From an uncultured Gemmatimonadaceae bacterium (lineage in GTDB: Bacteria; Gemmatimonadota; Gemmatimonadetes; Gemmatimonadales; Gemmatimonadaceae): 64,000 nt of DNA. The DNA lies in contig CAWBOC010000007.1 of assembly GCA_963790305.1 (NCBI GenBank), positions 192,001 to 256,000 of the forward strand, given 5' to 3'. How positions within the stretch are numbered: the stretch's first letter is position 1; every line of letters starts with the position of its first letter. The notes under the pieces were generated by a model. It did no database searches. It was given only the letters and a program-made list of their open reading frames with translations, and was not told the origin of the DNA. Positions 1-64,000 of the stretch are shown here, piece after piece. The translations under genes and the position numbers were made by a program.

Positions 1-482
1 TGCTGCTGTTCTTCGCCGAGCTGTTGACGGCGACGGCGATGGCGCGATACGAGGCGACGCTTGCCGGCGCGCTCGCGCTGGTGTTCTTCGTCCCGCTCAT
101 CATCAGCTCGGGGGGAAACTCGGGCTCCCAATCAGCGACCCTCATCACGCGAGCCCTGGCCGTGGGTGATGTCGAGCTGCGCGACGCGTTGCGGGTCCTC
201 ACGCGCGAAGGCCTCCAGGGACTTGCGCTCGGCACGTTCCTCGGCGCGTTCGGATTCATCCGCGTCATCCTGGGCGGAGAGCCCATCGCGTTTGCGCTGG
301 TCGTCAGCGTGACCCTGCTCGCCGTCGTCATCACCGGTACGCTCGTCGGCGCGACGCTGCCGCTCGTGTTCACGCGACTGGGCTTCGATCCCGCGATCGC
401 GTCCTCTCCGTTCGTGGCATCGTTCGTCGATGTGGTGGGGATCCTGATCTATTTCTCGGTGGCGACGTGGCTGCTTGCTTGA
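1..482 (+). CDS. mgtE: Magnesium transporter MgtE, C-terminal membrane domain (5' truncated by window)
   Basis: Motifs GGNSGSQSATL..RAL and DPAIASSPFVASFVDVVG are typical of the MgtE transmembrane domain. Confidence 0.92.
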   Translation, partial: LLFFAELLTATAMARYEATLAGALALVFFVPLIISSGGNSGSQSATLITRALAVGDVELRDALRVLTREGLQGLALGTFLGAFGFIRVILGGEPIAFALVVSVTLLAVVITGTLVGATLPLVFTRLGFDPAIASSPFVASFVDVVGILIYFSVATWLLA

Positions 483-587
483 GGTAGTCGAGGGTGTCGA
501 GGAGGTCGAGGTAATCGAGGTGCAGGTGATCGAGGATGAAGTTTCCTCGATCACCTCGACATCCTCGACACCCTCGACTTCCACTCG
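481..587. repeat. Family A inverted tandem 9-mer element: (TCGAGGnnn)n-spacer-(nnnCCTCGA)n
   Basis: Read directly: gaggtagtcgagggtgtcgaggaggtcgaggtaatcgagg...cctcgatcacctcgacatcctcgacaccctcgac. Confidence 0.9.
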
Positions 588-622
588 TAGTATGGACGCT
601 CACGCCAACGGAGGTCCGCCAC

Positions 623-1033
623 ATGACTACGGTTCAGCGCGTCGCCCAGATCTTCGGCATCGTGTTTCTCGTGGTGGCGCTGTATGGCTTCACGCAGACG
701 GGCATGGGCAACATGGAGTCCGACCCCGCTCGCGCGCCCCAGCTCCTCGGGCTGTTCGCGGTGAACGTGCTCCACAATGTGGTGCACCTGTTGTTCGGCA
801 TTTGGGGGCTGGTCGCGTCGCGCACGTTCAGCGGCGCCAAGAGCTACGCCCAGATCGCGGGCGTGCTCTACCTGGTCCTGGCCGTCGCCGGCTTCATCGT
901 GCCTAACGGGTTCGGCCTCGTCCCCCTGGGCGGCAACGATGTCTGGCTGCATCTCGTTCTCGGGCTCGTCCTCGCCGGCGTGGGGTTCACGGCGCGCGAG
1001 CTACGCCCGCCGGTGGTGGCGTCGCCGGTTTGA
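623..1033 (+). CDS. DUF4383-like membrane protein
   Basis: GGAGG RBS before ATG 623; LLGLFAVNVLHNVVHLLFG and NDVWLHL motifs; about 4 TM helices. Confidence 0.8.
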   Translation: MTTVQRVAQIFGIVFLVVALYGFTQTGMGNMESDPARAPQLLGLFAVNVLHNVVHLLFGIWGLVASRTFSGAKSYAQIAGVLYLVLAVAGFIVPNGFGLVPLGGNDVWLHLVLGLVLAGVGFTARELRPPVVASPV

Positions 1034-1036
1034 GCC

Positions 1037-1115
1037 CGAGGTAGTCGAGGTCGTCAAGGATGTCGAGGTGATCAAGGTGACGTCACCTCGATCACCTCGA
1101 CACCCTCGACTACCT
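1037..1115. repeat. Family A inverted tandem 9-mer element between convergent genes
   Basis: gaggtagtcgaggtcgtcaaggatgtcgaggtgatcaaggtgacgtcacctcgatcacctcgacaccctcgactacc. Confidence 0.9.
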
Positions 1116-1120
1116 GTGCC

Positions 1121-1540
1121 TCAGTGCACGCCGTCAATGGTCGCCAGCGGAATGACTCCCCTGAAGGGGAGATAGAGCGCGTCGAATTCCTGACGTGTGA
1201 TGCGATCGCGAACGAGCAACGCGAGTCCCGCAAGCGACGCCACGTAGTGCGCGGTGCTCTCGATCGCCTGCGTGGAGCTGTCCGCCGTGTCACCGCGGTC
1301 CCAGCGCGTTCTCCTGGTGATGTCTCCCAGCTCGCTGAGCAGCTCTTCTCGCGCCTGTCGCCGGTCGCTCTCGGTCACGGCCCCAGCCACCGCGGAACCC
1401 GCGTCGTGCCATGCGTCCGTCACCGTCGTCCGCCAGGCTTCGATCACCTCCTGCCACTGCTCAATGGTGAGTCGCTGCATGGCCTCGAGGAACCGACTCA
1501 CTGCCAGTGTCCTCGGGCCGAACAGATTCTCGCCACTCAC
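1121..1540 (-). CDS. Hypothetical helical protein
   Basis: Protein-like composition; likely GTG start at 1540 after GAGAGG (ORF track extends to 1639). Confidence 0.6.
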   Translation of the reverse strand: MSGENLFGPRTLAVSRFLEAMQRLTIEQWQEVIEAWRTTVTDAWHDAGSAVAGAVTESDRRQAREELLSELGDITRRTRWDRGDTADSSTQAIESTAHYVASLAGLALLVRDRITRQEFDALYLPFRGVIPLATIDGVH

Positions 1541-1726
1541 CGCACCTCTCCGCTTGGAAGTGACCGGGGCGCTTGCAGCAGGGGTCAGGCCGCTGTGGGA
1601 ACGACCTGTCAGAGCCCTGACGTTCACTGCCGGGATCATCTGTTACCAGGTAGTTCGCGCATTTCTCTTGCGTTGCAGGTGCCGCGCACGAGGCTTTAGC
1701 CACGCAACATCTACGAGGACAGTCAC

Positions 1727-4700
1727 GTGACCCGTCCATTTGGCGCGCTCGCGCGCCTCCGCGGCCACCTGGCGCTGGCGAGCGCGATCGCCGCTTTCGC
1801 GCCCGCCACGCTTTCGGCTCAGTACTTCGGACAGAACAAGGTCCAGTACGAGTCGTTCGATTTCCGTGTGCTCCAAACGGACCATTTCGACATTCACTGG
1901 TATCCGGCGGAATCGCTCGCCACGGCCGACGCCGCGCGAATGGCCGAACGCTGGTACGCGCGCCTCTCGCAGGGGCTCACCCACGCGTTCTCCAAGAAGC
2001 CGATCATCTTCTACGCGAACCACCCGGACTTTCAGCAAACGAATGTCGTGGGCGGCTTCATCGATCAGAGCACTGGCGGCGTCACCGAGGGACTGCGGAC
2101 GCGTATCGTCATGCCCTTTACCGGCGTCTACGCCGAGAACGATCACGTGCTCGGCCACGAGATCGTGCACGGGTTTCAGTACGACATCGCGATGACGCAT
2201 GCCGGCGGCCTGCAAGCCCTGGGGAGTCTTCCACTCTGGGTGATCGAGGGAATCGCGGAGTACTTCTCGGTCGGCCGGGAGGACTCACATACCGCAATGT
2301 GGCTCCGCGACGCCGCGCTGCGAAACGACATCCCCACCATCAACCAGCTCACCCGTAGCAACCGGTACTTCCCGTATCGTTACGGTCAGGCGTTGTGGGC
2401 GTACATTGGCGGCAAGTACGGCGACGAGGCCGTCTCGCGCATCTTCCGGGTGTCGCTGCGCGAGGGCTTCGAGGCCGCGTTCCGCCGCGTGCTCAGCGCC
2501 TCGACCGATTCCGTGTCCAAGGAATGGCATGCGGCGATTCGTGAGGCGTACCTGCCAGTCATTCAGGCCCGCACGACGCCGGAGCAGGCGGGGACGCGTG
2601 TGCTCGAGCGGTCGGGCGGGCGCCGGGGCGAAACGGACATTTCTCCGTCACTCTCGCCCGACGGGCGCCGTCTCGCCTTCTTCTCCGGTCGCGGCATTTT
2701 CGGCATCGACCTCTACATCGCGGACCCGGAGAGCGGCAGGATCATCAAGCGCCTGACGAGCCCGAACAACGACAATCACTTCGACGCCCTGAGCTTCCTC
2801 GCCTCGGCCGGCTCATGGTCTCCCGATGGGCAGCGGCTCGTCTTCGTGACGCAGGTCGAAGGCGACCACGAGATCTCGGTGTACGACATGGGGCAGAATC
2901 GGATCGTACAGACATTCCGTCCGCCCGAGGCTGAAGCGATCACCGATCCGTCGTGGGGTCCGGATGGACGGATCGCGTTCGTCGGCTACGGCGGCGGCAT
3001 CAGCGATCTCTACATCCTCGATCCCACGAACGGTGAGGTGCAGCGGCTCACCGACGACCGGTATACCGAGCTGCACCCGGCGTGGTCCCCAGACGGGCGC
3101 ACGATCGCATTCGCGACGGACCGCGATCCGGCGACCGACTTCGAGCAGCTCGCGTATGCCGAATTACGTCTCGCGCTCATCGATCCCGCGACGCGTGAGG
3201 TCCGTCTCGTTCCGCGTATCGCCGAGCGAGCGAAGCATACGAACCCGCAGTGGGCGCCCGACGGGCAATCGATCTTCTTCATCTCCGATCGCGGTGGGGT
3301 GAGCGACATCTATCGGTGGTCGCTCGATGGCACGGCCACTCAGGTCACGCGACTCGCGACCGGCGTCAGCGGGATCACGTCGTCCTCACCCGCGTTGACC
3401 GTCGCGCGCCAGAGCGGCCGGATGCTGATCTCCGTGTTCACGAACCAGGGGACGTCGCTGTTTCGTCTCGAGCCGCAGCAAACGGCGGGCAGTCCGTTGG
3501 TCGAAAGCGAGGGACAGCTGACCGCCGGAATCCTGCCTCCGGCGACACGAAGCAACATCGTCGCTGCCTATCTCGATTCCCCACTGCCGGGCCTTCCCCC
3601 ACCGTCGACTCCGTTCACCGTGACGGAGTATCGGCCGCGGCTGCAGCTCGACTACATCGGTGCGCCAGCGTTAGGCGTCGCGACCAGCCCATTCGGAACC
3701 GGTCTCTCGGGGGCGATCGCGCTGTACTTCGGCGACATGCTCGGCGACCGCGTCGTGGGCGGCGCCGTCCAGGCGCAGGGCTCGTTCAAGGACATCGGTG
3801 GCGAGGTGTTCTATCTCAACCAGAAGGGCCGGTGGAACTGGCTCGTCAGCGGGTCGCACATTCCGTATCTGAGCGGCTTCGCGGTTGGGTACGACACGCT
3901 GATTGGCGGAAGCGTGTACGACGTCATCGAGCGACAGCTGCAGCGCGCGTTCTACGACGAGATCGGCGGCACGATCCAGTACCCCTTCTCGCAGACGCGC
4001 CGGTTCGAGCTCGGGGTGTCGGGGACGCACGTCTCGTACGACGTGGAGATCGAGCGGTACTTCTTCGATCCCTTCCAGCAGGTCGGTCAGGAACGAGTCG
4101 GTGGACAGGCGCCTCCGGGCGCGACGTACGGCCAGGCGTCGGCGGCGCTGGTGGGCGACTACTCCGTGTTTGGCCTGACGTCACCGGTGGCCGGTGGACG
4201 CTGGCGGTTCGAAGTCTCGCCGGTGTTCGGCGATCTCAACTTCCAGGGCTTTCTGGCCGATTGGCGGCGATATTTCTACGCGCGGCCGGTGACCTTGGCG
4301 TTCCGCGCGCTCCACTTCGGCCGATATGGAAGGGACGCGGAGAGCAATCGCATCTCTCCGCTGTTCATCGGATTCGAATCGCTCGTGCGCGGCTATGCCT
4401 CGGAGTCCTTCGACGGCAGCGAGTGCTCGCGCAGCTCGTCCGACTGTCCGGAGTTCGACCGCCTGATCGGGAGTCGTATCGGCGTCGCCAGTCTCGAGAT
4501 GCGCATCCCGCTACTCGGCCCGGAGGGGTTCGGGTTGATTCCGTTCAACTTCCTTCCGCTCGAGATCGCGCCGTTCCTCGACGTCGGCGCCGCGTGGACC
4601 CAGGATCAGGGCGTACGCTTCGCCTTTGATCGCGAGACGCTCGACCGTGTTCCCGTGGCGAGCTATGGCGCGAGCGCGCGGGTGAACTTGTTAGGCTACG

Positions 4701-4783
4701 CCGTGCTGGAAGCGTACTACGCGTTCCCGACGCACCGAAGCAAGGGATGGCACTGGGGGTTCAATTTCTCCCCTGGTTGGTAA
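1727..4783 (+). CDS. Outer-membrane protein: HExxH peptidase-like domain + PD40/TolB beta-propeller + Omp85/BamA-type barrel
   Basis: Signal peptide, QYFGQNKVQY, HEIVH...EGIAEY, repeated (W/L)SPDG motifs, aromatic C-terminal beta strand ending in W. Confidence 0.85.
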   Translation: MTRPFGALARLRGHLALASAIAAFAPATLSAQYFGQNKVQYESFDFRVLQTDHFDIHWYPAESLATADAARMAERWYARLSQGLTHAFSKKPIIFYANHPDFQQTNVVGGFIDQSTGGVTEGLRTRIVMPFTGVYAENDHVLGHEIVHGFQYDIAMTHAGGLQALGSLPLWVIEGIAEYFSVGREDSHTAMWLRDAALRNDIPTINQLTRSNRYFPYRYGQALWAYIGGKYGDEAVSRIFRVSLREGFEAAFRRVLSASTDSVSKEWHAAIREAYLPVIQARTTPEQAGTRVLERSGGRRGETDISPSLSPDGRRLAFFSGRGIFGIDLYIADPESGRIIKRLTSPNNDNHFDALSFLASAGSWSPDGQRLVFVTQVEGDHEISVYDMGQNRIVQTFRPPEAEAITDPSWGPDGRIAFVGYGGGISDLYILDPTNGEVQRLTDDRYTELHPAWSPDGRTIAFATDRDPATDFEQLAYAELRLALIDPATREVRLVPRIAERAKHTNPQWAPDGQSIFFISDRGGVSDIYRWSLDGTATQVTRLATGVSGITSSSPALTVARQSGRMLISVFTNQGTSLFRLEPQQTAGSPLVESEGQLTAGILPPATRSNIVAAYLDSPLPGLPPPSTPFTVTEYRPRLQLDYIGAPALGVATSPFGTGLSGAIALYFGDMLGDRVVGGAVQAQGSFKDIGGEVFYLNQKGRWNWLVSGSHIPYLSGFAVGYDTLIGGSVYDVIERQLQRAFYDEIGGTIQYPFSQTRRFELGVSGTHVSYDVEIERYFFDPFQQVGQERVGGQAPPGATYGQASAALVGDYSVFGLTSPVAGGRWRFEVSPVFGDLNFQGFLADWRRYFYARPVTLAFRALHFGRYGRDAESNRISPLFIGFESLVRGYASESFDGSECSRSSSDCPEFDRLIGSRIGVASLEMRIPLLGPEGFGLIPFNFLPLEIAPFLDVGAAWTQDQGVRFAFDRETLDRVPVASYGASARVNLLGYAVLEAYYAFPTHRSKGWHWGFNFSPGW

Positions 4784-4794
4784 GCGACGAGGCC

Positions 4795-6795
4795 TCAGGG
4801 GGAGAAAGGCAACGGGGGTCGCGCGACGCGCGACCCCCGTTGTTTCATCAGAATGAGCGCAGCGGCCTTTTCGCTGCGCCTTTCCGCCCCTGATCCCTGA
4901 CTCCTGACTCCTGACCCCTCGTCGGAAGCTTTCTCGCTCGCACCAACCATTCCGACAATTCCTTCCTCTAGCCACGCATGCTCTCCCTTCAGCACGCGCT
5001 GAGAGACCTTGTAGAGACGGTCGTCGTTGGGGCCAAAGAAGTCACGGAAATGTTGCGCAATGCGATGCCGCGCCTCGAGGCAGAACAGGTCGGCTAGCTC
5101 GACTGCTTCCTTGCGGCCCTGCTTCTTCGCCAGCATGTGCGCGCGCGAGCAGCTCGCGGACATCGCGAACAGCTCCGCTCCAATGTCGACGGCGCGGAAG
5201 AGAACCATCTGCTTGCGCTCGAGCTTCGGGCCGAACCGCACCATGGCGTGAAAGATCGCGCGCGACAACCTCCGTGACGTGCGCTCGGCGTAGCGCATGT
5301 GCGTCGCCAGACGTCCGAACTCGCCGAAGCGCGGCCAGCGGCCCCACCCGACCCACCGCGTCGGGTACCAGGTGGCGTAAAAGGCCCCTGCCTTGGCGAA
5401 GGCGGAGAGCTTCTTCGAGAGAGGGACATCCTTCTCGATGATGTCACCAGCCACCTTCAGGTGCGTGTCCACCGCCTCACGAGCGATGAAGAGGCGCATG
5501 ATCTCCGACGATCCCTCGAAGATCAGGTTGATGCGGTAGTCTCGCATCGCCCGCTCGACCGGAATCGGCGCCTCGCCACGGCTCTCCAGCGACGCGGCGG
5601 TCTCGTACCCGCGCCCACCGCGGATCTGGAGCGTCTCATCGACGATCCGCCATCCGGCCTCGGTATTCCACATCTTGGCGATGGCCGCCTCGAGCCGAAT
5701 GTCGTAGCCACCGCGATCGGCCATCGCGCTGCACAGCTCGGCCACCGCCTCCATGGCGAACGTATTGGCGGCCATTTTCGCCAGCTTCTGCGCAATCGCC
5801 TCGTGCTTGCCGATCGGCTGCCCCCACTGCACGCGCTCCGCCGCCCACGTCCGCGCCACTTGCAGCATCGCCTTGGCACCACCCGCGGCGCTCGCCGGCA
5901 GCGTCAGACGGCCGGTGTTGAGGGTGATGAGCGCAAGCTTGAGCCCCTTCCCTTCTCCCCAGAGAATGTTCTCCCGCGGGACTTTGACGTTCGTGAAGCG
6001 GATGACGCCGTTCTCGAGCGCCTTGAGGCCCATGAAGTGCAGCCGCTGTACGACCTCGACGCCAGGCGCCTTCGCTTCGACGATGAACGCGGTGATCTGC
6101 TTGCGCGGCTTTCCGTTGACGATCGCGTCGGGAGTGCGCGCCATGACGACGAGCAGCTCGGCGCGCGTGCCGTTCGTGCACCACAGCTTCTCACCGTTGA
6201 GGATGAAGTGCTTGCCATCCGCGGTCGGCGTCGCCGTCGTGCGCATGTTCGCCGGATCGCTGCCGGCGTCGACCTCGGTGAGGGCGAACGCCGAGATCGC
6301 TCCCTTGGCGAGACGCGGGAAGAACTTCTTCTTCTGCTCGTCGGTCCCGAACAGCTTGAGCGGGTTTGGGACGCCGATGGATTGATGCGCGGAAAGCAGG
6401 GCGGTGAGCGAGCCATCCTTCGACGTGACGATCTCCATCGCGCGGATGTAGCTCATCTGCGAAAGACCGAGCCCGCCATATTCGCGCGGAATCTTGATGC
6501 CGAAGGCACCCATGTCGCGCAGCTCCTGCACGAGCGGCTCGGGAATGTGGCCGGTCCGATCGATCTCGTCGGAATCGACACGCTCCATGAACGCGCGCAG
6601 CTTGTCCATGAACGGCTTCGCGCGCGCGACCTCGGCCGGATCGTCTTCCGGGTGCGGGTGAATCAGCTCGGGGCGATAGCTCCCGAGAAAGAGATCGCGC
6701 ACGAAGCTCGGCTCGCGCCATTCGCTCTCGCGCGCCGCCTCGGCGACATCGCGGGCTTCCTTCTCGGTCGCGAGCGCCTGCGTCGAATCAGCCAT
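4795..6795 (-). CDS. Acyl-CoA dehydrogenase (ACAD9/VLCAD-like)
   Basis: AFALTEVDAGSD, NGEKLWCTNG, QIRGGRGY, IFEGSSEI motifs; extreme C-terminus runs through repeat/terminator DNA and may be artefactual. Confidence 0.92.
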   Translation of the reverse strand: MADSTQALATEKEARDVAEAARESEWREPSFVRDLFLGSYRPELIHPHPEDDPAEVARAKPFMDKLRAFMERVDSDEIDRTGHIPEPLVQELRDMGAFGIKIPREYGGLGLSQMSYIRAMEIVTSKDGSLTALLSAHQSIGVPNPLKLFGTDEQKKKFFPRLAKGAISAFALTEVDAGSDPANMRTTATPTADGKHFILNGEKLWCTNGTRAELLVVMARTPDAIVNGKPRKQITAFIVEAKAPGVEVVQRLHFMGLKALENGVIRFTNVKVPRENILWGEGKGLKLALITLNTGRLTLPASAAGGAKAMLQVARTWAAERVQWGQPIGKHEAIAQKLAKMAANTFAMEAVAELCSAMADRGGYDIRLEAAIAKMWNTEAGWRIVDETLQIRGGRGYETAASLESRGEAPIPVERAMRDYRINLIFEGSSEIMRLFIAREAVDTHLKVAGDIIEKDVPLSKKLSAFAKAGAFYATWYPTRWVGWGRWPRFGEFGRLATHMRYAERTSRRLSRAIFHAMVRFGPKLERKQMVLFRAVDIGAELFAMSASCSRAHMLAKKQGRKEAVELADLFCLEARHRIAQHFRDFFGPNDDRLYKVSQRVLKGEHAWLEEGIVGMVGASEKASDEGSGVRSQGSGAERRSEKAAALILMKQRGSRVARPPLPFSP
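4810..4845. terminator. Hairpin between convergent genes, probable bidirectional terminator
   Basis: CAACGGGGGTCGCG-cgacg-CGCGACCCCCGTTG. Confidence 0.65.
4888..4919. repeat. Family C 7-mer array (CTCCTGA)n, single arm, inside the 3' end of the ACAD ORF
   Basis: ccctgatccctgactcctgactcctgacccct, same unit as 63775-63900. Confidence 0.8.
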
Positions 6796-6930
6796 GACCT
6801 GTCCTGTCGTCGGGTCCGCGTAGGGCGCGGACGTGAGCGCGCGGAGACCGCGCGGGCTTCTCTATAGTATTGGTAAGGGACCTGCTGCGATCAACGTGCA
6901 AGTACACTTGACGGCGAACCCTGCGCACGA

Positions 6931-8034
6931 TCACGGTTCCTTCGGTGGCGACACCACTTTGGGCCCGGCGAGTCCGCGCCGCATCATGGCGGTGATCTCC
7001 TCGTTCCACCGGGCAACATTGCGGCCGGTCGCCCACTGAACCATGACGATTTCGCGCTGACCAAAGGGAATCGCTCCGATTCGCTTGCCGAGGCGTTCGC
7101 CGGCAACGAGGTGAACGCTGAGCGAGTCTGCTGACCGCACGATGCCCAGATCACCCCGCGGCGAGGTGAAGGCATCCTGCACCCCCTTCACCTGCTTCGT
7201 GAGCACGGTCCAGGCGGGTCTGAGAGAATCGTGGCCCGTGAGCGTACTCGCCAAGGGAACATCGATCACCGGCAGCAGCTGGCAGTCTCCCGTTCCGAGC
7301 TCTTCGATCAGAACCGCCCGCCACCTGCCGTCGACTCTCGACGGATACCATTGCGCGCCGATCTCGATCAGCTCGTCCGGATTGAAGCCCTCGACCACGT
7401 TGGTGCACAATTCGTCCTTCGCGAGGTCTTTCGCGGAGCGCGCCAACGCCAGCCGGGCGACTGAATCGATCTTGCTCGCGGAAAAACGTGACAGCGCGAG
7501 CGAGGAGTCGCCATTGAAACGCGAAACGTAGTACGACTGATACCACCGCCCGCCGCGCGGCTCGCAGTCCTCGGTTTGACCGCTCCGTTCACCGATCGCG
7601 AGGTACTCCGATGACACGAACTTGATGTCGATTTCGCTCCAGCTGCAGCGCACGAGCTCCTTGCTCAACGAGTCCCTGGCGGTGCTGTCCTCGGCGTATA
7701 TCGGCTGAGGCAGCTCCCCGCGTGGAAGCTCGTGGCATATCTCGGCGATCACCGGCGCGGAGTCGGCCCGGACGCGCCAGAGGACATTCATCGTTTGATC
7801 GTCGGGCCCGCCCGTGGGACAGATCGGAGCGGTCCCTACTCGCCACCATCCGTCCGCGCGCGGAACGAGGAGGGCTGGAATCGTGGCGCGTAAAGGCCGG
7901 GAGGCGTCGCGAACGATCCAGAGTGTCTCATAACCGCCGGGCTTCGCGACGCCGACGAGCACACCTGATTGCCCGGCGGCACTGGCGGCGCTGACGGCGA
8001 TTAGAGCGCTCGCGACGATAGGGCGTAGGGTCAT
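6931..8034 (-). CDS. Secreted hypothetical protein, paralog of 8031-9143
   Basis: Signal peptide MTLRPIVASALIAV; ATG overlaps upstream stop; shared motifs with neighbour. Confidence 0.75.
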   Translation of the reverse strand: MTLRPIVASALIAVSAASAAGQSGVLVGVAKPGGYETLWIVRDASRPLRATIPALLVPRADGWWRVGTAPICPTGGPDDQTMNVLWRVRADSAPVIAEICHELPRGELPQPIYAEDSTARDSLSKELVRCSWSEIDIKFVSSEYLAIGERSGQTEDCEPRGGRWYQSYYVSRFNGDSSLALSRFSASKIDSVARLALARSAKDLAKDELCTNVVEGFNPDELIEIGAQWYPSRVDGRWRAVLIEELGTGDCQLLPVIDVPLASTLTGHDSLRPAWTVLTKQVKGVQDAFTSPRGDLGIVRSADSLSVHLVAGERLGKRIGAIPFGQREIVMVQWATGRNVARWNEEITAMMRRGLAGPKVVSPPKEP

Positions 8035-9143
8035 TGGGTGCTCGACGGTGCGGGGGTCACTCGCGGTGTCCGTAGACCGCGCGTGAGCATCGCCGCGATC
8101 TCGCCGTCCCAGCGCGCGACATGAGCCCCGGTGGCCCATTGGATCATTAGCACGCTGCGCTCGCCAACATTCACGGCGCGAAGCTTCGCGCCGACCTTGC
8201 CATTCGACACGCCGTGCACGTGCAGGGAATCGCCTACCCGCACGAAGACCAGATCGCGGCTCGGTGAGGAAAATGCGTCCGTCGCCGAGGCATATGCTCG
8301 ACGAATCTCAGCCCACGACGTACTGAGCGCATCAGGCCCCGTGACCGAGCGCAATACCGTCGCGTTTACTTCCTCCTCGACCTCGCACGACATCATCCAG
8401 CCGCGAAAGAACGCGACCGGGCGCCATCGCCCAGCGCGACGGGTGATGTAAAGCCCCGCTCCCGGTTCTGCGTCGCCCGGGGATTCGCAGCTTTTGCTTT
8501 CCTCGTTGGAGGCGACCGCCGACACCACAAGCCGGTAGCCGCCAGAACCAAGAAGCTCGGTCATGGACGCGCTGCTGTCCGAGCCGAGATGCGTGACATC
8601 GGCGTTACTCGTCGAGCGACCACCGCGGGGCTCGCATGTTTCCGTCTGCCCGCTGCGACTCCGCACGGCAATGTGGTTCGGCGCCACAAACGTGATCTCG
8701 TGTTGATCCACAACGCAGTCCCTGGAGCCATATGACCGGTAGACAACTTCCGATTCGACGGAGTCCGCTTGCGGCGCTTCTGTCGAGTCGGCGCAGTGTT
8801 CGGGCGCGAGGACGTCCGAGGTGTCGGAGACCGGTCTTGTCCAGAGAACCTCGGTGACCGACGACTCTTCGCCGCTTTGGCCGGAGCATCCGATGGCGAC
8901 GCCGGCCCGCCACCAGCCCGAGCGCCGAGGGACGAGCAACTCCGGAATCGTGCGGGTGCGAATGCCGGCGCCGTCCATCGTGACCCACATCGTCTCGTAT
9001 CCGGCGAACTGTGCCTCGGCGTCCGAAGACGTTCGACCCGGACTCAATCCAATGAGGACGCCAGACTGACCCAGCGCGGTGGAAGAGGGGACGACCGCAA
9101 GGGTGGCGAAAAGGAGTGCGAGGGTGCGGAGGGGCATGACCAT
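8031..9143 (-). CDS. Secreted hypothetical protein, paralog of 6931-8034
   Basis: Signal peptide; LLVPRxxGWWR, RSGQTExCEPRGGR, QWATGxxVARW shared with neighbour. Confidence 0.75.
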   Translation of the reverse strand: MVMPLRTLALLFATLAVVPSSTALGQSGVLIGLSPGRTSSDAEAQFAGYETMWVTMDGAGIRTRTIPELLVPRRSGWWRAGVAIGCSGQSGEESSVTEVLWTRPVSDTSDVLAPEHCADSTEAPQADSVESEVVYRSYGSRDCVVDQHEITFVAPNHIAVRSRSGQTETCEPRGGRSTSNADVTHLGSDSSASMTELLGSGGYRLVVSAVASNEESKSCESPGDAEPGAGLYITRRAGRWRPVAFFRGWMMSCEVEEEVNATVLRSVTGPDALSTSWAEIRRAYASATDAFSSPSRDLVFVRVGDSLHVHGVSNGKVGAKLRAVNVGERSVLMIQWATGAHVARWDGEIAAMLTRGLRTPRVTPAPSSTQ

Positions 9144-9179
9144 CTCATCTAGGGGGCTTCCTGATGAGACGACTGAGCG

Positions 9180-9824
9180 CTATTCCCGTCGCCGCCGCTG
9201 GCGCCTCACGACCAAGGGCGTCCCAATGAGCGCGATCGCGGCAAACGAAAACCACTGAACGGCATAGTTGAGGTGCGGCCCCTCGTCGCCGAAAGCCGGG
9301 GCCTGGAGACGCGCCGGACGGTCGCCAGCCGCTGATGGAGCCGCCCCGGAATCCGGGAGGGCGACCACGTAGAGCGACCCTGCGACCGACTCCCGAAGAG
9401 ACGACGGAAGCTCGTCGACGTAGCCGACGAACTGAGCCCGCTCCCCCTCATGCCATCGCGAAAGATCGATCGTCCGCGCATCGGGCGAATAAACCCAGCC
9501 GCGATTCACGAGGATTGGCCTCTCATCGCTCGCGATTACCGGAGTGATCACGTGCACCCCCGGTGAGCCGCTGCGCGTGCGGCCCCCGACGGTCGTCTCA
9601 CGCGCATAGTCCCAACGACCGCTCACGGAGACTCGCCGGAATCGCGGCACCGAATCACGCGTCGCCCTCTCAGCCGAAATTGGCGGATCTTTAAAGGCTG
9701 CCGCGATGGTCGCGTTGTGCGCCTGCCGTTGGTCGAGCCGGTCGAGCTGCCAGAGCCCGAGGCGCACGCACACGGCGGCGACGAGAGCGGCGGCGACCAG
9801 CGGAATCCACGAGCGAGCGGGCAT
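9180..9824 (-). CDS. SURF1 family protein
   Basis: LGLWQLDR, ILVNRGWV, HLNYAVQWF motifs. Confidence 0.9.
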   Translation of the reverse strand: MPARSWIPLVAAALVAAVCVRLGLWQLDRLDQRQAHNATIAAAFKDPPISAERATRDSVPRFRRVSVSGRWDYARETTVGGRTRSGSPGVHVITPVIASDERPILVNRGWVYSPDARTIDLSRWHEGERAQFVGYVDELPSSLRESVAGSLYVVALPDSGAAPSAAGDRPARLQAPAFGDEGPHLNYAVQWFSFAAIALIGTPLVVRRQRRRRE

Positions 9825-9844
9825 GCGTCGCGGGTGGGCGCAGA

Positions 9845-10654
9845 TCAGAACAGGGAAAGCTGCTCGCCGAGCTCGGAGGGCTCGACGGGCCGCTGTCCGA
9901 GCAAACGTTGCAGCTCTCGCGCGGACTGCGGGCTGTGCCCCGCGAAATGATTGTTCACATAGCCGAACACTTCGGTCGCGCGCTGGGCGAGCTGCGAAAT
10001 GATCGCGGCCCACTGCTCCAGCTCCCGCGAGCGATCCACCTGAATTCGCGAGTAATCGGCGATCTCGCGGCTGGGACCCATCCACCGCATATACGAGAAC
10101 CGCGCGGTCGGTCGCTCGGCCAGCGAGAGCATGGTTCGACGCGGGATCCAGCGCGCATCCGTCAGCGTGAGCGCGACCTCGTGCTCGGCGAGCAGCGCGA
10201 TGATTCCATCGTGGATCCACCCGCGGTCGCGGAACTCGATCGCGACGCGGATGTCTGCCGGGAGGGTGGGGAGGAATGCGGCCAGCGCAGGGAGCTCCGC
10301 CGGTCCGAAATCGGGTCCGAGTTGAACGAGGATAGGCCCGAGCTTGGGACCGAGCAACCGAGCGCGCTCGACGAATTGCGACAGGAGGTCCTTGCTGTCG
10401 CGAAGGCGACGCTCGTGCGTAATCTCCTGCGGCAGCTTGAGCGCGAAGACGAAATCGTCAGGCGTCCGCTCGACCCATCCCTGAACGACTTTCTCCGACG
10501 GGATCGCGTAGAAGGTCGAGTCGACCTCGACGGTGTTGAACGCCCGGGAATACAGCGACAGGAAATCCGCCGGGCGCGAGCCCTCAGGATAGAATGGGCC
10601 TACCCACGCGTCGTAGTTCCATCCTTGCGTTCCGATGCGCACGTTCGAGGGCAT
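9845..10654 (-). CDS. DUF72 (YecE/YunF-like) protein
   Basis: RIGTQGWNY, TVEVDSTFY, GPILVQL, YVNNH motifs. Confidence 0.92.
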   Translation of the reverse strand: MPSNVRIGTQGWNYDAWVGPFYPEGSRPADFLSLYSRAFNTVEVDSTFYAIPSEKVVQGWVERTPDDFVFALKLPQEITHERRLRDSKDLLSQFVERARLLGPKLGPILVQLGPDFGPAELPALAAFLPTLPADIRVAIEFRDRGWIHDGIIALLAEHEVALTLTDARWIPRRTMLSLAERPTARFSYMRWMGPSREIADYSRIQVDRSRELEQWAAIISQLAQRATEVFGYVNNHFAGHSPQSARELQRLLGQRPVEPSELGEQLSLF

Positions 10655-10694
10655 TGTGCAAAGGGGCGACGAGGACGCGAGCGTGTCAAGCCGA

Positions 10695-11648
10695 TCAGCG
10701 AACCCAGATCTCGAGCCCGCCTTGGGCGTTGCCAAGCCGCGTGTCCAGCCGACCGAGCGGAGTGAGTACGGACTGGACCGTCCGCGCTGCGCGCAGCTCT
10801 CCACTGGCGTAGGTGATAGCGTTGCCGGGCCAGGTTTCGCCGCCCCACACGGGCCTCGGCAGCGTGCGTGCGCCAAGGCAATTCAGTTTGGCGATCGCAT
10901 CGAGCCCCGCGTCGGGCTGCCGTGAATCGAAGTGCACGATGACGTCGCGACCGGAAAGGGCGCGAGCATGCGCGCTCTGCTCGGCGCACTGGGCGGACGG
11001 CACTAGGGCCCACTGAGCGCGGAGGCCTTCGAGGACGCGCTGGCGAATCGCGTGCACGTCGACGCCTCGCGCCTCGCCGTCGCCACCAACGCTCTCCACG
11101 TGCATGGCCACGACACCGGTGGCGGAGACGATCGGTGCGCCGGACACGCCCTCGGCCACCTCGAGGCCCTTGTATGACACCAGCTGCTTCGCCGCATCGA
11201 AAGCGCTTGCGTGGCCCGCCTCGTTAGGGATGTACCATTCACGCGATCGCCCGATGAACCACACCGGTTCCCCGACCCGCGGTCGCGCGGCCAGCGCATC
11301 GGGGCGCCACGCCAGGCCCTCCGGGTACGACGTGCGCACGATCGCGAGGTCGAGCGCCGGCTGTGAGCCAATAGCGTCGGCGACATAAACGATCGTGCCG
11401 AGTGCGCAGCTTTCTCCGCGGTGGGCAAAGCAGACGGTGACGGTATCGGTGGAGAGGTCGCGGAGGGTGTGCCAGGCGGTGGCGACGAGCAGGTGCCGAT
11501 CGGCCAAGCCCACGATGAATCCGAACCCGGTGTTCGCGCCGGCGTCGATGCGCGCAACGTTGCTCTTGAAAGAGGCAGGATTAGTCTGGGAGAGCGCGGC
11601 GCCTGGGCCAATGAGCGCGAACGCAAGCGCGCTCGCCGCAGCTCTCAT
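10695..11648 (-). CDS. Secreted trypsin-like (S1) serine protease with C-terminal extension
   Basis: Signal peptide; TAWH, LDLA, EGVSGAP give an intact His-Asp-Ser triad. Confidence 0.75.
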   Translation of the reverse strand: MRAAASALAFALIGPGAALSQTNPASFKSNVARIDAGANTGFGFIVGLADRHLLVATAWHTLRDLSTDTVTVCFAHRGESCALGTIVYVADAIGSQPALDLAIVRTSYPEGLAWRPDALAARPRVGEPVWFIGRSREWYIPNEAGHASAFDAAKQLVSYKGLEVAEGVSGAPIVSATGVVAMHVESVGGDGEARGVDVHAIRQRVLEGLRAQWALVPSAQCAEQSAHARALSGRDVIVHFDSRQPDAGLDAIAKLNCLGARTLPRPVWGGETWPGNAITYASGELRAARTVQSVLTPLGRLDTRLGNAQGGLEIWVR

Positions 11649-12523
11649 GGTTTGGCCTTGGGCAGAAAATGCACGAGGAGACCGACACCCGCGGCGATGA
11701 ACGCAATCGCGAGCCGCCAATGCGTGTGCGTCAAATGCTCGAGCATGGGTGGGCGCAAGTCGCGGCGGGCGATGGATGGCCGGGATGCCTTCCCCTTGAA
11801 CAGCGTTCGGATGGTGTCCCGTACGACCAGCTCTGCGATGCTCCCTTCGAGCTCCCCGAGCGTCACCGCATCACCGACGTGAGCAGTTGGCGCCGCCTCT
11901 CCCACCTCGCCCACGTCGGGGAGCTCCATGCGAGCACCGAGGATCGCGCTGCGAACGAGCCCGGTGTCACTGGTCTCGAAACGAATCGCCGAAACGGGAA
12001 GATTTCGAAAGTGCAGTGGATACGGCGGCTCGAATATGAGGGTCGCTGGCGCGCCCAGCTCGACGGGGCGCCGAACCTCCACCGGCAGGAAGTTGACAGA
12101 ATCGGCCAACGTCAAATCAGCCGACATCCGACAGGGGGCGGTCGAGCCAGCTGGCCACTCGACATCGAGCCGGATCAGGCGATCGACATAGTGCTCGAGG
12201 CGCACCGCGCACCCGGGCGTCACCTCGAGGCGCTGGAGCGAGTGGAGGCTGTTCGGAGAGGCGACAATGGGTGCGCCGGTGAACGCGCGCAGCGATGCGT
12301 CGTTAGGCAGCGCGGGCGTGAATCGAATGCCGGTGAAGGGCGAGCCGCCCGGTTCCAGCCCATATCGCGGGGCTACCGCCGTCACGAGGTCCAACGTCCG
12401 CGACGGGACGAACACCACCGCGTGGCTTCTGGCCTCCAGCACGACGTTGGGTCGTGCCTTCTTGAAGATCAACCCTGCCGCAATCAAGCCCAGGATAATG
12501 GTAAGTCCGATGAGGACTCGCAT
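11645..12523 (-). CDS. Hypothetical protein with N- and C-terminal TM helices
   Basis: Hydrophobic ends; stop overlaps start of protease gene. Confidence 0.65.
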   Translation of the reverse strand: MRVLIGLTIILGLIAAGLIFKKARPNVVLEARSHAVVFVPSRTLDLVTAVAPRYGLEPGGSPFTGIRFTPALPNDASLRAFTGAPIVASPNSLHSLQRLEVTPGCAVRLEHYVDRLIRLDVEWPAGSTAPCRMSADLTLADSVNFLPVEVRRPVELGAPATLIFEPPYPLHFRNLPVSAIRFETSDTGLVRSAILGARMELPDVGEVGEAAPTAHVGDAVTLGELEGSIAELVVRDTIRTLFKGKASRPSIARRDLRPPMLEHLTHTHWRLAIAFIAAGVGLLVHFLPKAKP

Positions 12524-12633
12524 TCGTCGAGGCTCTGTCCACCGCAACGGGGCCACGCGCGGCGGACGCAACTCCGTCACACCGGGATGGGCGATGCGCT
12601 CCGGCGGATCGCGCGGAGGTGCGGCGGATCCGC

Positions 12634-13431
12634 TCACCAGAAATAGATGCTCAGGTGTACCGGACGGCCGAACGCCTGTGCGCCGCGAGGCCTCCATCGG
12701 ATCATCAGCTGATGCTCGCCCTCGGGCTGCGGCGGGATCATGATGCGGAAGTATCCGTCCGCGTTGCCTTCGATCGGCGACACGCGCTCACACGTCGGCG
12801 TGGTCGCGACTGTCTGCGCCGCACCCGGCTCCTCCGCCAACCAACACAGCTCGGCCGCCATGGGCACCCGCACGATCAACTCCACCGGCTCCGCCCCACC
12901 GCCCGCGCGCCCTCGAGTGATCTCGAGGGGGACGAAGATCGGACCTCCCAGGCCTCCGTCCGGACCGCGACGTCTCGCCAATCCGTACACGCCAATCTTG
13001 CCACTATCCAGGTCCATCGGCTTAACGACTGCTCCCAAATTCCATCGCATCTGACTATCGACACGGACGGAACCATCGAGCGCCCAGTGCAGATTCGCCT
13101 GGCGGGCGCGACCGATCACGCGCACGTCGGGGTCCAGCCGCACCGTGTTCGGTCGAGCCTTCACATACAGCACGCTGTCGGAGGGAGAGTCCTTCCCATA
13201 GCGGAGCGCGCCACGGACGAGCGAGACGACCTGCACGCCGACGGGGGCGCTCTGCAGCCCAATGTACATGCCTTCGCAGGCGTAGGGGCGCTTCTTGTAC
13301 CCCACTTCGCCGGGCGCGGGCTTCACCAATGCATCACACTGCGCCTCCGCGAATCGCGGCGCGAGCGCAATGACCGCTATCGCAATACGGCCGCCCGCCG
13401 CACGCACCCCGCGCGGCGATCGGCGACTCAC
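12634..13431 (-). CDS. Secreted hypothetical protein
   Basis: Signal peptide, Cys pairs (CDAL...CEGMY); start overlaps upstream stop. Confidence 0.65.
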   Translation of the reverse strand: MSRRSPRGVRAAGGRIAIAVIALAPRFAEAQCDALVKPAPGEVGYKKRPYACEGMYIGLQSAPVGVQVVSLVRGALRYGKDSPSDSVLYVKARPNTVRLDPDVRVIGRARQANLHWALDGSVRVDSQMRWNLGAVVKPMDLDSGKIGVYGLARRRGPDGGLGGPIFVPLEITRGRAGGGAEPVELIVRVPMAAELCWLAEEPGAAQTVATTPTCERVSPIEGNADGYFRIMIPPQPEGEHQLMIRWRPRGAQAFGRPVHLSIYFW

Positions 13432-14153
13432 GGGGTCTCCGGCCCGCTCGTTATGCTGCGGCGGCCTGCCGGCGACGTCTTGCGGACGGGGAGCGACGTG
13501 GCAAGCTGCGCGGCGGCCGTCTCCAGCGCCGTCGCCTGGGCCTCGCCCAGCGCTCCTTCATGGCAGATCGTCGCCTTGTGCGTAGCGACCCAGGGCACAT
13601 CTCCCGCGTCGACGTGCAGCCAGCGCGCGGACAAGTGCACGGTCGCCTGCACTCCCGCATTCGGTTGACCGTTCACGGCGCAGCGACCCGCGTCCACACG
13701 GCGCATGTCGACGACGACGACCGCGTCTATGCCCTTGATGAAGTCTCTCAACTGGGCAAGGTCCTGGTCGGTCCACGCATCACCGCGCGACATCTGCGTT
13801 CGCACCTGTTCGGCGTCAGCGCTCGCCGCGAGGAGATACCCGTTCTCCACCAGCCGGCTCTCGAAGGCGTCGCGTACCATGCCCTGCGTGCCCGCTTCGC
13901 GGAATCGGCCGGTGCCGTCGAACACGGTGACGGCGATGCTCTCGTAGCCGCCGGGCTCGAAGAGCTCGGACTGACGAACTGTCCCGCATACACCCTGGAC
14001 GTCGCAACGAATCGATCGCGCATCCGAGACGGCGCTCTTCGTCTCGGAGACCTTCTTCTTCAGCCGATCCAGCAGCTGGGCGTCACCGCGCTCGACAGCA
14101 ATACCCAGAGCGCTGACAGTCGTTGCGATGAGCAGAGTGCGTGAAGCGGTCAT
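13428..14153 (-). CDS. Secreted protein, possibly CsgG/LpoB-like alpha/beta fold
   Basis: Signal peptide, AQLLDRLKKK; IAVTVFD...AFESRLV...IDAVVV...ARWLHVDAGDVPW pattern. Confidence 0.55.
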   Translation of the reverse strand: MTASRTLLIATTVSALGIAVERGDAQLLDRLKKKVSETKSAVSDARSIRCDVQGVCGTVRQSELFEPGGYESIAVTVFDGTGRFREAGTQGMVRDAFESRLVENGYLLAASADAEQVRTQMSRGDAWTDQDLAQLRDFIKGIDAVVVVDMRRVDAGRCAVNGQPNAGVQATVHLSARWLHVDAGDVPWVATHKATICHEGALGEAQATALETAAAQLATSLPVRKTSPAGRRSITSGPETP

Positions 14154-14346
14154 GCGCGTCTCCCGAGCAAAGCGTGGCAGGGCAACGCGGACCGGAGCGG
14201 ACGAAGAGACCGTCCGCGGCTGGATGGATGGGCCGGACCGGATGAAGAGTGTATGGGTTACTGCCTGGCGCTGCAAGACACCTCTGTGATCGGTAGCGAC
14301 CCCGCGCGACGCAGGCGATTTTGACCGATGACCCTAACGCCCAAAC

Positions 14347-14889
14347 ATGAGCTTCGACCTCGCGCCTTCCATTGAAGTCCTCCGCCGCACCCCGGCGACC
14401 CTTCGCGCCCTGCTCGGTGGGCTGGACGACCGCTGGATCCGTGGGACGGAAGGTCCGGACACGTTCAGTCCCTTCGACGTCGTCGGCCATCTGATCGATG
14501 GCGAGGAGACCGACTGGATGTCACGCGCGCGAATCATCCTCGCGCGCGGCCCCAACCTTACCTTCGAGCCGTACGACCGGTTTCGTCACTACGCCCGCAA
14601 TCGGGGCCGCTCGCTGGCGTCGCTGCTCGACGAGCTCGCTGCCCTGCGCGTGGCAAACCTCGACGAGCTGACGTCATGGAAGCTCACCGCGGTCGAGCTC
14701 GCGCTGCCCGGAGAGCATCCCACCCTCGGTCGGGTGACACTGCAGCAGCTGCTCGCGACATGGGTGGTCCACGATCTGGGTCATATCGCCCAGATCGCGC
14801 GCGTCATGGCGAAACAGTATCGCGAGGAAGTCGGCCCGTGGGTGCCGTATCTACCCGTGCTCACCGACCACGAGCGGCCACGGTCGTAA
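14347..14889 (+). CDS. DinB family protein
   Basis: FSPFDVVGHL, WVVHDLGHIAQI His triad. Confidence 0.88.
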   Translation: MSFDLAPSIEVLRRTPATLRALLGGLDDRWIRGTEGPDTFSPFDVVGHLIDGEETDWMSRARIILARGPNLTFEPYDRFRHYARNRGRSLASLLDELAALRVANLDELTSWKLTAVELALPGEHPTLGRVTLQQLLATWVVHDLGHIAQIARVMAKQYREEVGPWVPYLPVLTDHERPRS

Positions 14890-14894
14890 GAACC

Positions 14895-15911
14895 CTACTG
14901 CTTCGCCATGTCGTCGACTTGCTGCTTGAGCGTCTCCATGACGCTTCCGAACTCGTCGACGCTTGCCGTGGGAAGCCAGTCGGGTCCGACGGGTTTCACG
15001 ACCCCGGAGAACGACGGAATGTCGGTAAAGGAATCCTCTTCGGCGAGTGTCGCGAGACCGCCAATCAGGAGTGCGGTGCCAGCCACGACGAATCCCGTGC
15101 GCCATTGGCGCGTGCGCGAAAAGCTGGTGGCGAGCGCGAGATGCCCGGCGACAAGGGCCGCGAGCATGAAAAGTCCGATGGCGATCGAGAGGACGTCGGC
15201 AAGGCTCGCATCGGGGAAGAAGAACGACAGCCACTCCGCGGCCATCGTCCAGACGAGTCCTCCCAGTGTCACGAGCGACGCAACCGCCATGTGGCCCACG
15301 AAATGGAAACGCTGCACGCTCACTCGACTCGCCACGGCCCAGATCCCCGCCCATATGGAGATCAACGCGGCAAAGCCGAGCGCGGCGTAAAGCGCGTCGC
15401 TCGCGCTGGACCGCTCCGCGCTTCCGAGCCAGCTGTACACCGCAAACGCCGACGCCGCGATCCCTACGGTCAATAGCCGTCCCCATGTCGTTTGTGCGGT
15501 TCGCGCCATGGCGGCGGCAAGGGGCGCGCGCCGTGGCAGCACGACCTTGGGCTCGGCAACCGTCGTGACAGGCACGGGCCGGGCCAGGGAGACGTCGGCG
15601 ATGGCGGGCGATACGGGCTCATCCGAATCGCGGAAGCGAAGCATCGTACGCCCGACGCGAATCTCTGCGCCCGGCCGCAATGGCACGCGTCCCGACAGCC
15701 TCGCATGGTCCGCGATGAGCCCGTTGACGCTTCCGAGATCCTCGATGAGCGGCGTACCCGACTCATCCAGCCCAATGCGCGCGTGGCGCGCGTCGACGTA
15801 CGGATCGTCGAGAATGAGGTCGTTCGCGAAGCCGCGACCCACCGTCACAGGTGCGTCGCCGAGGCGGTGCCAGGTGCGCGCCCCGCCGGGGTGCACTACT
15901 TCCAGAATCAT
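14895..15911 (-). CDS. FHA-domain membrane protein
   Basis: VGRGFAND...YVDARHA...DLGSVNG FHA signature followed by about 5 TM helices; ATGA overlap with upstream protease. Confidence 0.88.
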   Translation of the reverse strand: MILEVVHPGGARTWHRLGDAPVTVGRGFANDLILDDPYVDARHARIGLDESGTPLIEDLGSVNGLIADHARLSGRVPLRPGAEIRVGRTMLRFRDSDEPVSPAIADVSLARPVPVTTVAEPKVVLPRRAPLAAAMARTAQTTWGRLLTVGIAASAFAVYSWLGSAERSSASDALYAALGFAALISIWAGIWAVASRVSVQRFHFVGHMAVASLVTLGGLVWTMAAEWLSFFFPDASLADVLSIAIGLFMLAALVAGHLALATSFSRTRQWRTGFVVAGTALLIGGLATLAEEDSFTDIPSFSGVVKPVGPDWLPTASVDEFGSVMETLKQQVDDMAKQ

Positions 15912-17173
15912 CGCCACGAAATCTGCTCCAGGTAGCGGCGGGCAAGTCGGTCAACGTTCTCGAAGGTGACCCCAGACATCGTGAGCGTCGAAACGAGGCC
16001 GGAGTCATCCCGCCCGAGAACCGCGACTTTCAGAACGCCGTCGTAGAGCTCGCCGAGCTTGCGATAGCGGCGCAGGCAGAGCACTGCACGCATCGGAAGC
16101 GAGGTATTCCGCACGTTGCGCGTTCCGCACGCCCAGCTCGTGACATGCTCCTCCTGACCGCTCGGCGTGTTGTCGTTGGCGAACACGCTGCTGTAGAGCG
16201 CGAAGAACTGCGAGGAGTTGAGCTTTTTCGTCGAGATCATCTCGTGCTCGACATCCACCACGCCGGTGCTCTGATCGCCGGCAATGAACAGGTAGTCGTC
16301 GGTCGAGCAGTGGTGCTGCACTTTCTCGTAAGGCAGCTCCTGGCGTCGCGTGGCGTCGGCCCAGCAGCGGAAGAACGGCGCCGGCTCGGTGACGAGCCGG
16401 TAGGGTCCGAGATCGACCATCTTTGTCTTGCCAGCGAACATGTCGCGCAGATACGCGTCCTGATGATCGCGCAGCTGGCGGCCGACCTGTTCGAGCGTGC
16501 GCGCCGGCGGCTGGTCGCCGGGAGCCAGGACCTGACCGAGCAACGCGGCGGCGCGGTCGACCGGAACGAGAAAGCTGAGCTGATTGCCGGCTGTCGCGAC
16601 GTTGATTCCGATGACGCGCCCATCTTCGGCGATCGTGGGTCCCCCGCTCATTCCCGGGTTGAGCGACCCCGTGAAGTGGATGCGCGGATGCCGCGTGTGG
16701 GCGAGGAGCCCATTGTACGTCCCTTCCACGATGCTCAGCCCGAGGTCTTCCGGATGGCCGAGCGAGTAGAGTCGATTGCCCTGGGCGACGGCGACGCTGC
16801 CGAGTGAGAAATGGGCGCGCTCGCTCAGCTCGCTGCCCAGCACCGCGAGGTCGTGCACCACATCCACTCCGAGCACGCTCACCGGCTCGACCGCGCCCGC
16901 CACATCGATCAGCTCCGCCCGGTACCGGTCCGGGTCGTGGATGAGCTTGGAGATGACGTGGTAGTTCGTGACGGAATGGCCGCTGCCGGTCACGAAGAAC
17001 CCGGAACCGATCGTGGCCTTCGCGGCCGAGCCGGTCTCGACGACCTGGATCTTGACGACGCGGTCGGCGAAGCGACTGAAGACGTCGGATGTAGCGACGC
17101 TCCGCGCCTGTGCGACGAGGTCACCGGCCCAGAGGAGGGACGCGGCCAGGAGAAGTGGACGGGCGAACGACAT
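15908..17173 (-). CDS. Secreted trypsin-like serine protease (S1C-like, no PDZ)
   Basis: GSGFFV, TNYHV, HDLA, NPGMSGGP. Confidence 0.88.
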   Translation of the reverse strand: MSFARPLLLAASLLWAGDLVAQARSVATSDVFSRFADRVVKIQVVETGSAAKATIGSGFFVTGSGHSVTNYHVISKLIHDPDRYRAELIDVAGAVEPVSVLGVDVVHDLAVLGSELSERAHFSLGSVAVAQGNRLYSLGHPEDLGLSIVEGTYNGLLAHTRHPRIHFTGSLNPGMSGGPTIAEDGRVIGINVATAGNQLSFLVPVDRAAALLGQVLAPGDQPPARTLEQVGRQLRDHQDAYLRDMFAGKTKMVDLGPYRLVTEPAPFFRCWADATRRQELPYEKVQHHCSTDDYLFIAGDQSTGVVDVEHEMISTKKLNSSQFFALYSSVFANDNTPSGQEEHVTSWACGTRNVRNTSLPMRAVLCLRRYRKLGELYDGVLKVAVLGRDDSGLVSTLTMSGVTFENVDRLARRYLEQISWR

Positions 17174-17437
17174 CAGGGGGCGGTCTGGGCTCGAAATCCG
17201 GGGGAGCCCATAGTGCGATTTTGCGCCTGACAATGCAAGGCCTAACGTGCTTCGTGAATCGCGTTTGCGAGCGGCATAACAATGACGGAGCCGAGCAACG
17301 CCCGAAGCAGCACCTGTGATCGTCCGCACAGGAAAACGCCCGTCCGACAGGTGACGGCGGCTCGCCCCATTAGTCGCCTAATGGATGAGGCGCGTGGCAC
17401 TGGGCGACGCGTCTCCCCTATTCAACCCCACCAACAA

Positions 17438-18025
17438 ATGTCGACCTATCCCACCCCCGCGGCGGTCCGCCCAACGGCAATGCCGCCGCTGAACCTGGCG
17501 AAGCTCACGGCGGTATTTCGCGGCCGCTCCATCGCCGCGGCCGTCGACGCCATCTGGGTGCCCGCGGTTGCGGCGACGCTCATTGTCGTCGCCGGCGCCG
17601 TCGGTCACTGGCTGAAACAGCCCTGGCTCTTCGCGGGTCTTGGCCCGACGGTCCTGATGCTCGCCAGCAATCCGGGTCATGAGACGACCCGCTTCCGCGC
17701 GGTGGTCACCGCCCACCTGGCGGCGATCGGCTGCGCCTACCTCGCGCTGCTGCTTCTGAACGCGAGTGGCGCGACGGCTGTCATTACGAGGGCGACCGTG
17801 CCGCTTCCGCGCGTGTGGGCCAGTGCCGCATCGCTGGCAATGCTCGCCATCCTGATGCCGCAGCTTCGCGCCTACCACCCGCCCGCTGCCGCCACGGCAC
17901 TTCTCGTGACGCTCGGCGCGTACCGGATGACCGGCAAGACTCCGCTGGCGTTGATGGCGGGCGTCGTCGCGGTCGCGGTCATGGCGGAAGTGCTTCACCG
18001 AGTGAAGCCAAGGAAGTCGAGGTAA
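17438..18025 (+). CDS. HPP family membrane protein
   Basis: YHPPAAATALL motif, several TM helices. Confidence 0.85.
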   Translation: MSTYPTPAAVRPTAMPPLNLAKLTAVFRGRSIAAAVDAIWVPAVAATLIVVAGAVGHWLKQPWLFAGLGPTVLMLASNPGHETTRFRAVVTAHLAAIGCAYLALLLLNASGATAVITRATVPLPRVWASAASLAMLAILMPQLRAYHPPAAATALLVTLGAYRMTGKTPLALMAGVVAVAVMAEVLHRVKPRKSR

Positions 18026-18104
18026 TCGAGGGTGTCGAGGTGATCGAGGTAACGTCGTTGCCTCTCCTCGATCACCTCGACGACCTGGACAACCTCGATC
18101 ACCT
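18010..18104. repeat. Family A inverted tandem 9-mer element; supplies stop codons of both convergent genes
   Basis: gtcgaggtaatcgagggtgtcgaggtgatcgagg...cctcgatcacctcgacgacctggacaacctcgatcacct. Confidence 0.9.
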
Positions 18105-19778
18105 GAGGTCTTTCAACTTTCTGCGAAGCACCTTCCCCGCCCCGGACTTCGGCAACTCGCCCACGACTACGATCTGACCGGGCACCTTGTACGGCGCCAG
18201 GCGCTCGCGGCAGTAGGCCTTGAGCTCGTCAGGCAGCGCGGTCATGCCCGCACGCGCGACGACCCATGCTTTCGGAACCTCGCCCTTCGTCGGGTCGGGC
18301 ACGGCGGCGACGCCCACTTCCGACACCGACGGGTGCGTCGAGAGCACCTCCTCGATCTCGCGCGGCCACACCTGGTAGCCACTCACCTTGATCAGGTCTT
18401 TCTTGCGATCGACGAGGAATACGTACCCATCCTCGTCGAGGTAGCCGAGGTCGCCGGTATACAACCAGGTCTCGCCGTCGGGACCCGGTCGCATCACGAG
18501 CCTGGTCTCGGCGTCGTTTCCCAAATATCCGCGCATGCGCTGCGGAGCGCGGATGATGATCTCTCCCACCTGCCCCTGCGGCATCTCGGTCGCGCCCTCC
18601 TCCGATTCGACGACGCGAATGTCCACGTCCGGCAGCGGCATGCCGATGGACCCGACCTTGTTGGGACCGCGCACCGGGTTCGCAATGGCGGCCATCTGCG
18701 CCTCGGTCAGCGAGTACCCCTCGATCAAGCGGCCGCCGGTGAGGTCCTGGTATCGGCGAATGGTCTCTCCCATGAGCGGTGCCCCGCCCGAGAAGCAGAT
18801 CTTGAGCGACGAGAAGTTCGCCTTTCCGGACGTGACGGACTGGTGATTGAGGATCGCACTGAGGAGCGCGGGAACCGTGCAGAAAAAGCTCGGGCGCTCG
18901 TGCGCGATCGAGTGCAGGATTCCCTTGATGTCGCGTGGATTCGCCACCAGCAGCATCGGCATCCGTGCGACGATCGACAGGCTCTGCACACCGATCAAGC
19001 CATACACGTGAAACAGCGGGAGTGGCACCATGAGCACGTCGCGTCCGTCCTGGAGCGCGCTGTGCAGCCAGGCATGCAGCTGAAGTCCGGCGAGAACCAT
19101 GTTACGATGCGACCCGATGACGCCCTTCGGAATTCCCGTGGTCCCGCCACTGGGAAGGATCGTCGCGTCGTCATCGGGTTCCGGCCGGCTTGCCGACTTC
19201 GGCGGGTCGTCTCGATGCAGAAGCTCTGCGAACGCGAGATCGCCATCGCGCAGCTCTACCCGATCGCCCTCGTCCTTCTCCTTGAAGGCCGTAAAGAGCA
19301 GTCGAGTGAGCGGCTTCAGGTACTCCTTGATGTTCGTCGCGATGACCGTCGTGACGGCCGTCCGCGCCTGGTATGACTTGAGTCGCTCGTAGTAGCGCGT
19401 CAGGACGACTACGACCTTCGCGCCTGACGAGGCGAGCAGCGTCGCCAGCTCCTGCTCGGTGTACACCGGGTTCAGCGGCGCCACAATGGCCCCGACCTTC
19501 CAGGTGCCGAACTCCGCAATGAGGAACTGCGGGCAGTTGGGCAGGATCAGCGCAACACGATCGCCGGCGACGACGCCAAGCTCTACCAGCGCCGCCGCGA
19601 AGGCATCGCTCAGCCGCTCGAGGTCGCCCCACGAGATGCGCTTCCCTTCGAACACGAGCCCCGGATCGTGGGCGTGCTCGCGCGCGTGGTCGGCGAGGTA
19701 GTCGAGCAGCGTGCGCTCGGGATACGGGGCGAGGGTTCGCGGGACGTCGCTGTCGTAGTGCGCGAGCCAGGGGCGCAT
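18099..19778 (-). CDS. fadD: Long-chain fatty acid--CoA ligase
   Basis: SGGTTGIPKG, EGYSLTE, YTGDLG, DRKKDLI, PKSGAGKVLRR. Confidence 0.92.
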   Translation of the reverse strand: MRPWLAHYDSDVPRTLAPYPERTLLDYLADHAREHAHDPGLVFEGKRISWGDLERLSDAFAAALVELGVVAGDRVALILPNCPQFLIAEFGTWKVGAIVAPLNPVYTEQELATLLASSGAKVVVVLTRYYERLKSYQARTAVTTVIATNIKEYLKPLTRLLFTAFKEKDEGDRVELRDGDLAFAELLHRDDPPKSASRPEPDDDATILPSGGTTGIPKGVIGSHRNMVLAGLQLHAWLHSALQDGRDVLMVPLPLFHVYGLIGVQSLSIVARMPMLLVANPRDIKGILHSIAHERPSFFCTVPALLSAILNHQSVTSGKANFSSLKICFSGGAPLMGETIRRYQDLTGGRLIEGYSLTEAQMAAIANPVRGPNKVGSIGMPLPDVDIRVVESEEGATEMPQGQVGEIIIRAPQRMRGYLGNDAETRLVMRPGPDGETWLYTGDLGYLDEDGYVFLVDRKKDLIKVSGYQVWPREIEEVLSTHPSVSEVGVAAVPDPTKGEVPKAWVVARAGMTALPDELKAYCRERLAPYKVPGQIVVVGELPKSGAGKVLRRKLKDLR

Positions 19779-19900
19779 GAACGGGGACGAAGGATGGAGG
19801 GGCGCTTTCCGGTCCTTCCTTTGCCGAAATCGGGGAACGTTCGCAACCCCCGGTGCGCTGGAGCGTTGTCGTCGACCGGCGCAGGCTCACATCGTTGGGG

Positions 19901-20335
19901 ATGCATCTGTTTTTCGAGCGAGTCTACACGATCGACGAGTGGCAGGGGGGTCCGCGGTCAGGCGTGGCCAACTTCGCGGGCGCTCCACACTTTTTCCGCT
20001 CCGTGCATCCGGAAAATGCCGTGTGGAGCCCGGAGGAGGAGCGCTTCGAGCTCATTCCCCTGTCCTCCGACCTGCTCGAGCTGATCCTCGAAGCCCACGC
20101 ACTCTTCCGCCGGTGGCATCCGGGGCCGCGAACGGGCGGCGAGACCCTCGCCGACGGCTCGGAGCCTGCCGAGGCGCGGGCTCGTTACGAGAATCTCGAG
20201 CGGGAGATTGCCGACGGGCTCGCCAAGCGTCATCCCATTGCGATCATGCGCGGTCATTTCGATTTCGACCCCGACCGCGTGCGGTGGACGCCGATCGACC
20301 GCGCCCGCCCGCATCGCAATGTGTCGCAGAACTAG
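19901..20335 (+). CDS. Hypothetical protein
   Basis: Protein-like ORF (ERVYTIDEWQGGPRSGVANFAGAPH). Confidence 0.65.
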   Translation: MHLFFERVYTIDEWQGGPRSGVANFAGAPHFFRSVHPENAVWSPEEERFELIPLSSDLLELILEAHALFRRWHPGPRTGGETLADGSEPAEARARYENLEREIADGLAKRHPIAIMRGHFDFDPDRVRWTPIDRARPHRNVSQN

Positions 20336-20370
20336 GCCGAAGTCTCCGCATCGTTCCTACCTCCCGTCGT

Positions 20371-20835
20371 ATGCGAACCATACTTCTCGTCACACTCGCT
20401 GCCGCGCTCAGCGGCGTCCTCGCCTGCGGATCCTCCGACGAAGGGGGGCCCGCCTACCTCCAGACGCGCGCGGCCGCCGGCAAGCCGCCGGTCCTCGACA
20501 GCGTCACACACATTCAGGTGATCCCGGCGCCGGTGAAGACAGACGCCGGCGTACGTGCCGATCCCCGCACCGTCACCGATCCCGATTCCATCGCCGCGAT
20601 CGTGACCTTCGTGACTCGCCGCGCCACGGCGTGGAAGTCGAAGCGCGGGCTGCGTGAGACACCGCGCGGGTCCCTCATCCTCGATTTCTACACCGGCCCG
20701 GCGCTGGTCGCGACCGTCGTCGATCGCGGCAGAGACATCTCGCTGCAGGGCTACAAGGTGGGGCTGATTCAAAAGCTCCCCCGCCAGGAGAAAGCGACCC
20801 TGGCGGCGCTCGTGGGGATGCCGGGCGAGCAGTAG
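20371..20835 (+). CDS. Hypothetical lipoprotein
   Basis: Signal peptide with lipobox-like VLAC. Confidence 0.65.
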   Translation: MRTILLVTLAAALSGVLACGSSDEGGPAYLQTRAAAGKPPVLDSVTHIQVIPAPVKTDAGVRADPRTVTDPDSIAAIVTFVTRRATAWKSKRGLRETPRGSLILDFYTGPALVATVVDRGRDISLQGYKVGLIQKLPRQEKATLAALVGMPGEQ

Positions 20836-20874
20836 CGTACGGGGTGGGCGCGCGCCCCAAACCGGAGTCGCATC

Positions 20875-21369
20875 ATGCGCCGTCTTCCCTCGGTCAATGT
20901 CGTGGTGGACACCGGCGCGCTGGTTCGGAATGAGTCGGGCACGATCGCCGGCCCCATCTGGCTGCGCGACGGCGATCCGGACGTTCAGGCGGACTTTCCC
21001 GAGGTCGGATGGGTCGACCTGCCGTTGGCGCTGCTCGCGTCGTGGGTCCAGGAGCTTCAGCGCCTGACGCGGACGTTGCCATCGTCAGGCGCCGAGGTGC
21101 CCTGCCGCTTTCTCGATGGACCGTACTACTTCACCGTTCGAGTCGAAAGCGCGGGCGGGTGGCTGGTGCGCTGCTTCGAGACCCGTGAGCACCCCGCCAC
21201 CGACGATCTCGTCCAGGAGTGGAAGACGGGCAGCTCGGCCTTCCTCGCCAGTGCGGTCCGCGCCGGGCGTGCGGTGCTCGCGCAGTGCGACGCCCACGGA
21301 TGGTGGAGCCGCGAGACCGAGACGCTGCGGCGGTGCCTGGAGTCGGGAAGCCAGTACCGAACGGGCTGA
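20875..21369 (+). CDS. Hypothetical protein
   Basis: GGAG RBS; FPEVGWVD...W...FLDGPY pattern. Confidence 0.7.
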   Translation: MRRLPSVNVVVDTGALVRNESGTIAGPIWLRDGDPDVQADFPEVGWVDLPLALLASWVQELQRLTRTLPSSGAEVPCRFLDGPYYFTVRVESAGGWLVRCFETREHPATDDLVQEWKTGSSAFLASAVRAGRAVLAQCDAHGWWSRETETLRRCLESGSQYRTG

Positions 21370-21429
21370 GCGCTGGACGCGCGGAGCTCGCGGCGCAATC
21401 TTCCGCTAGCGGTCACCTGCGAGACACCC

Positions 21430-21687
21430 TTGGTCGACTACCAGAAGGCATTCGACGAGTTCGACGCGGCGGGCGGACGACGAGCGCTCGAGCAGCATCT
21501 CGCCGAGCTCGATCGCGTTGCCCAGGCGTCGGTGCTCGACGGGATGGAGCCCGATTCGCGTCTCATGGCGCTTCGCGAAGGGCTGCACCGCCTGCTGGCC
21601 GCCCTGAACGATCTCGCTGACAGCGGGACCCCCGACCCAGCGGCCGACGCTGACGGCGTCGGGGGCCGGAACGCCGAGGGCACCTAA
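21430..21687 (+). CDS. Small hypothetical protein
   Basis: Protein-like helical ORF in same-strand run; TTG start. Confidence 0.45.
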   Translation: MVDYQKAFDEFDAAGGRRALEQHLAELDRVAQASVLDGMEPDSRLMALREGLHRLLAALNDLADSGTPDPAADADGVGGRNAEGT

Positions 21688-21728
21688 CGAATGGGCCCGT
21701 CGACGGCCTGCCTCGGAGCCGTCAGCAC

Positions 21729-22223
21729 GTGACGCACGACGTTCGCATTCGCTTCGCCACCGTCGATGATGTCTCGCTCATTCTCACGCTCATCCGCGGA
21801 CTTGCCGAGTACGAGCGGCTGGCCAGCGAGGCAGTGGTGACGGCGGCAGACATTCGCGGATCGCTGTTCGGCGAGCGGCCGCAGGCGGAGGTCCTGATCG
21901 CGGAGGTCGGCGACGACGCGGCAGGGTTCGCGCTGTTCTTCCACAACTACTCGACCTTTCTCGGCAGACGCGGCCTCTACCTCGAGGATCTGTTCGTCTT
22001 CCCCACCCATCGCGGTCGCGGCATTGGCCGCGCACTCATGGCCCGCCTGGCGCAGTTGGCGATCGAGCGCAACTGCGGCCGCTTCGAATGGTGGGTTCTC
22101 GACTGGAACGAGTCCGCCATCCGCTTCTACGAGAGTCTGGGCGCCCGCGCGATGAGTGACTGGACAGTCTACCGCCTCACGGGCGAGCCGCTCGCGCGGC
22201 TGGCCCGTGAACGCTCCGAGTGA
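21729..22223 (+). CDS. GNAT acetyltransferase (diamine acetyltransferase-like)
   Basis: LAEYER, NYSTFLGRRGLYLEDLFV, RGRGIG, VLDWNESAIRFY. Confidence 0.92.
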   Translation: MTHDVRIRFATVDDVSLILTLIRGLAEYERLASEAVVTAADIRGSLFGERPQAEVLIAEVGDDAAGFALFFHNYSTFLGRRGLYLEDLFVFPTHRGRGIGRALMARLAQLAIERNCGRFEWWVLDWNESAIRFYESLGARAMSDWTVYRLTGEPLARLARERSE

Positions 22224-22230
22224 GCCATCC

Positions 22231-22731
22231 ATGCAGATCACGACCGTCAGCGGATTTCTCGAATACTTCGAGAGCATTCGGGAACGCACTCGGCGGGTGG
22301 CACGCTGCATTCCTCCCGAGCGCATCGAGTGGACGCACGCCCCAGGGCGCTTCACGCTCGGAGACCTCGTACGGCATTTGGCGGCAACCGAGCAATGGAT
22401 GTTCGCCGAGAACGTCGCCGGCCGCCCGAGCCGCTATCCGGGGCATGGTATGGAGCTCGCCACGGGATACGATGCCGTGATCGACTATCTCGACCGGATG
22501 CACGCGGAGTCGATCGAAATCTTCGCGTCGCTTTCCGACGACGCGTTGCGGCAGCGCTGCACGACGCCCTCCGGGATCGCGCTTGCCACGTGGAAGTGGC
22601 TCCGGGCGATGGTCGAGCACGAGGTGCATCATCGCGGACAGATCTATCTCATGCTCGGGATGATCGACGTTCCGACGCCGCCACTGTACGGGATGACGTC
22701 AGAGGAGGTCCGAAGCCGGTCCATTTCGTGA
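22231..22731 (+). CDS. DinB family protein
   Basis: FTLGDLVRH, EHEVHHRGQ. Confidence 0.9.
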   Translation: MQITTVSGFLEYFESIRERTRRVARCIPPERIEWTHAPGRFTLGDLVRHLAATEQWMFAENVAGRPSRYPGHGMELATGYDAVIDYLDRMHAESIEIFASLSDDALRQRCTTPSGIALATWKWLRAMVEHEVHHRGQIYLMLGMIDVPTPPLYGMTSEEVRSRSIS

Positions 22732-22773
22732 CGGCCGATTCCATCGCGGTGGTCCGCCCGACATCTTCCATGG

Positions 22774-23067
22774 GTGAACATTCGCATCGTCAACCTGAGT
22801 GGCGGCCGCTTGTCTCGCGGTAAGACGATCGCGCTCGCGATCGCGGCGGTGGCGATCGGCGGCGTCTTCCTCGCATTTGGCATCGCGCTGCTCGCGACGC
22901 TTGCGCTCGTGGGGACGGTGGTCGCCGCGGGGGTGGCCATCGCGCGTCTCGTACGGGGGCGGCCGGCGCTTCCGACGCGCCAGCGACCGCTGGATCCGTC
23001 GATGGAGGTCTTTCCCCCTCGCACCGATGAGTCGCGGCGCGTCGAAGGCGGATCGCCGGAACGGTAA
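22774..23067 (+). CDS. Small membrane protein
   Basis: Two hydrophobic segments. Confidence 0.55.
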   Translation: MNIRIVNLSGGRLSRGKTIALAIAAVAIGGVFLAFGIALLATLALVGTVVAAGVAIARLVRGRPALPTRQRPLDPSMEVFPPRTDESRRVEGGSPER

Positions 23068-23077
23068 GGGCGGCGCC

Positions 23078-23401
23078 CTGTCGACGTACGCGCGTGTGTA
23101 CGCCGTCGTGCGTCGCGTCCCCGCCGGACGAATAGCGACCTACGGACAGGTGGCGCGCGTCGCCGGCCTCGGTGACCACGCGCGCATGGTTGGCTATGCG
23201 CTGGCTGCGCTTCCCAATGGAACTACCGTTCCCTGGCACCGGGTCATCAATGCGCAAGGGACGGTGAGCCGGCGCCGCTCGGGAGACTCGTTGAGCCAGC
23301 GCATGCGTCTCGAGCGCGAAGGCGTCCGCTTCGACGCCCGCGGCCGGGTGTCGTTCGCGACGTTCGCCTGGCGGCCGCGCGGCCAACGTGGTCCGTCCTA
23401 A
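23078..23401 (+). CDS. atl: Alkyltransferase-like protein (MGMT family, Trp in place of the active-site Cys)
   Basis: VPAGRIATYGQVA, ARMVGYAL, PWHRVIN; start uncertain (CTG 23078 or GTG 23096). Confidence 0.85.
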   Translation: MSTYARVYAVVRRVPAGRIATYGQVARVAGLGDHARMVGYALAALPNGTTVPWHRVINAQGTVSRRRSGDSLSQRMRLEREGVRFDARGRVSFATFAWRPRGQRGPS

Positions 23402-23494
23402 CGAGCGCTTGGGACGGATAGCATTGGGTTGCCTGTCGCGGTGCCGCGCGCTATCCTAGCGGCCGACGCCTCATTCCTTTCGATGGAGCTCGCC

Positions 23495-23887
23495 ATGCGC
23501 CCGTCCCCTCTCGTCGCCCTTACGCTCTTGCTGTTCGTCACGGCTGCGTGCGCTTCGTCCGGGCCAGGGACCCGAACTTCGGGCCGCCGCGACACCCGGG
23601 TGTTGAGCGCCGAAGAGATCAGGGCCGCCTCCGCATCGACCATGTACGACGTGATTCGCTCGCAACGCCCGGAATGGTTGATCAAGCGCGGGCAGACGAG
23701 CATCAACATGGAAGGCGACATCGTGGTCTACGTCGACAACGTGGCGCTCGGCGGCCCCGAGTCGCTGAAGAGCATCAATGTCCAGAGCGTGCAAAGCGCG
23801 CGATTTCTCAACGCGTCCGAGGCGCAGATGCGCTACGGCGTGGGGCACATGCACGGGGCGATCGTGGTGGTGACGCGAACCTCGTAG
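23495..23887 (+). CDS. Lipoprotein with TonB-plug-like domain
   Basis: Lipobox TAAC; VYVDNV...L..I....V...RFL.ASEA..RYG...GAIVV. Confidence 0.7.
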   Translation: MRPSPLVALTLLLFVTAACASSGPGTRTSGRRDTRVLSAEEIRAASASTMYDVIRSQRPEWLIKRGQTSINMEGDIVVYVDNVALGGPESLKSINVQSVQSARFLNASEAQMRYGVGHMHGAIVVVTRTS

Positions 23888-23980
23888 GTCGTCGAGGTTG
23901 TCGAGGTCGTCAAGGTGATCGAGGAGAAGCGATGCCGTTCCTCGATCACCTCGATGACCTGGACGCCCTCGACCACCTCG
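23886..23980. repeat. Family A inverted tandem 9-mer element between convergent genes
   Basis: gtcgtcgaggttgtcgaggtcgtcaaggtgatcgagg...cctcgatcacctcgatgacctggacgccctcgaccacctcg. Confidence 0.9.
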
Positions 23981-23982
23981 GG

Positions 23983-24354
23983 CTACTGCGGCGGTATGAT
24001 CAGCTGCACCACATCGCCGTCTCTGACGAAGATCTCTTCGCTGACCGGCGCTCGGTTGCCGCCAATGGGGTCGGCCTGGAATCGCAGCACACCCGAGCCG
24101 TTGATGAGCACGCTGGGGATCGAGAGCATCTGGGTCGAGAGCGCGTTGACGAGACCGAGGCGACGACGCTCGGAGCCGCGCACGACGTAGACGGTCATGT
24201 CGAGCATGCTGCGGTTCTCGACGCGCACGAACGCCTCGGGGCGGTGGCTCGCTGGGGCGCCGGACGCACCGGTCGATTTACAGGCGGCAACGGCGAGCAG
24301 TGCGACGAGCCCGCCGGTAAGGGCGAGCGCAGTGCGGAATTGAGCGCGACGCAC
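23983..24354 (-). CDS. Hypothetical lipoprotein (beta-rich)
   Basis: AAGGAG RBS, lipobox VAAC. Confidence 0.75.
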   Translation of the reverse strand: MRRAQFRTALALTGGLVALLAVAACKSTGASGAPASHRPEAFVRVENRSMLDMTVYVVRGSERRRLGLVNALSTQMLSIPSVLINGSGVLRFQADPIGGNRAPVSEEIFVRDGDVVQLIIPPQ

Positions 24355-24706
24355 GTGTCACTCCTTGATGAAGGCGGTTCCTCGCGACAAGATGCTCAGG
24401 GACGCTCGCGGGCGCCATGCCGGGGGAGCCTAACGATCGTCGAGGTCATCGCAGGCACCCGGTCGTCGGGCGGGTCGCCAATGCAAGTGCGGTAACAGGT
24501 GTTGTGCGCCGCGCGCGCGCATCGCCGCCGGGGCGGCCTGGTCCACGGTCGCTCGCAGGCTCCATGCATTACGAGGCTGGCATGACGCGCCACGGGCGTG
24601 TACATTCTCCAATGTTCACTTGGGCAGTTAGGCACCCGTGACCGTCACGGGCAGCTATTGACCACCGGGCGCGGGCGAAGCGGTCAGCGCCGGAAGAGGT
24701 GATTTC

Positions 24707-25015
24707 ATGGGAAAGAATGGACTGAGAAGCCCCGGCCCCGGCATCAGCCGGATCGATCAGGATTCGACGCGGACGCACGGGTACTTTGTACGGGTGGGCT
24801 ATCGACTCACCGACAAGGGGTGGCGTCCCAAGTTCTCCGCGTTCTTCGGCGACGCGACCCACAAGGGAGCCGGAGGCGCCCTGCGCGCCGCGAAGGCGTG
24901 GCACAAGGAGATGTCTGGTTCTGCCGGAAAGTCCAAGCGCAATGGCAAGGCGAAACCCAAGGCGAAGGGCACGCGCAAGAAGACCACCGCGCGGCGTCGG
25001 ACGGCACGCCGTTGA
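24707..25015 (+). CDS. Small basic protein, AP2-like DNA-binding domain with K/R-rich tail
   Basis: GAGGTG RBS; GISRID...HGYFVRV...FFGD....GALRAAKAW. Confidence 0.65.
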   Translation: MGKNGLRSPGPGISRIDQDSTRTHGYFVRVGYRLTDKGWRPKFSAFFGDATHKGAGGALRAAKAWHKEMSGSAGKSKRNGKAKPKAKGTRKKTTARRRTARR

Positions 25016-25108
25016 TCAGGTGAGATCCCAGGGCTCCGCCTCGGCGGCGCCCCATCGTGCAGCGGCGTCCTCACGGGCGCCGCTTTCGTTTCTCCTCCGG
25101 AGGTTCCC

Positions 25109-25648
25109 ATGACAATGACGTCCGTGGATCCGCGGTATCCGATCGGAAAATTCCAGTGGAGCGGCGGCGTGGCGACGCCGCAGGAGCGCGCCGAACGCAT
25201 CGCTCGCATCGAGGCGTGCCCGTCCGAGATGCGCGCGGCGGTGCGCGGGCTCAATGACGCGCAGCTCGACACGCCGTATCGCAATGGCGGGTGGACGGTG
25301 CGACAGGTCGTGCACCACGTTCCCGACAGCCACGTCAACGCCTATGTCCGCTTCAAGCTCGGCCTCACCGAGGATGTGCCGACGATCAAGCCGTACGAGG
25401 AGAATAGCTGGGCGCAGCTTCCCGATTCGCGCACCGCGCCAATCGAGGTGTCGCTGGCGATCCTCGAGAGCGTGCACGTGCGCTGGGTCATGGTCCTGCG
25501 CGCGATGCGTGACGCCGACTTCGCACGCCAGATCAACCATCCGGAGACAGGGGTCCAGACGCTCGACCGCGTGCTCGCGCTGTATGCGTGGCATGGCAAG
25601 CATCACATTGCGCATGTGACATCGCTCCGCGAGCGGCGAGGGTGGTGA
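25109..25648 (+). CDS. YfiT/BstA-like DinB-family thiol transferase
   Basis: DPRYPIG, LDTPYRNGGWTVRQVVHHVPDSH, YAWHGKHH. Confidence 0.9.
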   Translation: MTMTSVDPRYPIGKFQWSGGVATPQERAERIARIEACPSEMRAAVRGLNDAQLDTPYRNGGWTVRQVVHHVPDSHVNAYVRFKLGLTEDVPTIKPYEENSWAQLPDSRTAPIEVSLAILESVHVRWVMVLRAMRDADFARQINHPETGVQTLDRVLALYAWHGKHHIAHVTSLRERRGW

Positions 25649-25798
25649 GCGCGCTGCACGGGCGTTAGGTTCGGCTCATGGACGACCGGTGCGCGTGGCG
25701 CGACGCCGGTGCCGGTCGTCTTTCTGACGTGCACCGCCCCACCGCCACCGGTCCCGTTGGCCGGCTGGACCCGCCGCTGTTTTCGCTGGAGTCGTCCC

Positions 25799-26185
25799 AT
25801 GTCGCATCGTGATCTGGGTGCCGTCGCCCTCGCGCTCGGCATCGCCCTCTTCGCCCCTGCGTCCCTCGGCGCACAGAGCGCCGATTCTGCTCGCGCACCG
25901 CACATGATGGCCGCCGTTGTCGTCAACGGCTCGCGCGGGCGGCCCACCGCCGTTGAAAACGCACGACTGAAACGCGATCTCGCGAAATACGACGCGCGCA
26001 TCGCCACGCTTCAACACCACCTCGATAGCCTCAGGACATACGCGGACTCGCTCGACCGCGACCGCGCGCACTTCGAGGCGGCCGCCGCACAAGCACGTGC
26101 GCGCCGAACGGCCATCGAGCAGCGTCTCCGTCAGTTGGAGACCCGTCCGGCATCGCCGGCGGACTCCCCGAACGCGACCCCCTGA
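25799..26185 (+). CDS. Secreted coiled-coil hypothetical protein
   Basis: GGAG RBS, signal peptide, heptad pattern. Confidence 0.65.
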   Translation: MSHRDLGAVALALGIALFAPASLGAQSADSARAPHMMAAVVVNGSRGRPTAVENARLKRDLAKYDARIATLQHHLDSLRTYADSLDRDRAHFEAAAAQARARRTAIEQRLRQLETRPASPADSPNATP

Positions 26186-26201
26186 TCGGGCACTCCCGAA
26201 G

Positions 26202-26243
26202 AAAAGGCGCGGGGCAGCCGGCTGGCTGCCCCGCGCCTTTTTT
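26202..26243 (+). terminator. Rho-independent terminator
   Basis: AAAAGGCGCGGGGCAGCC-ggct-GGCTGCCCCGCGCCTTTTTT. Confidence 0.88.
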
Positions 26244-26309
26244 GCGCCGGTCCTGGAATTGCGCGCCGATCGTGAAGTATGCACGTTGTCATGGACAACG
26301 GAGGGAGTC

Positions 26310-26861
26310 ATGAGCCACCACGAGGAACGCGCGCCCGACGACGCGCTTCGGAACCATCCCCTGCGAGACACGCAGGAGTTCGCGAGCGATATCCGTATTC
26401 GTGAGGCATCGGTCGACGAGCCCCGCGTGGGCGCCGCCGGTGCCGTGGGCGGCGCGGGTGGAGCGCTCGCGGGCGCGGGGATCGGCACCATCGTCGGCGG
26501 CCCGGTGGGCGCCATCATCGGCGCGATCGCCGGCGCCGTTGGCGGTTGGTGGGCGGGCCAGGCGGCGGCCGATCCCGCGACGACCATCACGCCTGAGGAC
26601 GAGGCCCGCTACCGCTCGCTGTACGAGCAGTCGCCGAATCGGCTCGCCGACCGTTCGTACGAGGATGTACGACCGTTTTACCACCTGGGCCACGTCGCCA
26701 GGAACAACCCCGACTACCAGAAGCGCGCCTTCGAGGAGATCGAGTCCGACCTGGAAAAGGGCTGGACGCCAGACCTCCGCGCGCGGTATGGCGAATGGGT
26801 CTACGCACGACAGTACGCGCGGGAGGCGTTTACGGGGAGAGAGCGGGCCGACGAGGATTAG
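26310..26861 (+). CDS. Glycine-zipper-containing hypothetical protein
   Basis: GGAGGGAG RBS; GAVGGAGGALAGAGIG...GGPVGAIIGAIAG. Confidence 0.8.
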   Translation: MSHHEERAPDDALRNHPLRDTQEFASDIRIREASVDEPRVGAAGAVGGAGGALAGAGIGTIVGGPVGAIIGAIAGAVGGWWAGQAAADPATTITPEDEARYRSLYEQSPNRLADRSYEDVRPFYHLGHVARNNPDYQKRAFEEIESDLEKGWTPDLRARYGEWVYARQYAREAFTGRERADED

Positions 26862-26932
26862 CGGAATACGGAGTGCGGAATGCGGATTGATGTGGTGTCC
26901 AAATAGTTTCCGCATTCCGCATCCCGCATTCG
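26861..26932. repeat. Family D inverted tandem 7-mer element (TGCGGAA / TTCCGCA)
   Basis: gcggaatacggagtgcggaatgcgga...tccgcattccgcatcccgcattcg between convergent genes. Confidence 0.85.
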
Positions 26933-26934
26933 TG

Positions 26935-28419
26935 CTACCGATAGGTTTCGAAAAACCCGACTCCCTCTCCATCCACCCGGCGGCCGGCGATCACACCACG
27001 CACGCGGGCGCGGCCCTTCATCTGGATGAAGTACGGAGTCGGCAGCGCGGCGGCCTGCGGGTCGCCGCGCTCGTCCATGGGAAGACGCGAGTCGGACCCG
27101 ATCGCGTCATCGATCGTCAGCTCGACGATCACCGTATCGCCGCCCCGCGCATCGGCCATCGTCGCCCTCGACGGGACCCGGAGCCGGCGACCATTCACGA
27201 CGATCGACCGGTCGTCCTCGTAGTCGATGCTGCGGGGCCGGTACAGTCCGGCGAACCCTAACGAGTCCACCACGTAGAGAAACAGGGGCGGACGCGAGGC
27301 GAGCGTGTCGGGAGAATGGACGCGGCCGTACAGAAACGTCAGCGGCCCGGCGCGCGCCGCGCCCCACTCCCAGGTGACGCCGCGCCACACCCCCCAGTTG
27401 TGGTCGTGATACGCCTGCGCGTCCGATACGACCTCGCACGAGCCTGCGATGCAGAGGCGGCCGCTGGCGGATGCGCGAAGCGCGGGCACCGTGTAGCCTG
27501 ATGTGAATTCGCCACTCGCCAGCGTCGCGCCGGGGAAATACGCCCCGGGCGCCGGGACGATCACGAGATCAACCGTCGCGCGCTCGCCCCGGGGCCCCTC
27601 GCCACTGGCCACGACATGATAGCGTCCGCCGTCGAGCAGTCGCACGCGCGACTCGCCCATCGTGAGATCGGGACTCGAGAGCGAGAAGCTCACCCGTGAG
27701 GCATCGTGCGCGCGGGTAAAGCGAGTCATCGCTCCGTCCTGCTCGCGACGCGTCATGCTGACCAGACCACCCCAATCATCGCCGGTCACGTCGCCACCGA
27801 CGATCAACGAGATGAACCACCACCGCCGTGCATTGGGAGACAGCACGTTGAAGTAGTGCCACTCTCCCCAGCTCTCCCGGTGGGCGACATCGGCTGGCGG
27901 CAAATGAAATCGATCGATGTCGGCGTACAATTGCATGACGCTCGGCGCCATCCAGCGCTGGTCCCCGGCATCATCCTCCCATACGCCGGCGCGAAGCGCA
28001 GGCATTGCTCCCACCAATGCCGTCCGCGACGGAATCTCTCCCGTCGCGCGCACTGGATACTCACGACCATCGGCGCGGAGATAGAGCAGCTTCCCCTCGA
28101 TCTGCGGTGCCGCCGACGCGACCACGCTCGAGAACCGTGGCGCGGCCAGCAGCTGCCGATAGATGAAGCGCGCATGATCGATGGAGAAGAAAAGCCCGCC
28201 GACGCCACCGGTCTTCATCACCTCGAGATCGATTCCCTCCGGCAAGACCGTGACATTGCCGCCACCGACGAGCTTCTCATCGCGCGCCTGCACCAGCAGC
28301 GCCTCCCCGATCGCGAGCAGCACGATCATCACTCCCACGCCGAGTCCATACCCGGCGAGCAGAAAGCCGGAGCGAAGGGGACGATGCGTGAGGTTTCGCA
28401 GCGCGAGCAGCCCAATCAT
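26935..28419 (-). CDS. MacB-like first TM segment fused to an AttH/CrtC-like (lipocalin/hydratase-type) domain
   Basis: ALRNL..RPLRS..L..G..LGVGV N-terminus; [19 protein letters not shown] motifs. Confidence 0.7.
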
Positions 28420-29565
28420 GACGGCGAGCTCCACGGTGGGCCCTCACCCGGGCGCGACATCTCGAATCGAATGACCCCGTCGGTCGCCGTCGCCTCCCAC
28501 ACGTCTGCCCACACGCCGTAATCGAACCAGCGATACGTCGCACGAGCTGCCGCGTCGCGCACGCGTGCGTCGTCAGTCCCGAGGGTCACGCTTCTCCCAG
28601 ACGTCTCGAGCGTGGCCCGCGCACGAGCCGCATCGAGCGCACGTGACGGATTCGCCGCGGGGAATGTATGCTCGATCGCCGTCAGCTCCTCGGCCGACAA
28701 CCGCACCGGGGTCCACGTCGCGCGCGTACCATCCCGTGTCGTCTCCCCACGCGCCAGGAGCGCGCGCACTTCGTCGCACTGGCGACCGACGAACAGCCAC
28801 GCGATCAAGGTGCGGAGCGGCCAATCGACCGTGCGCTCACGTGCTCCTTCCTGCATCCGCACTGGTACGCGCACGGTCTCCTCCCGCACCCGATCGTCTA
28901 TGATGACGCCGTCGCGCATGTGCACGACGCGTCGTGCCGCCGCGGCGAGCTCTTCGTCGTGCGTGACCACCACGACGGTCGTCCCCTCATGGTTCAGCCG
29001 CGACAACAGCGCGATGATCTCGGCACCGGTGCGCGCATCGAGCTCGCCGGTGGGCTCATCGGCGAGCAGTAACGCCGGCCCATTCGCGAGCGCCCGCGCG
29101 ATCGCCACGCGCTGCTGCTCTCCGCCGGAGAGTTGTGCCGGCCGATGGCGCGCGCGCGCGCCCAATCCAACGTACGTCAGCAGCTCTGTGGCGCGCTTCC
29201 GTCGCTCGTGCTTTCCCGACGCCCGCCTCCGACAGCGGCAGCTCGATGTTCTCGCGCGCCGTGAGGGCGGGCACGAGATAGAACCGCTGAAAGACGAATC
29301 CGACCTCGAGCAGCCTGAACCGCGTCGCCTCGCGATCACCGAGTGAGGAGACGTCCCGTCCCTTCACGAACACGCGCCCCGTGGAGGGCGTGTCGATGGC
29401 GCCCAGCAGGTTGAGCAGCGTCGATTTGCCGCAGCCCGAAGGTCCGACGATCGCCACCCATTCGCCGGCGTCGATCGACAGGCTCACGCCGCGCACCGCA
29501 TGCACCACGTCCTCACCCAACCGATAGTCCCGCCGCACCTCCTCGGCCCGCACGAGCTGGCTCAC
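28416..29565 (-). CDS. ABC transporter ATP-binding protein (LolD/MacB type) with extra C-terminal domain; single-base frameshift near 29213
   Basis: GPSGCGKST in one frame, [20 protein letters not shown] in the next; removing one A from GGGAAAGCAC restores [11 protein letters not shown]. Confidence 0.88.
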
Positions 29566-30750
29566 GCGACCGCCTCCTCACGTAGCGTTCGCGCGATGGG
29601 CAGCGACGCGGCACGCCACGAGGGGTAGACGCCAGCGAGGATTCCCGAGCCGACGAGGAGCGCGAGCGCCGTCCACGCCGCACGCGGCTGGAAGAGAAAG
29701 AAATCGATCGCCGTTGGCAGGCCCGGAAAGCTGGCGAGGATCGCGTTCAGCCATCGCGCCGTGACCAGTCCCAAGGCGAGCCCGAACGCGGCACCCAACG
29801 CGGAGATCAGGAGGCTCTCGACCACGATCTGCTGCACCACGTGCGCTCGCGAGATTCCGATCGCGCGCTGCACCGCGATCTCCCCGATCCGCTGATTGAC
29901 GGACACGGTGACGAGCGTCGTCACCAGAAGAAACCCGACGAGCAGGCTGACGCCGCCGAGGATGAGCGCCATCTGCCGGAAGTAGGCGAGGCGCTCGTCG
30001 ACGCGCGCGAGCGCCTCACGAGTGGAGATCGCATCGACGCGCGGGATCTCCCGCTCGATCCACCGCTGGACGCTGTCGGCAATCGCTCCGTCGCGCACAC
30101 CGACCATGAACAGCGACGCCCGGTCGGTTCGCTCTGCGCCGCCCATCGCCTGAAGAGTCGCCAGCGGAACGGCGACCGCCGGCTGTCCGCGCGAGAGATA
30201 GAGAAATCGCGCAACGCCGGAAAGCACGAGCCGCCGCTCTCCGCTGTACGCCCGCAGCTGCGGACTGTACGCGGTGGCGAGCGTCAGCGTGTCGCCGAGC
30301 TGCGCACCCGTCGCCTGTAGAAAGTCCTCGTTCGCCACGAAGGCATCGACACCAAGGGCGTCGCCGCCCCGCTCCAGCTCGTAGTCCCCTTGCACCGAGG
30401 CGTTGACGCCGAGCGCGAACGCCGTGGACCGCTGGGCGCCGTCTACGACGTGCACGGTCGCCCCGAGCACAGGGCTGACGGCCGTGACGTCGGGATGACG
30501 CGAGAGTAACTCGACGATCCCGGAAGCCCCGGCGATCGTCGCCTCGGTGTCGAATGGCAGCGTTCCTCGCGGCGCAAGCCGAATCGAGAAGCCGCGGCTC
30601 TCGAGAAGGGTGCCGAACGACGCGCGCATTCCGCTCGAGAGCATCACCATGTCGAGCAGCATCGCCGCCGCCACAGCCACACCGAGAACCGCGAGACCGG
30701 TGCGGGCGCGATGCCGCGCGAGCGAGATGAGGGCGAGATGCAGAATGCAC
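29562..30750 (-). CDS. ABC transporter permease (FtsX/MacB type)
   Basis: LARHRARTGLAVLGVAV, SVNQRIGEIAVQRAIG, YPSWRAA; in-frame start unclear (possible indel at GTGCATT ~30750; track starts 30680). Confidence 0.85.
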
Positions 30751-30754
30751 TGCT

Positions 30755-31561
30755 CTAGCGCCCCAACAGCGCGAGCGGGCGCGCGCGAACCAGTCTGAGC
30801 GCGGCCAACGCGCCCGCGACAATGCCCAGCGTGATGGAGAGCGCGGCGGCGAGCACCACGATGTCCGGCGTCACAATGGAGAAACGCAGTGGGGTGCGAT
30901 AATGGGCCTGGTAGTACGCATTGACCGCCGCGGACGCGAGCGCACCGATGACCGTGCCCGCCAGGCTGCCGACGAAGGCGATGAACGCCGCCTCGAGCAC
31001 TACCGCGCCGAGCACCGTTCGGCGGGAGATGCCGAGGAGACGAAGGGCAGCGACGTCCCGGCGGCGCTCATCCACCTTGAGCAGAAGAATGCAAAGCAGG
31101 AAGATGGCGCTCGCCACGATCGTGATGACGCCGATTGCCCGATGGAATCGGCTGACGACGCGAAATGTCTGGGACGTCTCGATCGCGACGTCGCGCGACC
31201 GGTGCGCGCGGAACCCGAACGCGACATCATTGATGGCATCGAGTGCGCGCTCGGTTGCGCTGGTGTCGGGTGTGGTGACGGCGAAGCGGTCGACTCGGTC
31301 GCCGTAGCCGATCAACTGCTGCAGATGATCGAGGTGCAGTCGAACACGATACTCATCGCGCGCGATCTCGCTTGGGTCGGCCGTGCGCGCGGTAACCGCA
31401 CCAATGAGAACGGTGTCGCCGGCGGCGCCAGGTGCGCTCGCGACGACGACGCGGTCGCCGAGGCGCAGTCCGGCATCGGCGGCCAATCGTTCATCGATCG
31501 CAATGGTGCGCGTCGTGCCCTGAAGGGCGAGCGCGAGAGTCAGTAAGGGGATGAGGCCCAT
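30755..31561 (-). CDS. ABC transporter permease (FtsX C-terminal type, short)
   Basis: VDERRRDVAALRLLG...VVLEA. Confidence 0.85.
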   Translation of the reverse strand: MGLIPLLTLALALQGTTRTIAIDERLAADAGLRLGDRVVVASAPGAAGDTVLIGAVTARTADPSEIARDEYRVRLHLDHLQQLIGYGDRVDRFAVTTPDTSATERALDAINDVAFGFRAHRSRDVAIETSQTFRVVSRFHRAIGVITIVASAIFLLCILLLKVDERRRDVAALRLLGISRRTVLGAVVLEAAFIAFVGSLAGTVIGALASAAVNAYYQAHYRTPLRFSIVTPDIVVLAAALSITLGIVAGALAALRLVRARPLALLGR

Positions 31562-31591
31562 TGTCGAGGGAAATATGACCGCCAGCATCGA

Positions 31592-32578
31592 ATGCCGTCA
31601 GCCGTTCTGATCGACACCGACCCCGGCATCAATGACGCCGTAGCGCTCGCACTCGCCGCGCGTCTCCCCGAGCTCGACCTCGTGGCCATCACGACATGTC
31701 ATGGGAACACCAATGTGGCACGCGCCACGCGCAACGCGCGGGAGATCGCCGGACGCGTCGGGATCGATGCGCCCATCACCGCGGGAGCGGCGGCCCCGCT
31801 CCACCGCGCGGCGCATCCCGCACGCGAAACCCACGGCGACGAGGGACTCGGGCACTGGGTACCCGATCAGGCGGCGCACGCCGAGCCCGACCACGCCGCG
31901 CAAGCCATCGCCGAGGCGGCGGGCGCCCATCATCGCCTCGTGGTGATATGTCTTGGTCCCCTGACCAACCTGGCGCGTGCTGTTTCGTCCTTCGATCACG
32001 TCGCTCCAGCGCTCGGCCCCGTCTTCATCATGGGTGGCACGATTGGCGTGCGGGGCACGCAGACGCGGTGGAGCGAGTTCAACTGGTGGGGCGATCCGGA
32101 GGCGGTCGAGATCGTGCTGAACGCGGGGCTGGACATCCGCCTCGTCCCTCTCAATGTCACGCGACGAATCGTGGTGCCCGGAGACGCGGTCCGCGCACTG
32201 CGCGAGGCGGGGCAGATCGACGACGACGCACGGTTCTGGGCGGACGCGCTGGGGTTCTACATGGATTTCCACAGGGGTCACGAGGGACTCAATGGTTGCG
32301 TCGTCAACGACCCCCTGGCCGTCGCGCTGGCGGCGGACCAGTCCTTGGCGACGTGGCGTGACATGCGCATCGGGATCTCGGTGAGCGACGATGAACGACG
32401 CGGAGCGATCATGATCGATGCGGAGGGTGGCGCCGCGGCGCGCGTGGCCACGACTGTGCGTGCCAGTGACGTGCTGGGCCTTCTGACACGGCGTGTCTTC
32501 ACCCCCTGGCTGACGGACGCGCTCGTCAGGCGCGGGGTCGAGCAAGCGGCGAAGTGGCTCGACGAGCATCCACAATGA
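31592..32578 (+). CDS. Nucleoside hydrolase family protein (atypical active site)
   Basis: IDTDPGINDA, HGDEGLG, LGPLTN, MGG, SEFN..DPEA, NDP. Confidence 0.88.
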   Translation: MPSAVLIDTDPGINDAVALALAARLPELDLVAITTCHGNTNVARATRNAREIAGRVGIDAPITAGAAAPLHRAAHPARETHGDEGLGHWVPDQAAHAEPDHAAQAIAEAAGAHHRLVVICLGPLTNLARAVSSFDHVAPALGPVFIMGGTIGVRGTQTRWSEFNWWGDPEAVEIVLNAGLDIRLVPLNVTRRIVVPGDAVRALREAGQIDDDARFWADALGFYMDFHRGHEGLNGCVVNDPLAVALAADQSLATWRDMRIGISVSDDERRGAIMIDAEGGAAARVATTVRASDVLGLLTRRVFTPWLTDALVRRGVEQAAKWLDEHPQ

Positions 32579-33486
32579 AGCGCGCCGTGGTCATCGGCGC
32601 CGGCGAGATCGGTGCAGGCTGGGCCGCGCTGTTCGCGGCCCACGGCGTGGACGTGACGCTCGTGGACCCGGACGCGGACGCGCTGTCCCGCGCGCATGTG
32701 GCCCTCGAGGAGGCGCGGGCGTTAGGCGCCGGCCGCGGGAAGGCCGGCGTGTTCACGGCCATGCACGATGTCGAGCCAGCCATGGAGGAAGCCGACTGGA
32801 TCCAGGAGGCAATACCCGAGGCGCTCGAGCTCAAGCAGTCACTTTTCGCGCGCGTCGAGAGTCTCGCGCCATCGAGCGCGATCATCGCATCGAGCACGTC
32901 TTCGCTCACCCGCGCACAGCTGTCCGAAGGGATGCGGGAGCCGGCGCGATTGCTGATCGTGCACCCGCTGCATCCAGTGTACGCCGTGCCCGTCGTCGAA
33001 GTGAACGTCGATGGGACGGTCCCCCCTGCGACGGTCGAGCGTGTTCTGGCGACGCTCCGCTCGCTCGGCCGAGAGCCGGTGGTCGTGAGCGGGGATCGCC
33101 CGGGGCTGGTCGCGAACCGCCTCACGGCTGCCGTCCTTCGTGAGGCGCTCGACCTCATCTCGACGGGGACGATCCGCGCCGCGGATCTCGATCGCCTCGT
33201 CGCGCGGGGGATCGCGCTGGGCTGGGCCGCGCGCGGCCCGCTGATGACGGAGATCATCGGCGCCCAGCTCGATGCTCCCGAGGGTCTGCCCGGTGCACTC
33301 GACGCGACGCTTGCACCGCTCTGGCGCACGCTCGCCTCGTGGGGCGCGCTCGATCCGACGGCACGCGCGACCGTGGAGCGCGACCTGCGGAGCTCGTTAG
33401 GGGAGATGCAAAAAGCCCACGCAGCTGGCGAGAGCACGTGGGCAAAAACACTGTCGCGCGTCGCCCGCGCCGCGGAAGCCGACTAG
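32575..33486 (+). CDS. 3-hydroxyacyl-CoA dehydrogenase family (carnitine/gulonate dehydrogenase-like)
   Basis: IGAGEIG, QEAIPE...K, ASSTSS, HP..P, GLVANRL; ATGA overlap. Confidence 0.85.
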   Translation: MKRAVVIGAGEIGAGWAALFAAHGVDVTLVDPDADALSRAHVALEEARALGAGRGKAGVFTAMHDVEPAMEEADWIQEAIPEALELKQSLFARVESLAPSSAIIASSTSSLTRAQLSEGMREPARLLIVHPLHPVYAVPVVEVNVDGTVPPATVERVLATLRSLGREPVVVSGDRPGLVANRLTAAVLREALDLISTGTIRAADLDRLVARGIALGWAARGPLMTEIIGAQLDAPEGLPGALDATLAPLWRTLASWGALDPTARATVERDLRSSLGEMQKAHAAGESTWAKTLSRVARAAEAD

Positions 33487-33896
33487 CTGGCCCGTTCCCT
33501 GGCGACCCAGGCCGCCGTTTCCCGGATTTCCTCCCGCGACTCGCCGAGTGTATACGAAGGCTCACCAAATCGGCGCACCCCGCGGAGGATGAGGAACACG
33601 CCCAGACCCACCTCGATGATTCCGGTGACGAGGGCGCCGACCCAATAGTTTCCATCCGCGAGGCGGCCGATGAGCGCCACGAACGCGATCGTCAGGGCGA
33701 CCAGCGCGATCACCGCGATGCCGAACGCCATCGACAGCCACAGAACACCTCGTGCACCCGTTCGGATGCTTTCCTTCACTTCCAGCTTCCCGAGCAGCAT
33801 CTCGTCGCGAACCAACCGCTTCGAGTCTGACGCGAGCTGGCCTACGAGTTCCGTGATTCCGGTGTCGGGGTCAATGTGGACCGCGTGCGCTGCCAA
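33483..33896 (-). CDS. YhjD/holin-X-like two-TM membrane protein
   Basis: ELVGQL..D..RLVRDE..L.K.E pattern; strong GGAGGGAGGAG before TTG 33896. Confidence 0.75.
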   Translation of the reverse strand: MAAHAVHIDPDTGITELVGQLASDSKRLVRDEMLLGKLEVKESIRTGARGVLWLSMAFGIAVIALVALTIAFVALIGRLADGNYWVGALVTGIIEVGLGVFLILRGVRRFGEPSYTLGESREEIRETAAWVARERAS

Positions 33897-33962
33897 GTCT
33901 CCTCCCTCCGTGATTCGCATTCGTGTGCTCGCGGAGGTTTGAGGCAACAGGTGTGCCGGGAA

Positions 33963-34052
33963 GAGCTAAAGGCGCTAGAAGCGCTAGAAGCGCTAGGGGC
34001 GCTCGATGAATCCGTCCAGCGCCTTTAGCGCCTCTAGCGCTTCTAGCGCCTC
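33963..34052. repeat. Family B inverted tandem 9-mer element (GCGCTAGAG / CTCTAGCGC)
   Basis: ggcgctagaagcgctagaagcgctagggg...agcgcctttagcgcctctagcgcttctagcgcctc. Confidence 0.9.
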
Positions 34053-34731
34053 AGCCCCTCTCCACCTGCACCACGCTCGCGAGCCCCGGCCCCACCTGGT
34101 GCTCGGCGGTTCCGACGCGGAGCGTGATCGGGCCGCCGAAGGGAGCCTGGGCGAGGACGCTGACGATCACGCCCGGGACGAGACCCAGCTCACCCAGGTA
34201 GCGCAGCCGCGGCGCGTCGTCGTCGCTCACCCGGACGACGCGGCCCGAGGCGCCTGCGGGGAGGTCGGCCAACGACATCAGCGAGCGCTCATCGATCTCG
34301 CCTTCCCGGGTGGGAATCGGCGCGCCATGCGGATCGACCGAAGGCTCGCCGATGGCGGCCGCCATGCGATCGATGAGCTCCTCCGACGCGGCGTGCTCGA
34401 GACGCTCGGCCTCGTCGTGCACTCGGTCCCAAGCGTACCCCAGCGCGCGGGTGAGATACGCTTCGATGATCCAATGCCGGCGCAGCATGCGCAGCGCGAT
34501 CCGTCGGCCTTCGTCGGTGAGGCGCACGCCACGGTATCGCTCGTGCGCGAGCAACCCCTGCTCGGCCAGACGGCGCACCATCCCGCTCACCGACGCGGGG
34601 GCGATGGCGAGACGGTGCGCGATGTCGGTCGTCGCCGCTGCCCCCGACAGGCGCTCGATCTCGTAGATCACCTTCAGGTAATCCTCGACCGGCGCGGTGA
34701 CGTCGTCGGGATTTCGCGTCGTCATCATCAT
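34051..34731 (-). CDS. DtxR/MntR metal-dependent regulator with FeoA domain
   Basis: EDYLKVIY, PASVSGM, RRH..IE, VHDEAERLEH, DPHGAPIP. Confidence 0.92.
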   Translation of the reverse strand: MMMTTRNPDDVTAPVEDYLKVIYEIERLSGAAATTDIAHRLAIAPASVSGMVRRLAEQGLLAHERYRGVRLTDEGRRIALRMLRRHWIIEAYLTRALGYAWDRVHDEAERLEHAASEELIDRMAAAIGEPSVDPHGAPIPTREGEIDERSLMSLADLPAGASGRVVRVSDDDAPRLRYLGELGLVPGVIVSVLAQAPFGGPITLRVGTAEHQVGPGLASVVQVERG

Positions 34732-34808
34732 CAAGGTCGCACCCACGCCGAAGCGATCTGCACGAGGAGCCACGCGGTGAGCGATGCGATGATCAGCGCC
34801 TGAGCCAT
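34731..34808 (-). CDS. Putative 25-aa hydrophobic peptide MAQALIIASLTAWLLVQIASAWVRP
   Basis: GGGGAG upstream; TGA overlaps ATG of the DtxR gene (TGATG); below ORF-track cutoff. Confidence 0.45.
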   Translation of the reverse strand: MAQALIIASLTAWLLVQIASAWVRP

Positions 34809-34881
34809 CGCGGATTCACCAACTCCCCCATCTTAATCCGGTCGGAGGTGAAGCGCACCAGCGCAGTGGTGCGACGGCGCG

Positions 34882-35520
34882 CTAGGCGAGCGAGAGGAAC
34901 TGCCGCAGGATGCGCTCGGTCAGCCCCCAGATGGTGTGAGCGCCATGCTGAAAGCTCATCACCGTGCGAGGCCCCGTGGCGAGCTCGAGCACGACCTCAC
35001 GCGAAACGTCCGGATCGCGCAGCGCGGCCACGTCGACCCAGAACCACTCGGCGACCTCGGGGCTGGCGACAATGTCGACGTCGAATCTCACCAAAGCGAC
35101 AAAGGGCGTGATGATGATCGGTGGCAGGACGGGAGTGCGCGGCGCCAGCTCGTCGAGGCATCCGAGCAGGCGGCCATCACGCTCGAGATCGATGGCCGTC
35201 TCCTCCCATGTCTCGCGCACGACGGTGCGCTCCAGCGTCGGGTCGCCGGGCTCGCTGCGCCCACCGGGGAGCGCGACGTGGCCGCTCCACGGGTCGCCCT
35301 CGAACGTCGCGCGCTTGATCATGAGGAGTTGCGGCGTCGGCGGCTCGCGGGTTTCATCGAGCCTGACGAGGAGCGCCACCGCGGCCCGTCGCGAGGCATC
35401 CCCAGGATCGACGAGCGCCGGCGCCCTTCCCGCCATCGCCCGCACGAGCGGCGCGATCTCCGGATGCTGGGCGATCCGGTCAAGCTCGGTTCTCGTTCTC
35501 GTTTCCGTGTGATGCGGCAC
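34882..35520 (-). CDS. Nudix CoA pyrophosphatase
   Basis: SGHVALPGG...RETWEE, IWGLT. Confidence 0.88.
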   Translation of the reverse strand: MPHHTETRTRTELDRIAQHPEIAPLVRAMAGRAPALVDPGDASRRAAVALLVRLDETREPPTPQLLMIKRATFEGDPWSGHVALPGGRSEPGDPTLERTVVRETWEETAIDLERDGRLLGCLDELAPRTPVLPPIIITPFVALVRFDVDIVASPEVAEWFWVDVAALRDPDVSREVVLELATGPRTVMSFQHGAHTIWGLTERILRQFLSLA

Positions 35521-35521
35521 G

Positions 35522-35878
35522 CTACCCCTCGATTTCTCCCCCCGCATCGACCCACGACTGAATGCCGCCGGTCATGGATGCGACATCGCCATATCCCATT
35601 TCACGCATGGTGTCGGCGGCGAGCGCCGAGCGATTCCCCCGGGCGCAGTAGAGCACGACTTTGCGCTCACGCGGAACCGCTCCTTCGATTTTCCCTTCGA
35701 GCGTCCCGCGCGCGACGTGCACCGCGCCCGGCAGATGCCCGAGATTCCACTCCCGATCCTCGCGCACGTCGATGATGGCAAAGTCCTCGCCGCGCTCGCG
35801 CATCTGGATGACGTCGCGGGCGGAGATTTCTTTGATGCGTGCTTTGGCGTCCTGGATGAGTTGGTGACCGGATTTCAT
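35522..35878 (-). CDS. Rhodanese-like protein
   Basis: IDVRE..EW..GHLPGA, YCARGNRS, GGI..W. Confidence 0.92.
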   Translation of the reverse strand: MKSGHQLIQDAKARIKEISARDVIQMRERGEDFAIIDVREDREWNLGHLPGAVHVARGTLEGKIEGAVPRERKVVLYCARGNRSALAADTMREMGYGDVASMTGGIQSWVDAGGEIEG

Positions 35879-35883
35879 GATGT

Positions 35884-35923
35884 GAGGTTGTCGAGGTCGT
35901 CGAGGTCGTCGAGGTCGTCGAGG
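35884..35923. repeat. Family A left arm (TCGAGGTCG x4)
   Basis: gaggttgtcgaggtcgtcgaggtcgtcgaggtcgtcgagg. Confidence 0.9.
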
Positions 35924-35978
35924 GCGGCGCGCGGCGTTTTGATGCCGCGAACTCCGCTTATCTGCTCAATGCTAGCAC

Positions 35979-36396
35979 ATGAGTGCACCCGACCCTCCGA
36001 AACATGGGCACACGGCGACGCGAACCCACCGCGATCTCGTCGTGTGGAGGGAAAGCATGCGTCTTCTCATTGAGGTTTATCACCTCGCCAAGGATTTGCC
36101 AACAAGCGAACTCTATGGTCTATCGTCGCAATTGCGTCGTGCGGCACTATCTATCCCGACTAACATTTCGGAGGGGTTCGGCCGGCGCGCGCCAGGTGAG
36201 TTGCGGCGCTTTCTATCGATCGCCGAAGGCTCACTTCGCGAGCTCCAAACATTGCTCGAGGCGGTAGCTCTCCTTTCATTACCTGCCTGCGGAAAGGCTC
36301 GAGGTGTCCGTGGCCACCGCCAACCGCGTGGGATTCCTCATCTATCGATTCAGGCAGACAGTGAGGCCCAAGTGTGCGTCTCCCCGATCACCTTGA
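35979..36396 (+). CDS. Four-helix-bundle protein (23S rRNA IVS protein / bAvd-like); single-base frameshift near 36275
   Basis: HRDLVVW, ELYGLSSQLRRAALSIPTNISEG, RFLSIAEGSLRELQT; deleting one T from CTTTC gives HYLPAERLEVSVATANRVGFLIYRF...TGA 36396. Confidence 0.9.
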
Positions 36397-36422
36397 CGAC
36401 GTCGATCACCTCGATCACCTCG
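36383..36422. repeat. Family A right arm
   Basis: cgatcaccttgacgacgtcgatcacctcgatcacctcg; contains stops of both the four-helix-bundle and LD-carboxypeptidase genes. Confidence 0.88.
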
Positions 36423-37335
36423 GCAGCACAGAAACGCTCCGCGCCCCAGCATCCAGCTCCCCCACCGCGCCCAGCGCCATCGTCCACTGCTCGCTCACGT
36501 GACCGACCGGCACCCCCGCGAGACACGGGACTCGCAACCAGTCGGCCAGCTCGAGCAAGACATCGTCGAGAGTTCGCGCGCCGTCGTCGGCCTCTTCGGG
36601 GCAATTGGTGCAGTCGCCAAAGATGATGGCGCGCACGCCGTGCAGCGCGCCGGAGAGACGCAGCTGCGCCAGCATGCGATCAATGCGATAGACCGCTTCG
36701 TTCACATCCTCGAGCACGAGCAACGCGCCGTCGAGGGGCGGGAGGTAGGGCGTTCCCACCAGCGCCGCGAATACGGCGAGATTACCTCCTTCTAATCGGC
36801 CGCGCGCCCGGCCCGGTCGGAGGACGCGCGCACGTTCCGCCACCCCGCAGGAGTCTTCCCCGCGCATCACGGCTCGCTCCAACGAGGCGCGCGAGAACGG
36901 CGAGAGCGGCGTGCGCGCCGTCGGGGCGTGGTACGACACGATCCCTGCCTGACGAGCGATCGCGCCGTGCAGCGCAGTCACATCGGAATAGCCAAGGATG
37001 GGCTTGGCATGTCCGCGCAGCGCGCTCCAGTCGATGCGATCGAGCACACGCATCGCGCCATAGCCACCGCGAAGGCACCACACGCCATCAACGCGCCGAT
37101 CGCGTAGCGCATCGTTGAGATCGGCCGCGCGCATCTCGTCGTCACCGGCGAAGTAGCCGGTGCGCGCGAGTGCATGTGGTGACACGACCGGTTCCCATCC
37201 GAGCGCGCGCACGTTCGCGATCGCGCGCTCGACATCATCGGGTCCACGGAGTGGGCCGGCGGGTGCGACGAGTGCGACGCGCGCACCAGCTCCGAGTGGT
37301 GGCGGTGCACGGCGCGCACTGGATGCAACGGTCAT
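36415..37335 (-). CDS. ldcA: LD-carboxypeptidase (S66)
   Basis: RGGYGA, GYSDVT, GGNL, LEDVNE, PVGH. Confidence 0.92.
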   Translation of the reverse strand: MTVASSARRAPPPLGAGARVALVAPAGPLRGPDDVERAIANVRALGWEPVVSPHALARTGYFAGDDEMRAADLNDALRDRRVDGVWCLRGGYGAMRVLDRIDWSALRGHAKPILGYSDVTALHGAIARQAGIVSYHAPTARTPLSPFSRASLERAVMRGEDSCGVAERARVLRPGRARGRLEGGNLAVFAALVGTPYLPPLDGALLVLEDVNEAVYRIDRMLAQLRLSGALHGVRAIIFGDCTNCPEEADDGARTLDDVLLELADWLRVPCLAGVPVGHVSEQWTMALGAVGELDAGARSVSVLPR

Positions 37336-37563
37336 GCGCGTCGTTCGTGGTGATCGCGATCGAGCGCGTAAGAAAAGCGTGCCATTGTCATTCGATGAAT
37401 CGCGCAACGTAGATGCGCAAGCGGGGCCGGTCAACCACGCGTGCATCGCGCTTTACGCACCCATTGAAACGCATGGCACACGCGTTGCCCCTTTGCGCGT
37501 CCCCAAGGGCGGCGTACGCCGCCGTGACGAGAAAGTACCTGACTCAGTTCGGAGGACACGACC

Positions 37564-38211
37564 ATGGCGGATCGCAACAAGGACCAGAATGAGGATCTCG
37601 GCTCGCAAGGCGGTCAGGGAGGAATGAGCGGATCCCCAGGAGGTTCGCAGAGTGGATCGCTCGGTGGATCGCGTGGTGGCGCTGGTGGGCAGCAGGGCAG
37701 CTCACGGACCGGAAGCTCGGGCGCCGACAGTGAAGGCTTCGGTGCGTCAGGTGCCGGATCGACTGGTGGCGCTGGCGGTTCGAGTGGACGCAGCGGCGGC
37801 GCCGGCGGTTATGGCGCGTCGGGCTCCGAGAGCGACATCGATGACGAGAGCATCGGTGATGAAAGCTCAGGATCGGGCGGCGGGCTGAGCGGCAAGGATA
37901 AGGATCGCGGCGGCCAGGGTGGCGGCGGCGGCGGCGGTGGCCAGCGCGGCGGTGGCGGCGGTGGTCAGGGTGGTGGCGGACAGGGTGGTGGCGGCGGCGG
38001 CGGACAGCGCGGCCCCGGTCAGGGCGGCGGCGGTCAGGGCGGCGGTCAGGGCGGCGGCCAGGGTGGTGGCGGTGGACAGCGCGGCGGCGGTGGCGGTGGC
38101 CAGGGTGGTGGTGGTGGCGGACAGGGCGGCGGCCAGGGTGGTGGCGGTGGACAGCGCGGCGGTGGCGGCGGCGGAATGGGCGGAGGCGGCGGCCAGGGCG
38201 GCAATCGCTAA
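37564..38211 (+). CDS. Gly/Gln-rich low-complexity protein
   Basis: GGAGG RBS, own terminator, GGGQ/QRGG repeats with synonymous codon variation. Confidence 0.75.
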   Translation: MADRNKDQNEDLGSQGGQGGMSGSPGGSQSGSLGGSRGGAGGQQGSSRTGSSGADSEGFGASGAGSTGGAGGSSGRSGGAGGYGASGSESDIDDESIGDESSGSGGGLSGKDKDRGGQGGGGGGGGQRGGGGGGQGGGGQGGGGGGGQRGPGQGGGGQGGGQGGGQGGGGGQRGGGGGGQGGGGGGQGGGQGGGGGQRGGGGGGMGGGGGQGGNR

Positions 38212-38226
38212 CGCATCAGCGTTTCC

Positions 38227-38258
38227 AAAAGGGCGCCCTTGGGGCGCCCTTTTTTTTT
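38227..38258 (+). terminator. Rho-independent terminator
   Basis: AAAAGGGCGCCC-ttg-GGGCGCCCTTTTTTTTT. Confidence 0.9.
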
Positions 38259-38305
38259 GCGCCCGGTTGCTCGCGCGCTCCCGCATGCGCTCGTAACTTC
38301 GCCGC

Positions 38306-39601
38306 ATGTCGCTCACCGTGCGGGTACTGATCGGCCTCGTCGCCGGGCTCCTCGTCGGTTTCGGCGCGAATGCATTTCCCGGCCTGCGCGGCGTCATCCC
38401 ATGGATCGAGCCCCTGGGATCGATCTTCATCAATGCCATTCGGATGACGGTCGTCCCGCTCGTGGTCGCGAGCCTCGTCGTGGGCGTCGCCGGCGCGCCG
38501 GACGCGCGCGCGATCGGACGCGTGGGATGGAGGGCACTCGCGCTATTCGTGCTTCTCGTCCTCGCCGGCGCGATCTTCGGCGCGATCGTCGCGCAGCCCA
38601 TTCTCGTCCGCATGATCGATCCGGGCGCGGCGGGCGCGATCGCGTCAGGCACCGCCGGCCAGCTCGCCGGCGCGGCGCAGGAAGGCGCGCAACGCCTGCC
38701 GAGCTTCGCGCAATGGCTGATCGATCTCGTGCCCTCGAATCCCATTCGCGCTGCCGCCGACGGAGCAATGTTGCCGCTCATCGTCTTCTCTCTCCTCTTC
38801 GGTGTGGCATTGCTGCGGCTCGATGCCGCGCGTCGTCGCCCCATCATTGGTTTTTTCGAAGGCGTCGCTGACGCCATGCTCGTGCTCGTTCGATGGGTGC
38901 TGGTGCTCGCGCCGATCGGCGTGTTCGCGCTCGCCGTGCCGCTCGCGGCCCGGATGGGGCTGGCGGCCGCGGGGGCGCTCGCCGGCTTCGTCATCCTCGT
39001 CTCGGCGCTTTCGGTCGCCTTCATGGCGCTGGTGCTCTATCCAGCGGCCTCCGTCATTGGGCGCGTGCCGTTAGGCGCGTTTGCGCGGGCAATCGCGCCC
39101 TCGCAAGCGGTCGCCTTCAGCTCGCGCTCCTCGCTCGCCGCCTTGCCGGCGATGATCGAGGCGGCGGAGACGCGGCTCGGCTTCCCGCCGGAGATCTCGC
39201 GCTTCCTCCTCCCGTTGTCGGCATCGACCTTTCGCGCGGGATCCGGCGTCGGTCTCACCGTGAGTGTGCTGTTCGTCGCGCGACTGTACGGCGTCGATCT
39301 GAGCGTGGCGCAGATGGCAACCGTCATCGCCACCGTTCTGCTCACGAGCTTCAGCGTGCCCGGAATCCCGAACGGGTCGATCATCGCCATGGTGCCGATT
39401 CTCGTGGCCGCCGGCATCCCCGTCGAGGGAATCGGAATACTGCTGAGCATCGATACGATCCCCGACATGTTCCGCACGACGACGAACGTGACCGGCCACA
39501 TGACCGCGGCGGCGATTCTTTCACGGTCCCGCTCGCGCGCGCTGGTCCCGATGGCCGAGGTACCGGCGGCCGCTCCACTCCCGGGAGCCACGAACCCATG
39601 A
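38306..39601 (+). CDS. Dicarboxylate/amino acid:cation symporter (DAACS)
   Basis: AFSSRSSLAALP, DMFRTTTNVTG. Confidence 0.9.
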   Translation: MSLTVRVLIGLVAGLLVGFGANAFPGLRGVIPWIEPLGSIFINAIRMTVVPLVVASLVVGVAGAPDARAIGRVGWRALALFVLLVLAGAIFGAIVAQPILVRMIDPGAAGAIASGTAGQLAGAAQEGAQRLPSFAQWLIDLVPSNPIRAAADGAMLPLIVFSLLFGVALLRLDAARRRPIIGFFEGVADAMLVLVRWVLVLAPIGVFALAVPLAARMGLAAAGALAGFVILVSALSVAFMALVLYPAASVIGRVPLGAFARAIAPSQAVAFSSRSSLAALPAMIEAAETRLGFPPEISRFLLPLSASTFRAGSGVGLTVSVLFVARLYGVDLSVAQMATVIATVLLTSFSVPGIPNGSIIAMVPILVAAGIPVEGIGILLSIDTIPDMFRTTTNVTGHMTAAAILSRSRSRALVPMAEVPAAAPLPGATNP

Positions 39602-40752
39602 GTTGGGCGCCGCTCCTCGCAGCGGCGCCCTGGTTGGCGGCGGTCGCGATCGTTCTCTGGCGCGTCAGCCAATCGCGCCATCTCGACGAGTACGCCGCCG
39701 AGCCTCCGCCCGACGCGCCACGGCTGAGCGTGATCGTGCCGGCGCGCAACGAGTCGGCGAACATCACGCGATGCGTGGCGTCGCTGTGCGCGTCGTCGTA
39801 CCCGTCGCTCGACATCATCGTGGTGGACGACCACTCCACCGACGACACGGCACGTCTCGCGCGTGACGCGGGCGCCGGCAGCCCGCGACTGCGTGTCGTG
39901 TCCGCACCTGAGCTCGGGTCGGACTGGCTCGGGAAACAGTGGGCCTGTGCGCATGGCGCATCGCTCGCGCGCGGCCAGGTGCTCTGCTTCACCGACGCCG
40001 ACACCGTGCATGCGCCGGATCTCCACGTGCGCTCGGTGCGTGCGCTGCTCGATCGGGGCGCCGATCTGCTCTCGGTCGCCGGCACGCAGGAGCTGGGCAC
40101 GTTCTGGGAGCGTCTCGTGCAGCCGCAAATCTTTGCGCTCCTGTTCGCTCGATACGGCGGGACCGAGATCGTCTCGCGCGCGAGGCGCCCTGAAGATGTC
40201 ATCGCCAATGGGCAGTACATGCTCTTTCGGCGGGCATCGTACGACGCGTTAGGCGGCCACGCCAGCGTTCGCCGAAAGGTCGCTGAGGACCTCGCCCTCG
40301 CGATGCGCGCCAAACAGCACGGAATGCAGGTGCACATCATCCAGGGGCTCGGCCAGTTGTCGACGCGCATGTACGCGTCACTCAGTGCCCTGGTGCGCGG
40401 CTGGATGAAGAACGTGTACGCCGGTGGCATCGAGACACTTCCCGCGAGCCGGATCTGGCGCCTGCTGTATCCGGCGATGCTGTTGGCGCCGATCCTGTTC
40501 TGGCTCGCGCCGCCCGTCGTGCTTGGACTGTGGCTGGCAGACGTCGTTTCGGACAGCGCAGGAACCTGGGCACTCGCCGCCTGCGCCATCCTCCTTGTGT
40601 GGTGGCTGACCGTCTACACCGCCATGACCCGCCGCCCGTGGTACGCTCTCGCGGCCCCCATGGGAAATTTGCTTCTCGGTTACATCTTCCTGCGCGCGAT
40701 TGCGCGGGGCACGCGGGTGGAGTGGAAGGGGCGGGAGTACGAGGTGAACTAG
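39598..40752 (+). CDS. Glycosyltransferase family 2 (CrtQ/HpnB-like)
   Basis: VIVPARNE, VDDHSTD, WLGKQWAC, FTDAD, AEDLAL, WKGR. Confidence 0.88.
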   Translation: MSWAPLLAAAPWLAAVAIVLWRVSQSRHLDEYAAEPPPDAPRLSVIVPARNESANITRCVASLCASSYPSLDIIVVDDHSTDDTARLARDAGAGSPRLRVVSAPELGSDWLGKQWACAHGASLARGQVLCFTDADTVHAPDLHVRSVRALLDRGADLLSVAGTQELGTFWERLVQPQIFALLFARYGGTEIVSRARRPEDVIANGQYMLFRRASYDALGGHASVRRKVAEDLALAMRAKQHGMQVHIIQGLGQLSTRMYASLSALVRGWMKNVYAGGIETLPASRIWRLLYPAMLLAPILFWLAPPVVLGLWLADVVSDSAGTWALAACAILLVWWLTVYTAMTRRPWYALAAPMGNLLLGYIFLRAIARGTRVEWKGREYEVN

Positions 40753-40759
40753 GGGTGAG

Positions 40760-40838
40760 CGAGGATGTCGAGGATGTCGAGGGTGTCGAGGAGAGCAACG
40801 ACGTTCCCTCGATCACGTCGACGACCTCGACACCCTCG
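40760..40838. repeat. Family A inverted tandem 9-mer element
   Basis: cgaggatgtcgaggatgtcgagggtgtcgagg...cctcgatcacgtcgacgacctcgacaccctcg. Confidence 0.9.
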
Positions 40839-40913
40839 CCACCTTTACCAAGGAACCTTTCCCACCTCCGAGGTGTCGAAGTATTCGGAAGCACACCTGC
40901 TTCCACCTCCGAG

Positions 40914-40962
40914 TGGAACCTCCCCGGTCGCGCCTGCATGGGTGGCCGGGGAGTTCCATTTT
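40914..40962 (+). terminator. Long hairpin followed by TTTT, terminator-like
   Basis: TGGAACCTCCCCGGTCGC...GTGGCCGGGGAGTTCCATTTT. Confidence 0.55.
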
Positions 40963-41021
40963 CGAGCCCCCACGCATTGCCTCGATGAGAGCGTTGCGCC
41001 GCGGGCAGTCTACCGTGGCGC

Positions 41022-44000
41022 GTGCTTTCGCTGCGCGCAGCCGCCGACCTGCTCACCGCCGCCGCGACGCTCGAGCATCTGGCACCGCTCGCGCGCGCGG
41101 TCGGCGGCTTCGACGCACCGCTCCCGCTGGCCGATGATGCGCGAGCCGCCATGGGATTGGCGGACACCAGCGACGCCCGCATCGTCTCCGGCACCGGGTC
41201 GCTTCGAGTCCTCCTGCTGGAATGGCCGCGCGGCACCGCGCTACGTGAGCGCATCGCCGCCGCGGCCGCGCGCCTCAGCGCGCGCGCACCACATCTCCTC
41301 TGGCTCGTGATCGGCGTCGAGCGCGCGGGGAGCGCGCTCACCCTGGCGACCTGGACCGCCGACCGCGCACGGCCGCGCATTGCGGCTCTGACCGTCGATC
41401 GCCGGTACGTGATACCGAGCGATGCCGAAACGCTGTGTGCGCTCGCGATCGCGAGCGACGGCGACGACGTCATGACGCACACCCAATGGGTAGAGGTGCT
41501 GGGGCGTGATGCGCTGACGCGGCGGTTCTATCGCGCGCTCGAAGGCGTCGTCACCAACCTCGCCGAGCGCGCCGCGACACGCGCGGGCGCCGCGGATCGA
41601 CGCGAGATCGCACTGCTCTGGCTCTCGCGATTGCTCTTTCTCTCCTTTCTCGAGACGAAAGGGTGGCTCGACGGCGACCGCCGGTTTCTCGCTCGCCGGT
41701 TCGAAGCGTGCGCGGGAAGCGCGGGAGGAGCGCACCGACGCTTGCTGCTGCCGTTGTTTTTCGGAACCCTGAACACCCCGGTGCACAAACGCGCGGCGGC
41801 GGCGCGCGACTTTGGAACTATTCCCTTCCTCAACGGCGGCCTCTTCGCCCGATCGCCGCTCGAGCGACGGCATCGTGGGTTGCACTTCCCGGACGATGCG
41901 CTCGGTCGCGTCTTCGACGATCTCCTCACTCGCTATCGCTTCACCGCACGTGAGGACGACGTGCAATGGTCCGAAGCAGCCGTCGACCCCGAAATGCTCG
42001 GCAAGGCATTCGAATCGCTCATGGCAACGCGCGCGCGACGCCAGAGCGGCGCGTACTACACTCCCCACACACTCGTATCACGCGTAACGCGAGCGGCCCT
42101 CCTCGAGGCGCTCGCGCTGCCAGGACTCCGTCGGGGTGACATCACCGCAGCGCTCGATGGAGCCCCCGTCGACCCGACGACAGCAGCGCTATTGCGGGAA
42201 CGGGCGCTCGATCTGACGATCCTCGACCCTGCCTGTGGATCGGGTGCGTTCCTGGTGCACGGGCTCGAGGAGCTGACCGGTCTGCTCGTACGGTGCGGGG
42301 ACCCGCGCGCCCCGGTCATGATCCGCCGTTCGCTGCTCACGCGATCCATCTTTGGCGTGGACATCAACCCCACCGCGGTGTGGCTGTGCGAGCTACGCCT
42401 CTGGCTCGCCGTCGTCATCGAGCATGACGAAGTGAACCCACTTCGCATCCCGCCGCTGCCGAATCTGGATCGCCATATTCGCGTGGGGGACGCGCTCGGT
42501 GGTGCCGCCTTCAACGACACCACGATCGTGCCCGGCGGCGCTCGTATCGCGCGCCTGCGCGGCCGGTATTCACGTGCGTCCGGGTCGCGAAAGCGAACGC
42601 TGGAGCGCGAGCTCGACCGGGCGGAACGTGCGCACGCCCGCGCAGTGCTCGATGCGAGCATCGCGCGATGCGCCGCGGCGCGCCGCGCTCTGCTCGCCGC
42701 CTGGCGCGGTCGCGATCTGTTTGGCGAGCGCTACGCGCCGACCTCCGCCGAGCGCACCGAGGCTCAGGTGCTCCGCATGCGGTCGCGTGACTCCCGTGCT
42801 GCATTACGCGCCCTCACGCACGGCGGCGCCCTCCCCTTCTCCTTCCCGACACACTTCGCCGACGCCGCGTCGCGTGGCGGGTTCAATGCGATCATTGGCA
42901 ATCCGCCGTGGGTGCGGCTTCACCGTATTCCGGTCGAGGCGCGCCGTCGGCTGCGCGCTTCCTTCGCCGTGTTCACGCGGGCGTCGTGGGAGCACGGGGC
43001 CGAGGCGGCACATGCTGGCCACGGGTTCGCTGCCCAGGTGGACCTCTCCGCCCTCTTCGTCGAGCGGTCGCTCGAGCTGTTGCGCGATGGCGCTCCGCTC
43101 GCGCTGCTTCTTCCGGCCAAACTCTGGCGGGCCCTTGCCGGTGGTGGCGTTAGGCGCCTGCTCGCCGAGCACGCCACGGTGGTAGCGCTCGAGGATTGGT
43201 CCGAGTTTCCTGCCGCCTTCGACGCCGCCACCTACCCGTCGCTGCTGGTCGCGCGCCGCGGACGCGCATCCCCTCCGCGCGATGTCGCTCTGACGATCCG
43301 CCGGCGCGAGGGAGCCCTCGAATGGATGCTTCGTCGGGCGGCGTTAGGGTTCGACACGGATGAGGCCGCGCCGTGGCTCATGCTCCCGCCTCCCGCCCGT
43401 CAGACCTTCGATCGTCTTCGCGCCGCCGGCACGCCACTCCACCAGACGTCCCTCGGTCGTCCGCTGCTGGGCGTAAAGTGCGGGTGTAACGAAGCCTTCG
43501 TCGTCGGCATTGGCGACGCGGCCATCGAGGAGGCGATGCTCCGCCCGGTGATTCGCGGCGAGTCGCTGGCGCCGTGGCGCCTTGCCGACGCGGGCGAGCT
43601 GATCGTCTGGACGCACGGGTCGGATGGTCGTGTCCTTCCAGTCCTTCCGCCGCGCGCGCGCCGCTGGCTCGAGCGCTGGAGACCGCGCCTCGCCGCGCGG
43701 AGCGACGCACGAGGGTCATGCTGGTGGTCGCTGTTCCGCACGGCTGCCGCCGATTGTCGGCGGGCCCGCGTCGTGTGGGCCGACGTCGGCAAGGCGCCGC
43801 GCGCTATCGTTCTCGAAGCAGGCGATCCTGCCGTTCCGCTCAACAGCTGTTACGTGATCGCCTGCGATCGTGAGGAGGATGCGCACGCGATCGCCGTGCT
43901 GCTGAACTCCATGGTGGCTGCCGCGTGGCTCAACGCGCTCGCCGAGCCGGCTCGTGGCGGATATCGTCGCTACCTGGGCTGGACCGTCGCGCTGCTTCCT

Positions 44001-44166
44001 CTGCCTCACGATTGGGAGCGCGCACGAACGCTGCTCGCCCCGCTCGGCAGGCGCGCATCATCCTGCGGCGAGCTCGCCCCAGAATGAAGCGCTGCTCGCG
44101 GTCGCGCGAGCCTACCGGCTTCGCGCCGCCGACCTCGAGCCCCTGCTGGCATGGATGGGCCGCTGA
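41022..44166 (+). CDS. Large N6-adenine DNA methyltransferase (Eco57I/type IIG-like architecture); probable frameshift near 44075
   Basis: PFLNGGLF, DPEMLGKAFE, GAYYTP, DPACGSGAF, GVDINP, IGNPPW; track ORF stops at 44087, a likely true C-terminus (ARAYRL...LEPLLAW) continues to 44166. Confidence 0.88.
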
Positions 44167-46370
44167 CGCGGGAGTCCGCCGCCAGCGTGCGGGCACTCAT
44201 CGCGAACGCCTGGCTGGCGCCCGATGCGCCACAGACGTTAGGCAGCATCACGCTCCGTCCCCATCAGCGAGAGGCCGTGGCGCGGGCGCGTGTCGCGCTC
44301 GCGGCGCACGGTGGAGCGCTCATTGCCGACGACGTGGGCCTCGGAAAGACCTTCATCGCGCTCGCGCTCGCCGCGGAGGCGCAGCGCTCGCTCGTAGTCG
44401 GTCCGGCCGCGCTGCGCGCCATGTGGTCACACGCCTGTGCGCAAACCGGTGTGAACACGGAGTATCGCTCATATGAAGCACTCAGCCGGTCGCCGATGCC
44501 TGCGCAAGGCCACGACCTCGTCATCCTCGACGAGGCGCATCACGTGCGTACGCCGCGGACTGCTCGTTACCGGCATCTCGCGCAGGGATTGGTTGGCGCC
44601 CGAGTGCTTCTCCTCACCGCGACGCCGATCCACAACAGCATTCGCGACCTGCGTGCCGTGCTGGCGCTCTATCTGGGCGCGATCGCCTGGGCGATCAATG
44701 AGGGTGAGCTTGCAGCACACGTCATTCGACGAGAGCAGGAAGACGTGGGGTTCGACGCCCCGCTGCCCACGCTGGCGCCGCCTCGACCGATCACGCTCTC
44801 CAGCAATGACGACCTGCTCGACGAGATAATCTCCCTTCCGGCACCCGTTCCACCGCGCAATGGCGGCGACGGCGGCGCGTTGCTCTCGTTCACCCTCGCC
44901 AGATTGTGGGCGTCGAGTCACTTCGCGCTCCGTGCTGCCCTCCGCCGTCGCCTTCACAAAGCGCGGGCGCTCGAGGATGCGCTGGGCTGCGGACGTCATC
45001 CCACTCGTGGAGAGCTGCGCGCCTGGGCAATTGGCGACGACGCGACGCAGCTCGCCTTTCCCGAGCTTGTGGCGACGAGCGGAGAGGGCGACATCGGAGG
45101 TCTGTTAGGTGCGGTGGGTGCGCACGCTTCCGCCCTCGAGACACTCATCCGGGCGATGCCGGTTGATTCCCCGCACGATCGCGAACGCGCGGACCGCATA
45201 CGCGACATCGCGCTGAGGCATTCGGGCGAGAAGATCATTGCATTCACCCAGTTCGCGGACACGGCCACGGCACTCTTTCGCCTGCTGCGGGACTCTGTCC
45301 AATGCTGCCAGCTCGACGGGGGCGGCGCACGGGTGGCGGGCGGCCGTCTGTCCCGGCGTGAGGCACTCGCGCGATTCGCGCCGCGGGCGAGCGGAGCGGC
45401 GGAGCCGGCGGCGTCCGATCGCATTGATCTGCTCATCACCACCGATCTCCTCAGCGAAGGAGTCAATCTTCAGGACGCCTCGGTGGTGGTGCACCTCGAC
45501 CTGCCCTGGACCTCGGCCCGCATGGCACAGCGTGTTGGCCGCTCCCGCCGTCTTGGCGCCACCCATCCGTCGACCGTGGTTTATGCGATCGCTCCCCCGG
45601 CAGCTGCCGACGCGCTGTTGCGGCAGGAACAGCGGTTGCGCGAGAAGCTTCGCGCGGCAGCTCGTGTCACCGGCGCGTGCGGCGCGATCCTGCCCGTTAG
45701 GCTGGTGCTCGCGTCCGCGACCGCAATCGACGAAGAGAGCGCACCCACGCGCCACGCGCAGCTCCTTCGCGCGCTCCTCGCGCGCTGGCGTACCGGGCCC
45801 ATCGCGAGTGCAGGGCCGCCAGGCGCGTACGTTCGCGCCAGTACGTCAGGCGCCCTGGCCCTCGTGAGGCAGGGATCCGAGCGTCTGCTCGTGGCGCTCG
45901 TGGATGGCCAGGTGAGTGGCCGCCCCGCCGACATTCTTGCCGCCGCGCGACTCGCCGATGGCGACGAGAATATCGAGGACGACGTCGATCGAGTCACGCC
46001 AGTTCTGACGAAGCTCGAGGCGTGGCTGTCGGCCCGCGCCGGCGCCAGCGTCGCCGGCGTCGGTCACACCATCGCCGGAGCGGCCCGGCGCGTGGCGATG
46101 CAGCGCATCGCGCACATCGCCGCCCGCACCCCGCACCATCACCGGGCGCAGGTCGCTCCCCTCGCAGCCGAGGCACGGCGGATTGTGACCGCTCCCTACG
46201 GGGTTGGCGCGGAGCGCATCCTCGCCGAGCTCGCTGGTTCTGCCCTGCCCGACGAGGCCTGGCTTCAGGCCGTCCGGGCATTCGGGGATGCGAACTGCAG
46301 AGGCGCTGCAGGCGCTAGAGGCGCTAGAGGCGCTGGGACGATTGAAGCAATCATCGTGTTCGAGCCGTAA
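44151..46370 (+). CDS. SNF2-like superfamily 2 helicase/ATPase
   Basis: LRPHQ, ADDVGLGKT, LDEAH, TATP, TDLLSEGVNLQ, QRVGR. Confidence 0.9.
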   Translation: MDGPLTRESAASVRALIANAWLAPDAPQTLGSITLRPHQREAVARARVALAAHGGALIADDVGLGKTFIALALAAEAQRSLVVGPAALRAMWSHACAQTGVNTEYRSYEALSRSPMPAQGHDLVILDEAHHVRTPRTARYRHLAQGLVGARVLLLTATPIHNSIRDLRAVLALYLGAIAWAINEGELAAHVIRREQEDVGFDAPLPTLAPPRPITLSSNDDLLDEIISLPAPVPPRNGGDGGALLSFTLARLWASSHFALRAALRRRLHKARALEDALGCGRHPTRGELRAWAIGDDATQLAFPELVATSGEGDIGGLLGAVGAHASALETLIRAMPVDSPHDRERADRIRDIALRHSGEKIIAFTQFADTATALFRLLRDSVQCCQLDGGGARVAGGRLSRREALARFAPRASGAAEPAASDRIDLLITTDLLSEGVNLQDASVVVHLDLPWTSARMAQRVGRSRRLGATHPSTVVYAIAPPAAADALLRQEQRLREKLRAAARVTGACGAILPVRLVLASATAIDEESAPTRHAQLLRALLARWRTGPIASAGPPGAYVRASTSGALALVRQGSERLLVALVDGQVSGRPADILAAARLADGDENIEDDVDRVTPVLTKLEAWLSARAGASVAGVGHTIAGAARRVAMQRIAHIAARTPHHHRAQVAPLAAEARRIVTAPYGVGAERILAELAGSALPDEAWLQAVRAFGDANCRGAAGARGARGAGTIEAIIVFEP

Positions 46371-46405
46371 GCGCCTCTAGCGCCTCTAGCGCCTCTAGCG
46401 CCTCT
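46299..46405. repeat. Family B element; left arm inside the helicase CDS, right arm after its stop
   Basis: agaggcgctgcaggcgctagaggcgctagaggcgctg...agcgcctctagcgcctctagcgcctctagcgcctct. Confidence 0.9.
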
Positions 46406-46514
46406 TCTCAGCCATGAGCTCGTCAGCCCCACCCACGTGGCCTCAACGCCCGGCATTCAAACCTTTCGGGCCATTCCGGTATCTGATCCCACGACTCGGA
46501 GACATGGTCAGCGG

Positions 46515-47072
46515 ATGCTTGCTGCAGCACCCGAAGCGGTGACACAACTCGAGAAGGTACCTGCCGATAATGTGGCTCTCGCCGCCTCGGGGGACCGCCG
46601 GGCGTTCGAGCGGCTCTATCGCGCAAACGTCAACCGAGTTTTTGCAGTCTGTGTTCGCATGTCGGGAGATCGCACTCGCGCGGAAGAGCTGACGCAGGAT
46701 GTGTTCGTTCGCGTGTGGGAGAAGCTGCCGCTGTTCCGAGCCGAGAGCGCGTTTTCGACGTGGGTACACCGGCTGGCCGTCAACGTCGTCCTGAACGCGC
46801 GAAAGGCAGAAGGACGTGAGCGTGCGCGGCGCGAGCCGGATGGGGAAGACGTGCTCGAGGCGCGAGGGTCGTCACCGCATCACGGCGACCGCATGGACCT
46901 GGAGAAAGCGATCGCGACGCTGCCCCCGGGTGCCCGAAGAGTGTTCGTTCTGCACGACGTCGAAGGCTATAAACACGAAGAGATCGCCGAGATGCTCGGC
47001 GTCACCGCCGGCGGAAGCAAGGCCCAATTGCACCGCGCGCGGATGCTCCTGAGGGAGGCGCTAAATACATGA
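46515..47072 (+). CDS. ECF RNA polymerase sigma factor
   Basis: GDRRAFERLY, AEELTQDVF, FSTWVHRLAVN, LPPGARRVFVLHDVEGYKHEEIA; start may be 46437. Confidence 0.92.
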   Translation: MLAAAPEAVTQLEKVPADNVALAASGDRRAFERLYRANVNRVFAVCVRMSGDRTRAEELTQDVFVRVWEKLPLFRAESAFSTWVHRLAVNVVLNARKAEGRERARREPDGEDVLEARGSSPHHGDRMDLEKAIATLPPGARRVFVLHDVEGYKHEEIAEMLGVTAGGSKAQLHRARMLLREALNT

Positions 47073-47869
47073 GCGACCAGAGACTGATGACTTGCGAGCA
47101 GCTCGACGAGCGGCTCTCCGATTGGCTCGAGAACGAGCTGGATCCGGCGACACGCACGCTGCTGGAGCGGCACGTAGCTGCCTGTGCCCGCTGCACGGCG
47201 CTGGTGGCGGACCTCGCATTGATCCGCCGCGAGGCGGAGTCGCTCCCGGAGCTCGTCCCCTCGCGCGATCTGTGGGCCGGGATCGAGGCGCGCATCCAGG
47301 CGCCGGTGATCCCAATGGAGCAGCAGCGCGTCGTGCATGCGGCGTCAGGTCGCAGCAGGGCTCGTCAGGCCTGGTGGCTCGGAGCGGCGGCAGCCGCCCT
47401 GATCGCCGTGACCGCGGGCGTGACGCACTACATGACGATTCAGACGCGACCCAATGCAGCGGTGGTCGCAGCCGCACCAGTCGTCGAGCGGGCGCCGGAT
47501 TCGACCGCGCCGGCAGAAGTCATCGAGCCCGCGGCGTCACTGGCCTCGACGGAGCCGAGCACCACGCAGCGTGACGAGCGTCCCCGCGCCAGCGCACCAA
47601 CGCGTTCGCCCGTCGCGGAGCAGTCGGAGTACGCACGTGATGTCGCGCAGCTGCGCACCATCGTCAGTCAGCGACGGACGGAGCTCGATTCGACCACCAT
47701 CGCGGTGCTGGAGAAGAACCTGGAGTTGATCGACCGCGCGATCGCTGAAAGCCGCGCGGCCCTCGAGCGCGACCCGGCCAGCGACTTCCTCGCTGATCAG
47801 CTCGCGCGCGCCATGACCAAAAAGGTCGCCATTCTGCGGACGGTGGCTCTGCTGCCGGCCCGCTCCTGA
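47069..47869 (+). CDS. Zinc-binding anti-sigma factor (zf-HC2) with TM helix
   Basis: HVAACARC (HxxxCxxC), one TM. Confidence 0.88.
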   Translation: MSDQRLMTCEQLDERLSDWLENELDPATRTLLERHVAACARCTALVADLALIRREAESLPELVPSRDLWAGIEARIQAPVIPMEQQRVVHAASGRSRARQAWWLGAAAAALIAVTAGVTHYMTIQTRPNAAVVAAAPVVERAPDSTAPAEVIEPAASLASTEPSTTQRDERPRASAPTRSPVAEQSEYARDVAQLRTIVSQRRTELDSTTIAVLEKNLELIDRAIAESRAALERDPASDFLADQLARAMTKKVAILRTVALLPARS

Positions 47870-47884
47870 TAGAGAGTATCGAGA

Positions 47885-48826
47885 ATGTTTGCACGATATC
47901 TGTGGGCGGCCGTGCTGACCGCCGCTACCGCGCTGTCCGCCGGCGCGCAAGCGAAAGACAAGGATAGGGACCGGGATCGGGATCGCGACGACGAGCGCGA
48001 GTACACATCGCGCATCGACACGATCCTGCCACTCAGCCGCAATGGCGCCGTCGAGATCCGCCTGCACACGGGCGACATCATCGTGACCGGCTGGACGCGC
48101 AATGAGGTGAGGGTGCGCGGCGCGAGCGAGCGGGGACAGATCCGTGTCGATGCCACGGCGTCGCACATCGAGATCGGTACGCGGCCCGAGCACAGCCGGC
48201 ACGGCGAAGCGCACGTGGAAGTCACCGTCCCGGAGGGCACGCGACTCACGGTGGCCGGCAGCTCCGCGGACGTCTCCGTGCGGGGCGTGAAGGGTGAGGT
48301 CGAGGTCACGACAATGAACGGCGACCTCGAGATCGACAACGCCTCATCGCGCGTGAGCTTCGAGAGCGTGTCGGGGGATGTGCAGATCTCGCGAGTGCAG
48401 GGCGATCTGCGCGGCGAGGCAATGAGCGGTGAGATCGACATCACCAATGTCGCCGGCGTGGTGGAAGTCGAGAGCGTCAGCGGTGATCTCACCCTGCACA
48501 ACGTGCGGTCGAAGTCGGTGCGCGCCGAAACGGTGAGCGGGTCCATCGAGTTCGAGGGGCGCACCGAGACCGGCGGTCGCTACGACTTCGCGTCGCATTC
48601 GGGGGACGTGCGGCTCATGCTGCCATCGGCGTTAGGCGCGTTGATCTCGGTGGAGACCTTCAGCGGTACGATCGACAGCGACTTCCCGATCACGCTTCAG
48701 CCCGGACAGCGGCACGGCAAGGAGTTCGAGTTCCAGGTCGGTGATGGTGGCGCGCGCATCGGCGCGACCTCGTTCAGCGGTGGTATCTACATTCAACGCA
48801 GCGGCACCAGCCGCAACCCGGAGTGA
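47885..48826 (+). CDS. DUF4097 beta-strand-repeat protein
   Basis: Signal peptide, repeated xSVSGD/I units. Confidence 0.85.
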   Translation: MFARYLWAAVLTAATALSAGAQAKDKDRDRDRDRDDEREYTSRIDTILPLSRNGAVEIRLHTGDIIVTGWTRNEVRVRGASERGQIRVDATASHIEIGTRPEHSRHGEAHVEVTVPEGTRLTVAGSSADVSVRGVKGEVEVTTMNGDLEIDNASSRVSFESVSGDVQISRVQGDLRGEAMSGEIDITNVAGVVEVESVSGDLTLHNVRSKSVRAETVSGSIEFEGRTETGGRYDFASHSGDVRLMLPSALGALISVETFSGTIDSDFPITLQPGQRHGKEFEFQVGDGGARIGATSFSGGIYIQRSGTSRNPE

Positions 48827-49629
48827 TCATGAACCGTTTCGTTTCCGCCTCGCTCATCCTCGCCTTCGCGGCTCCGGCGCTCGTCGCACAGGAACAGCAG
48901 GCCCGAGACTTTCGTTGGGAGGGCGCCGTCGCGTCCGGCAAGTGGGTCAAGCTTCAGAACATCAACGGCAATGTCGAGGTCGTGCCGGCGTCAGGCAGCC
49001 GTGTGGAGATCACCGCCATCAAGCGCAACCGGCGCGGTGACACGGACGACGTCCGCATCGAGGTGAAGCGCTACGGCACGAACGAGGAGAACGTGTTCGT
49101 CTGCGCGATCTGGGGCGAGGCGACCTGCGACGAGAATGGCTATCACTCGCCAAAGCGCCGCAATCGCGATCGCGATGACGACAACGATACCGAGGTCGAG
49201 TTCACCGTGCGCGTCCCGCGCGGGGTGAACGTGGATGTCGGCACCGTCAACGGCAGCGTCGACGTTCGTGGCGCCACCGGTGAAGTGCACGCCTCGTCGG
49301 TCAACGGCGGGGTCGAGGCGATCTCCGACGGCGGTCCGGTGCATGCCTCGACGGTGAACGGCAGCATTCGCGCGAGCATGCGCGACCTCGGCGACGGCGA
49401 TCTCGAGTTCTCGACCGTGAACGGATCAATCACGGTGGAGCTGCCGGAGAACCTCAACGCCGACCTTCGGATGACCACGGTGAACGGCACGCTCCACTCG
49501 CGTGACTACCCGCTCACCGTCACCGGCCGCTTCAACCCGCAGAACATGCGCGCGACCATCGGCAAGGGCGGCACGCGCCTGTCGTTCTCGACGGTGAATG
49601 GGAACGTGGAGATTCGGAAGCGCGTCTAG
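48823..49629 (+). CDS. DUF4097 beta-strand-repeat protein
   Basis: Signal peptide, repeated TVNG units. Confidence 0.85.
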   Translation: MIMNRFVSASLILAFAAPALVAQEQQARDFRWEGAVASGKWVKLQNINGNVEVVPASGSRVEITAIKRNRRGDTDDVRIEVKRYGTNEENVFVCAIWGEATCDENGYHSPKRRNRDRDDDNDTEVEFTVRVPRGVNVDVGTVNGSVDVRGATGEVHASSVNGGVEAISDGGPVHASTVNGSIRASMRDLGDGDLEFSTVNGSITVELPENLNADLRMTTVNGTLHSRDYPLTVTGRFNPQNMRATIGKGGTRLSFSTVNGNVEIRKRV

Positions 49630-49631
49630 GA

Positions 49632-49722
49632 CTAGAGGCGCTGGACGCGCTAGAGGCGCTAGAGGCGCTGAAGGGGTTAGCCCCCTCAGCGCCTCTAGCG
49701 CCTCTAGCGCATCTAGCGCCTC
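49632..49722. repeat. Family B inverted tandem 9-mer element between convergent genes
   Basis: ctagaggcgctggacgcgctagaggcgctagaggcgctga...tcagcgcctctagcgcctctagcgcatctagcgcctc. Confidence 0.9.
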
Positions 49723-50041
49723 AGATCTCCAGCGTCTCGCTCACCCTCACCGTCGCCACAACCTGCCCGGACGAGCTGCTCACCGGGCGAAAGTCGCGAC
49801 GCGGCTCGAAACGCTCCGGAAGAAGCTCGAACGTCTCGATTCGAGCGACCTCGAAGCTCTTCCACCCGTGCTCCGAGTCGGTCTCGGTATACCCCCGAAC
49901 CTGGTAGGCGTCGAGGATCTCCGTCCCATCCGGCTTCCGAACGATCGCGTGCGGCTGCACCGTGCGTGGTCCCCCGGACACGTAGGTCATCAACACCACC
50001 TGCCGTTCCTCCAACGCGCGCACAATGTCATTGCGATCCAT
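49721..50041 (-). CDS. Stand-alone WYL-like domain protein
   Basis: AGAGAGGGA RBS; Y..GGPRTVQPH...L.AYQV......GWKSF.VARI. Confidence 0.7.
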   Translation of the reverse strand: MDRNDIVRALEERQVVLMTYVSGGPRTVQPHAIVRKPDGTEILDAYQVRGYTETDSEHGWKSFEVARIETFELLPERFEPRRDFRPVSSSSGQVVATVRVSETLEI

Positions 50042-50086
50042 GTCCCTCTCTTGGTGATGTGCGTCACAATCATACGCAATTCTCGT

Positions 50087-51148
50087 TCATTTTGTAGGAG
50101 ACATTTCCCGAAGGCTCATCCCACCACGGCGACGGGAGCCCGATCGCCGCGTCGCGACCAGCTCGGCCACCACGCTGATGGCGATCTCCTCGGGGGTATC
50201 AGCCCCGATCGAGAGACCAACAGGGGCATGGATCTGGTCAAGCCGGGCACGCGATATCCCCTGCTCCTCCAACAGCTTCCAGGTCAACGCCACCTTCCGT
50301 CGGCTCCCGAGCATCCCGAGGTAACGGGTGTCGATCCGCGCCAGCTGCTCGACCACCACCGCGTCGTGCTGATGACCGCGAGTCGCCACCACGACGTAGG
50401 TGTCGGCACCGATCCCGAGCTCTGGCGGCAGATCGTGATAGACGCAGGCGACGGTCGCCTCCGCAGCCGGGTGTCGCGCCGGGTCGGCGAAGTCCGCCCG
50501 ATCGTCTACGACCGTCACCCTCCACCCCGCGAACGCCGCCGCCTGGGCAACCTTGGCGCCGACATGCCCGCCCCCAAAGACCACGAGCCTGGGCTTGCCG
50601 ACAACCGGCTCGGCGAGGACCTCCCCCGCGAGCGCCGGTAGCTCCGAGCGCCGATCGAAGGAGCCGGCCACGCCGTGCATCGCTGGGGACGCGCTGCCAA
50701 TGACGAGGCCCCCATCGAATAGCGCCTTGTGTGGTCCCTTCTCCCAGTTCGCGTCGGTCAACAACACGGCGCGCTCATCCTTGGCGAGCGCCTCGATGCA
50801 CGCGTAGTAGACGCCCGCGAGCCCCTCGTTGGGGTAGACCGGCTCGATGAACATCACCGCCGTACCGCCACAGCTGAGGCCGTAATCCCCCGCGAGCTCC
50901 GAGTTGAGCGTGTGCTCGCTGATCCTTGGCCGGCGCGTTGCCGCTACCTCGAGCGCGCGTTCGGTGATCTCTGCTTCCAGACATCCCCCACCCACCGTAC
51001 CCAGTCGAACGCCTAGGGGAGTGACGAGCATCTTCGCCGTCGCACTCATGGGAAGGGAGCCATGGCGCCGCGCGACGGTGGCGAGCGCACCCTCGCCGCT
51101 GCCGGCGGAGAGACGTGCGCACTCGGCGAGGATGGATGGGTCGGCCAT
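50087..51148 (-). CDS. xdhC: XdhC/CoxI family molybdoenzyme maturation factor
   Basis: GTVGGGCLE, CGG, FGGGHV, ATRGHQHD, YLGMLGSRRK, IGADTPEEIAIS. Confidence 0.9.
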   Translation of the reverse strand: MADPSILAECARLSAGSGEGALATVARRHGSLPMSATAKMLVTPLGVRLGTVGGGCLEAEITERALEVAATRRPRISEHTLNSELAGDYGLSCGGTAVMFIEPVYPNEGLAGVYYACIEALAKDERAVLLTDANWEKGPHKALFDGGLVIGSASPAMHGVAGSFDRRSELPALAGEVLAEPVVGKPRLVVFGGGHVGAKVAQAAAFAGWRVTVVDDRADFADPARHPAAEATVACVYHDLPPELGIGADTYVVVATRGHQHDAVVVEQLARIDTRYLGMLGSRRKVALTWKLLEEQGISRARLDQIHAPVGLSIGADTPEEIAISVVAELVATRRSGSRRRGGMSLREMSPTK

Positions 51149-51254
51149 GCAAAGCAGGTTATGTGAGGAACACCGAGGGCGACAGGGGCGCTCTGGCGCC
51201 ACGAAGCTGGGCTCCCGTATTATGTGACTCCCAGCTGCTCCCGGGGCGGGAAGC

Positions 51255-54200
51255 GTGCACGACGCGGTCACGCACTCTCACGCACCATTCGCCGGTCGAT
51301 ACGCGATCGAGCGAGAGCTCGGCCGCGGTGGTATGGCCACCGTGTACCGCGCCCGCGACATGCGCTACGACCGCGCGGTCGCCCTCAAGGTCCTTCATCA
51401 GGAGCTCGGCGCCTCGAAAGGGGGCGAACGGTTCGCGCGAGAGATTCGCGTCCTCGCCGGGTTGCATCACCCGCACATCCTGCCGCTCTTCGATTCCGGC
51501 GAGTACGAAGGCGCCATTTTTTACGTCGTCCCCTGCATCGAAGGCGAATCGCTGCGACGCCGCCTCGAGCGCGAGCGTCAGCTCCCGCTCGAGGAAGCGC
51601 TGCGTATTACGCGTGAGGTCGCTGATGCGCTCGACCATGCGCACCGCCACGGGGTCATCCACCGCGACATCAAGCCGGAGAACATCCTGCTCGAGGAAGA
51701 CCACGCGATCGTGGCTGACTTCGGCGTTGCACGCGCGGTCACGCGAGCGGCAGGCGAGTCGCAGACGACCGCGGGAATGGTGGTGGGAACGCCCGCGTAC
51801 ATGTCGCCAGAGCAGGCGAGCGGCGACCACGATCTCGACGGGCGCAGCGATCAGTATTCACTGGCGTGCGTGCTGTACGAGATGCTCGCCGGCAGCCCTC
51901 CCTTCTCCGGCGCGACGCCGCGCGAGACGATCGCGCGACGGTTCACCGAGCCGCCGCCATCACTCCGCGGCGAGCGGGATGTTCCCGAGGCGCTCGATCG
52001 CGCGATCCGTCGTGCACTGTCGCCGGTACCGGCGGATCGCTTCCCCGAGGTGCATGCGTTCGCGAAAGCGCTGCAGGCGGCGGAATCCCCGGCGCGGCCG
52101 GCTCGGAGGGCCATGACGTTAGGCATTCCGGCCGTGGCCGCGATCGCGCTGGCACTGGTGATCTGGTGGCCCCGGGGCGGCGGCGCAGACACCGTCGACC
52201 CTGGGCTCCACGCCGTCATCCCATTCGATGTCGAAGGCACGGTGCCAGGCGGCCTCGACGGTGCAGCGGCGGCCCGTCATTTGGGGCGGGCCCTCGGATT
52301 CTGGCGAGACATGCGTCTCGTGGACGGTTTGCGCACGAGCGATGCCGTTGCACAGCATGGCGCAATACGCACCTTGAGCGATGCGCTGGCGGTCGCCCGT
52401 GCGCTGGGGGCGGGGCATCTCCTGTGGGGCGACATCTGGAACCGCGGAGACACCGTCGAGGTCCGCGCGACCGTATACGATGTTCGCACCGGACGCGAGC
52501 AACGCAGCGCCTCCGTCGCCATGGGCGCGGACGTTTCCGGCATCGCCGCCGCGTTCGAGGCGTTGAGCGATTCACTCGCCCTGGGAAAGCTGCGAGACCG
52601 CACCGCCGCTCCCGCGGCGCGAAGCACGCGATTGCGCGAGGCATTCGTGTACTACGAAGCCGGGCACGACGCGCTCGCAGAGTGGGATCTCGTTAGGGCG
52701 GAGCGCGAGTTTCGCCGCGCGTCGGAGCTCGATCCAGATTTCGCGCAGGCTGCGCTCTGGGCGGCGCAGTCGATGGCCCTCCGCGGCGCAGAACCGGGGG
52801 AGTGGCGAACCACGGCGGCACGCGCCGTTGCGCGACGGGCCGTGCTGGCGCCGCGCGAGGCGCTCCAGGCCGCCGGTCTGCTCGCGTTGGCCGAGCATCG
52901 CTTCCCGGCCGCCTGCGACCAATATCGATCGATGCTGGCGCGCGACTCACTGGACTTCACCGCCTGGCATGGTCTCGCCAACTGCCAGGCGCGCGATCCG
53001 GTGGTGGAGCGCGATGCGCAGTCGCCAAGCGGCTGGCGGTTTCGGAGCAGTCTGCATGCCGGACTGGAAGCGTATCTCCGTGCCATGGAGATTCTCCCCT
53101 CGTTTCACCGCGCCGCCACGCAGTTGTCTCCGCTGTCGACCGATCTCTTCCCGGTGGAGGAGACGAGCGTCCGCACCGGCCATGCAGTGACGCCGGACAG
53201 CCAGCGGTTCGCGTCGGGCGCCGGACTCGAAGGCGATACGCTCGCGTTCATCCCGTTTCCGATGGCCGATCTCCTCGCCGGTACGCATGATCCCTGGCCG
53301 GCGACCCACGCAGCCGCGGTGGCGTGGGCGCGGGACCGGCTGCGTCGCATCGCGGAAAGCTGGGTTCGCGCATTTCCAGGCAGCGGACCTGCGCGCGAGG
53401 TTCACGCAGCCGCCCTGGAGGTCGGTGGAGATCTCCAGCGAGCGCTGACCGAGGCACGCCAGGCGCGAGCGTTCACGTCCGACGTCATTGGGCGGACGCG
53501 CGTTGCGCATGTCGAAGTGCGGCTGCTCGTAAAGCGCGGCGAGTACGAGGCTGCTCGCCAGGTCGCCGACTCCGTGCTCTCTGCCCGATCCGACCCGAGG
53601 CAGGCCGAGGTGCACGCGCTGGCCGGCCTCGCTGCCTTGACCGGTCGCGTGCATCGCACGCGGGCGCTGCTCGAAGCCCACGCCGACGACACGACGTTTG
53701 CTTTCTGGTATGAGGGCGAGCGTGTAATCGCGCCCCGCCCTGTCGCGCGGGCCGCGCTCGCCTTGCTCGCGTACGCGTCCTTCCCCGAGCCGCGCGATAG
53801 CGCCATCGCGCTCGCTCGACGCGTGCGTCAGCTCATCGACATGTGGGTTCCCGCGGGGCGACGCGAGCGCGTGCGCGCCGCGACGATGCTGCATCCCGTG
53901 ACATTCGGGCTGTGGCGCATCGAGCCCCGCTCTGTCCTGTCCATCAAGGCACCCGGTGAGCTGCACCGACTGCAACGCGCGCTCGCCGTGCGCGACACGG
54001 CCGCCGTTCGCGCGGCGGGACGGAGGCTTGCGGCAACCACGCCTGATGAGAGGCGTGGGGACGTGGATGTCGTGTACCAACAGGCGCTCGTCTTTCTGGC
54101 CGCCGGTGATACCACGACAGCAACCCTTCTCCTCGACAATGTGCTCCGAGATCTGCCGATGAGCCCGGGCTGGCTATTGGAGGATGTGCATCGCGCCGCG

Positions 54201-54365
54201 GCAATTCCGTCGGCGATGGTGACGCGAGCCCTGCTCGCGGCACGAGCAGGCGACACGACGACGGCTCGACCAGTGGCCCGCGCGGCGCTGGTGTTATGGA
54301 GGAATAGTGATCCGGAGCTGCGACCGGCCTTCCACGCTCTTCCAGCGATCGCAGCGCCGCAGTAG
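51255..54365 (+). CDS. Hanks-type Ser/Thr protein kinase with TM helix and TPR-like extracytoplasmic region
   Basis: LGRGGMATVY, ALK, HRDIKPEN, DFG, GTPAYMSPE. Confidence 0.92.
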   Translation: MHDAVTHSHAPFAGRYAIERELGRGGMATVYRARDMRYDRAVALKVLHQELGASKGGERFAREIRVLAGLHHPHILPLFDSGEYEGAIFYVVPCIEGESLRRRLERERQLPLEEALRITREVADALDHAHRHGVIHRDIKPENILLEEDHAIVADFGVARAVTRAAGESQTTAGMVVGTPAYMSPEQASGDHDLDGRSDQYSLACVLYEMLAGSPPFSGATPRETIARRFTEPPPSLRGERDVPEALDRAIRRALSPVPADRFPEVHAFAKALQAAESPARPARRAMTLGIPAVAAIALALVIWWPRGGGADTVDPGLHAVIPFDVEGTVPGGLDGAAAARHLGRALGFWRDMRLVDGLRTSDAVAQHGAIRTLSDALAVARALGAGHLLWGDIWNRGDTVEVRATVYDVRTGREQRSASVAMGADVSGIAAAFEALSDSLALGKLRDRTAAPAARSTRLREAFVYYEAGHDALAEWDLVRAEREFRRASELDPDFAQAALWAAQSMALRGAEPGEWRTTAARAVARRAVLAPREALQAAGLLALAEHRFPAACDQYRSMLARDSLDFTAWHGLANCQARDPVVERDAQSPSGWRFRSSLHAGLEAYLRAMEILPSFHRAATQLSPLSTDLFPVEETSVRTGHAVTPDSQRFASGAGLEGDTLAFIPFPMADLLAGTHDPWPATHAAAVAWARDRLRRIAESWVRAFPGSGPAREVHAAALEVGGDLQRALTEARQARAFTSDVIGRTRVAHVEVRLLVKRGEYEAARQVADSVLSARSDPRQAEVHALAGLAALTGRVHRTRALLEAHADDTTFAFWYEGERVIAPRPVARAALALLAYASFPEPRDSAIALARRVRQLIDMWVPAGRRERVRAATMLHPVTFGLWRIEPRSVLSIKAPGELHRLQRALAVRDTAAVRAAGRRLAATTPDERRGDVDVVYQQALVFLAAGDTTTATLLLDNVLRDLPMSPGWLLEDVHRAAAIPSAMVTRALLAARAGDTTTARPVARAALVLWRNSDPELRPAFHALPAIAAPQ

Positions 54366-54417
54366 CGATTCGAAGGGACCTGTCCCACCTCACAACGGTC
54401 TTCGACGAGGAGGTTTT

Positions 54418-55005
54418 GTGCCCTGCATCGCCGCACCTGTCGCACTACGCCGGAGTCTTGCCAGCCTGATTGGGACTGTTCTCGCGATCGGGGTCCATGG
54501 GTGCGGAGGAGAGTCGGCTCTGATGATCGCTGCCAGCGCGTGCGCGCCGCCCGCCGGGATCGCGGCCAGCTCCCGGAGCAGTCTCGTGGACTGGGCAGAC
54601 GGGATATCGTACGCGTCGGGCGATACGGCGCTCGCCTACGTGTACGGTTTCTCGGCGAGCGACTCGGTGATCATCCAGGCAGTCGATAGTGCGGACGCTG
54701 GTACACCGGCCGGATGCATCATGGCGCGACTGACGAGCGGGGTAGCGCGGCCGGCGTCGGGCATCGGCGCTGGAAGAACCTACGTCTGGATCGACAGCAT
54801 AACGAGTGGATACCGAGCGGTGCTGATCCCCGAGGATAGCTCGGTCGCGATGACCGTCCACCCGCTCACCGTACACTCGCACCTTCCCGGAGACCCTCCG
54901 CCGCCCACCATCGGTACGTTGGGTTTTTGCGGATATTGCGATTACACCGCGAAGCGGTGGTGTCGCGGCGGTCTGGATAGCGTCTCGACGACGGAGCTGC
55001 GCTAG
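54418..55005 (+). CDS. Hypothetical exported protein
   Basis: GGAGG before GTG 54418; hydrophobic N-terminus; Cys-rich end CGYC...WC. Confidence 0.55.
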   Translation: MPCIAAPVALRRSLASLIGTVLAIGVHGCGGESALMIAASACAPPAGIAASSRSSLVDWADGISYASGDTALAYVYGFSASDSVIIQAVDSADAGTPAGCIMARLTSGVARPASGIGAGRTYVWIDSITSGYRAVLIPEDSSVAMTVHPLTVHSHLPGDPPPPTIGTLGFCGYCDYTAKRWCRGGLDSVSTTELR

Positions 55006-55070
55006 CTCGTTGAGGCCCTGGCAAGCGCGTTAAGCATGTCACTGAGGCTGCAAATTGGTGCGTCTTGCAT

Positions 55071-55089
55071 CTTCGGTATATGTTCGGTA
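55071..55089 (+). promoter_or_regulatory. Candidate operator CTTCGGTATATGTTCGGTA (putative SOS box)
   Basis: 17/19 identical to 57651-57669; immediately follows a TTGCAT hexamer and runs into AT-rich TATAAG. Confidence 0.6.
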
Positions 55090-55115
55090 TATAAGTTGCC
55101 CCGCTTCTTTCTCCC

Positions 55116-56203
55116 ATGACTTTCGCCCAGACCCCTCTCTTCTCGGCCGCCTACGAGCGCTCCTCCCGCCAGCTCCCCGTCCTTGGCGAGCAGCGAGACA
55201 TCGCCTACGTGGGCACGCGGGCGAAGAACGTCCTCAACGGTCCGGAAGTCACGAAGATGGGGTACTGGTCGATCAACCCCTACATCGGCTGCGCGTTCGG
55301 GTGCACCTACTGCTACGCCCGGTACGCGCACCGCTACGTGATGGAGCGCTCCGTCACCGCCAATGTGCTGACGGAGGACGTTAGGCAGTCCGCCGCCGCC
55401 ATGCCCGCCGTGGCTCGCCTTCGAGCGGCGGATCTTCGTCAAGCAGAACGCCGCCGAGGTGCTCGCGCGTACGCTGCGGCACGGGAGCGACAAGCATCTG
55501 CGGCTGCATCCAGGGCGAGACGATCCTCATCGGCACTGCGACGGATCCGTATCAACCCGCCGAACGTCGCTATCGCGTGACGCGCGGTATCCTGGAGGTG
55601 CTCGCCGAGCATCCAGGGCTGGACATCGTCATCATCTCGAAGAGTCCGCTCGTCACTCGCGACGTCGACCTGCTGCGTCGCATCGCGCGTCACTCGTCGC
55701 TCTCGGTCCATCTCTCGCTGATCACGCTCGATCGCGCGCTCGCGCGCCGCATCGAGCCGCGGGCACCGACGCCCGAGGCGCGGCTGCGCGCGCTCGTGCG
55801 GCTTCGTGAGTCGGGCATCGACGCCGGGATCAACTGCATGCCAGTGCTCCCCGGCATCACCGACGATCCGCGTGGCCTCGAGGCGCTGGTGAAACGGGCA
55901 GCAGAGCTGGGCGCGACCTTCGTGAGCGTCTCGTCGCTCCGGCTTCGGAAGACGGCGCAGCAGCGCTACTTCCCATTCATTGAGCGGGAGTTTCCGCATC
56001 TGGCCGCGCACTATCGCAAGGCCTACGCGACGACCTGGCATCTGAGCGACCGCTATCGCGAGTCGTTAGGGAAATTCTTCGACAAGCTGTGCCGGAAGTA
56101 CGGGGTTGAGGGTGGAATGGGGCGGAGCGATGCGGAGGAGGAGGGGGGAGCGGAGCGGACGGAGCTTCCGGCGCAGCTGGGGTTGTGGGAGGAGGGAGGC
56201 TGA
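55116..56203 (+). CDS. Radical SAM protein, SplB/Rv2578c-like; two single-base frameshifts (~55404, ~55507)
   Basis: SINPYIGCAFGCTYCYAR, FERRIFVK, IGTATDPYQPAE, ISKSPLVTRDVD, PVLPGITD spread over three frames. Confidence 0.88.
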
Positions 56204-56293
56204 AGTGATCCAGGTTGTCGAGGTCGTCGAGGTTATCGAGGAACAAACCATTCACCTCGACTACCTCGATTACTTCGACGACCTGGATCACCT
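56202..56293. repeat. Family A inverted tandem 9-mer element
   Basis: gtgatccaggttgtcgaggtcgtcgaggttatcgagg...cctcgactacctcgattacttcgacgacctggatcacc. Confidence 0.9.
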
Positions 56294-56325
56294 GGGTGGG
56301 ATGACCTTGGGGCGGAGGTGGGGAG

Positions 56326-57594
56326 ATGCTGACGCTAGAGCAGAAGCTCGACATTCTGATGACGCTCGCGACCGACGATCAGGACGGTCCACCGGGATCA
56401 CAGACACTGCCGCCGAGGCTGCGGCACACGAAAGAGGTCGGCGCACTGCGGCCGCTCAACATTCGCACCGTGCGTCCAGGGAACGGGATGCGAGTCCCGC
56501 TGCTGCGCATCCTCATGACCAACGCGTGCAGCTACAACTGTCACTACTGCCCCATGCGACGGGATCGAAAGCTCCCGCGCACGCTCCTCAAGCCCGAAGA
56601 GCTCGTTAGGATCTTCCTCGGCGCCCACCGCCGCGGGTGGTGTGAGGGGCTGTTCATCACCACCGGGATTCCCGGACGGCCGGTGAAGGTGATGGATGAT
56701 CTCATCACGGTGCTCGAGCTTCTGCGCGAGCGGCACAGCTTCGCCGGCTACATCCACGTCAAGATGGTGCCGGGCGCCGAAGCCGCGCAGGTGGAACGGC
56801 TCACCTCGCTGGCGAGCCGCGTCTCGCTCAATCTCGAGGCGCCGTGCGGCGCGAGCCTGGCGCAGATCGCGCCCGACAAGAATTTCGACGTCACTGTCGC
56901 CGGCCTCGAGCAGGTGCGCGCGCTGGTGACGCTCGAGCGGGCAGCGCGGCAGGAGGGTAAGCCGCGCGATCCGATTCATCCCGGCGGCACGGCGGGAATG
57001 ACGATGCAGTTCGTCGTCGGCGCGACGCCCGACTCCGATCGCAGCATACTCACCAAGGTCACCGAGCTGTATTCCGGTGGCGGCATTCACCACGCGCACT
57101 TCAGCGCGTTCCGCCCCATCAGCGAGACACCAATGGAGAACGTGCGCGGCACGCCAGCGCTGCGCGAGCACCGGCTCTATCAGGCCGACTGGCTGCTTCG
57201 GCGCTACGGCTTCGAGCGCGGTGAGGTGGTCTACGACGAGGGCGGCAATCTGCCGCTCGGCATCGATCCGAAGGCAGCGTGGGCGTTGCGCAACGTGGAG
57301 CGATTCCCCGTGGAGGTACGCACCGCGTCGTACGACACGCTCCTCCGCGTGCCGGGAATCGGGCCGGGGACGGCGCGCCGCATCGTGGCCGAGCGCGGCA
57401 CGGCGGTGCTGCGCGGCCTCGCCGATCTCCGCAAGCTCGGTGTGCTCACCTCGCGCGCGGCGGGATTCATCACGTTAGGCGGACGCCGGCTGCAGGATGT
57501 GCGATGGAGCGAGCAGCTGGGATTCTGGCAGCCGGAAGAGGAAGCGGGCGCCTATCAGCTCGTCTATGACGTAAGTCCGGGCACGTTCAGGTAG
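56326..57594 (+). CDS. Putative DNA modification/repair radical SAM protein with helix-hairpin-helix (TIGR03916-like)
   Basis: LMTNACSYNCHYC, FAGYIHVK, REHRLYQADWLLRRYGF, LLRVPGIG. Confidence 0.9.
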   Translation: MLTLEQKLDILMTLATDDQDGPPGSQTLPPRLRHTKEVGALRPLNIRTVRPGNGMRVPLLRILMTNACSYNCHYCPMRRDRKLPRTLLKPEELVRIFLGAHRRGWCEGLFITTGIPGRPVKVMDDLITVLELLRERHSFAGYIHVKMVPGAEAAQVERLTSLASRVSLNLEAPCGASLAQIAPDKNFDVTVAGLEQVRALVTLERAARQEGKPRDPIHPGGTAGMTMQFVVGATPDSDRSILTKVTELYSGGGIHHAHFSAFRPISETPMENVRGTPALREHRLYQADWLLRRYGFERGEVVYDEGGNLPLGIDPKAAWALRNVERFPVEVRTASYDTLLRVPGIGPGTARRIVAERGTAVLRGLADLRKLGVLTSRAAGFITLGGRRLQDVRWSEQLGFWQPEEEAGAYQLVYDVSPGTFR

Positions 57595-57609
57595 GGTCCA
57601 GCCAGTCGC

Positions 57610-57638
57610 TTGACTGGCGGTAGCCGATTTGGTAGCAT
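57610..57638 (+). promoter_or_regulatory. Sigma70-type promoter for imuA
   Basis: TTGACT-17bp-TAGCAT. Confidence 0.55.
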
Positions 57639-57650
57639 TCGGCTCCTATA

Positions 57651-57669
57651 CTTCGGTCTTTGTTCGGTA
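57651..57669 (+). promoter_or_regulatory. Candidate operator CTTCGGTCTTTGTTCGGTA (putative SOS box)
   Basis: Same motif as 55071-55089, between promoter and imuA ATG. Confidence 0.6.
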
Positions 57670-57678
57670 CCCTACTTC

Positions 57679-58368
57679 ATGCCCTCTTCCGTCGCCGCCC
57701 TTCGCGCGCTCGTCGAGCAGCGCTTTCCCGATGCGCTTCCCATCACGCATCGGACGACGGCGGTCGCGACCGGCATGGCCGCTCTCGACCACATTCTACC
57801 GAGCGGCGGGCTTCCGCGGGGGCGGCTGTCGGCGTGGGACTCGCAGGGAGGCGCGACGGCCATCCTGCGGGCGGCATGCCTAACGACCGTGCAAGCGGGC
57901 GAGCGCGCCGCCTGGATCGATGGACGCGGCGCAGTGGGCGGTGTCGTGTGGGACGATGGACCCATCCTTCTCCGCCCCAGCAATCTTCCGCAGGCGCTTC
58001 GCTCCGCCGAGGAGCTGCTCCGGTCTGGGGGGTTCGGCCTCATCGTGCTCAGCGGCCTCGAGCCCGCCCGCACCGAGACGGTGCGTCTGACGCGCGCCGT
58101 TCGCGAGGGAGGCGCAGCCTTCGTCACGGTCGCGCGCGAATCCTCGATGGCAAGCCTGCGCCTGACGTCGCGCCTGCTTCCGAACGGCTATCGCTGGCGC
58201 CGCGATCCTTTCGGCGGTCCCGCCGAGGCGCAGGCCGCGGTCATTCGTGTGCACGCGCAGGCGCCGGGCTGGAACGCACACACCGATCTCTCGATCCCGA
58301 TCATCCATCATGAGCTTCGTCTGTCTCTGGACGCCACGCTGGCAGACCGACGCGGCGTCCGCCGCTGA
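57679..58368 (+). CDS. imuA: ImuA-like degenerate RecA-family protein
   Basis: TGMAALDHILPSGGLPRG, AWID, AEELLRSGGFGLIV; no Walker A; position before imuB-dnaE2. Confidence 0.75.
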   Translation: MPSSVAALRALVEQRFPDALPITHRTTAVATGMAALDHILPSGGLPRGRLSAWDSQGGATAILRAACLTTVQAGERAAWIDGRGAVGGVVWDDGPILLRPSNLPQALRSAEELLRSGGFGLIVLSGLEPARTETVRLTRAVREGGAAFVTVARESSMASLRLTSRLLPNGYRWRRDPFGGPAEAQAAVIRVHAQAPGWNAHTDLSIPIIHHELRLSLDATLADRRGVRR

Positions 58369-59644
58369 GCTCGCGCCAATCCTCCTGGCGTCGGTGCCGC
58401 GCGTCGCGACCGACGCGCGCGGTCGGCTGTGGGCGGATGCGCGTGGGATGAATGCGCGCGCCGTCGCCGGCGAGCTGCTCGAGTTGATGAGAGCTCGAGG
58501 GGTGATCGACGTGCGTGTGGGCGTGGCTTCGGCGCCGATCGTCGCGGAGCTGGCTGCAACGGCTGATTGCGCGCTGCCCGGAGGGCACCCGCTGATTGCT
58601 GATTGCGTATTCGTCGAGTCTGGTCGGGATGCCGAGTTTTTGGCGCCTCTGCCGATCAATGTGCTCTCGCCATCACCCAAGCTCCTTCCGTTGCTCGATG
58701 GGACCGGCATCGCCACCTGTGGTGATTTGGCGATTCTGGATCTCGAAGCAGTCGAAGTGCGTTTCGGCATCGAGGGCGTGCGGCTCTGGCAGCTCGCGCG
58801 GGCCGATGACCGGCGGCCGATCTTCACCGAGGTGCCCCGCGAGCTCCCGCACGCGTCGGTCGAGTGGGCCGACTACACGCTCACCGATCCCGAGCGGCTC
58901 GTCTTCATCATCAATGCGCTGGCCGAGCGAGTGATCACGTCGCTCGATGAGCGAGGGGAGAGCGCGCGGGAGCTGGCGCTCGTTCTGTCGCTCGCCAATC
59001 GCGAGCAGAATACCAGCCGGATGCGCTTCACGCGGCCGACCACGAATCGCAAGAGCTGGATGCGCCAGATCCGCGCCGTCCTCGAGCGGCTGACGTTAGG
59101 CGATGCGATCACCGGCGTGCTGCTCCGGGTCGACGCGCTCGCCGCCAAGCGAAGCCCGCAGGGCGACCTGTTCGACCGCGGCTTCGCCAGCGCCGGCGCG
59201 ACAGAGCAGGCGCTGGCGCAGCTCATGGATGATCAGGGCGAGATCCTGTTCACACCGCAGCGTACCGGCCATGCGCTGCTCGATCGACGGACGCGGTGGA
59301 TCGCCGAACAGCCGTCGACGCTCGTCGAGCGCAGCGGGAGCGAGGTCGGCGCCGCGCGCGCCCCTGCCCTGCCCAGCCTCACGCTGCAGCTCCTCCCCCA
59401 GCCGCAGCCCATCGCGGTCGTCACGAGCGAGCGCCGCGATCACTGCATCCCTCTGCGCTATCGGGACGACGTCGTCTGGCATGACCTCACCGATGTCGCG
59501 GGCCCGGATCGCACCTCGGGTGGCCACTGGGAGGGAGGCTACGCGCGCGAGTATTTCCGGGGAGTCAGGGAAGATGGGGTGCTGGTGTGGTTGTTTCGAG
59601 ATGCGATTGAGGAGACGTGGTTTCTTCACGGATTGTGGGATTGA
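58310..59644 (+). CDS. imuB: ImuB-like inactive Y-family polymerase
   Basis: FLAPLPI, GIATCGDLA, RFG..G, QGDLF clamp motif, GPDR.SG.HW...AREYF, WFLHG.WD. Confidence 0.85.
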   Translation: MSFVCLWTPRWQTDAASAAELAPILLASVPRVATDARGRLWADARGMNARAVAGELLELMRARGVIDVRVGVASAPIVAELAATADCALPGGHPLIADCVFVESGRDAEFLAPLPINVLSPSPKLLPLLDGTGIATCGDLAILDLEAVEVRFGIEGVRLWQLARADDRRPIFTEVPRELPHASVEWADYTLTDPERLVFIINALAERVITSLDERGESARELALVLSLANREQNTSRMRFTRPTTNRKSWMRQIRAVLERLTLGDAITGVLLRVDALAAKRSPQGDLFDRGFASAGATEQALAQLMDDQGEILFTPQRTGHALLDRRTRWIAEQPSTLVERSGSEVGAARAPALPSLTLQLLPQPQPIAVVTSERRDHCIPLRYRDDVVWHDLTDVAGPDRTSGGHWEGGYAREYFRGVREDGVLVWLFRDAIEETWFLHGLWD

Positions 59645-62600
59645 GTCGAGGCGGTCGAGGTCGTCCAGGTCGTCGAGGTGATCGAGGGAACGTCGCCTCG
59701 ATTACCTCGACGACCTCGACGACCTCGAGCACCTCTTGCTACTCCGAGCTCCGCACCCACACCGGCTTCTCGTTCGGCGACGGCGCCACCACCCCCGAGC
59801 GGCTCGTTATGCGCGCCCGGCAGCTCGGCTACACCAGTCTCGGCATCACGGATACCACGGACCTCGGAGCGGTGCCTCGGTTCGTGACCGAGGCGCGGAC
59901 GATCGCCAAGGATCCCGACTGTCGTCGCGCCGCGAGCCACGCCGACGAGCCCTGCCCCATCTGCGAGCGGCCGCTGCGGCCGATCGTTGGGGCGGAGCTC
60001 ATCGTCGACGGCTATCCCGCCGCCTTTCTCGTTCGCGATGAGCGCGGCTGTCGCAATTTGGCCGCGCTGCTCACCTGTGCTCGCGTCGGCAGATGGGAGG
60101 AGTGGGAGAAAGCGGCGCAGGGAAAGCGGCGCGGGCATCCACAGGTAACGTGGGAGCAGCTCGCCGCTCGCAGCGACGGGCTGCACGCGCTCACCGGGCC
60201 GGCGTCTGGGGAGATCGCGTCACTCTTACGCGCCGGCGATGAAGCGGGAGCCGAGCGCGCGCTCGACAGATGGCGCGACGTCTTTGGCGCTCGGATCGCG
60301 ATCGAAGCTCAACTCCATCACGTCGGCGGATCCGAAGCGATGCTCGCCGGGTCATTGATCGAGCTCGCCGAGCGTCGTGGAGTCCCGTGGGTCGTCGCGC
60401 ACGATCCGCGCTACCTCGACGACACGGGACGGCTCGTTCACGACATGCTCACGGCGCTTCGTCACGAGATGGATCTGTCGACGGCCGCCGAGCGCGGCGT
60501 CTTGCGACCTAACGGGGAATGGCGATTGATCGCGCCCGCGCAGATGGCGCGCCGGTGGCGAGGCCGAGCGGAAGGGCTGCGCGAGAGCCAGCGGATCGCC
60601 GAGGAATGTGAATTCGATCTGCGATGGATGCGTCCGCCGCTTCCGCACTACCCCGTCCCGGAGCGTAACGACGACGACTCGTATCTCCGCGAGCAGACCT
60701 ACGCCGGAGCACACGAGCGGTGGGGCACCACGCTTTCCGACGCACAGACGCATCAGCTCGAGCACGAGCTCGCCCTCATCAAGCAGCTCGGCTTCGCTGG
60801 ATTCTTTCTCGTCATGTGGGACGCCATGCAGTTCGCCCGTGAACGCGGAATCCTCTCCCAGGGACGCGGCAGCGCCGCCAACTCGGCGGTCGCGTACTGC
60901 CTCGGCATCACCGCCGTCGACCCCGTCAAACATGGCCTGCTGTTCGAGCGCTTTCTCTCCGAGATCCGCGCGGAGGGGGGCGCTGAAGCGCCGGACATTG
61001 ACGTGGACATTGAGCACGACCGGCGCGAGGAGGTGCTCGACTACGTCTATGCGCGCTACGACCGCGCGCACGCCGCCATCGCCTGCATCGTCCAGACGTA
61101 CCGCGCGCCCAACGCCGCGCAGGACGCGATGCGGGCGTTAGGCTACCCGCCGGAGATGATGTTCGCGATCTCGAAGCGCGTGCACCATCACGAGCCGGCG
61201 GCCGGCGCCGAGTACATTCGCGAGAGCGCCGCGGCGCGCGCGGGAGTCGACATCACTGACCAGCGCGGCCGCACCCTGCTTGCGGCAATGGCCGGCTTCG
61301 AGGGACTTCCCCGGCTTCGAGCGACCCACGTCGGGGGCTTCGTCCTCTCCTCCGCCCCACTCGGCGACTACCTGCCGATCGAGCAGACGACGATGGGGCG
61401 GACGATCGTGCAGTTCGACAAGGATGATCTCGACGCGGTCGGCGCGCCGAAGTTCGACTTCCTGGGGCTGGGGGCGCTGTCGCAGGTGCGCCGCGCGTTC
61501 GACGTCATTGAGCGGCGGACCGGCACGCGTCCCGAGATGTATCGGCTGCCGCAGGATGATGCGAAGAGCTACGACCTGATCGCGCGCGGCGAGACGATCG
61601 GGATGTTCCAGATCGAGAGTCGCGCGCAGATCGCATCGATCCTGCACACGCGTCCGGCATACCTGTACGATCTCGTGGTGCAGGTCGCGCTCATTCGGCC
61701 CGGGCCGATCCAGGCGAAGTTCGTTCACCCCTACACACAGCGGCGCCTCGGTCTCGAGAAAGTCGTGTACGCGCACCCGGCGCTCGAGCCGATTCTCCGG
61801 CGCACCCAAGGCATTCCGATCTTCCAGGAGCAGGCGATGGCGATCGCCATGGCGCTCGGCGGCTACACGGGCTCCGAGGCGGACGAGCTGCGGCGCACGA
61901 TGGGGAACCAGCGAAAGAAGGATCGTCTGCTTCGATCGCTGCAGCGGCTGGCGCATCGCCTCGTCGAGCACCAGATCGACGAGCGCATCGCATTGAAGAT
62001 CTGCGAGGACCTGCAGAGCTTCGCGAATTACGGCTTTCCCGAATCACATGCCTGGAGCTTCGCGCTCATCGCGTACGCGACCGCCTGGCTCAAAGCGCAC
62101 TATCCAGCGGAATTCTATGCCGGCTTGTTGAACTCGTGGCCGATGGGATTCTATCCCGTCTCGACGCTCATCCACGACGCGCGACGCCATGGAGTCGAGG
62201 TGCGGCCCGCCTGTCTTCGCGATGGCGATTGGGAATGCACGGTGGAAGAGACCGGCCAGCCCGACCGGCCGGCCATGCGCATCGGATGGCGGCACATCCG
62301 CAACGTGGGGACGAAGCTGCTCGATGCGCTACGCGCGAGTCGCAGCGATTCCCCCTGGACCTCGATCGCCGATGTCGTCAGGCGCACCCGACTCATTCGC
62401 AGTGATGCGCTGTCGCTGGCACGCGCGGGCGCATTCGGCGCCTGGGAGCCCGACCGGCGCCGCGCCGCCTGGCAGGCACTGCACGCCGTGGGAGACGTGC
62501 TTCCGCTCGCCCCAGCGCGGATGACATCACACGATCCGCCGCCCCTGGACCCGTTGCAGCTCATCTTTCTCGACTATACGACGACAGGGTCGAGCATCCA

Positions 62601-62964
62601 TGGGCATCCCATGCAGGCGCTGCGCGACAAGCTACGCCGCTGGGGCGCGATCGACAGCAAGGGTCTCGAGAAAGCTCGAAGTGGTGAGCGCATCATCGTG
62701 GGCGGGCTGGTCACGGTGCGTCAGCGCCCGGAGACGGCGAACGGGACGATCTTCCTGCTCCTGGAAGACGAGCACGGCTTCATCAACGTGATCGTTCCGC
62801 ATCAGCTCGTCGAGGCCAACGTCGAGGTAGTCAAGAACGCGACGTTCATTCTGGTGCTGGGCCGATTCGAGCGCGATGGCCAGGTGATGAACGTCGTGGG
62901 GCAGAAGTTCGCGACGCTGGAGGTAGCGGGAGAACTAGTTCATCGCTCACACGACTTCCATTGA
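59641..62964 (+). CDS. dnaE2: Error-prone DNA polymerase DnaE2
   Basis: PHP N-terminus, GRGSAANS, PDIDVD, FANYGFPESHA, OB fold RQRPETANG, C-terminal SHDFH; start uncertain. Confidence 0.93.
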   Translation: MSRGGRGRPGRRGDRGNVASITSTTSTTSSTSCYSELRTHTGFSFGDGATTPERLVMRARQLGYTSLGITDTTDLGAVPRFVTEARTIAKDPDCRRAASHADEPCPICERPLRPIVGAELIVDGYPAAFLVRDERGCRNLAALLTCARVGRWEEWEKAAQGKRRGHPQVTWEQLAARSDGLHALTGPASGEIASLLRAGDEAGAERALDRWRDVFGARIAIEAQLHHVGGSEAMLAGSLIELAERRGVPWVVAHDPRYLDDTGRLVHDMLTALRHEMDLSTAAERGVLRPNGEWRLIAPAQMARRWRGRAEGLRESQRIAEECEFDLRWMRPPLPHYPVPERNDDDSYLREQTYAGAHERWGTTLSDAQTHQLEHELALIKQLGFAGFFLVMWDAMQFARERGILSQGRGSAANSAVAYCLGITAVDPVKHGLLFERFLSEIRAEGGAEAPDIDVDIEHDRREEVLDYVYARYDRAHAAIACIVQTYRAPNAAQDAMRALGYPPEMMFAISKRVHHHEPAAGAEYIRESAAARAGVDITDQRGRTLLAAMAGFEGLPRLRATHVGGFVLSSAPLGDYLPIEQTTMGRTIVQFDKDDLDAVGAPKFDFLGLGALSQVRRAFDVIERRTGTRPEMYRLPQDDAKSYDLIARGETIGMFQIESRAQIASILHTRPAYLYDLVVQVALIRPGPIQAKFVHPYTQRRLGLEKVVYAHPALEPILRRTQGIPIFQEQAMAIAMALGGYTGSEADELRRTMGNQRKKDRLLRSLQRLAHRLVEHQIDERIALKICEDLQSFANYGFPESHAWSFALIAYATAWLKAHYPAEFYAGLLNSWPMGFYPVSTLIHDARRHGVEVRPACLRDGDWECTVEETGQPDRPAMRIGWRHIRNVGTKLLDALRASRSDSPWTSIADVVRRTRLIRSDALSLARAGAFGAWEPDRRRAAWQALHAVGDVLPLAPARMTSHDPPPLDPLQLIFLDYTTTGSSIHGHPMQALRDKLRRWGAIDSKGLEKARSGERIIVGGLVTVRQRPETANGTIFLLLEDEHGFINVIVPHQLVEANVEVVKNATFILVLGRFERDGQVMNVVGQKFATLEVAGELVHRSHDFH
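59645..59735. repeat. Family A element at the imuB/dnaE2 junction
   Basis: gtcgaggcggtcgaggtcgtccaggtcgtcgaggtgatcgagg...cctcgattacctcgacgacctcgacgacctcgagcacctc. Confidence 0.9.
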
Positions 62965-63007
62965 AGGACCACGTTGATTCCCGGCCCCTCTGCGCCCATT
63001 GTGAAGC

Positions 63008-63691
63008 ATGGCGACTCGTTCGCACGACATCTCCGCTTCCTCCACGCGCAGCGACGTTCCCGAGCCGCCGGCACCTGCGCTCGCGTCGCTGTGGGCGAAT
63101 CATCCCGGGCTGCTGCTCACCGCCTCCTATCTGATCATCACCGTGATCGGCCTGGTGTACGACGCGCGCCTGTACGCCGAGTTCCGGATCAACATCGCCG
63201 AGTACGCGGAAACGAGCGATTTCCTGCTCGCGGCCGCGCGGGCGCCGCTCATCATCCTCCTGAGCCTGTTGCCGTTGCCGCTCTTGCTCGTGGTGGCGTG
63301 GATCGACCGATGGTCGAGGCGCCGATTCCCACGTTACGCGGCCCTTTCGCGCCGCTCCGAACAGGCGATGGGCGGCGAGCGACGAGCGCGATTCATGTCG
63401 CGGGCGGTCTTCGTCGCCACGTATGCGCTCCTCTTCATGATGATGTACGCCGAGCGCGTCGCGGACGACATCAAGGGTGGGAGCGGCCGGCGCGTGGAGG
63501 TCGAGCTCGTCGACGGCGAGCCCGGGCCAGGCGAGCTTCCCATTCTGCTCGGCACCACGGCCAAGTTCGTGTTCCTGTATTACCCGACCGCGCGGCGCAC
63601 GCACGTCGTGCCGGCCGAGAACATTGCGAGGATCGTCGTGAATTCCACGCGCCGGGGTGACTCCGCGCGCGTGGAGTCCCCGCCGGAATGA
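63008..63691 (+). CDS. Hypothetical membrane protein (3 TM)
   Basis: INIAEYAETSDFLLAA, hydrophobic segments. Confidence 0.75.
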   Translation: MATRSHDISASSTRSDVPEPPAPALASLWANHPGLLLTASYLIITVIGLVYDARLYAEFRINIAEYAETSDFLLAAARAPLIILLSLLPLPLLLVVAWIDRWSRRRFPRYAALSRRSEQAMGGERRARFMSRAVFVATYALLFMMMYAERVADDIKGGSGRRVEVELVDGEPGPGELPILLGTTAKFVFLYYPTARRTHVVPAENIARIVVNSTRRGDSARVESPPE

Positions 63692-63774
63692 AGGACGTCG
63701 CGTCGCCACCCATCCTTCGTTCGCTGCTGTGGACCCGGCGAGATCGACTCTCGGTGGGAACGAGTGACTTAGGA

Positions 63775-63900
63775 ACTAGGGGTCAGGAGTCAGGGATCAG
63801 GGGGGTCAGGGAATGGGTGACAGGAGAACGGCTCGCGCGACCCCTGAACCCTCTTCCCTGACACCCCCTGATCCCCGACTCCTGACTCCTGACCCCTAGT
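63775..63900. repeat. Family C inverted tandem 7-mer element (TCAGGAG / CTCCTGA)
   Basis: actaggggtcaggagtcagggatcagggggg...ccccctgatccccgactcctgactcctgacccctagt. Confidence 0.9.
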
Positions 63901-64000
63901 CGTCCACGATCTCAAGATGATCACGTCCCCCAACATGGAGTCGTCATCGTTCGCCGAGTTCGCCGCGACGTGAAAGATCACCGTTCCCACATCCTCGCCC
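63790..64000 (-). CDS. 3' end of a gene entering from the right (Reeler/choice-of-anchor V-like C-terminus)
   Basis: VIFHVAANSANDDDSMLGD; frame reads through the family C repeat. Confidence 0.45.
   Translation of the reverse strand, partial: GEDVGTVIFHVAANSANDDDSMLGDVIILRSWTTRGQESGVGDQGVSGKRVQGSREPFSCHPFPDPPDP

Follow-up and report, generated by a model that had tools for sequence, protein, structure and literature searches.

One eight-letter word is about 20 times too frequent on both strands of a soil bacterium's DNA, against its own codon habits

The DNA of a soil bacterium contains one eight-letter word, CGTTAGGC, that is about 20 times too frequent, occurs on both strands, and runs against the organism's own codon habits. 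By analogy with known systems, the word may be a self tag resembling a DNA-uptake sequence, a tentative reading to which we assign a rough probability of 40%.

Abundance and strand distribution of the word

In the window, the whole 64-kb stretch of DNA analyzed, the heptamer CGTTAGG was found 30 times (21 plus, 9 minus), compared with a mean of 2.46 in 100 dinucleotide shuffles (maximum 6, 0/100 reaching 30), which bears out the over-representation claimed in the original prediction. All 29 positions listed there were correct; one minus-strand site, 27257, had been overlooked. Three further window sites (4690, 24627, and 45104) contain the core GTTAGG without the 5′ C.

902..908, minus: word site CGTTAGGC, antisense in gene 623-1033 (CCT AAC GGG, PNG)
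3669..3675, plus: word site CGTTAGGC, sense in 1727-4783 (GCG TTA GGC, ALG)
4690..4695, plus: core-only site TGTTAGGC, sense (TTG TTA GGC, LLG)
11222..11228, plus: word site CGTTAGGG, antisense in 10695-11648 (CCT AAC GAG)
12301..12307, plus: word site CGTTAGGC, antisense in 11645-12523 (CCT AAC GAC)
14333..14339, minus: word site CGTTAGGG, intergenic or gene boundary
17241..17247, minus: word site CGTTAGGC, intergenic or gene boundary
21683..21689, minus: word site CGTTAGGT, gene boundary, its TAA at the end of ORF 21430-21687
23397..23403, minus: word site CGTTAGGA, intergenic (own gene calls)
24429..24435, minus: word site CGTTAGGC, intergenic (own gene calls)
24627..24632, plus: core-only site AGTTAGGC, intergenic (own gene calls)
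25663..25669, plus: word site CGTTAGGT, intergenic or gene boundary
27257..27263, minus: word site CGTTAGGG, sense in 26935-28434 (TCG TTA GGG, SLG), absent from the original list
32720..32726, plus: word site CGTTAGGC, sense in 32575-33486 (ALG), opens the run of 15 plus sites
33395..33401, plus: word site CGTTAGGG, sense (SLG)
39069..39075, plus: word site CGTTAGGC, sense in 38306-39601 (PLG), retained in 2/3 aligned congeners
40247..40253, plus: word site CGTTAGGC, sense in 39598-40752 (ALG), retained in 3/4 aligned congeners
43148..43154, plus: word site CGTTAGGC, sense in methylase gene 41022-44087 (GTT AGG CGC, VRR)
43342..43348, plus: word site CGTTAGGG, sense in methylase gene 41022-44087 (ALG)
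44236..44242, plus: word site CGTTAGGC, sense in SNF2 helicase gene 44151-46370 (TLG)
45104..45109, plus: core-only site TGTTAGGT, sense (LLG), among five aligned in this genome only
45695..45701, plus: word site CGTTAGGC, sense (GTT AGG CTG, VRL), GTCAGG in two congeners
48630..48636, plus: word site CGTTAGGC, sense in 47885-48826 (ALG)
52117..52123, plus: word site CGTTAGGC, sense in kinase gene 51255-54365 (TLG), retained in 5/5 congeners
52691..52697, plus: word site CGTTAGGG, sense (VRA), this genome only, GTTGGG in one congener
55379..55385, plus: word site CGTTAGGC, intergenic (own gene calls)
56064..56070, plus: word site CGTTAGGG, sense in 55577-56203 (SLG)
56604..56610, plus: word site CGTTAGGA, sense in 56326-57594 (VRI)
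57473..57479, plus: word site CGTTAGGC, sense (TLG), closes the run of 15 plus sites
57879..57885, minus: word site CGTTAGGC, antisense in 57679-58368 (TGC CTA ACG)
59094..59100, plus: word site CGTTAGGC, sense in 58310-59644 (TLG)
60508..60514, minus: word site CGTTAGGT, antisense in dnaE2-like gene 59809-62964 (CCT AAC GGG)
61136..61142, plus: word site CGTTAGGC, sense in dnaE2-like gene 59809-62964 (ALG)

Genome-wide counts were obtained from 4.31 Mb in 13 contigs (genome G000, 94% complete). CGTTAGG occurred 1229 times versus 106 (order-2 Markov model) or 138 (order-3) expected, and CGTTAGGC 855 times versus 40 or 44 (about 42); they were the top 7-mer and the top 8-mer, respectively, at Markov orders 1 to 3. 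At order 4, the excess dropped to 1.8-fold (7-mer) and 2.6-fold (8-mer) because the 5-mers entering this model themselves consist mostly of the word; 1547 of the 2900 TTAG tetramers lie inside GTTAGG. When synonymous codons were shuffled within 3543 own-called CDS (60 replicates), 32.7 sense and 74.2 antisense copies of CGTTAGG were obtained versus 511 and 404 observed, and for the 8-mer the values were 13.9 and 27.4 versus 384 and 295. Thus, the enrichment persists under a codon-aware model, under which its disappearance had been named as speaking against the original prediction. The rare codons said to be forced by the word were also found: it requires TTA, the rarest Leu codon, and 442 of the 1041 TTA codons in own-called CDS sit in CG-TTA-GG. 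Each of the four stop-free frames is used, on either strand, and further copies lie in intergenic DNA.

While the excess stood, the strand bias held for the window and not for the genome (601 plus and 628 minus sites), where neighboring sites shared the same orientation in 615 cases and were opposite in 601. The plus-strand excess of the window is due to the plus-strand genes located there, together with a mild sense preference; its run of 15 consecutive plus sites (32720 to 57473) is the genome's longest, and runs of at least 15 arose in 78 of 2000 orientation shuffles. On the G-rich strand, 445 of 859 assignable sites were found (51.8%, p = 0.31), as predicted when 62% of genes are co-oriented and 56% of sites are sense, and 50-kb bins were at about 50:50 on either side of the GC-skew switches of contigs C5 and C6. 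A strand skew relative to the replichores was accordingly not observed.

Spacing, codon cost, and retention among relatives

The preferred form has the core GTTAGG with C favored at both flanks and GTTATG tolerated; single-mismatch neighbors of the core are depleted to 0.2-0.5 of expectation, and CGTTATGC is 6.9-fold enriched. Beyond the eight bases, no flanking conservation was detected at the genome-wide sites. Other frequent words of the genome belong to hairpin repeats made of tandem 7- to 9-mers. Inverted word pairs at 40-160 bp distance are limited to five in the genome, and no attC hairpins were found at genomic word sites. Nearest-neighbor gaps below 400 bp were rarer than by chance (0-25 bp, 1 versus 13.3; 50-100 bp, 8 versus 27.5; 100-200 bp, 29 versus 53; 200-400 bp, 68 versus 101) and those of 800-3200 bp commoner, so the sites are spaced more evenly than expected; in G016, a relative with dense sites, a 217-kb sample was likewise even (CV 0.83).

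Occupancy of synonymous opportunities drops with rising codon cost, from 24.2% for PN[VADEG] and 13.9% for [SPTA]LG to 3.3% for xLT and 0.9% for xVR, which parallels a reading-frame and codon result given by Findlay & Redfield 2009 (PMC2817400). The word density is 0.2-0.36 per kb, about one per 3.5-5 kb, and reaches 0.29-0.33 per kb in all five codon-usage quintiles without a drop in atypical genes. The longest word-free gap (30 kb, with a low GC content of 63.2%) is a polysaccharide gene cluster, comparable to the lack of DUS in recently acquired genes described in PMC2397512.

The trait is patchy, with at least three changes on the rpoB tree, and limited to one order. Within one genus, G288 has 66 copies versus 3479-4141 in three congeners, and in G016 and genus g38 densities reach 1-2 per kb. 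In 400 kb sampled from G010, a word-poor relative (67.5% GC, similar to this genome), no hyper-abundant word was found and GTTAGG was at expectation (12 versus 9-19). Across five congeners with 74-85% nucleotide identity, 33 of 57 aligned site-by-genome cells were intact, and the word was kept about twice as often as same-phase control hexamers (19-41%). The rpoB genes of five rich genomes carry 4, 3, 3, 15, and 4 word sites and those of 16 poor ones none; the sites were created by silent changes (CTC/CTG to TTA, CCG to CCT, CTC to CTA). The excess over the codon-aware null, the retention in congeners, and the occurrence on both strands and in genic as well as intergenic DNA support the DNA-level signal originally proposed; the assignments to Chi/KOPS and to the methylase found little support.

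Candidate readings of the word

As an uptake tag, CGTTAGGC would be read as a solitary double-stranded DNA word in either orientation by a protein preferring word-bearing DNA, most likely a component of the DNA-uptake apparatus. Better matches would displace poorer ones because word-bearing fragments would be taken up and recombined more often, and the word would build up in resident DNA until halted by codon and protein costs. For this word, we infer DNA uptake as the process involved, an uptake bias toward the word, and a reader that would belong to the uptake apparatus. Hyper-abundance, strand symmetry, unconserved flanks, even spacing, cost-graded occupancy, congener retention, silent creation in conserved genes, and absence from the polysaccharide locus argue for an uptake tag, as does the presence of ComEC (31/31 genomes) and PilT (60/60). 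A small HHH_3 (ComEA-like) gene was found in 59/60 genomes; in this genome it was not seen, and its expected place beside pilT falls at a contig end. The uptake genes tested are equally present in word-poor genomes and therefore do not explain the patchy distribution. Known uptake sequences are family-wide, in dialects; the same word being present or absent among genera, even inside one genus, argues against an uptake tag, as do the G010 sample, the lack of terminator-type inverted pairs, and the flat density across codon-usage quintiles. The receptor was not found (ComP_DUS, PF16732, 0/5 genomes, a search without weight because its controls were silent as well), and an uptake tag does not account for the match between the core and the integron R box.

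It is rather doubtful that the word is a binding or attenuation site of a chromosomal protein unconnected with DNA uptake, either a mark of self DNA at which a tracking nuclease or helicase is halted or diverted, by Chi-like logic with other enzymes, or a site of a nucleoid or repair factor needing one copy per few hundred to few thousand bases; a nucleoid-protein site is possible. Even spacing in both orientations is predicted if one site must lie within reach of any point, graded specificity is as in protein binding sites, congeners retain the sites, the occurrence of the same word in at least three separate lineages fits a reader that is mobile or can be switched, and one site per 3.5-5 kb resembles the density of Chi in Escherichia coli. 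However, a candidate reader was not found, and no known Chi or nucleoid-site system is as dense as the 1-2 sites per kb of G016 and genus g38. Classical Chi readers are absent from most word-rich genomes searched: RecC was found in 2/21 rich panel genomes, PDDEXK_1 had no match in 11/12 (weak matches only in the remaining one, G030), and a strong AddAB-type PDDEXK_1 match was obtained in 1/16 of a second set. The candidates AddAB/RecBCD and a Ddb-like lipoprotein do not follow the trait.

The core of the word is the integron attC R box (integrase-bound consensus GTTRRRY/RYYYAAC, core/inverse core), and scattered copies might serve as, or derive from, integrase-recognized attG-like sites at which cassettes land, or have an integrase or Xer-type relative as their reader, which we consider unlikely. 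In the word-poor G021, bases 1-24,000 of contig C95 form a classical cassette array with attC sites of the form GCCTAAC-A...(about 80-130 nt)...C-GTTAGGC; the few matches of word-poor genomes lie mostly in such same-strand arrays about 550 bp apart, and an integron integrase is above the cut-off in 22/31 genomes of the order. According to PMC12614218 (citing Loot et al. 2024), integrases act on double-stranded attI via its R and L boxes and are also able to place cassettes into attG sites of the genome. Against this, the integrase is intact in many word-poor genomes, was not found in the rich G012, G005, and G396, and is split over three frames in the densest, G016; its presence thus does not track word richness. 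In addition, the genomic sites are solitary, those in rpoB arose by point substitutions in conserved codons rather than by insertion or excision, landing sites within essential genes would be harmful, and this genome's own attC-like repeats have GTTAGGG instead of the favored 8-mer.

Still less likely, the word is a methyltransferase target, for the enzyme 41022-44087 or another, with the excess arising by methylation-linked biased repair or selection, as proposed for the HIP1 palindromes of cyanobacteria. A type IIG-like methylase of 1021 residues (PADLOC REase_MTase_IIG, 137.6 bits) is encoded beside an SNF2 helicase in the window, and such enzymes read short asymmetric adenine-containing sites; as methylation-dependent uptake is reported for Campylobacter, word-dependent uptake could be so too. 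The co-occurrence originally suggested was not seen among 31 relatives: homologues appear in 29, including 19/19 word-poor ones, identity to the enzyme of this genome follows taxonomy in every 100-residue window, in none are enzymes of other rich genera nearer than those of poor ones, and no segment is confined to the rich genera. This methylase is therefore improbable as the reader. Vsr and a C5 methylase were not found in this genome, depletion hits transversion neighbors at several positions rather than one mismatch type, even spacing is not predicted by site-autonomous repair bias, and restriction targets are usually avoided rather than enriched.

A classical polar motif, Chi for RecBCD/AddAB or a KOPS-like FtsK guide, is highly improbable: the asymmetric octamer, its roughly Chi-like density, and the 21:9 ratio of the window would fit, but the sites show no significant preference for the G-rich strand and no change across GC-skew switches. 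Searches of this genome yielded neither RecC nor an AddAB-type nuclease, and in its genus PDDEXK_1 matched 0/9 genomes and RecC 0/3 of those searched for it. That the excess simply reflects base composition, codon usage, or a family of dispersed repeats, as the reduced order-4 value would suggest, is contradicted by the 5- to 28-fold excess over the codon-aware null, the need for the rarest Leu codon, the unconserved flanks, and the G010 counts, and has a negligible probability.

Comparison with known systems

Like Chi and KOPS, the word is an asymmetric over-represented 8-mer, here at about one per 3.5-5 kb; unlike them, it lacks replication-strand skew, and their readers were not found in most rich genomes. 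HIP1 (GCGATCGC) and other cyanobacterial iterated palindromes share hyper-abundance of an octamer written silently into genes; HIP1 has been linked to a cognate methylase. The word here is asymmetric instead of palindromic, and its distribution is not followed by that of the methylase tested. In the relatives' cassette arrays, the R′ and R″ boxes have exactly the spelling of GTTAGGC and its complement, whereas genomic copies are solitary, without a hairpin partner, and in conserved codons.

DUS and USS reach about 0.8-0.9 per kb, compared with 0.2-0.36 per kb in this genome and 1-2 per kb in relatives. The word specifies only eight bases, lacks the terminator-like inverted pairs of Neisseria DUS, and, in another phylum, varies between presence and absence across the genera of one order instead of forming family-wide dialects. 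It resembles the DUS of Neisseriaceae (10-12 nt) and the USS of Pasteurellaceae (9-nt core) in being short, non-palindromic, strand-equal, and present in hundreds to thousands of copies, mainly intragenic in frames set by codon cost (as described in PMC2817400), kept between relatives with near-matches depleted, and lacking from a probably acquired locus (compare PMC2397512).

Abundance of the word in the window and the genome

An exact motif search of the 64-kb window identified 30 copies of CGTTAGG, 21 on the forward and 9 on the reverse strand, versus a mean of 2.46 and a maximum of 6 in dinucleotide shuffles. The positions given in the original prediction were correct; one reverse-strand site, at 27257, had been overlooked. 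In the source genome G000 (4.31 Mb in 13 contigs, 66% GC), of which the window spans C7:192001-256000, the core GTTAGG occurs 1547 times, CGTTAGG 1229 times, GTTAGGC 1105 times, and the 8-mer CGTTAGGC (the word) 855 times, with 40-44 copies of the latter expected from Markov models. CGTTAGG and CGTTAGGC were the most over-represented 7-mer and 8-mer of G000 at Markov orders 1 to 3. At order 4 the excess fell to 1.8-2.6-fold; because the 5-mers of this model belong mostly to the word (1547 of the 2900 TTAG in G000 sit in GTTAGG), the drop shows the model absorbing the signal and is no refutation.

The claimed excess of the heptamer survived a codon-aware null, under which its disappearance would have refuted the original prediction. 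Synonymous codons were shuffled inside each of 3543 coding sequences (60 replicates), which were obtained with our own crude gene caller and covered 82% of G000; this null is conservative because the rare codons of each gene are kept. CGTTAGG was observed 511 times in sense orientation (32.7 expected) and 404 times in antisense orientation (74.2 expected), and the 8-mer CGTTAGGC 384 times (13.9 expected) and 295 times (27.4 expected), respectively. In the called coding sequences, 442 of 1041 TTA codons lay inside CGTTAGG read as CG-TTA-GG. The codon-aware null is decisive: the excess of the word is real.

Other frequent words of G000, AATGCGGA (628 copies), AGGAGTCAG (271 copies) and CTAGAGGCG, derive from tandem 7- to 9-mers forming long intergenic hairpins; the first two come from tandem heptamer arrays, GGAATGC and GGGGTCA, and are not solitary. 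Four such near-perfect hairpins were found in the window, with -60 to -92 kcal/mol and z of -9 to -11:

40750-40850, near-perfect intergenic hairpin
46295-46410, near-perfect intergenic hairpin
49628-49728, near-perfect intergenic hairpin
56205-56300, near-perfect intergenic hairpin

Their arms consist of tandem 9-mers of the GCGCTAGAG and GTCGAGGAT types. Similar elements of 85-110 nt match at many loci of five congeners in both orientations, and they explain the other top-ranked words CTAGAGGC and AGGCGCT. A search of the window against Rfam gave no matches. The window also holds a mutagenesis cassette at 57679-62964 with imuA-like, imuB-like (IMS_C) and dnaE2-like (DNA_pol3_alpha) genes; two radical-SAM genes, of which one carries an HHH motif, precede it.

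Orientation, placement and spacing of the sites

With 601 forward and 628 reverse copies of CGTTAGG in G000, the strand bias ascribed to the heptamer is confined to the window. There, the run of 15 forward sites is the longest in G000 and was equalled or exceeded in 78 of 2000 orientation shuffles; 20 of the 25 genic sites are in sense orientation, and almost every gene between 38 and 64 kb lies on the forward strand. When skew was compared with replichore, 445 of the 859 sites assignable to a GC-skew domain lay on the G-rich strand (51.8%, p=0.31), as predicted by a gene co-orientation of 62% and a sense share of 56%. Forward and reverse sites in 50-kb bins were balanced on either side of the skew switches in contigs C5 and C6. 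The suggested polarity motif, Chi-like (RecBCD/AddAB) or KOPS-like (FtsK guide), was therefore rejected, as the bias neither flipped at skew switches nor followed the replichores, and RecC and PDDEXK_1 (AddAB-type) were not found in G000. Alternating orientation was likewise rejected, adjacent sites having the same orientation in 615 cases and opposite ones in 601.

The core GTTAGG was found 656 times in sense versus 464 times in antisense orientation, a preference that follows from opportunity and codon cost. Among places of G000 where the word can be written silently, it occupied 24.2% at PN[VADEG], 13.9% at [SPTA]LG, 3.3% at xLT and 0.9% at xVR. Intergenic or gene-end sites made up approximately 26% of all sites versus approximately 18% of the sequence, and 61 of 914 TAG stops lay inside GTTAGG and 58 of 487 TAA stops inside CCTAAC. 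The word density was level over codon-typicality quintiles (0.29-0.33 per kb).

A position count around all G000 sites confined the information to eight bases, with C following GG in 70%; no flanking conservation was found beyond them. Nearest-neighbour gaps below 400 bp were scarcer than chance (50-100 bp: 8 versus 27.5 expected) and gaps of 800-3200 bp commoner, so that the sites are spaced more evenly than chance. Gaps above 10 kb were near-exponential (38 versus 43 expected). The longest word-free stretch, G000:C13:206819-237005 (30 kb, 63.2% GC), is a low-GC polysaccharide-synthesis cluster. It contains sugar-nucleotide and glycosyltransferase genes and a TIR domain fused to a mannose-1-phosphate guanylyltransferase/isomerase (976 aa); few of its genes were called by our codon model.

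Single-mismatch neighbours at core positions, including transversions, reached 0.2-0.5 of expectation in G000, and the enriched variants were CGTTATGC (6.9-fold), CGTCAGGC (2.1-fold) and changes at the two end positions. This profile is that of a putative graded binding specificity and not of single-mismatch repair. An origin by Dcm/Vsr-type very-short-patch repair was rejected, as transversion neighbours are depleted too and neither C5 methylase (PF00145) nor Vsr (PF03852) was found in G000.

Distribution among relatives and origin of the sites

All nine genomes of the genus of G000 contained 382-1006 copies of the 8-mer. Outside the genus, high counts were found in the same family only in G012 (605) and G016 (6360 in 5.1 Mb), and in a sister family only in G030 (345). 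The other 19 of the 31 genomes counted, including the unpublished G015 (9 copies), had 3-65 copies and are termed word-poor, the former word-rich. In a phylum survey of 401 genomes, 16 had at least 450 copies, 12 of them in family f1 (genera g1, g29, g32, g36, g38, g40, g41 and g43) and four in f2 (g71); the 136 genomes of families f4-f12 never exceeded 70 copies. Genera g5, g9 and g18 also count among the word-rich lineages. Genus g38 had 3479-4141 copies in three species (G236, G292, G396) and 66 in G288. An rpoB tree of 21 genomes, with G015 among the word-poor rows, required at least three changes of the trait, starred branches parting the word-rich lineages.

A 217-kb sample of G016 gave the same logo as G000. 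Its core sites had a density of 1.93 per kb, a strand ratio of 213:207 and a spacing still more regular than in G000 (CV 0.83). In a 400-kb sample of word-poor G010, no hyper-abundant word was found (GTTAGG 12 versus 9-19 expected), and a G000 sample of the same size held the word 80 times versus 3.9 expected. The trait is thus of an on/off kind, and dialects of the word were rejected on this sample, G010 being the sole word-poor genome sampled.

In a codon alignment of rpoB, five word-rich genomes had 4, 3, 3, 15 and 4 sites, and 16 word-poor sequences, G015 among them, had none. The sites lie at conserved ALG, PLG, TLG, GLT and PN, where word-poor genomes have codons such as CTC/CTG and CCG/CCC. 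At a few sites an amino acid has changed, for example from AFG to ALG within the genus. Four positions were common to separate word-rich lineages, two to G000 and G016 and two to G016 and G030, which may represent convergence because permissive positions are so few. For rpoC, an rpoC-like frame at G000:C9:423022-426027 is open for just 1001 aa, and a weak opposite-strand ORF was called at 421887-423005, where its 3' part is expected; a frameshift, gene splitting or misassembly could account for this.

Across 20 kb of synteny with five congeners at 74-85% identity (38-58 kb of the window), 33 of the 57 site cells were intact, whereas same-phase control hexamers were kept at 19-41%. Lineage-specific gains were seen at 45104 and 52691 of the window. 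Of the DNA-level signal proposed for the heptamer, the signal itself is thus borne out by its excess over the codon-aware null and its retention in congeners; its nature as a polarity motif or methylase target is not.

The integron R box and candidate readers

The few word matches in word-poor genomes were clustered on one strand, every ~550 bp. At G021:C95:1-27000 they mark a textbook cassette array whose attC sites start with GCCTAAC-A and finish with C-GTTAGGC; further chromosomal arrays of word-poor relatives were seen at G021:C80 (adjoining a broken intI), G019:C3 and G029:C1. Approximately 35 attC sites of the form GCCTAAC...GTTAGGC, 500-650 bp apart on a single strand, make up the arrays. 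The consensus of integron R boxes is GTTRRRY, and the core of the word, as read from these arrays, has exactly the spelling of the local integrons' R boxes. Integrases use R and L boxes, and cassettes can be inserted at attG, as described in passages of PMC12614218. Derivation of the G000 copies from attC sites was rejected: just five inverted pairs lie 40-160 bp apart, flanks are unconserved, and the sites are point substitutions in codons. The identity with the R box may be coincidence or may reflect a shared reader, i.e. a putative protein recognising the word.

The integron integrase as this reader was rejected because it did not follow the trait: 22 genomes out of 31, many of them word-poor, had a match above the cut-off, and it was not found in word-rich G012, G005 and G396, was broken in word-rich G016, and was present in three copies in word-poor G288. 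G000 itself has an intact integrase (G000:C9:694912-695922, 449 bits). A ~50-nt repeat, AACTAACCGTTGCAACTGTCAGGCGCGAC-N-GTTAGGGTAGCCATCGCAGTTCG, follows it downstream in the same orientation (G000:C9:698800-711000) in four or more copies, at 698853, 699369, 703000 and 710801, which may represent the attC-like sites of an unusual array.

A type IIG-like methylase (1021 aa) adjoins an SNF2 helicase (739 aa) at 41022-46370 of the window. The methylase had been proposed to read the word; the co-occurrence check found homologues in every one of the 19 word-poor relatives and in 29 of the 31 overall. As the cause of the trait it is disfavoured by this presence and by a sliding comparison, in which identity to the G000 enzyme tracked taxonomy in every 100-residue window and in none was similarity confined to word-rich genomes. 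The miss in word-rich G004 is unusable, as the contig stops at the locus and the genome is 90% complete. Methylase and helicase together occur order-wide (29/31 relatives, 37-87% identity tracking taxonomy), which is unusual for defence-type genes and suggests a housekeeping role of the pair.

AddAB-type pairs show a patchy distribution across the order, and of 60 panel genomes four had RecC. PDDEXK_1 had no match in any of the nine genomes of the genus; AddAB-type matches were obtained in 8 of 19 word-poor genomes, while 11 of 12 word-rich genomes were without a match and the twelfth, G030, had only weak ones. Word-poor G288 has an AddAB-like pair, and its three word-rich congeners do not. 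For most word-rich genomes neither RecC nor a strong AddAB-type match was found. An inverse link between word and AddAB is nevertheless unconvincing, because word-rich G214 has an AddAB-type match and word-rich genus g36 has RecC, and by genus the AddAB/RecBCD contrast between word-rich and word-poor is weak (about 2/12 versus 12/30, the relatives not being independent).

A Ddb-like LTD (lamin-tail) lipoprotein was rejected, as it occurred in 10 of 31 genomes and was absent from word-rich G001, G003, G012, G016 and G030. Of the genes for DNA-uptake machinery, ComEC (31/31 genomes), PilT of the type IV pilus (60/60) and a ComEA-like HHH_3 gene (59/60) are universal in the order, word-poor genomes included, and thus uninformative on the trait. 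The ComEA-like gene was not seen in G000, its expected place being at a contig end. ComP_DUS (PF16732) was matched in 0 of 5, with the controls silent as well.

Interpretation and comparison with DNA uptake sequences

By analogy, the word would work like an uptake or self word, a reading to which we assign a probability of roughly 40%; it is not claimed to be one. That the word is instead read by an unrelated, putative DNA-binding or nuclease-attenuating protein seems unlikely to us, and such a reader would account for the spacing as well as uptake does. Less probable than both are readings that invoke integrons, a methylase, a polar motif or composition.

A more far-reaching version of the uptake reading, which we regard as quite improbable, would comprise a self-recognition/uptake system outside the Proteobacteria, in one soil-bacterial order, with an 8-letter tag spelled as the integron R box. 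The system would have been turned on or acquired independently in at least a dozen genera, the tag would have been driven to up to two copies per kb, and integron cassettes would be the preferred cargo because each attC bears the tag twice. If true, natural transformation would be tied to cassette exchange in soil. The exact R-box match in an integron-rich order may be coincidental, or it may hint at a connection of DNA uptake with the traffic of cassettes.

A full-text literature search found no paper joining Gemmatimonadetes with a DNA uptake sequence, and a search for the word itself gave, among the matches listed, primer-type matches only. To our knowledge, function has been demonstrated for hyper-abundant words of the uptake type in two proteobacterial families only. 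The comparable word described here belongs to another phylum, whose bacteria are common in soil, and offers a clean on/off contrast among close relatives, such as 66 copies in one g38 species versus about 4000 in three others; origin, reader, and drive versus selection of such words thereby become testable by comparative genomics and uptake assays.

The uptake sequences of Pasteurellaceae (USS) are evenly spaced, and the even spacing in G000 resembles theirs. With DNA uptake sequences the word further shares abundance, strand symmetry, solitary sites, cost-balanced placement, depleted near-matches, retained sites, and a probably acquired locus that lacks it, features described, even spacing aside, for USS and for the uptake sequences of Neisseriaceae (DUS) in PMC2817400 and PMC2397512. 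For DUS, new sites have been shown to come in with recombination tracts (PMC2397512). Scarcity in acquired DNA is suggested by the word-free C13 cluster, yet the density is flat over the codon-typicality quintiles. DUS and USS are family-wide with dialects between genera, whereas presence of this one word varies from genus to genus, and even within g38.

What the first reader, a model, noticed from the sequence alone, without database searches (positions are those of the whole stretch)
35884..36422. Four-helix-bundle gene bracketed by inverted tandem-repeat arms and inserted antisense into an operon: candidate IVS-like mobile element
Seen: the 9-mer element that occurs empty at seven other sites is split here. 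The TCGAGG arm lies at 35884-35923, the CCTCGA arm at 36383-36422, and a visibly lower-GC four-helix-bundle gene sits between them. The cassette lies on the opposite strand between ldcA, whose TGA is inside the right arm, and the rhodanese gene, whose ATG is 5 nt from the left arm with no obvious SD. Established: this protein family (TIGR02436, 23S_rRNA_IVP, bAvd fold) was first found in 23S rRNA intervening sequences, often antisense and within a paired stem; its relative Avd acts with DGR reverse transcriptases. Inference: in the ldcA-rhodanese-nudix mRNA the arms could pair and loop out the gene, re-juxtaposing stop and start, i.e. an mRNA-level IVS. The short hairpins elsewhere would be non-autonomous copies. 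No transposase or RT is in the window.
Basis: partly seen in the sequence, partly recalled or inferred. Interest (0 to 1): 0.88.

Follow-up and report, generated by a model that had tools for sequence, protein, structure and literature searches.

The report
Four-helix-bundle cassette among swapping repeat hairpins
A small gene of unknown function sits between mirror-image arrays of a 9-base repeat and looks like the gene-carrying form of hundreds of short repeat hairpins that replace one another at fixed gene junctions in these bacteria, by a mechanism nobody has yet identified.

Summary
In detail: inverted 9-mer arms (35884-35923, 36382-36421, 78% complementary) bracket a PF05635/TIGR02436 gene that here carries a +1 frameshift. 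Such arms are the rule for this family: 33 of 35 loci in the genus and 67 of 78 across phyla, against 1 of 300 and 0 of 132 controls. The genome holds 288 gene-less hairpins of about a dozen repeat words. Relatives carry hairpins at the same junctions but often of another word, one empty slot in this window holds a full cassette in four relatives, one cassette was copied arm-to-arm between loci, and arm word follows the protein tree. The mRNA-level IVS reading is weak: RNase III was found in 1 of 41 genomes of the order, arm mismatches show no G-U bias on the transcribed strand (130 vs 127), and antisense orientation is not general. Best reading: a selfish, DNA-level hairpin element family with the gene-bearing cassette as master; no transposase or RT was found, so the mechanism is inferred. 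I found no description in print; this scan has noted the cassette on other DNA many times (181 notes).

The parts
35884..35923 (+). Left arm: G-rich tandem 9-mer array (about 4.5 units), ends 5 nt from the rhodanese start codon
35979..36396 (+). Four-helix-bundle gene (PF05635/TIGR02436), about 138 codons, +1 frameshift near 36264-36281; stop inside the right arm
   Evidence: fold of the intact G005 orthologue matches 2GSC (TM about 0.9) and Avd (about 0.8)
36382..36421 (+). Right arm: C-rich complementary 9-mer array, contains the ldcA stop codon
36415..37335 (-). ldcA-like LD-carboxypeptidase (S66), host gene; start approximate
35522..35878 (-). Rhodanese-domain gene, host gene
483..582 (.). 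Empty hairpin, same 9-mer word
1048..1115 (.). Empty hairpin, same 9-mer word
18017..18098 (.). Empty 9-mer hairpin between convergent stops; other words at this slot in G004, G005, G008
23886..23978 (.). Empty 9-mer hairpin; same word in G004 and G008, another word in G005, none in G003
40759..40839 (.). Empty 9-mer hairpin; same word in G008, slot empty in G003
56205..56291 (.). Empty 9-mer hairpin; same word in G004, 7-mer words in G003, G005, G007, G008
59648..59735 (.). Empty 9-mer hairpin at the slot that holds a full four-helix-bundle cassette with 7-mer arms in G004, G005, G006 and G008
26862..26930 (.). Empty hairpin of a 7-mer word (family of the cassette at G000 C10:203511)
33970..34051 (.). 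Empty hairpin of a second 9-mer word (family of the cassette at G000 C9:787754); other words in G004, G005, G007, G008
46299..46405 (.). Second-word hairpin whose left arm lies in frame in the end of the helicase gene and whose right arm follows the stop
49635..49722 (.). Second-word hairpin; 7-mer arms around a shared interior in G004, G005, G007, G008
63778..63899 (.). Empty hairpin of a 7-mer word (family of the cassette at G000 C5:70659)

Best explanation
The cassette is the gene-bearing (master) form of a family of selfish palindromic elements built from tandem 7-10 nt words. Shown: each element is a G-rich arm, a loop or gene, and a C-rich arm; elements sit tight against gene ends; they occupy a limited set of junctions at which one word family replaces another; whole cassettes are copied between loci; arm word follows the protein lineage; the genes are under purifying selection yet repeatedly die, leaving arms. 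Inferred: the Avd-fold protein (probably a pentamer) recognises its own tandem word in a folded-back DNA strand and lets host repair enzymes copy an element into a resident hairpin, replacing it; fold-back copying keeps the two arms matched. The protein has no known catalytic site and no RT or transposase accompanies it, so the cutting and copying step is supplied in trans and is unidentified (the arm-flanked GxxExxY genes, a family Pfam files as PD-(D/E)XK-like, are one candidate). This copy is probably a dying master at a site occupied since early in the genus.
For: Arms at 33 of 35 genus loci vs 1 of 300 controls, at all 14 further loci printed (by eye), and at 67 of 78 loci from many phyla vs 0 of 132. 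288 gene-less hairpins, 288 with a purine-rich 5' arm, 281 intergenic, 235 of 333 stop-side ends within -25..+10 nt of the stop. Slot sharing with G004 (86.6% identity): 35 both, 23 and 29 one only, 348 neither, odds ratio 18; of 56 G000 hairpin slots, 14 (20 by eye) hold another word in G004, about half with another unit length. G008's cassette at the window-59648 slot is 88-91% identical over 527 nt to cassettes at another site, while G004's cassette at that slot did not reach 75% identity to it. All six sites with 9-mer arms form one branch (97/99; 0 of 500 shuffles). One word is abundant where a cassette bears it (218, 100, 80 matches in G003, G004, G005; 9 in G000, 0 in G001). dN/dS 0.05-0.16 in 15 pairs, with 6 clear breaks among 54 loci. 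States at this very site: intact (G002, G003, G005, G007), broken (G000, G004), gene deleted with arms kept (G008), no cassette in other genera. No strand bias of G-U over A-C mismatches, as expected for a DNA-level or unselected stem.
Against: No mobilising enzyme was found: no RT and no Y1 transposase in G000, and no clear target duplication at filled/empty pairs (by eye). No near-identical fresh copy was seen; the best inter-locus copy is 91% identical and ordinary gene conversion between paralogues could give it. G003 (98% complete) has an abundant 7-mer hairpin family (25 per Mb) with no matching gene. Many sites are inherited vertically across the genus with purifying selection, and 52 of 56 slots keep some hairpin (by eye), which fits a host function. 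Arms also flank ordinary host sequence (window 46299-46405; a small host gene at C7:189537). Word-clade agreement can come from co-inheritance alone. Binding was not tested. The frameshift lies at a T run and the assembly has about 8 frame breaks per 42,158 aa compared, so an error is not excluded.
Confidence: 0.55

Rival explanations
1. Host regulatory network: the hairpins are useful 3'-end or intercistronic RNA structures (stabilisers, terminator substitutes, translational couplers), the four-helix-bundle proteins are word-specific RNA-binding regulators that autoregulate through their own arms, and words spread by ordinary gene conversion.
For: Slots are conserved whatever the word; median 4 nt from stop codons and enrichment between convergent genes (88 of 280 vs 263 of 1958 gaps); dN/dS about 0.1; the homologue Avd binds an RNA stem-loop with all five protomers (10.1101/2023.10.23.563531, passages); most Xanthomonas/Nostoc repeats are transcribed (PMC4692102, abstract passage).
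Against: No G-U preference on the transcribed strand; 35 elements between divergent genes; frequent gene death and wholesale word replacement within a genus; 5 of 41 relatives had no family match.
Confidence: 0.22
2. Passenger: the hairpins spread by host replication slippage, fold-back copying and recombination alone; the gene rides inside some of them and has an unrelated function.
For: Arms also surround host sequence, a GxxExxY gene, another hairpin family and an IS3; G003 has a hairpin family without a matching gene; no enzyme activity is known for the fold.
Against: Near-universal arm flanking of this one family across phyla, including heptamer repeats in the Coxiella IVS arm (PMC4990558, section 16), and the word-clade match are hard to get without a functional link.
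Confidence: 0.13
3. One reading: an mRNA-level intervening sequence; arms pair in the ldcA-rhodanese-nudix message and the loop is cut out or bypassed, bringing stop and start together.
For: Predicted fold pairs the arms (z -2.45, 2 of 100 shuffles as good); in all 7 genus alleles with both ends the arm begins at the ldcA stop and ends a few nt before the rhodanese ATG; 9 of 9 codirectional genus sites are antisense; the two arms change together in G003 and G002/G007.
Against: RNase III found in 1 of 41 genomes, on a 1.5 kb contig, 0 of 25 with PF00636, best tblastn E 0.51 in G000; IVS cleavage leaves unligated pieces (PMC4990558, passage), which would split rather than join an mRNA; no wobble bias; sense orientation is commoner across phyla; cognate arm pairing is not the best pairing within the G000/G004/G005/G008 group.
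Confidence: 0.07

Closest known systems
ORF-bearing intervening sequences of 23S rRNA (Coxiella burnetii helix 45, S23p; PMC4990558: passages and section 16 read)
   Same: Same protein family inside terminal complementary arms; the Coxiella 5' arm has tandem heptamers of variable copy number; the ORF decays in some strains; patchy distribution.
   Different: Here the cassette lies between protein genes, not in rRNA; hundreds of gene-less copies exist; many words coexist; RNase III, which excises the IVS, was not found.
G-rich heptamer repeats of Xanthomonas and Nostoc (PMC4692102: passages read) and TAACTGA repeats of Beggiatoaceae (PMC4679880: abstract and passages read)
   Same: Intergenic tandem heptamers near stop and start codons, rare between divergent genes; in Xanthomonas often as inverted pairs. 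L124 and L136 carry four-helix-bundle genes with arms of the Xanthomonas word.
   Different: In the passages searched neither paper names a four-helix-bundle gene (0 hits for 'helix bundle') or slot replacement; no transfer mechanism was evident to those authors.
REP/REPIN elements with RAYT transposases (recalled; PMC3733652 seen as a listing only)
   Same: High-copy extragenic palindromes close to stop codons, a gene flanked by the same palindromes, species-specific families, IS3-family insertion into loops (IS1397-type targeting is recalled).
   Different: Arms are tandem words rather than 20-40 nt single hairpins; the flanked gene is not an HUH transposase, and PF01797 was not found in G000.
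Avd of diversity-generating retroelements (4DWL, 8UB7; 10.1101/2023.10.23.563531 and PMC10053308: passages read)
   Same: Same fold (TM about 0.8 at 11-12% identity); Avd is a positively charged pentamer that binds an RNA stem-loop and is non-catalytic.
   Different: No RT in the window or genome; the protein is much closer to Xcc0516 (2GSC, 47-49% identity).

Membership tests
PF05635 / TIGR02436 four helix bundle protein | Profile score above curated cut-off | tested here: met
   97.5 vs 33.8 bits; 92.3 vs 24
[quoted passage not shown]
   Model of the intact G005 orthologue, pLDDT 96, TM 0.87-0.91 to 2GSC; the window copy itself is frameshifted
23S rRNA intervening sequence | Inserted in an rRNA gene | tested here: not met
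   None of the six family hits lies in the two 23S genes
23S rRNA intervening sequence | Complementary termini able to form a stem | tested here: met
23S rRNA intervening sequence | Host RNase III available to excise it | tested here: not met
   G000 is 94% complete, relatives 70-100%
23S rRNA intervening sequence | Removed from the RNA in vivo | not testable with these tools
   No RNA holder listed
REP/REPIN-RAYT | High-copy extragenic palindromes near gene 3' ends | tested here: met
REP/REPIN-RAYT | Y1 (HUH) transposase flanked by the repeats | tested here: not met
   PF01797 0 matches in G000
REP/REPIN-RAYT | Conserved GTAG/CGTC tetranucleotide at the hairpin foot | not tested
   feature seen only in the title of PMC3733652
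Insertion sequence / MITE | Terminal inverted repeats shared by gene-bearing and gene-less copies | tested here: met
Insertion sequence / MITE | Target-site duplication | tested here: inconclusive
   None clear by eye in filled/empty pairs at 87% identity
Insertion sequence / MITE | Transposase encoded by the autonomous copy | tested here: not met
   Only PF05635 in the cassette
Diversity-generating retroelement | Reverse transcriptase beside the Avd-like gene | tested here: not met
Diversity-generating retroelement | Template repeat / variable repeat pair | not tested
   not searched, since no RT was found

The most novel reading that the evidence does not exclude
A class of mobile element with neither transposase nor reverse transcriptase: an Avd-fold ring protein reads its own tandem repeat word and directs a copy of that word's hairpin (empty or gene-bearing) to overwrite resident hairpins at gene ends, so that competing word families succeed each other at fixed slots. 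The 23S rRNA IVS and the unexplained heptamer repeats of Xanthomonas, Nostoc and Beggiatoaceae would be special cases of it.
Probability: 0.3. Interest if true: 0.9.

Novelty: new variant of a known kind. Interest (0 to 1): 0.72.

Why it matters
It ties three separate puzzles to one testable system: the function of the widespread PF05635 family, the way ORF-bearing rRNA intervening sequences spread, and the origin of abundant 7-9 nt intergenic tandem repeats in several phyla. It gives matched protein-word pairs for a direct specificity test. If movement depends on the gene, it is a way of rewriting hundreds of gene junctions without a known transposase or RT, in a lineage that seems to lack RNase III.

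Tried and rejected
Sequencing runs: no RNA holder listed; four DNA runs laid at 85% likeness did not cover the gene, and the two 'joints' across the cassette have 33-35 nt sides and loop letters between, so they are empty hairpins from other loci, not excision. Rfam: no match in 19 loci. Promoter/terminator scan of 35800-36500: none. A leaderless -10 box before the gene: 9 of 36 cassettes vs 241 of 3121 gene starts with several candidate starts allowed per cassette, so inconclusive and dropped. My first impression that 4 of 6 G000 genes are broken was corrected to 2 clear and 1 probable. 'Always antisense' was rejected after the cross-phylum sample (crude neighbour calls). 'Targets stop codons only' was rejected (35 divergent cases, some likely gene-call errors). 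The match of one 9-mer unit to the 16S 3' tail applies to one word family only and was not used. A telomerase-like de novo synthesis of arms was considered because of the G-rich 5' arms, and set aside: no RT was found and dispersed copies share loop sequences. Most long-gap inverted pairs were two separate hairpins or chance matches. Dropped rows: L046 (below cut-off) from the trees; 2 of 80 edge loci; L057 is a self-exclusion artefact. Paper search was swamped by an unrelated word; one search did not return the REP translation paper, so that work is recalled only. No supplements were read.

Full report
Observation. The arms are at 35884-35923 and 36382-36421 (40 nt, 78% complementary). Between them lies a PF05635/TIGR02436 gene from ATG 35979, 58.6% GC against 67.0% for the window, on the strand opposite to ldcA and the rhodanese gene. 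The ldcA stop is inside the right arm and the rhodanese ATG is 5 nt from the left arm. Seven empty hairpins of the same word are in the window. New: the gene has a +1 frameshift near 36264-36281. It sits at a T run and the assembly shows 8 frame breaks in 42,158 aa of redundant comparisons (4 distinct genes), so an error is possible; but the orthologues in G004 and G008 are also dead, by different lesions.

Arms are a property of the gene family. All six family genes in this genome have inverted tandem arms, each with a different 7- or 9-nt word. In G000-G005, 33 of 35 loci score 14 or more against 1 of 300 random positions; the two misses are a contig-edge locus and a hit below the family cut-off. 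Fourteen further loci from G006-G008 all show arms by eye. Two of four GxxExxY genes in G000 pass the same score and all four have such repeats beside them.

Gene-less copies. G000 holds 288 periodic hairpins of about a dozen words; all 288 have the purine-rich arm 5' (G over C in 285), as do 63 of the 67 cross-phylum arms (counted). They are intergenic (281), enriched between convergent genes and depleted between divergent ones (157/88/35 against 1213/263/482 gaps), with 235 of 333 stop-side ends within -25..+10 nt of the stop. Gene calls are from my own codon model, so starts are rough.

History of this site. Six of eight genus relatives have the gene at the ldcA-rhodanese junction, G008 has the arms with most of the gene deleted, and G006's contig ends there; of the 15 genomes from other genera, the ten with ldcA next to the rhodanese gene have no cassette. 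In all seven complete alleles the arm starts at the ldcA stop and ends a few nt before the ATG. Both arms changed together in G003 and in G002/G007, but within the G000/G004/G005/G008 group cognate pairing is not the strongest. G003's protein groups, with moderate support (84/80), with cassettes of a similar word at another site.

Slots and replacement. At orthologous junctions relatives usually have a hairpin but often of another word. Against about 0.8 Mb of G004 (86.6% identity), 56 G000 hairpin slots gave 30 same, 14 different, 12 unclassified; by eye 32, 20 and 4, about half of the changes involving another unit length. Against about 0.45 Mb of G003, 22 slots gave 3, 8, 11; by eye 3, 11, 8. 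Over all 435 comparable junctions with G004: 35 both, 52 one only, 348 neither (odds ratio 18; many 'one only' rows have degenerate hairpins in both). The empty hairpin at 59648-59735 marks a slot that carries a full cassette with 7-mer arms in G004, G005, G006 and G008. G008's cassette there is 88-91% identical over 527 nt, arm to arm, to cassettes at another site, whereas G004's cassette at the same slot did not reach the 75% listing threshold against it, although G004 and G008 flanks are about 95% identical elsewhere. So whole cassettes are copied between loci, by transposition or by gene conversion.

Word and protein. With one gene per site (16 sites), the six with 9-mer arms form one branch (97/99; 0 of 500 shuffles). 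One 9-mer word is abundant in genomes whose cassettes bear it (G003 218, G004 100, G005 80 matches; G008 32, also with such a cassette) and rare elsewhere (G000 9, G001 0); the window's word has 35 hairpin matches in G000 and none in G003. Against: G003 has an abundant 7-mer family with no matching gene. The genes show dN/dS 0.05-0.16 in 15 pairs, and 6 of 54 loci are clearly broken.

The mRNA-IVS idea. A fold of the minus strand pairs the arms (z -2.45), and in this genus the gene is antisense at 9 of 9 codirectional sites and faces a host 3' end at 14 of 15 scorable sites. But across phyla sense is commoner (32 vs 12). In 157 hairpins between codirectional genes, mismatches are 130 G-U and 127 A-C on the mRNA strand: no sign of selection for RNA pairing. 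SD-like motifs precede only 832 of 3123 gene calls. No RNA data could be laid.

Mechanism. The protein folds like Xcc0516 (five chains in 2GSC) and like Avd, a non-catalytic pentamer that grips an RNA stem-loop between protomers. I infer that a ring reads three to five tandem words, in the manner of repeat-binding rings such as TRAP (recalled). No RT or Y1 transposase is in G000, so cutting and copying must come from the host or from partners such as GxxExxY. Replacement of resident hairpins, nesting of one family in another's loop and an IS3 in a loop suggest that the folded hairpin is the target. Fold-back template switching (recalled) can keep the arms matched and can explain arms around host sequence (46299-46405). 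The intact, broken, deleted and replaced states recall the invasion-decay cycle of homing endonucleases (recalled). These steps are inferred, not shown; I put this model at 0.55, a host RNA-regulatory network at 0.22, a passenger gene at 0.13 and the mRNA-IVS at 0.07.

Known and new. The Coxiella 23S IVS has this gene family, a terminal stem and tandem heptamers (PMC4990558; passages and section 16). Inverted intergenic heptamers are described for Xanthomonas (PMC4692102; passages) and unexplained heptamers for Beggiatoaceae (PMC4679880; abstract and passages), without the gene link in the passages searched. Searches returned no paper that, by its listing, describes the gene-plus-arms cassette outside rRNA; the library lacks most subscription journals and I read no supplements. 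The scan itself has 181 notes with these words, so the architecture was found before on other DNA; one further look-up for slot replacement returned nothing, though a listed note already speaks of cassettes being swapped. What this locus adds is the slot-by-slot replacement count, the inter-locus copy, the word-clade match, the missing RNase III and the wobble test. G015 (unpublished) is one row in several tallies; no claim depends on it.

Noticed in passing
G000 whole genome and G001-G040: RNase III was found in only 1 of 41 genomes of this order (one hit on a 1.5 kb contig); how rRNA is matured here is open.
   Followed up: partly
G000 C12:2462-3888 and C7:4662-6090 (outside the window): An IS3-type element sits in the loop of a 9-mer hairpin; the two contig ends appear to be the same locus with the IS in opposite orientations.
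   Followed up: partly
L066-L069 (G000 GxxExxY genes, TIGR04256): All four GxxExxY genes have their own tandem-word arms or adjacent hairpins (8-, 9- and 10-mers), with matching gene-less families in the genome.
   Followed up: partly
window 46290-46415: A 9-mer arm is inserted in frame in the end of the SNF2-type helicase gene (Gly-Ala-Arg repeats) and pairs with an arm after the stop; G003 and G007 lack both arms.
   Followed up: partly
window 36403-36420: The repeat unit matches 9 nt of the 16S rRNA 3' tail, so the minus-strand arm is a strong SD-like sequence at the ldcA stop; true for this word family only.
   Followed up: partly
slot at window 49625-49730 in L075 and L078: G004 and G008 carry the same interior between 7-mer arms in opposite orientations, as from inversion between the arms.
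   Followed up: no
G000 C7:121246-121567 and C7:189537-189913: One hairpin family nested in the loop of another; and 7-mer arms around a small ordinary host gene.
   Followed up: no
window 37564-38211 (+): ORF for a 215-aa glycine/glutamine-rich low-complexity protein with no Pfam match.
   Followed up: no
window 55577-62961 (+): Two radical SAM genes followed by an ImuB-like gene and a DnaE-type polymerase (likely an imuAB-dnaE2 mutagenesis cassette; label recalled), with hairpins at two of its junctions.
   Followed up: no
window 41022-46370 (+): Eco57I-type methylase gene next to an SNF2-type helicase, a possible restriction/defence pair.
   Followed up: no
L028 and L029 (G020, G014), upstream of the rhodanese start: Genomes of other genera have a single short tandem array at the same position, without a cassette.
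   Followed up: no
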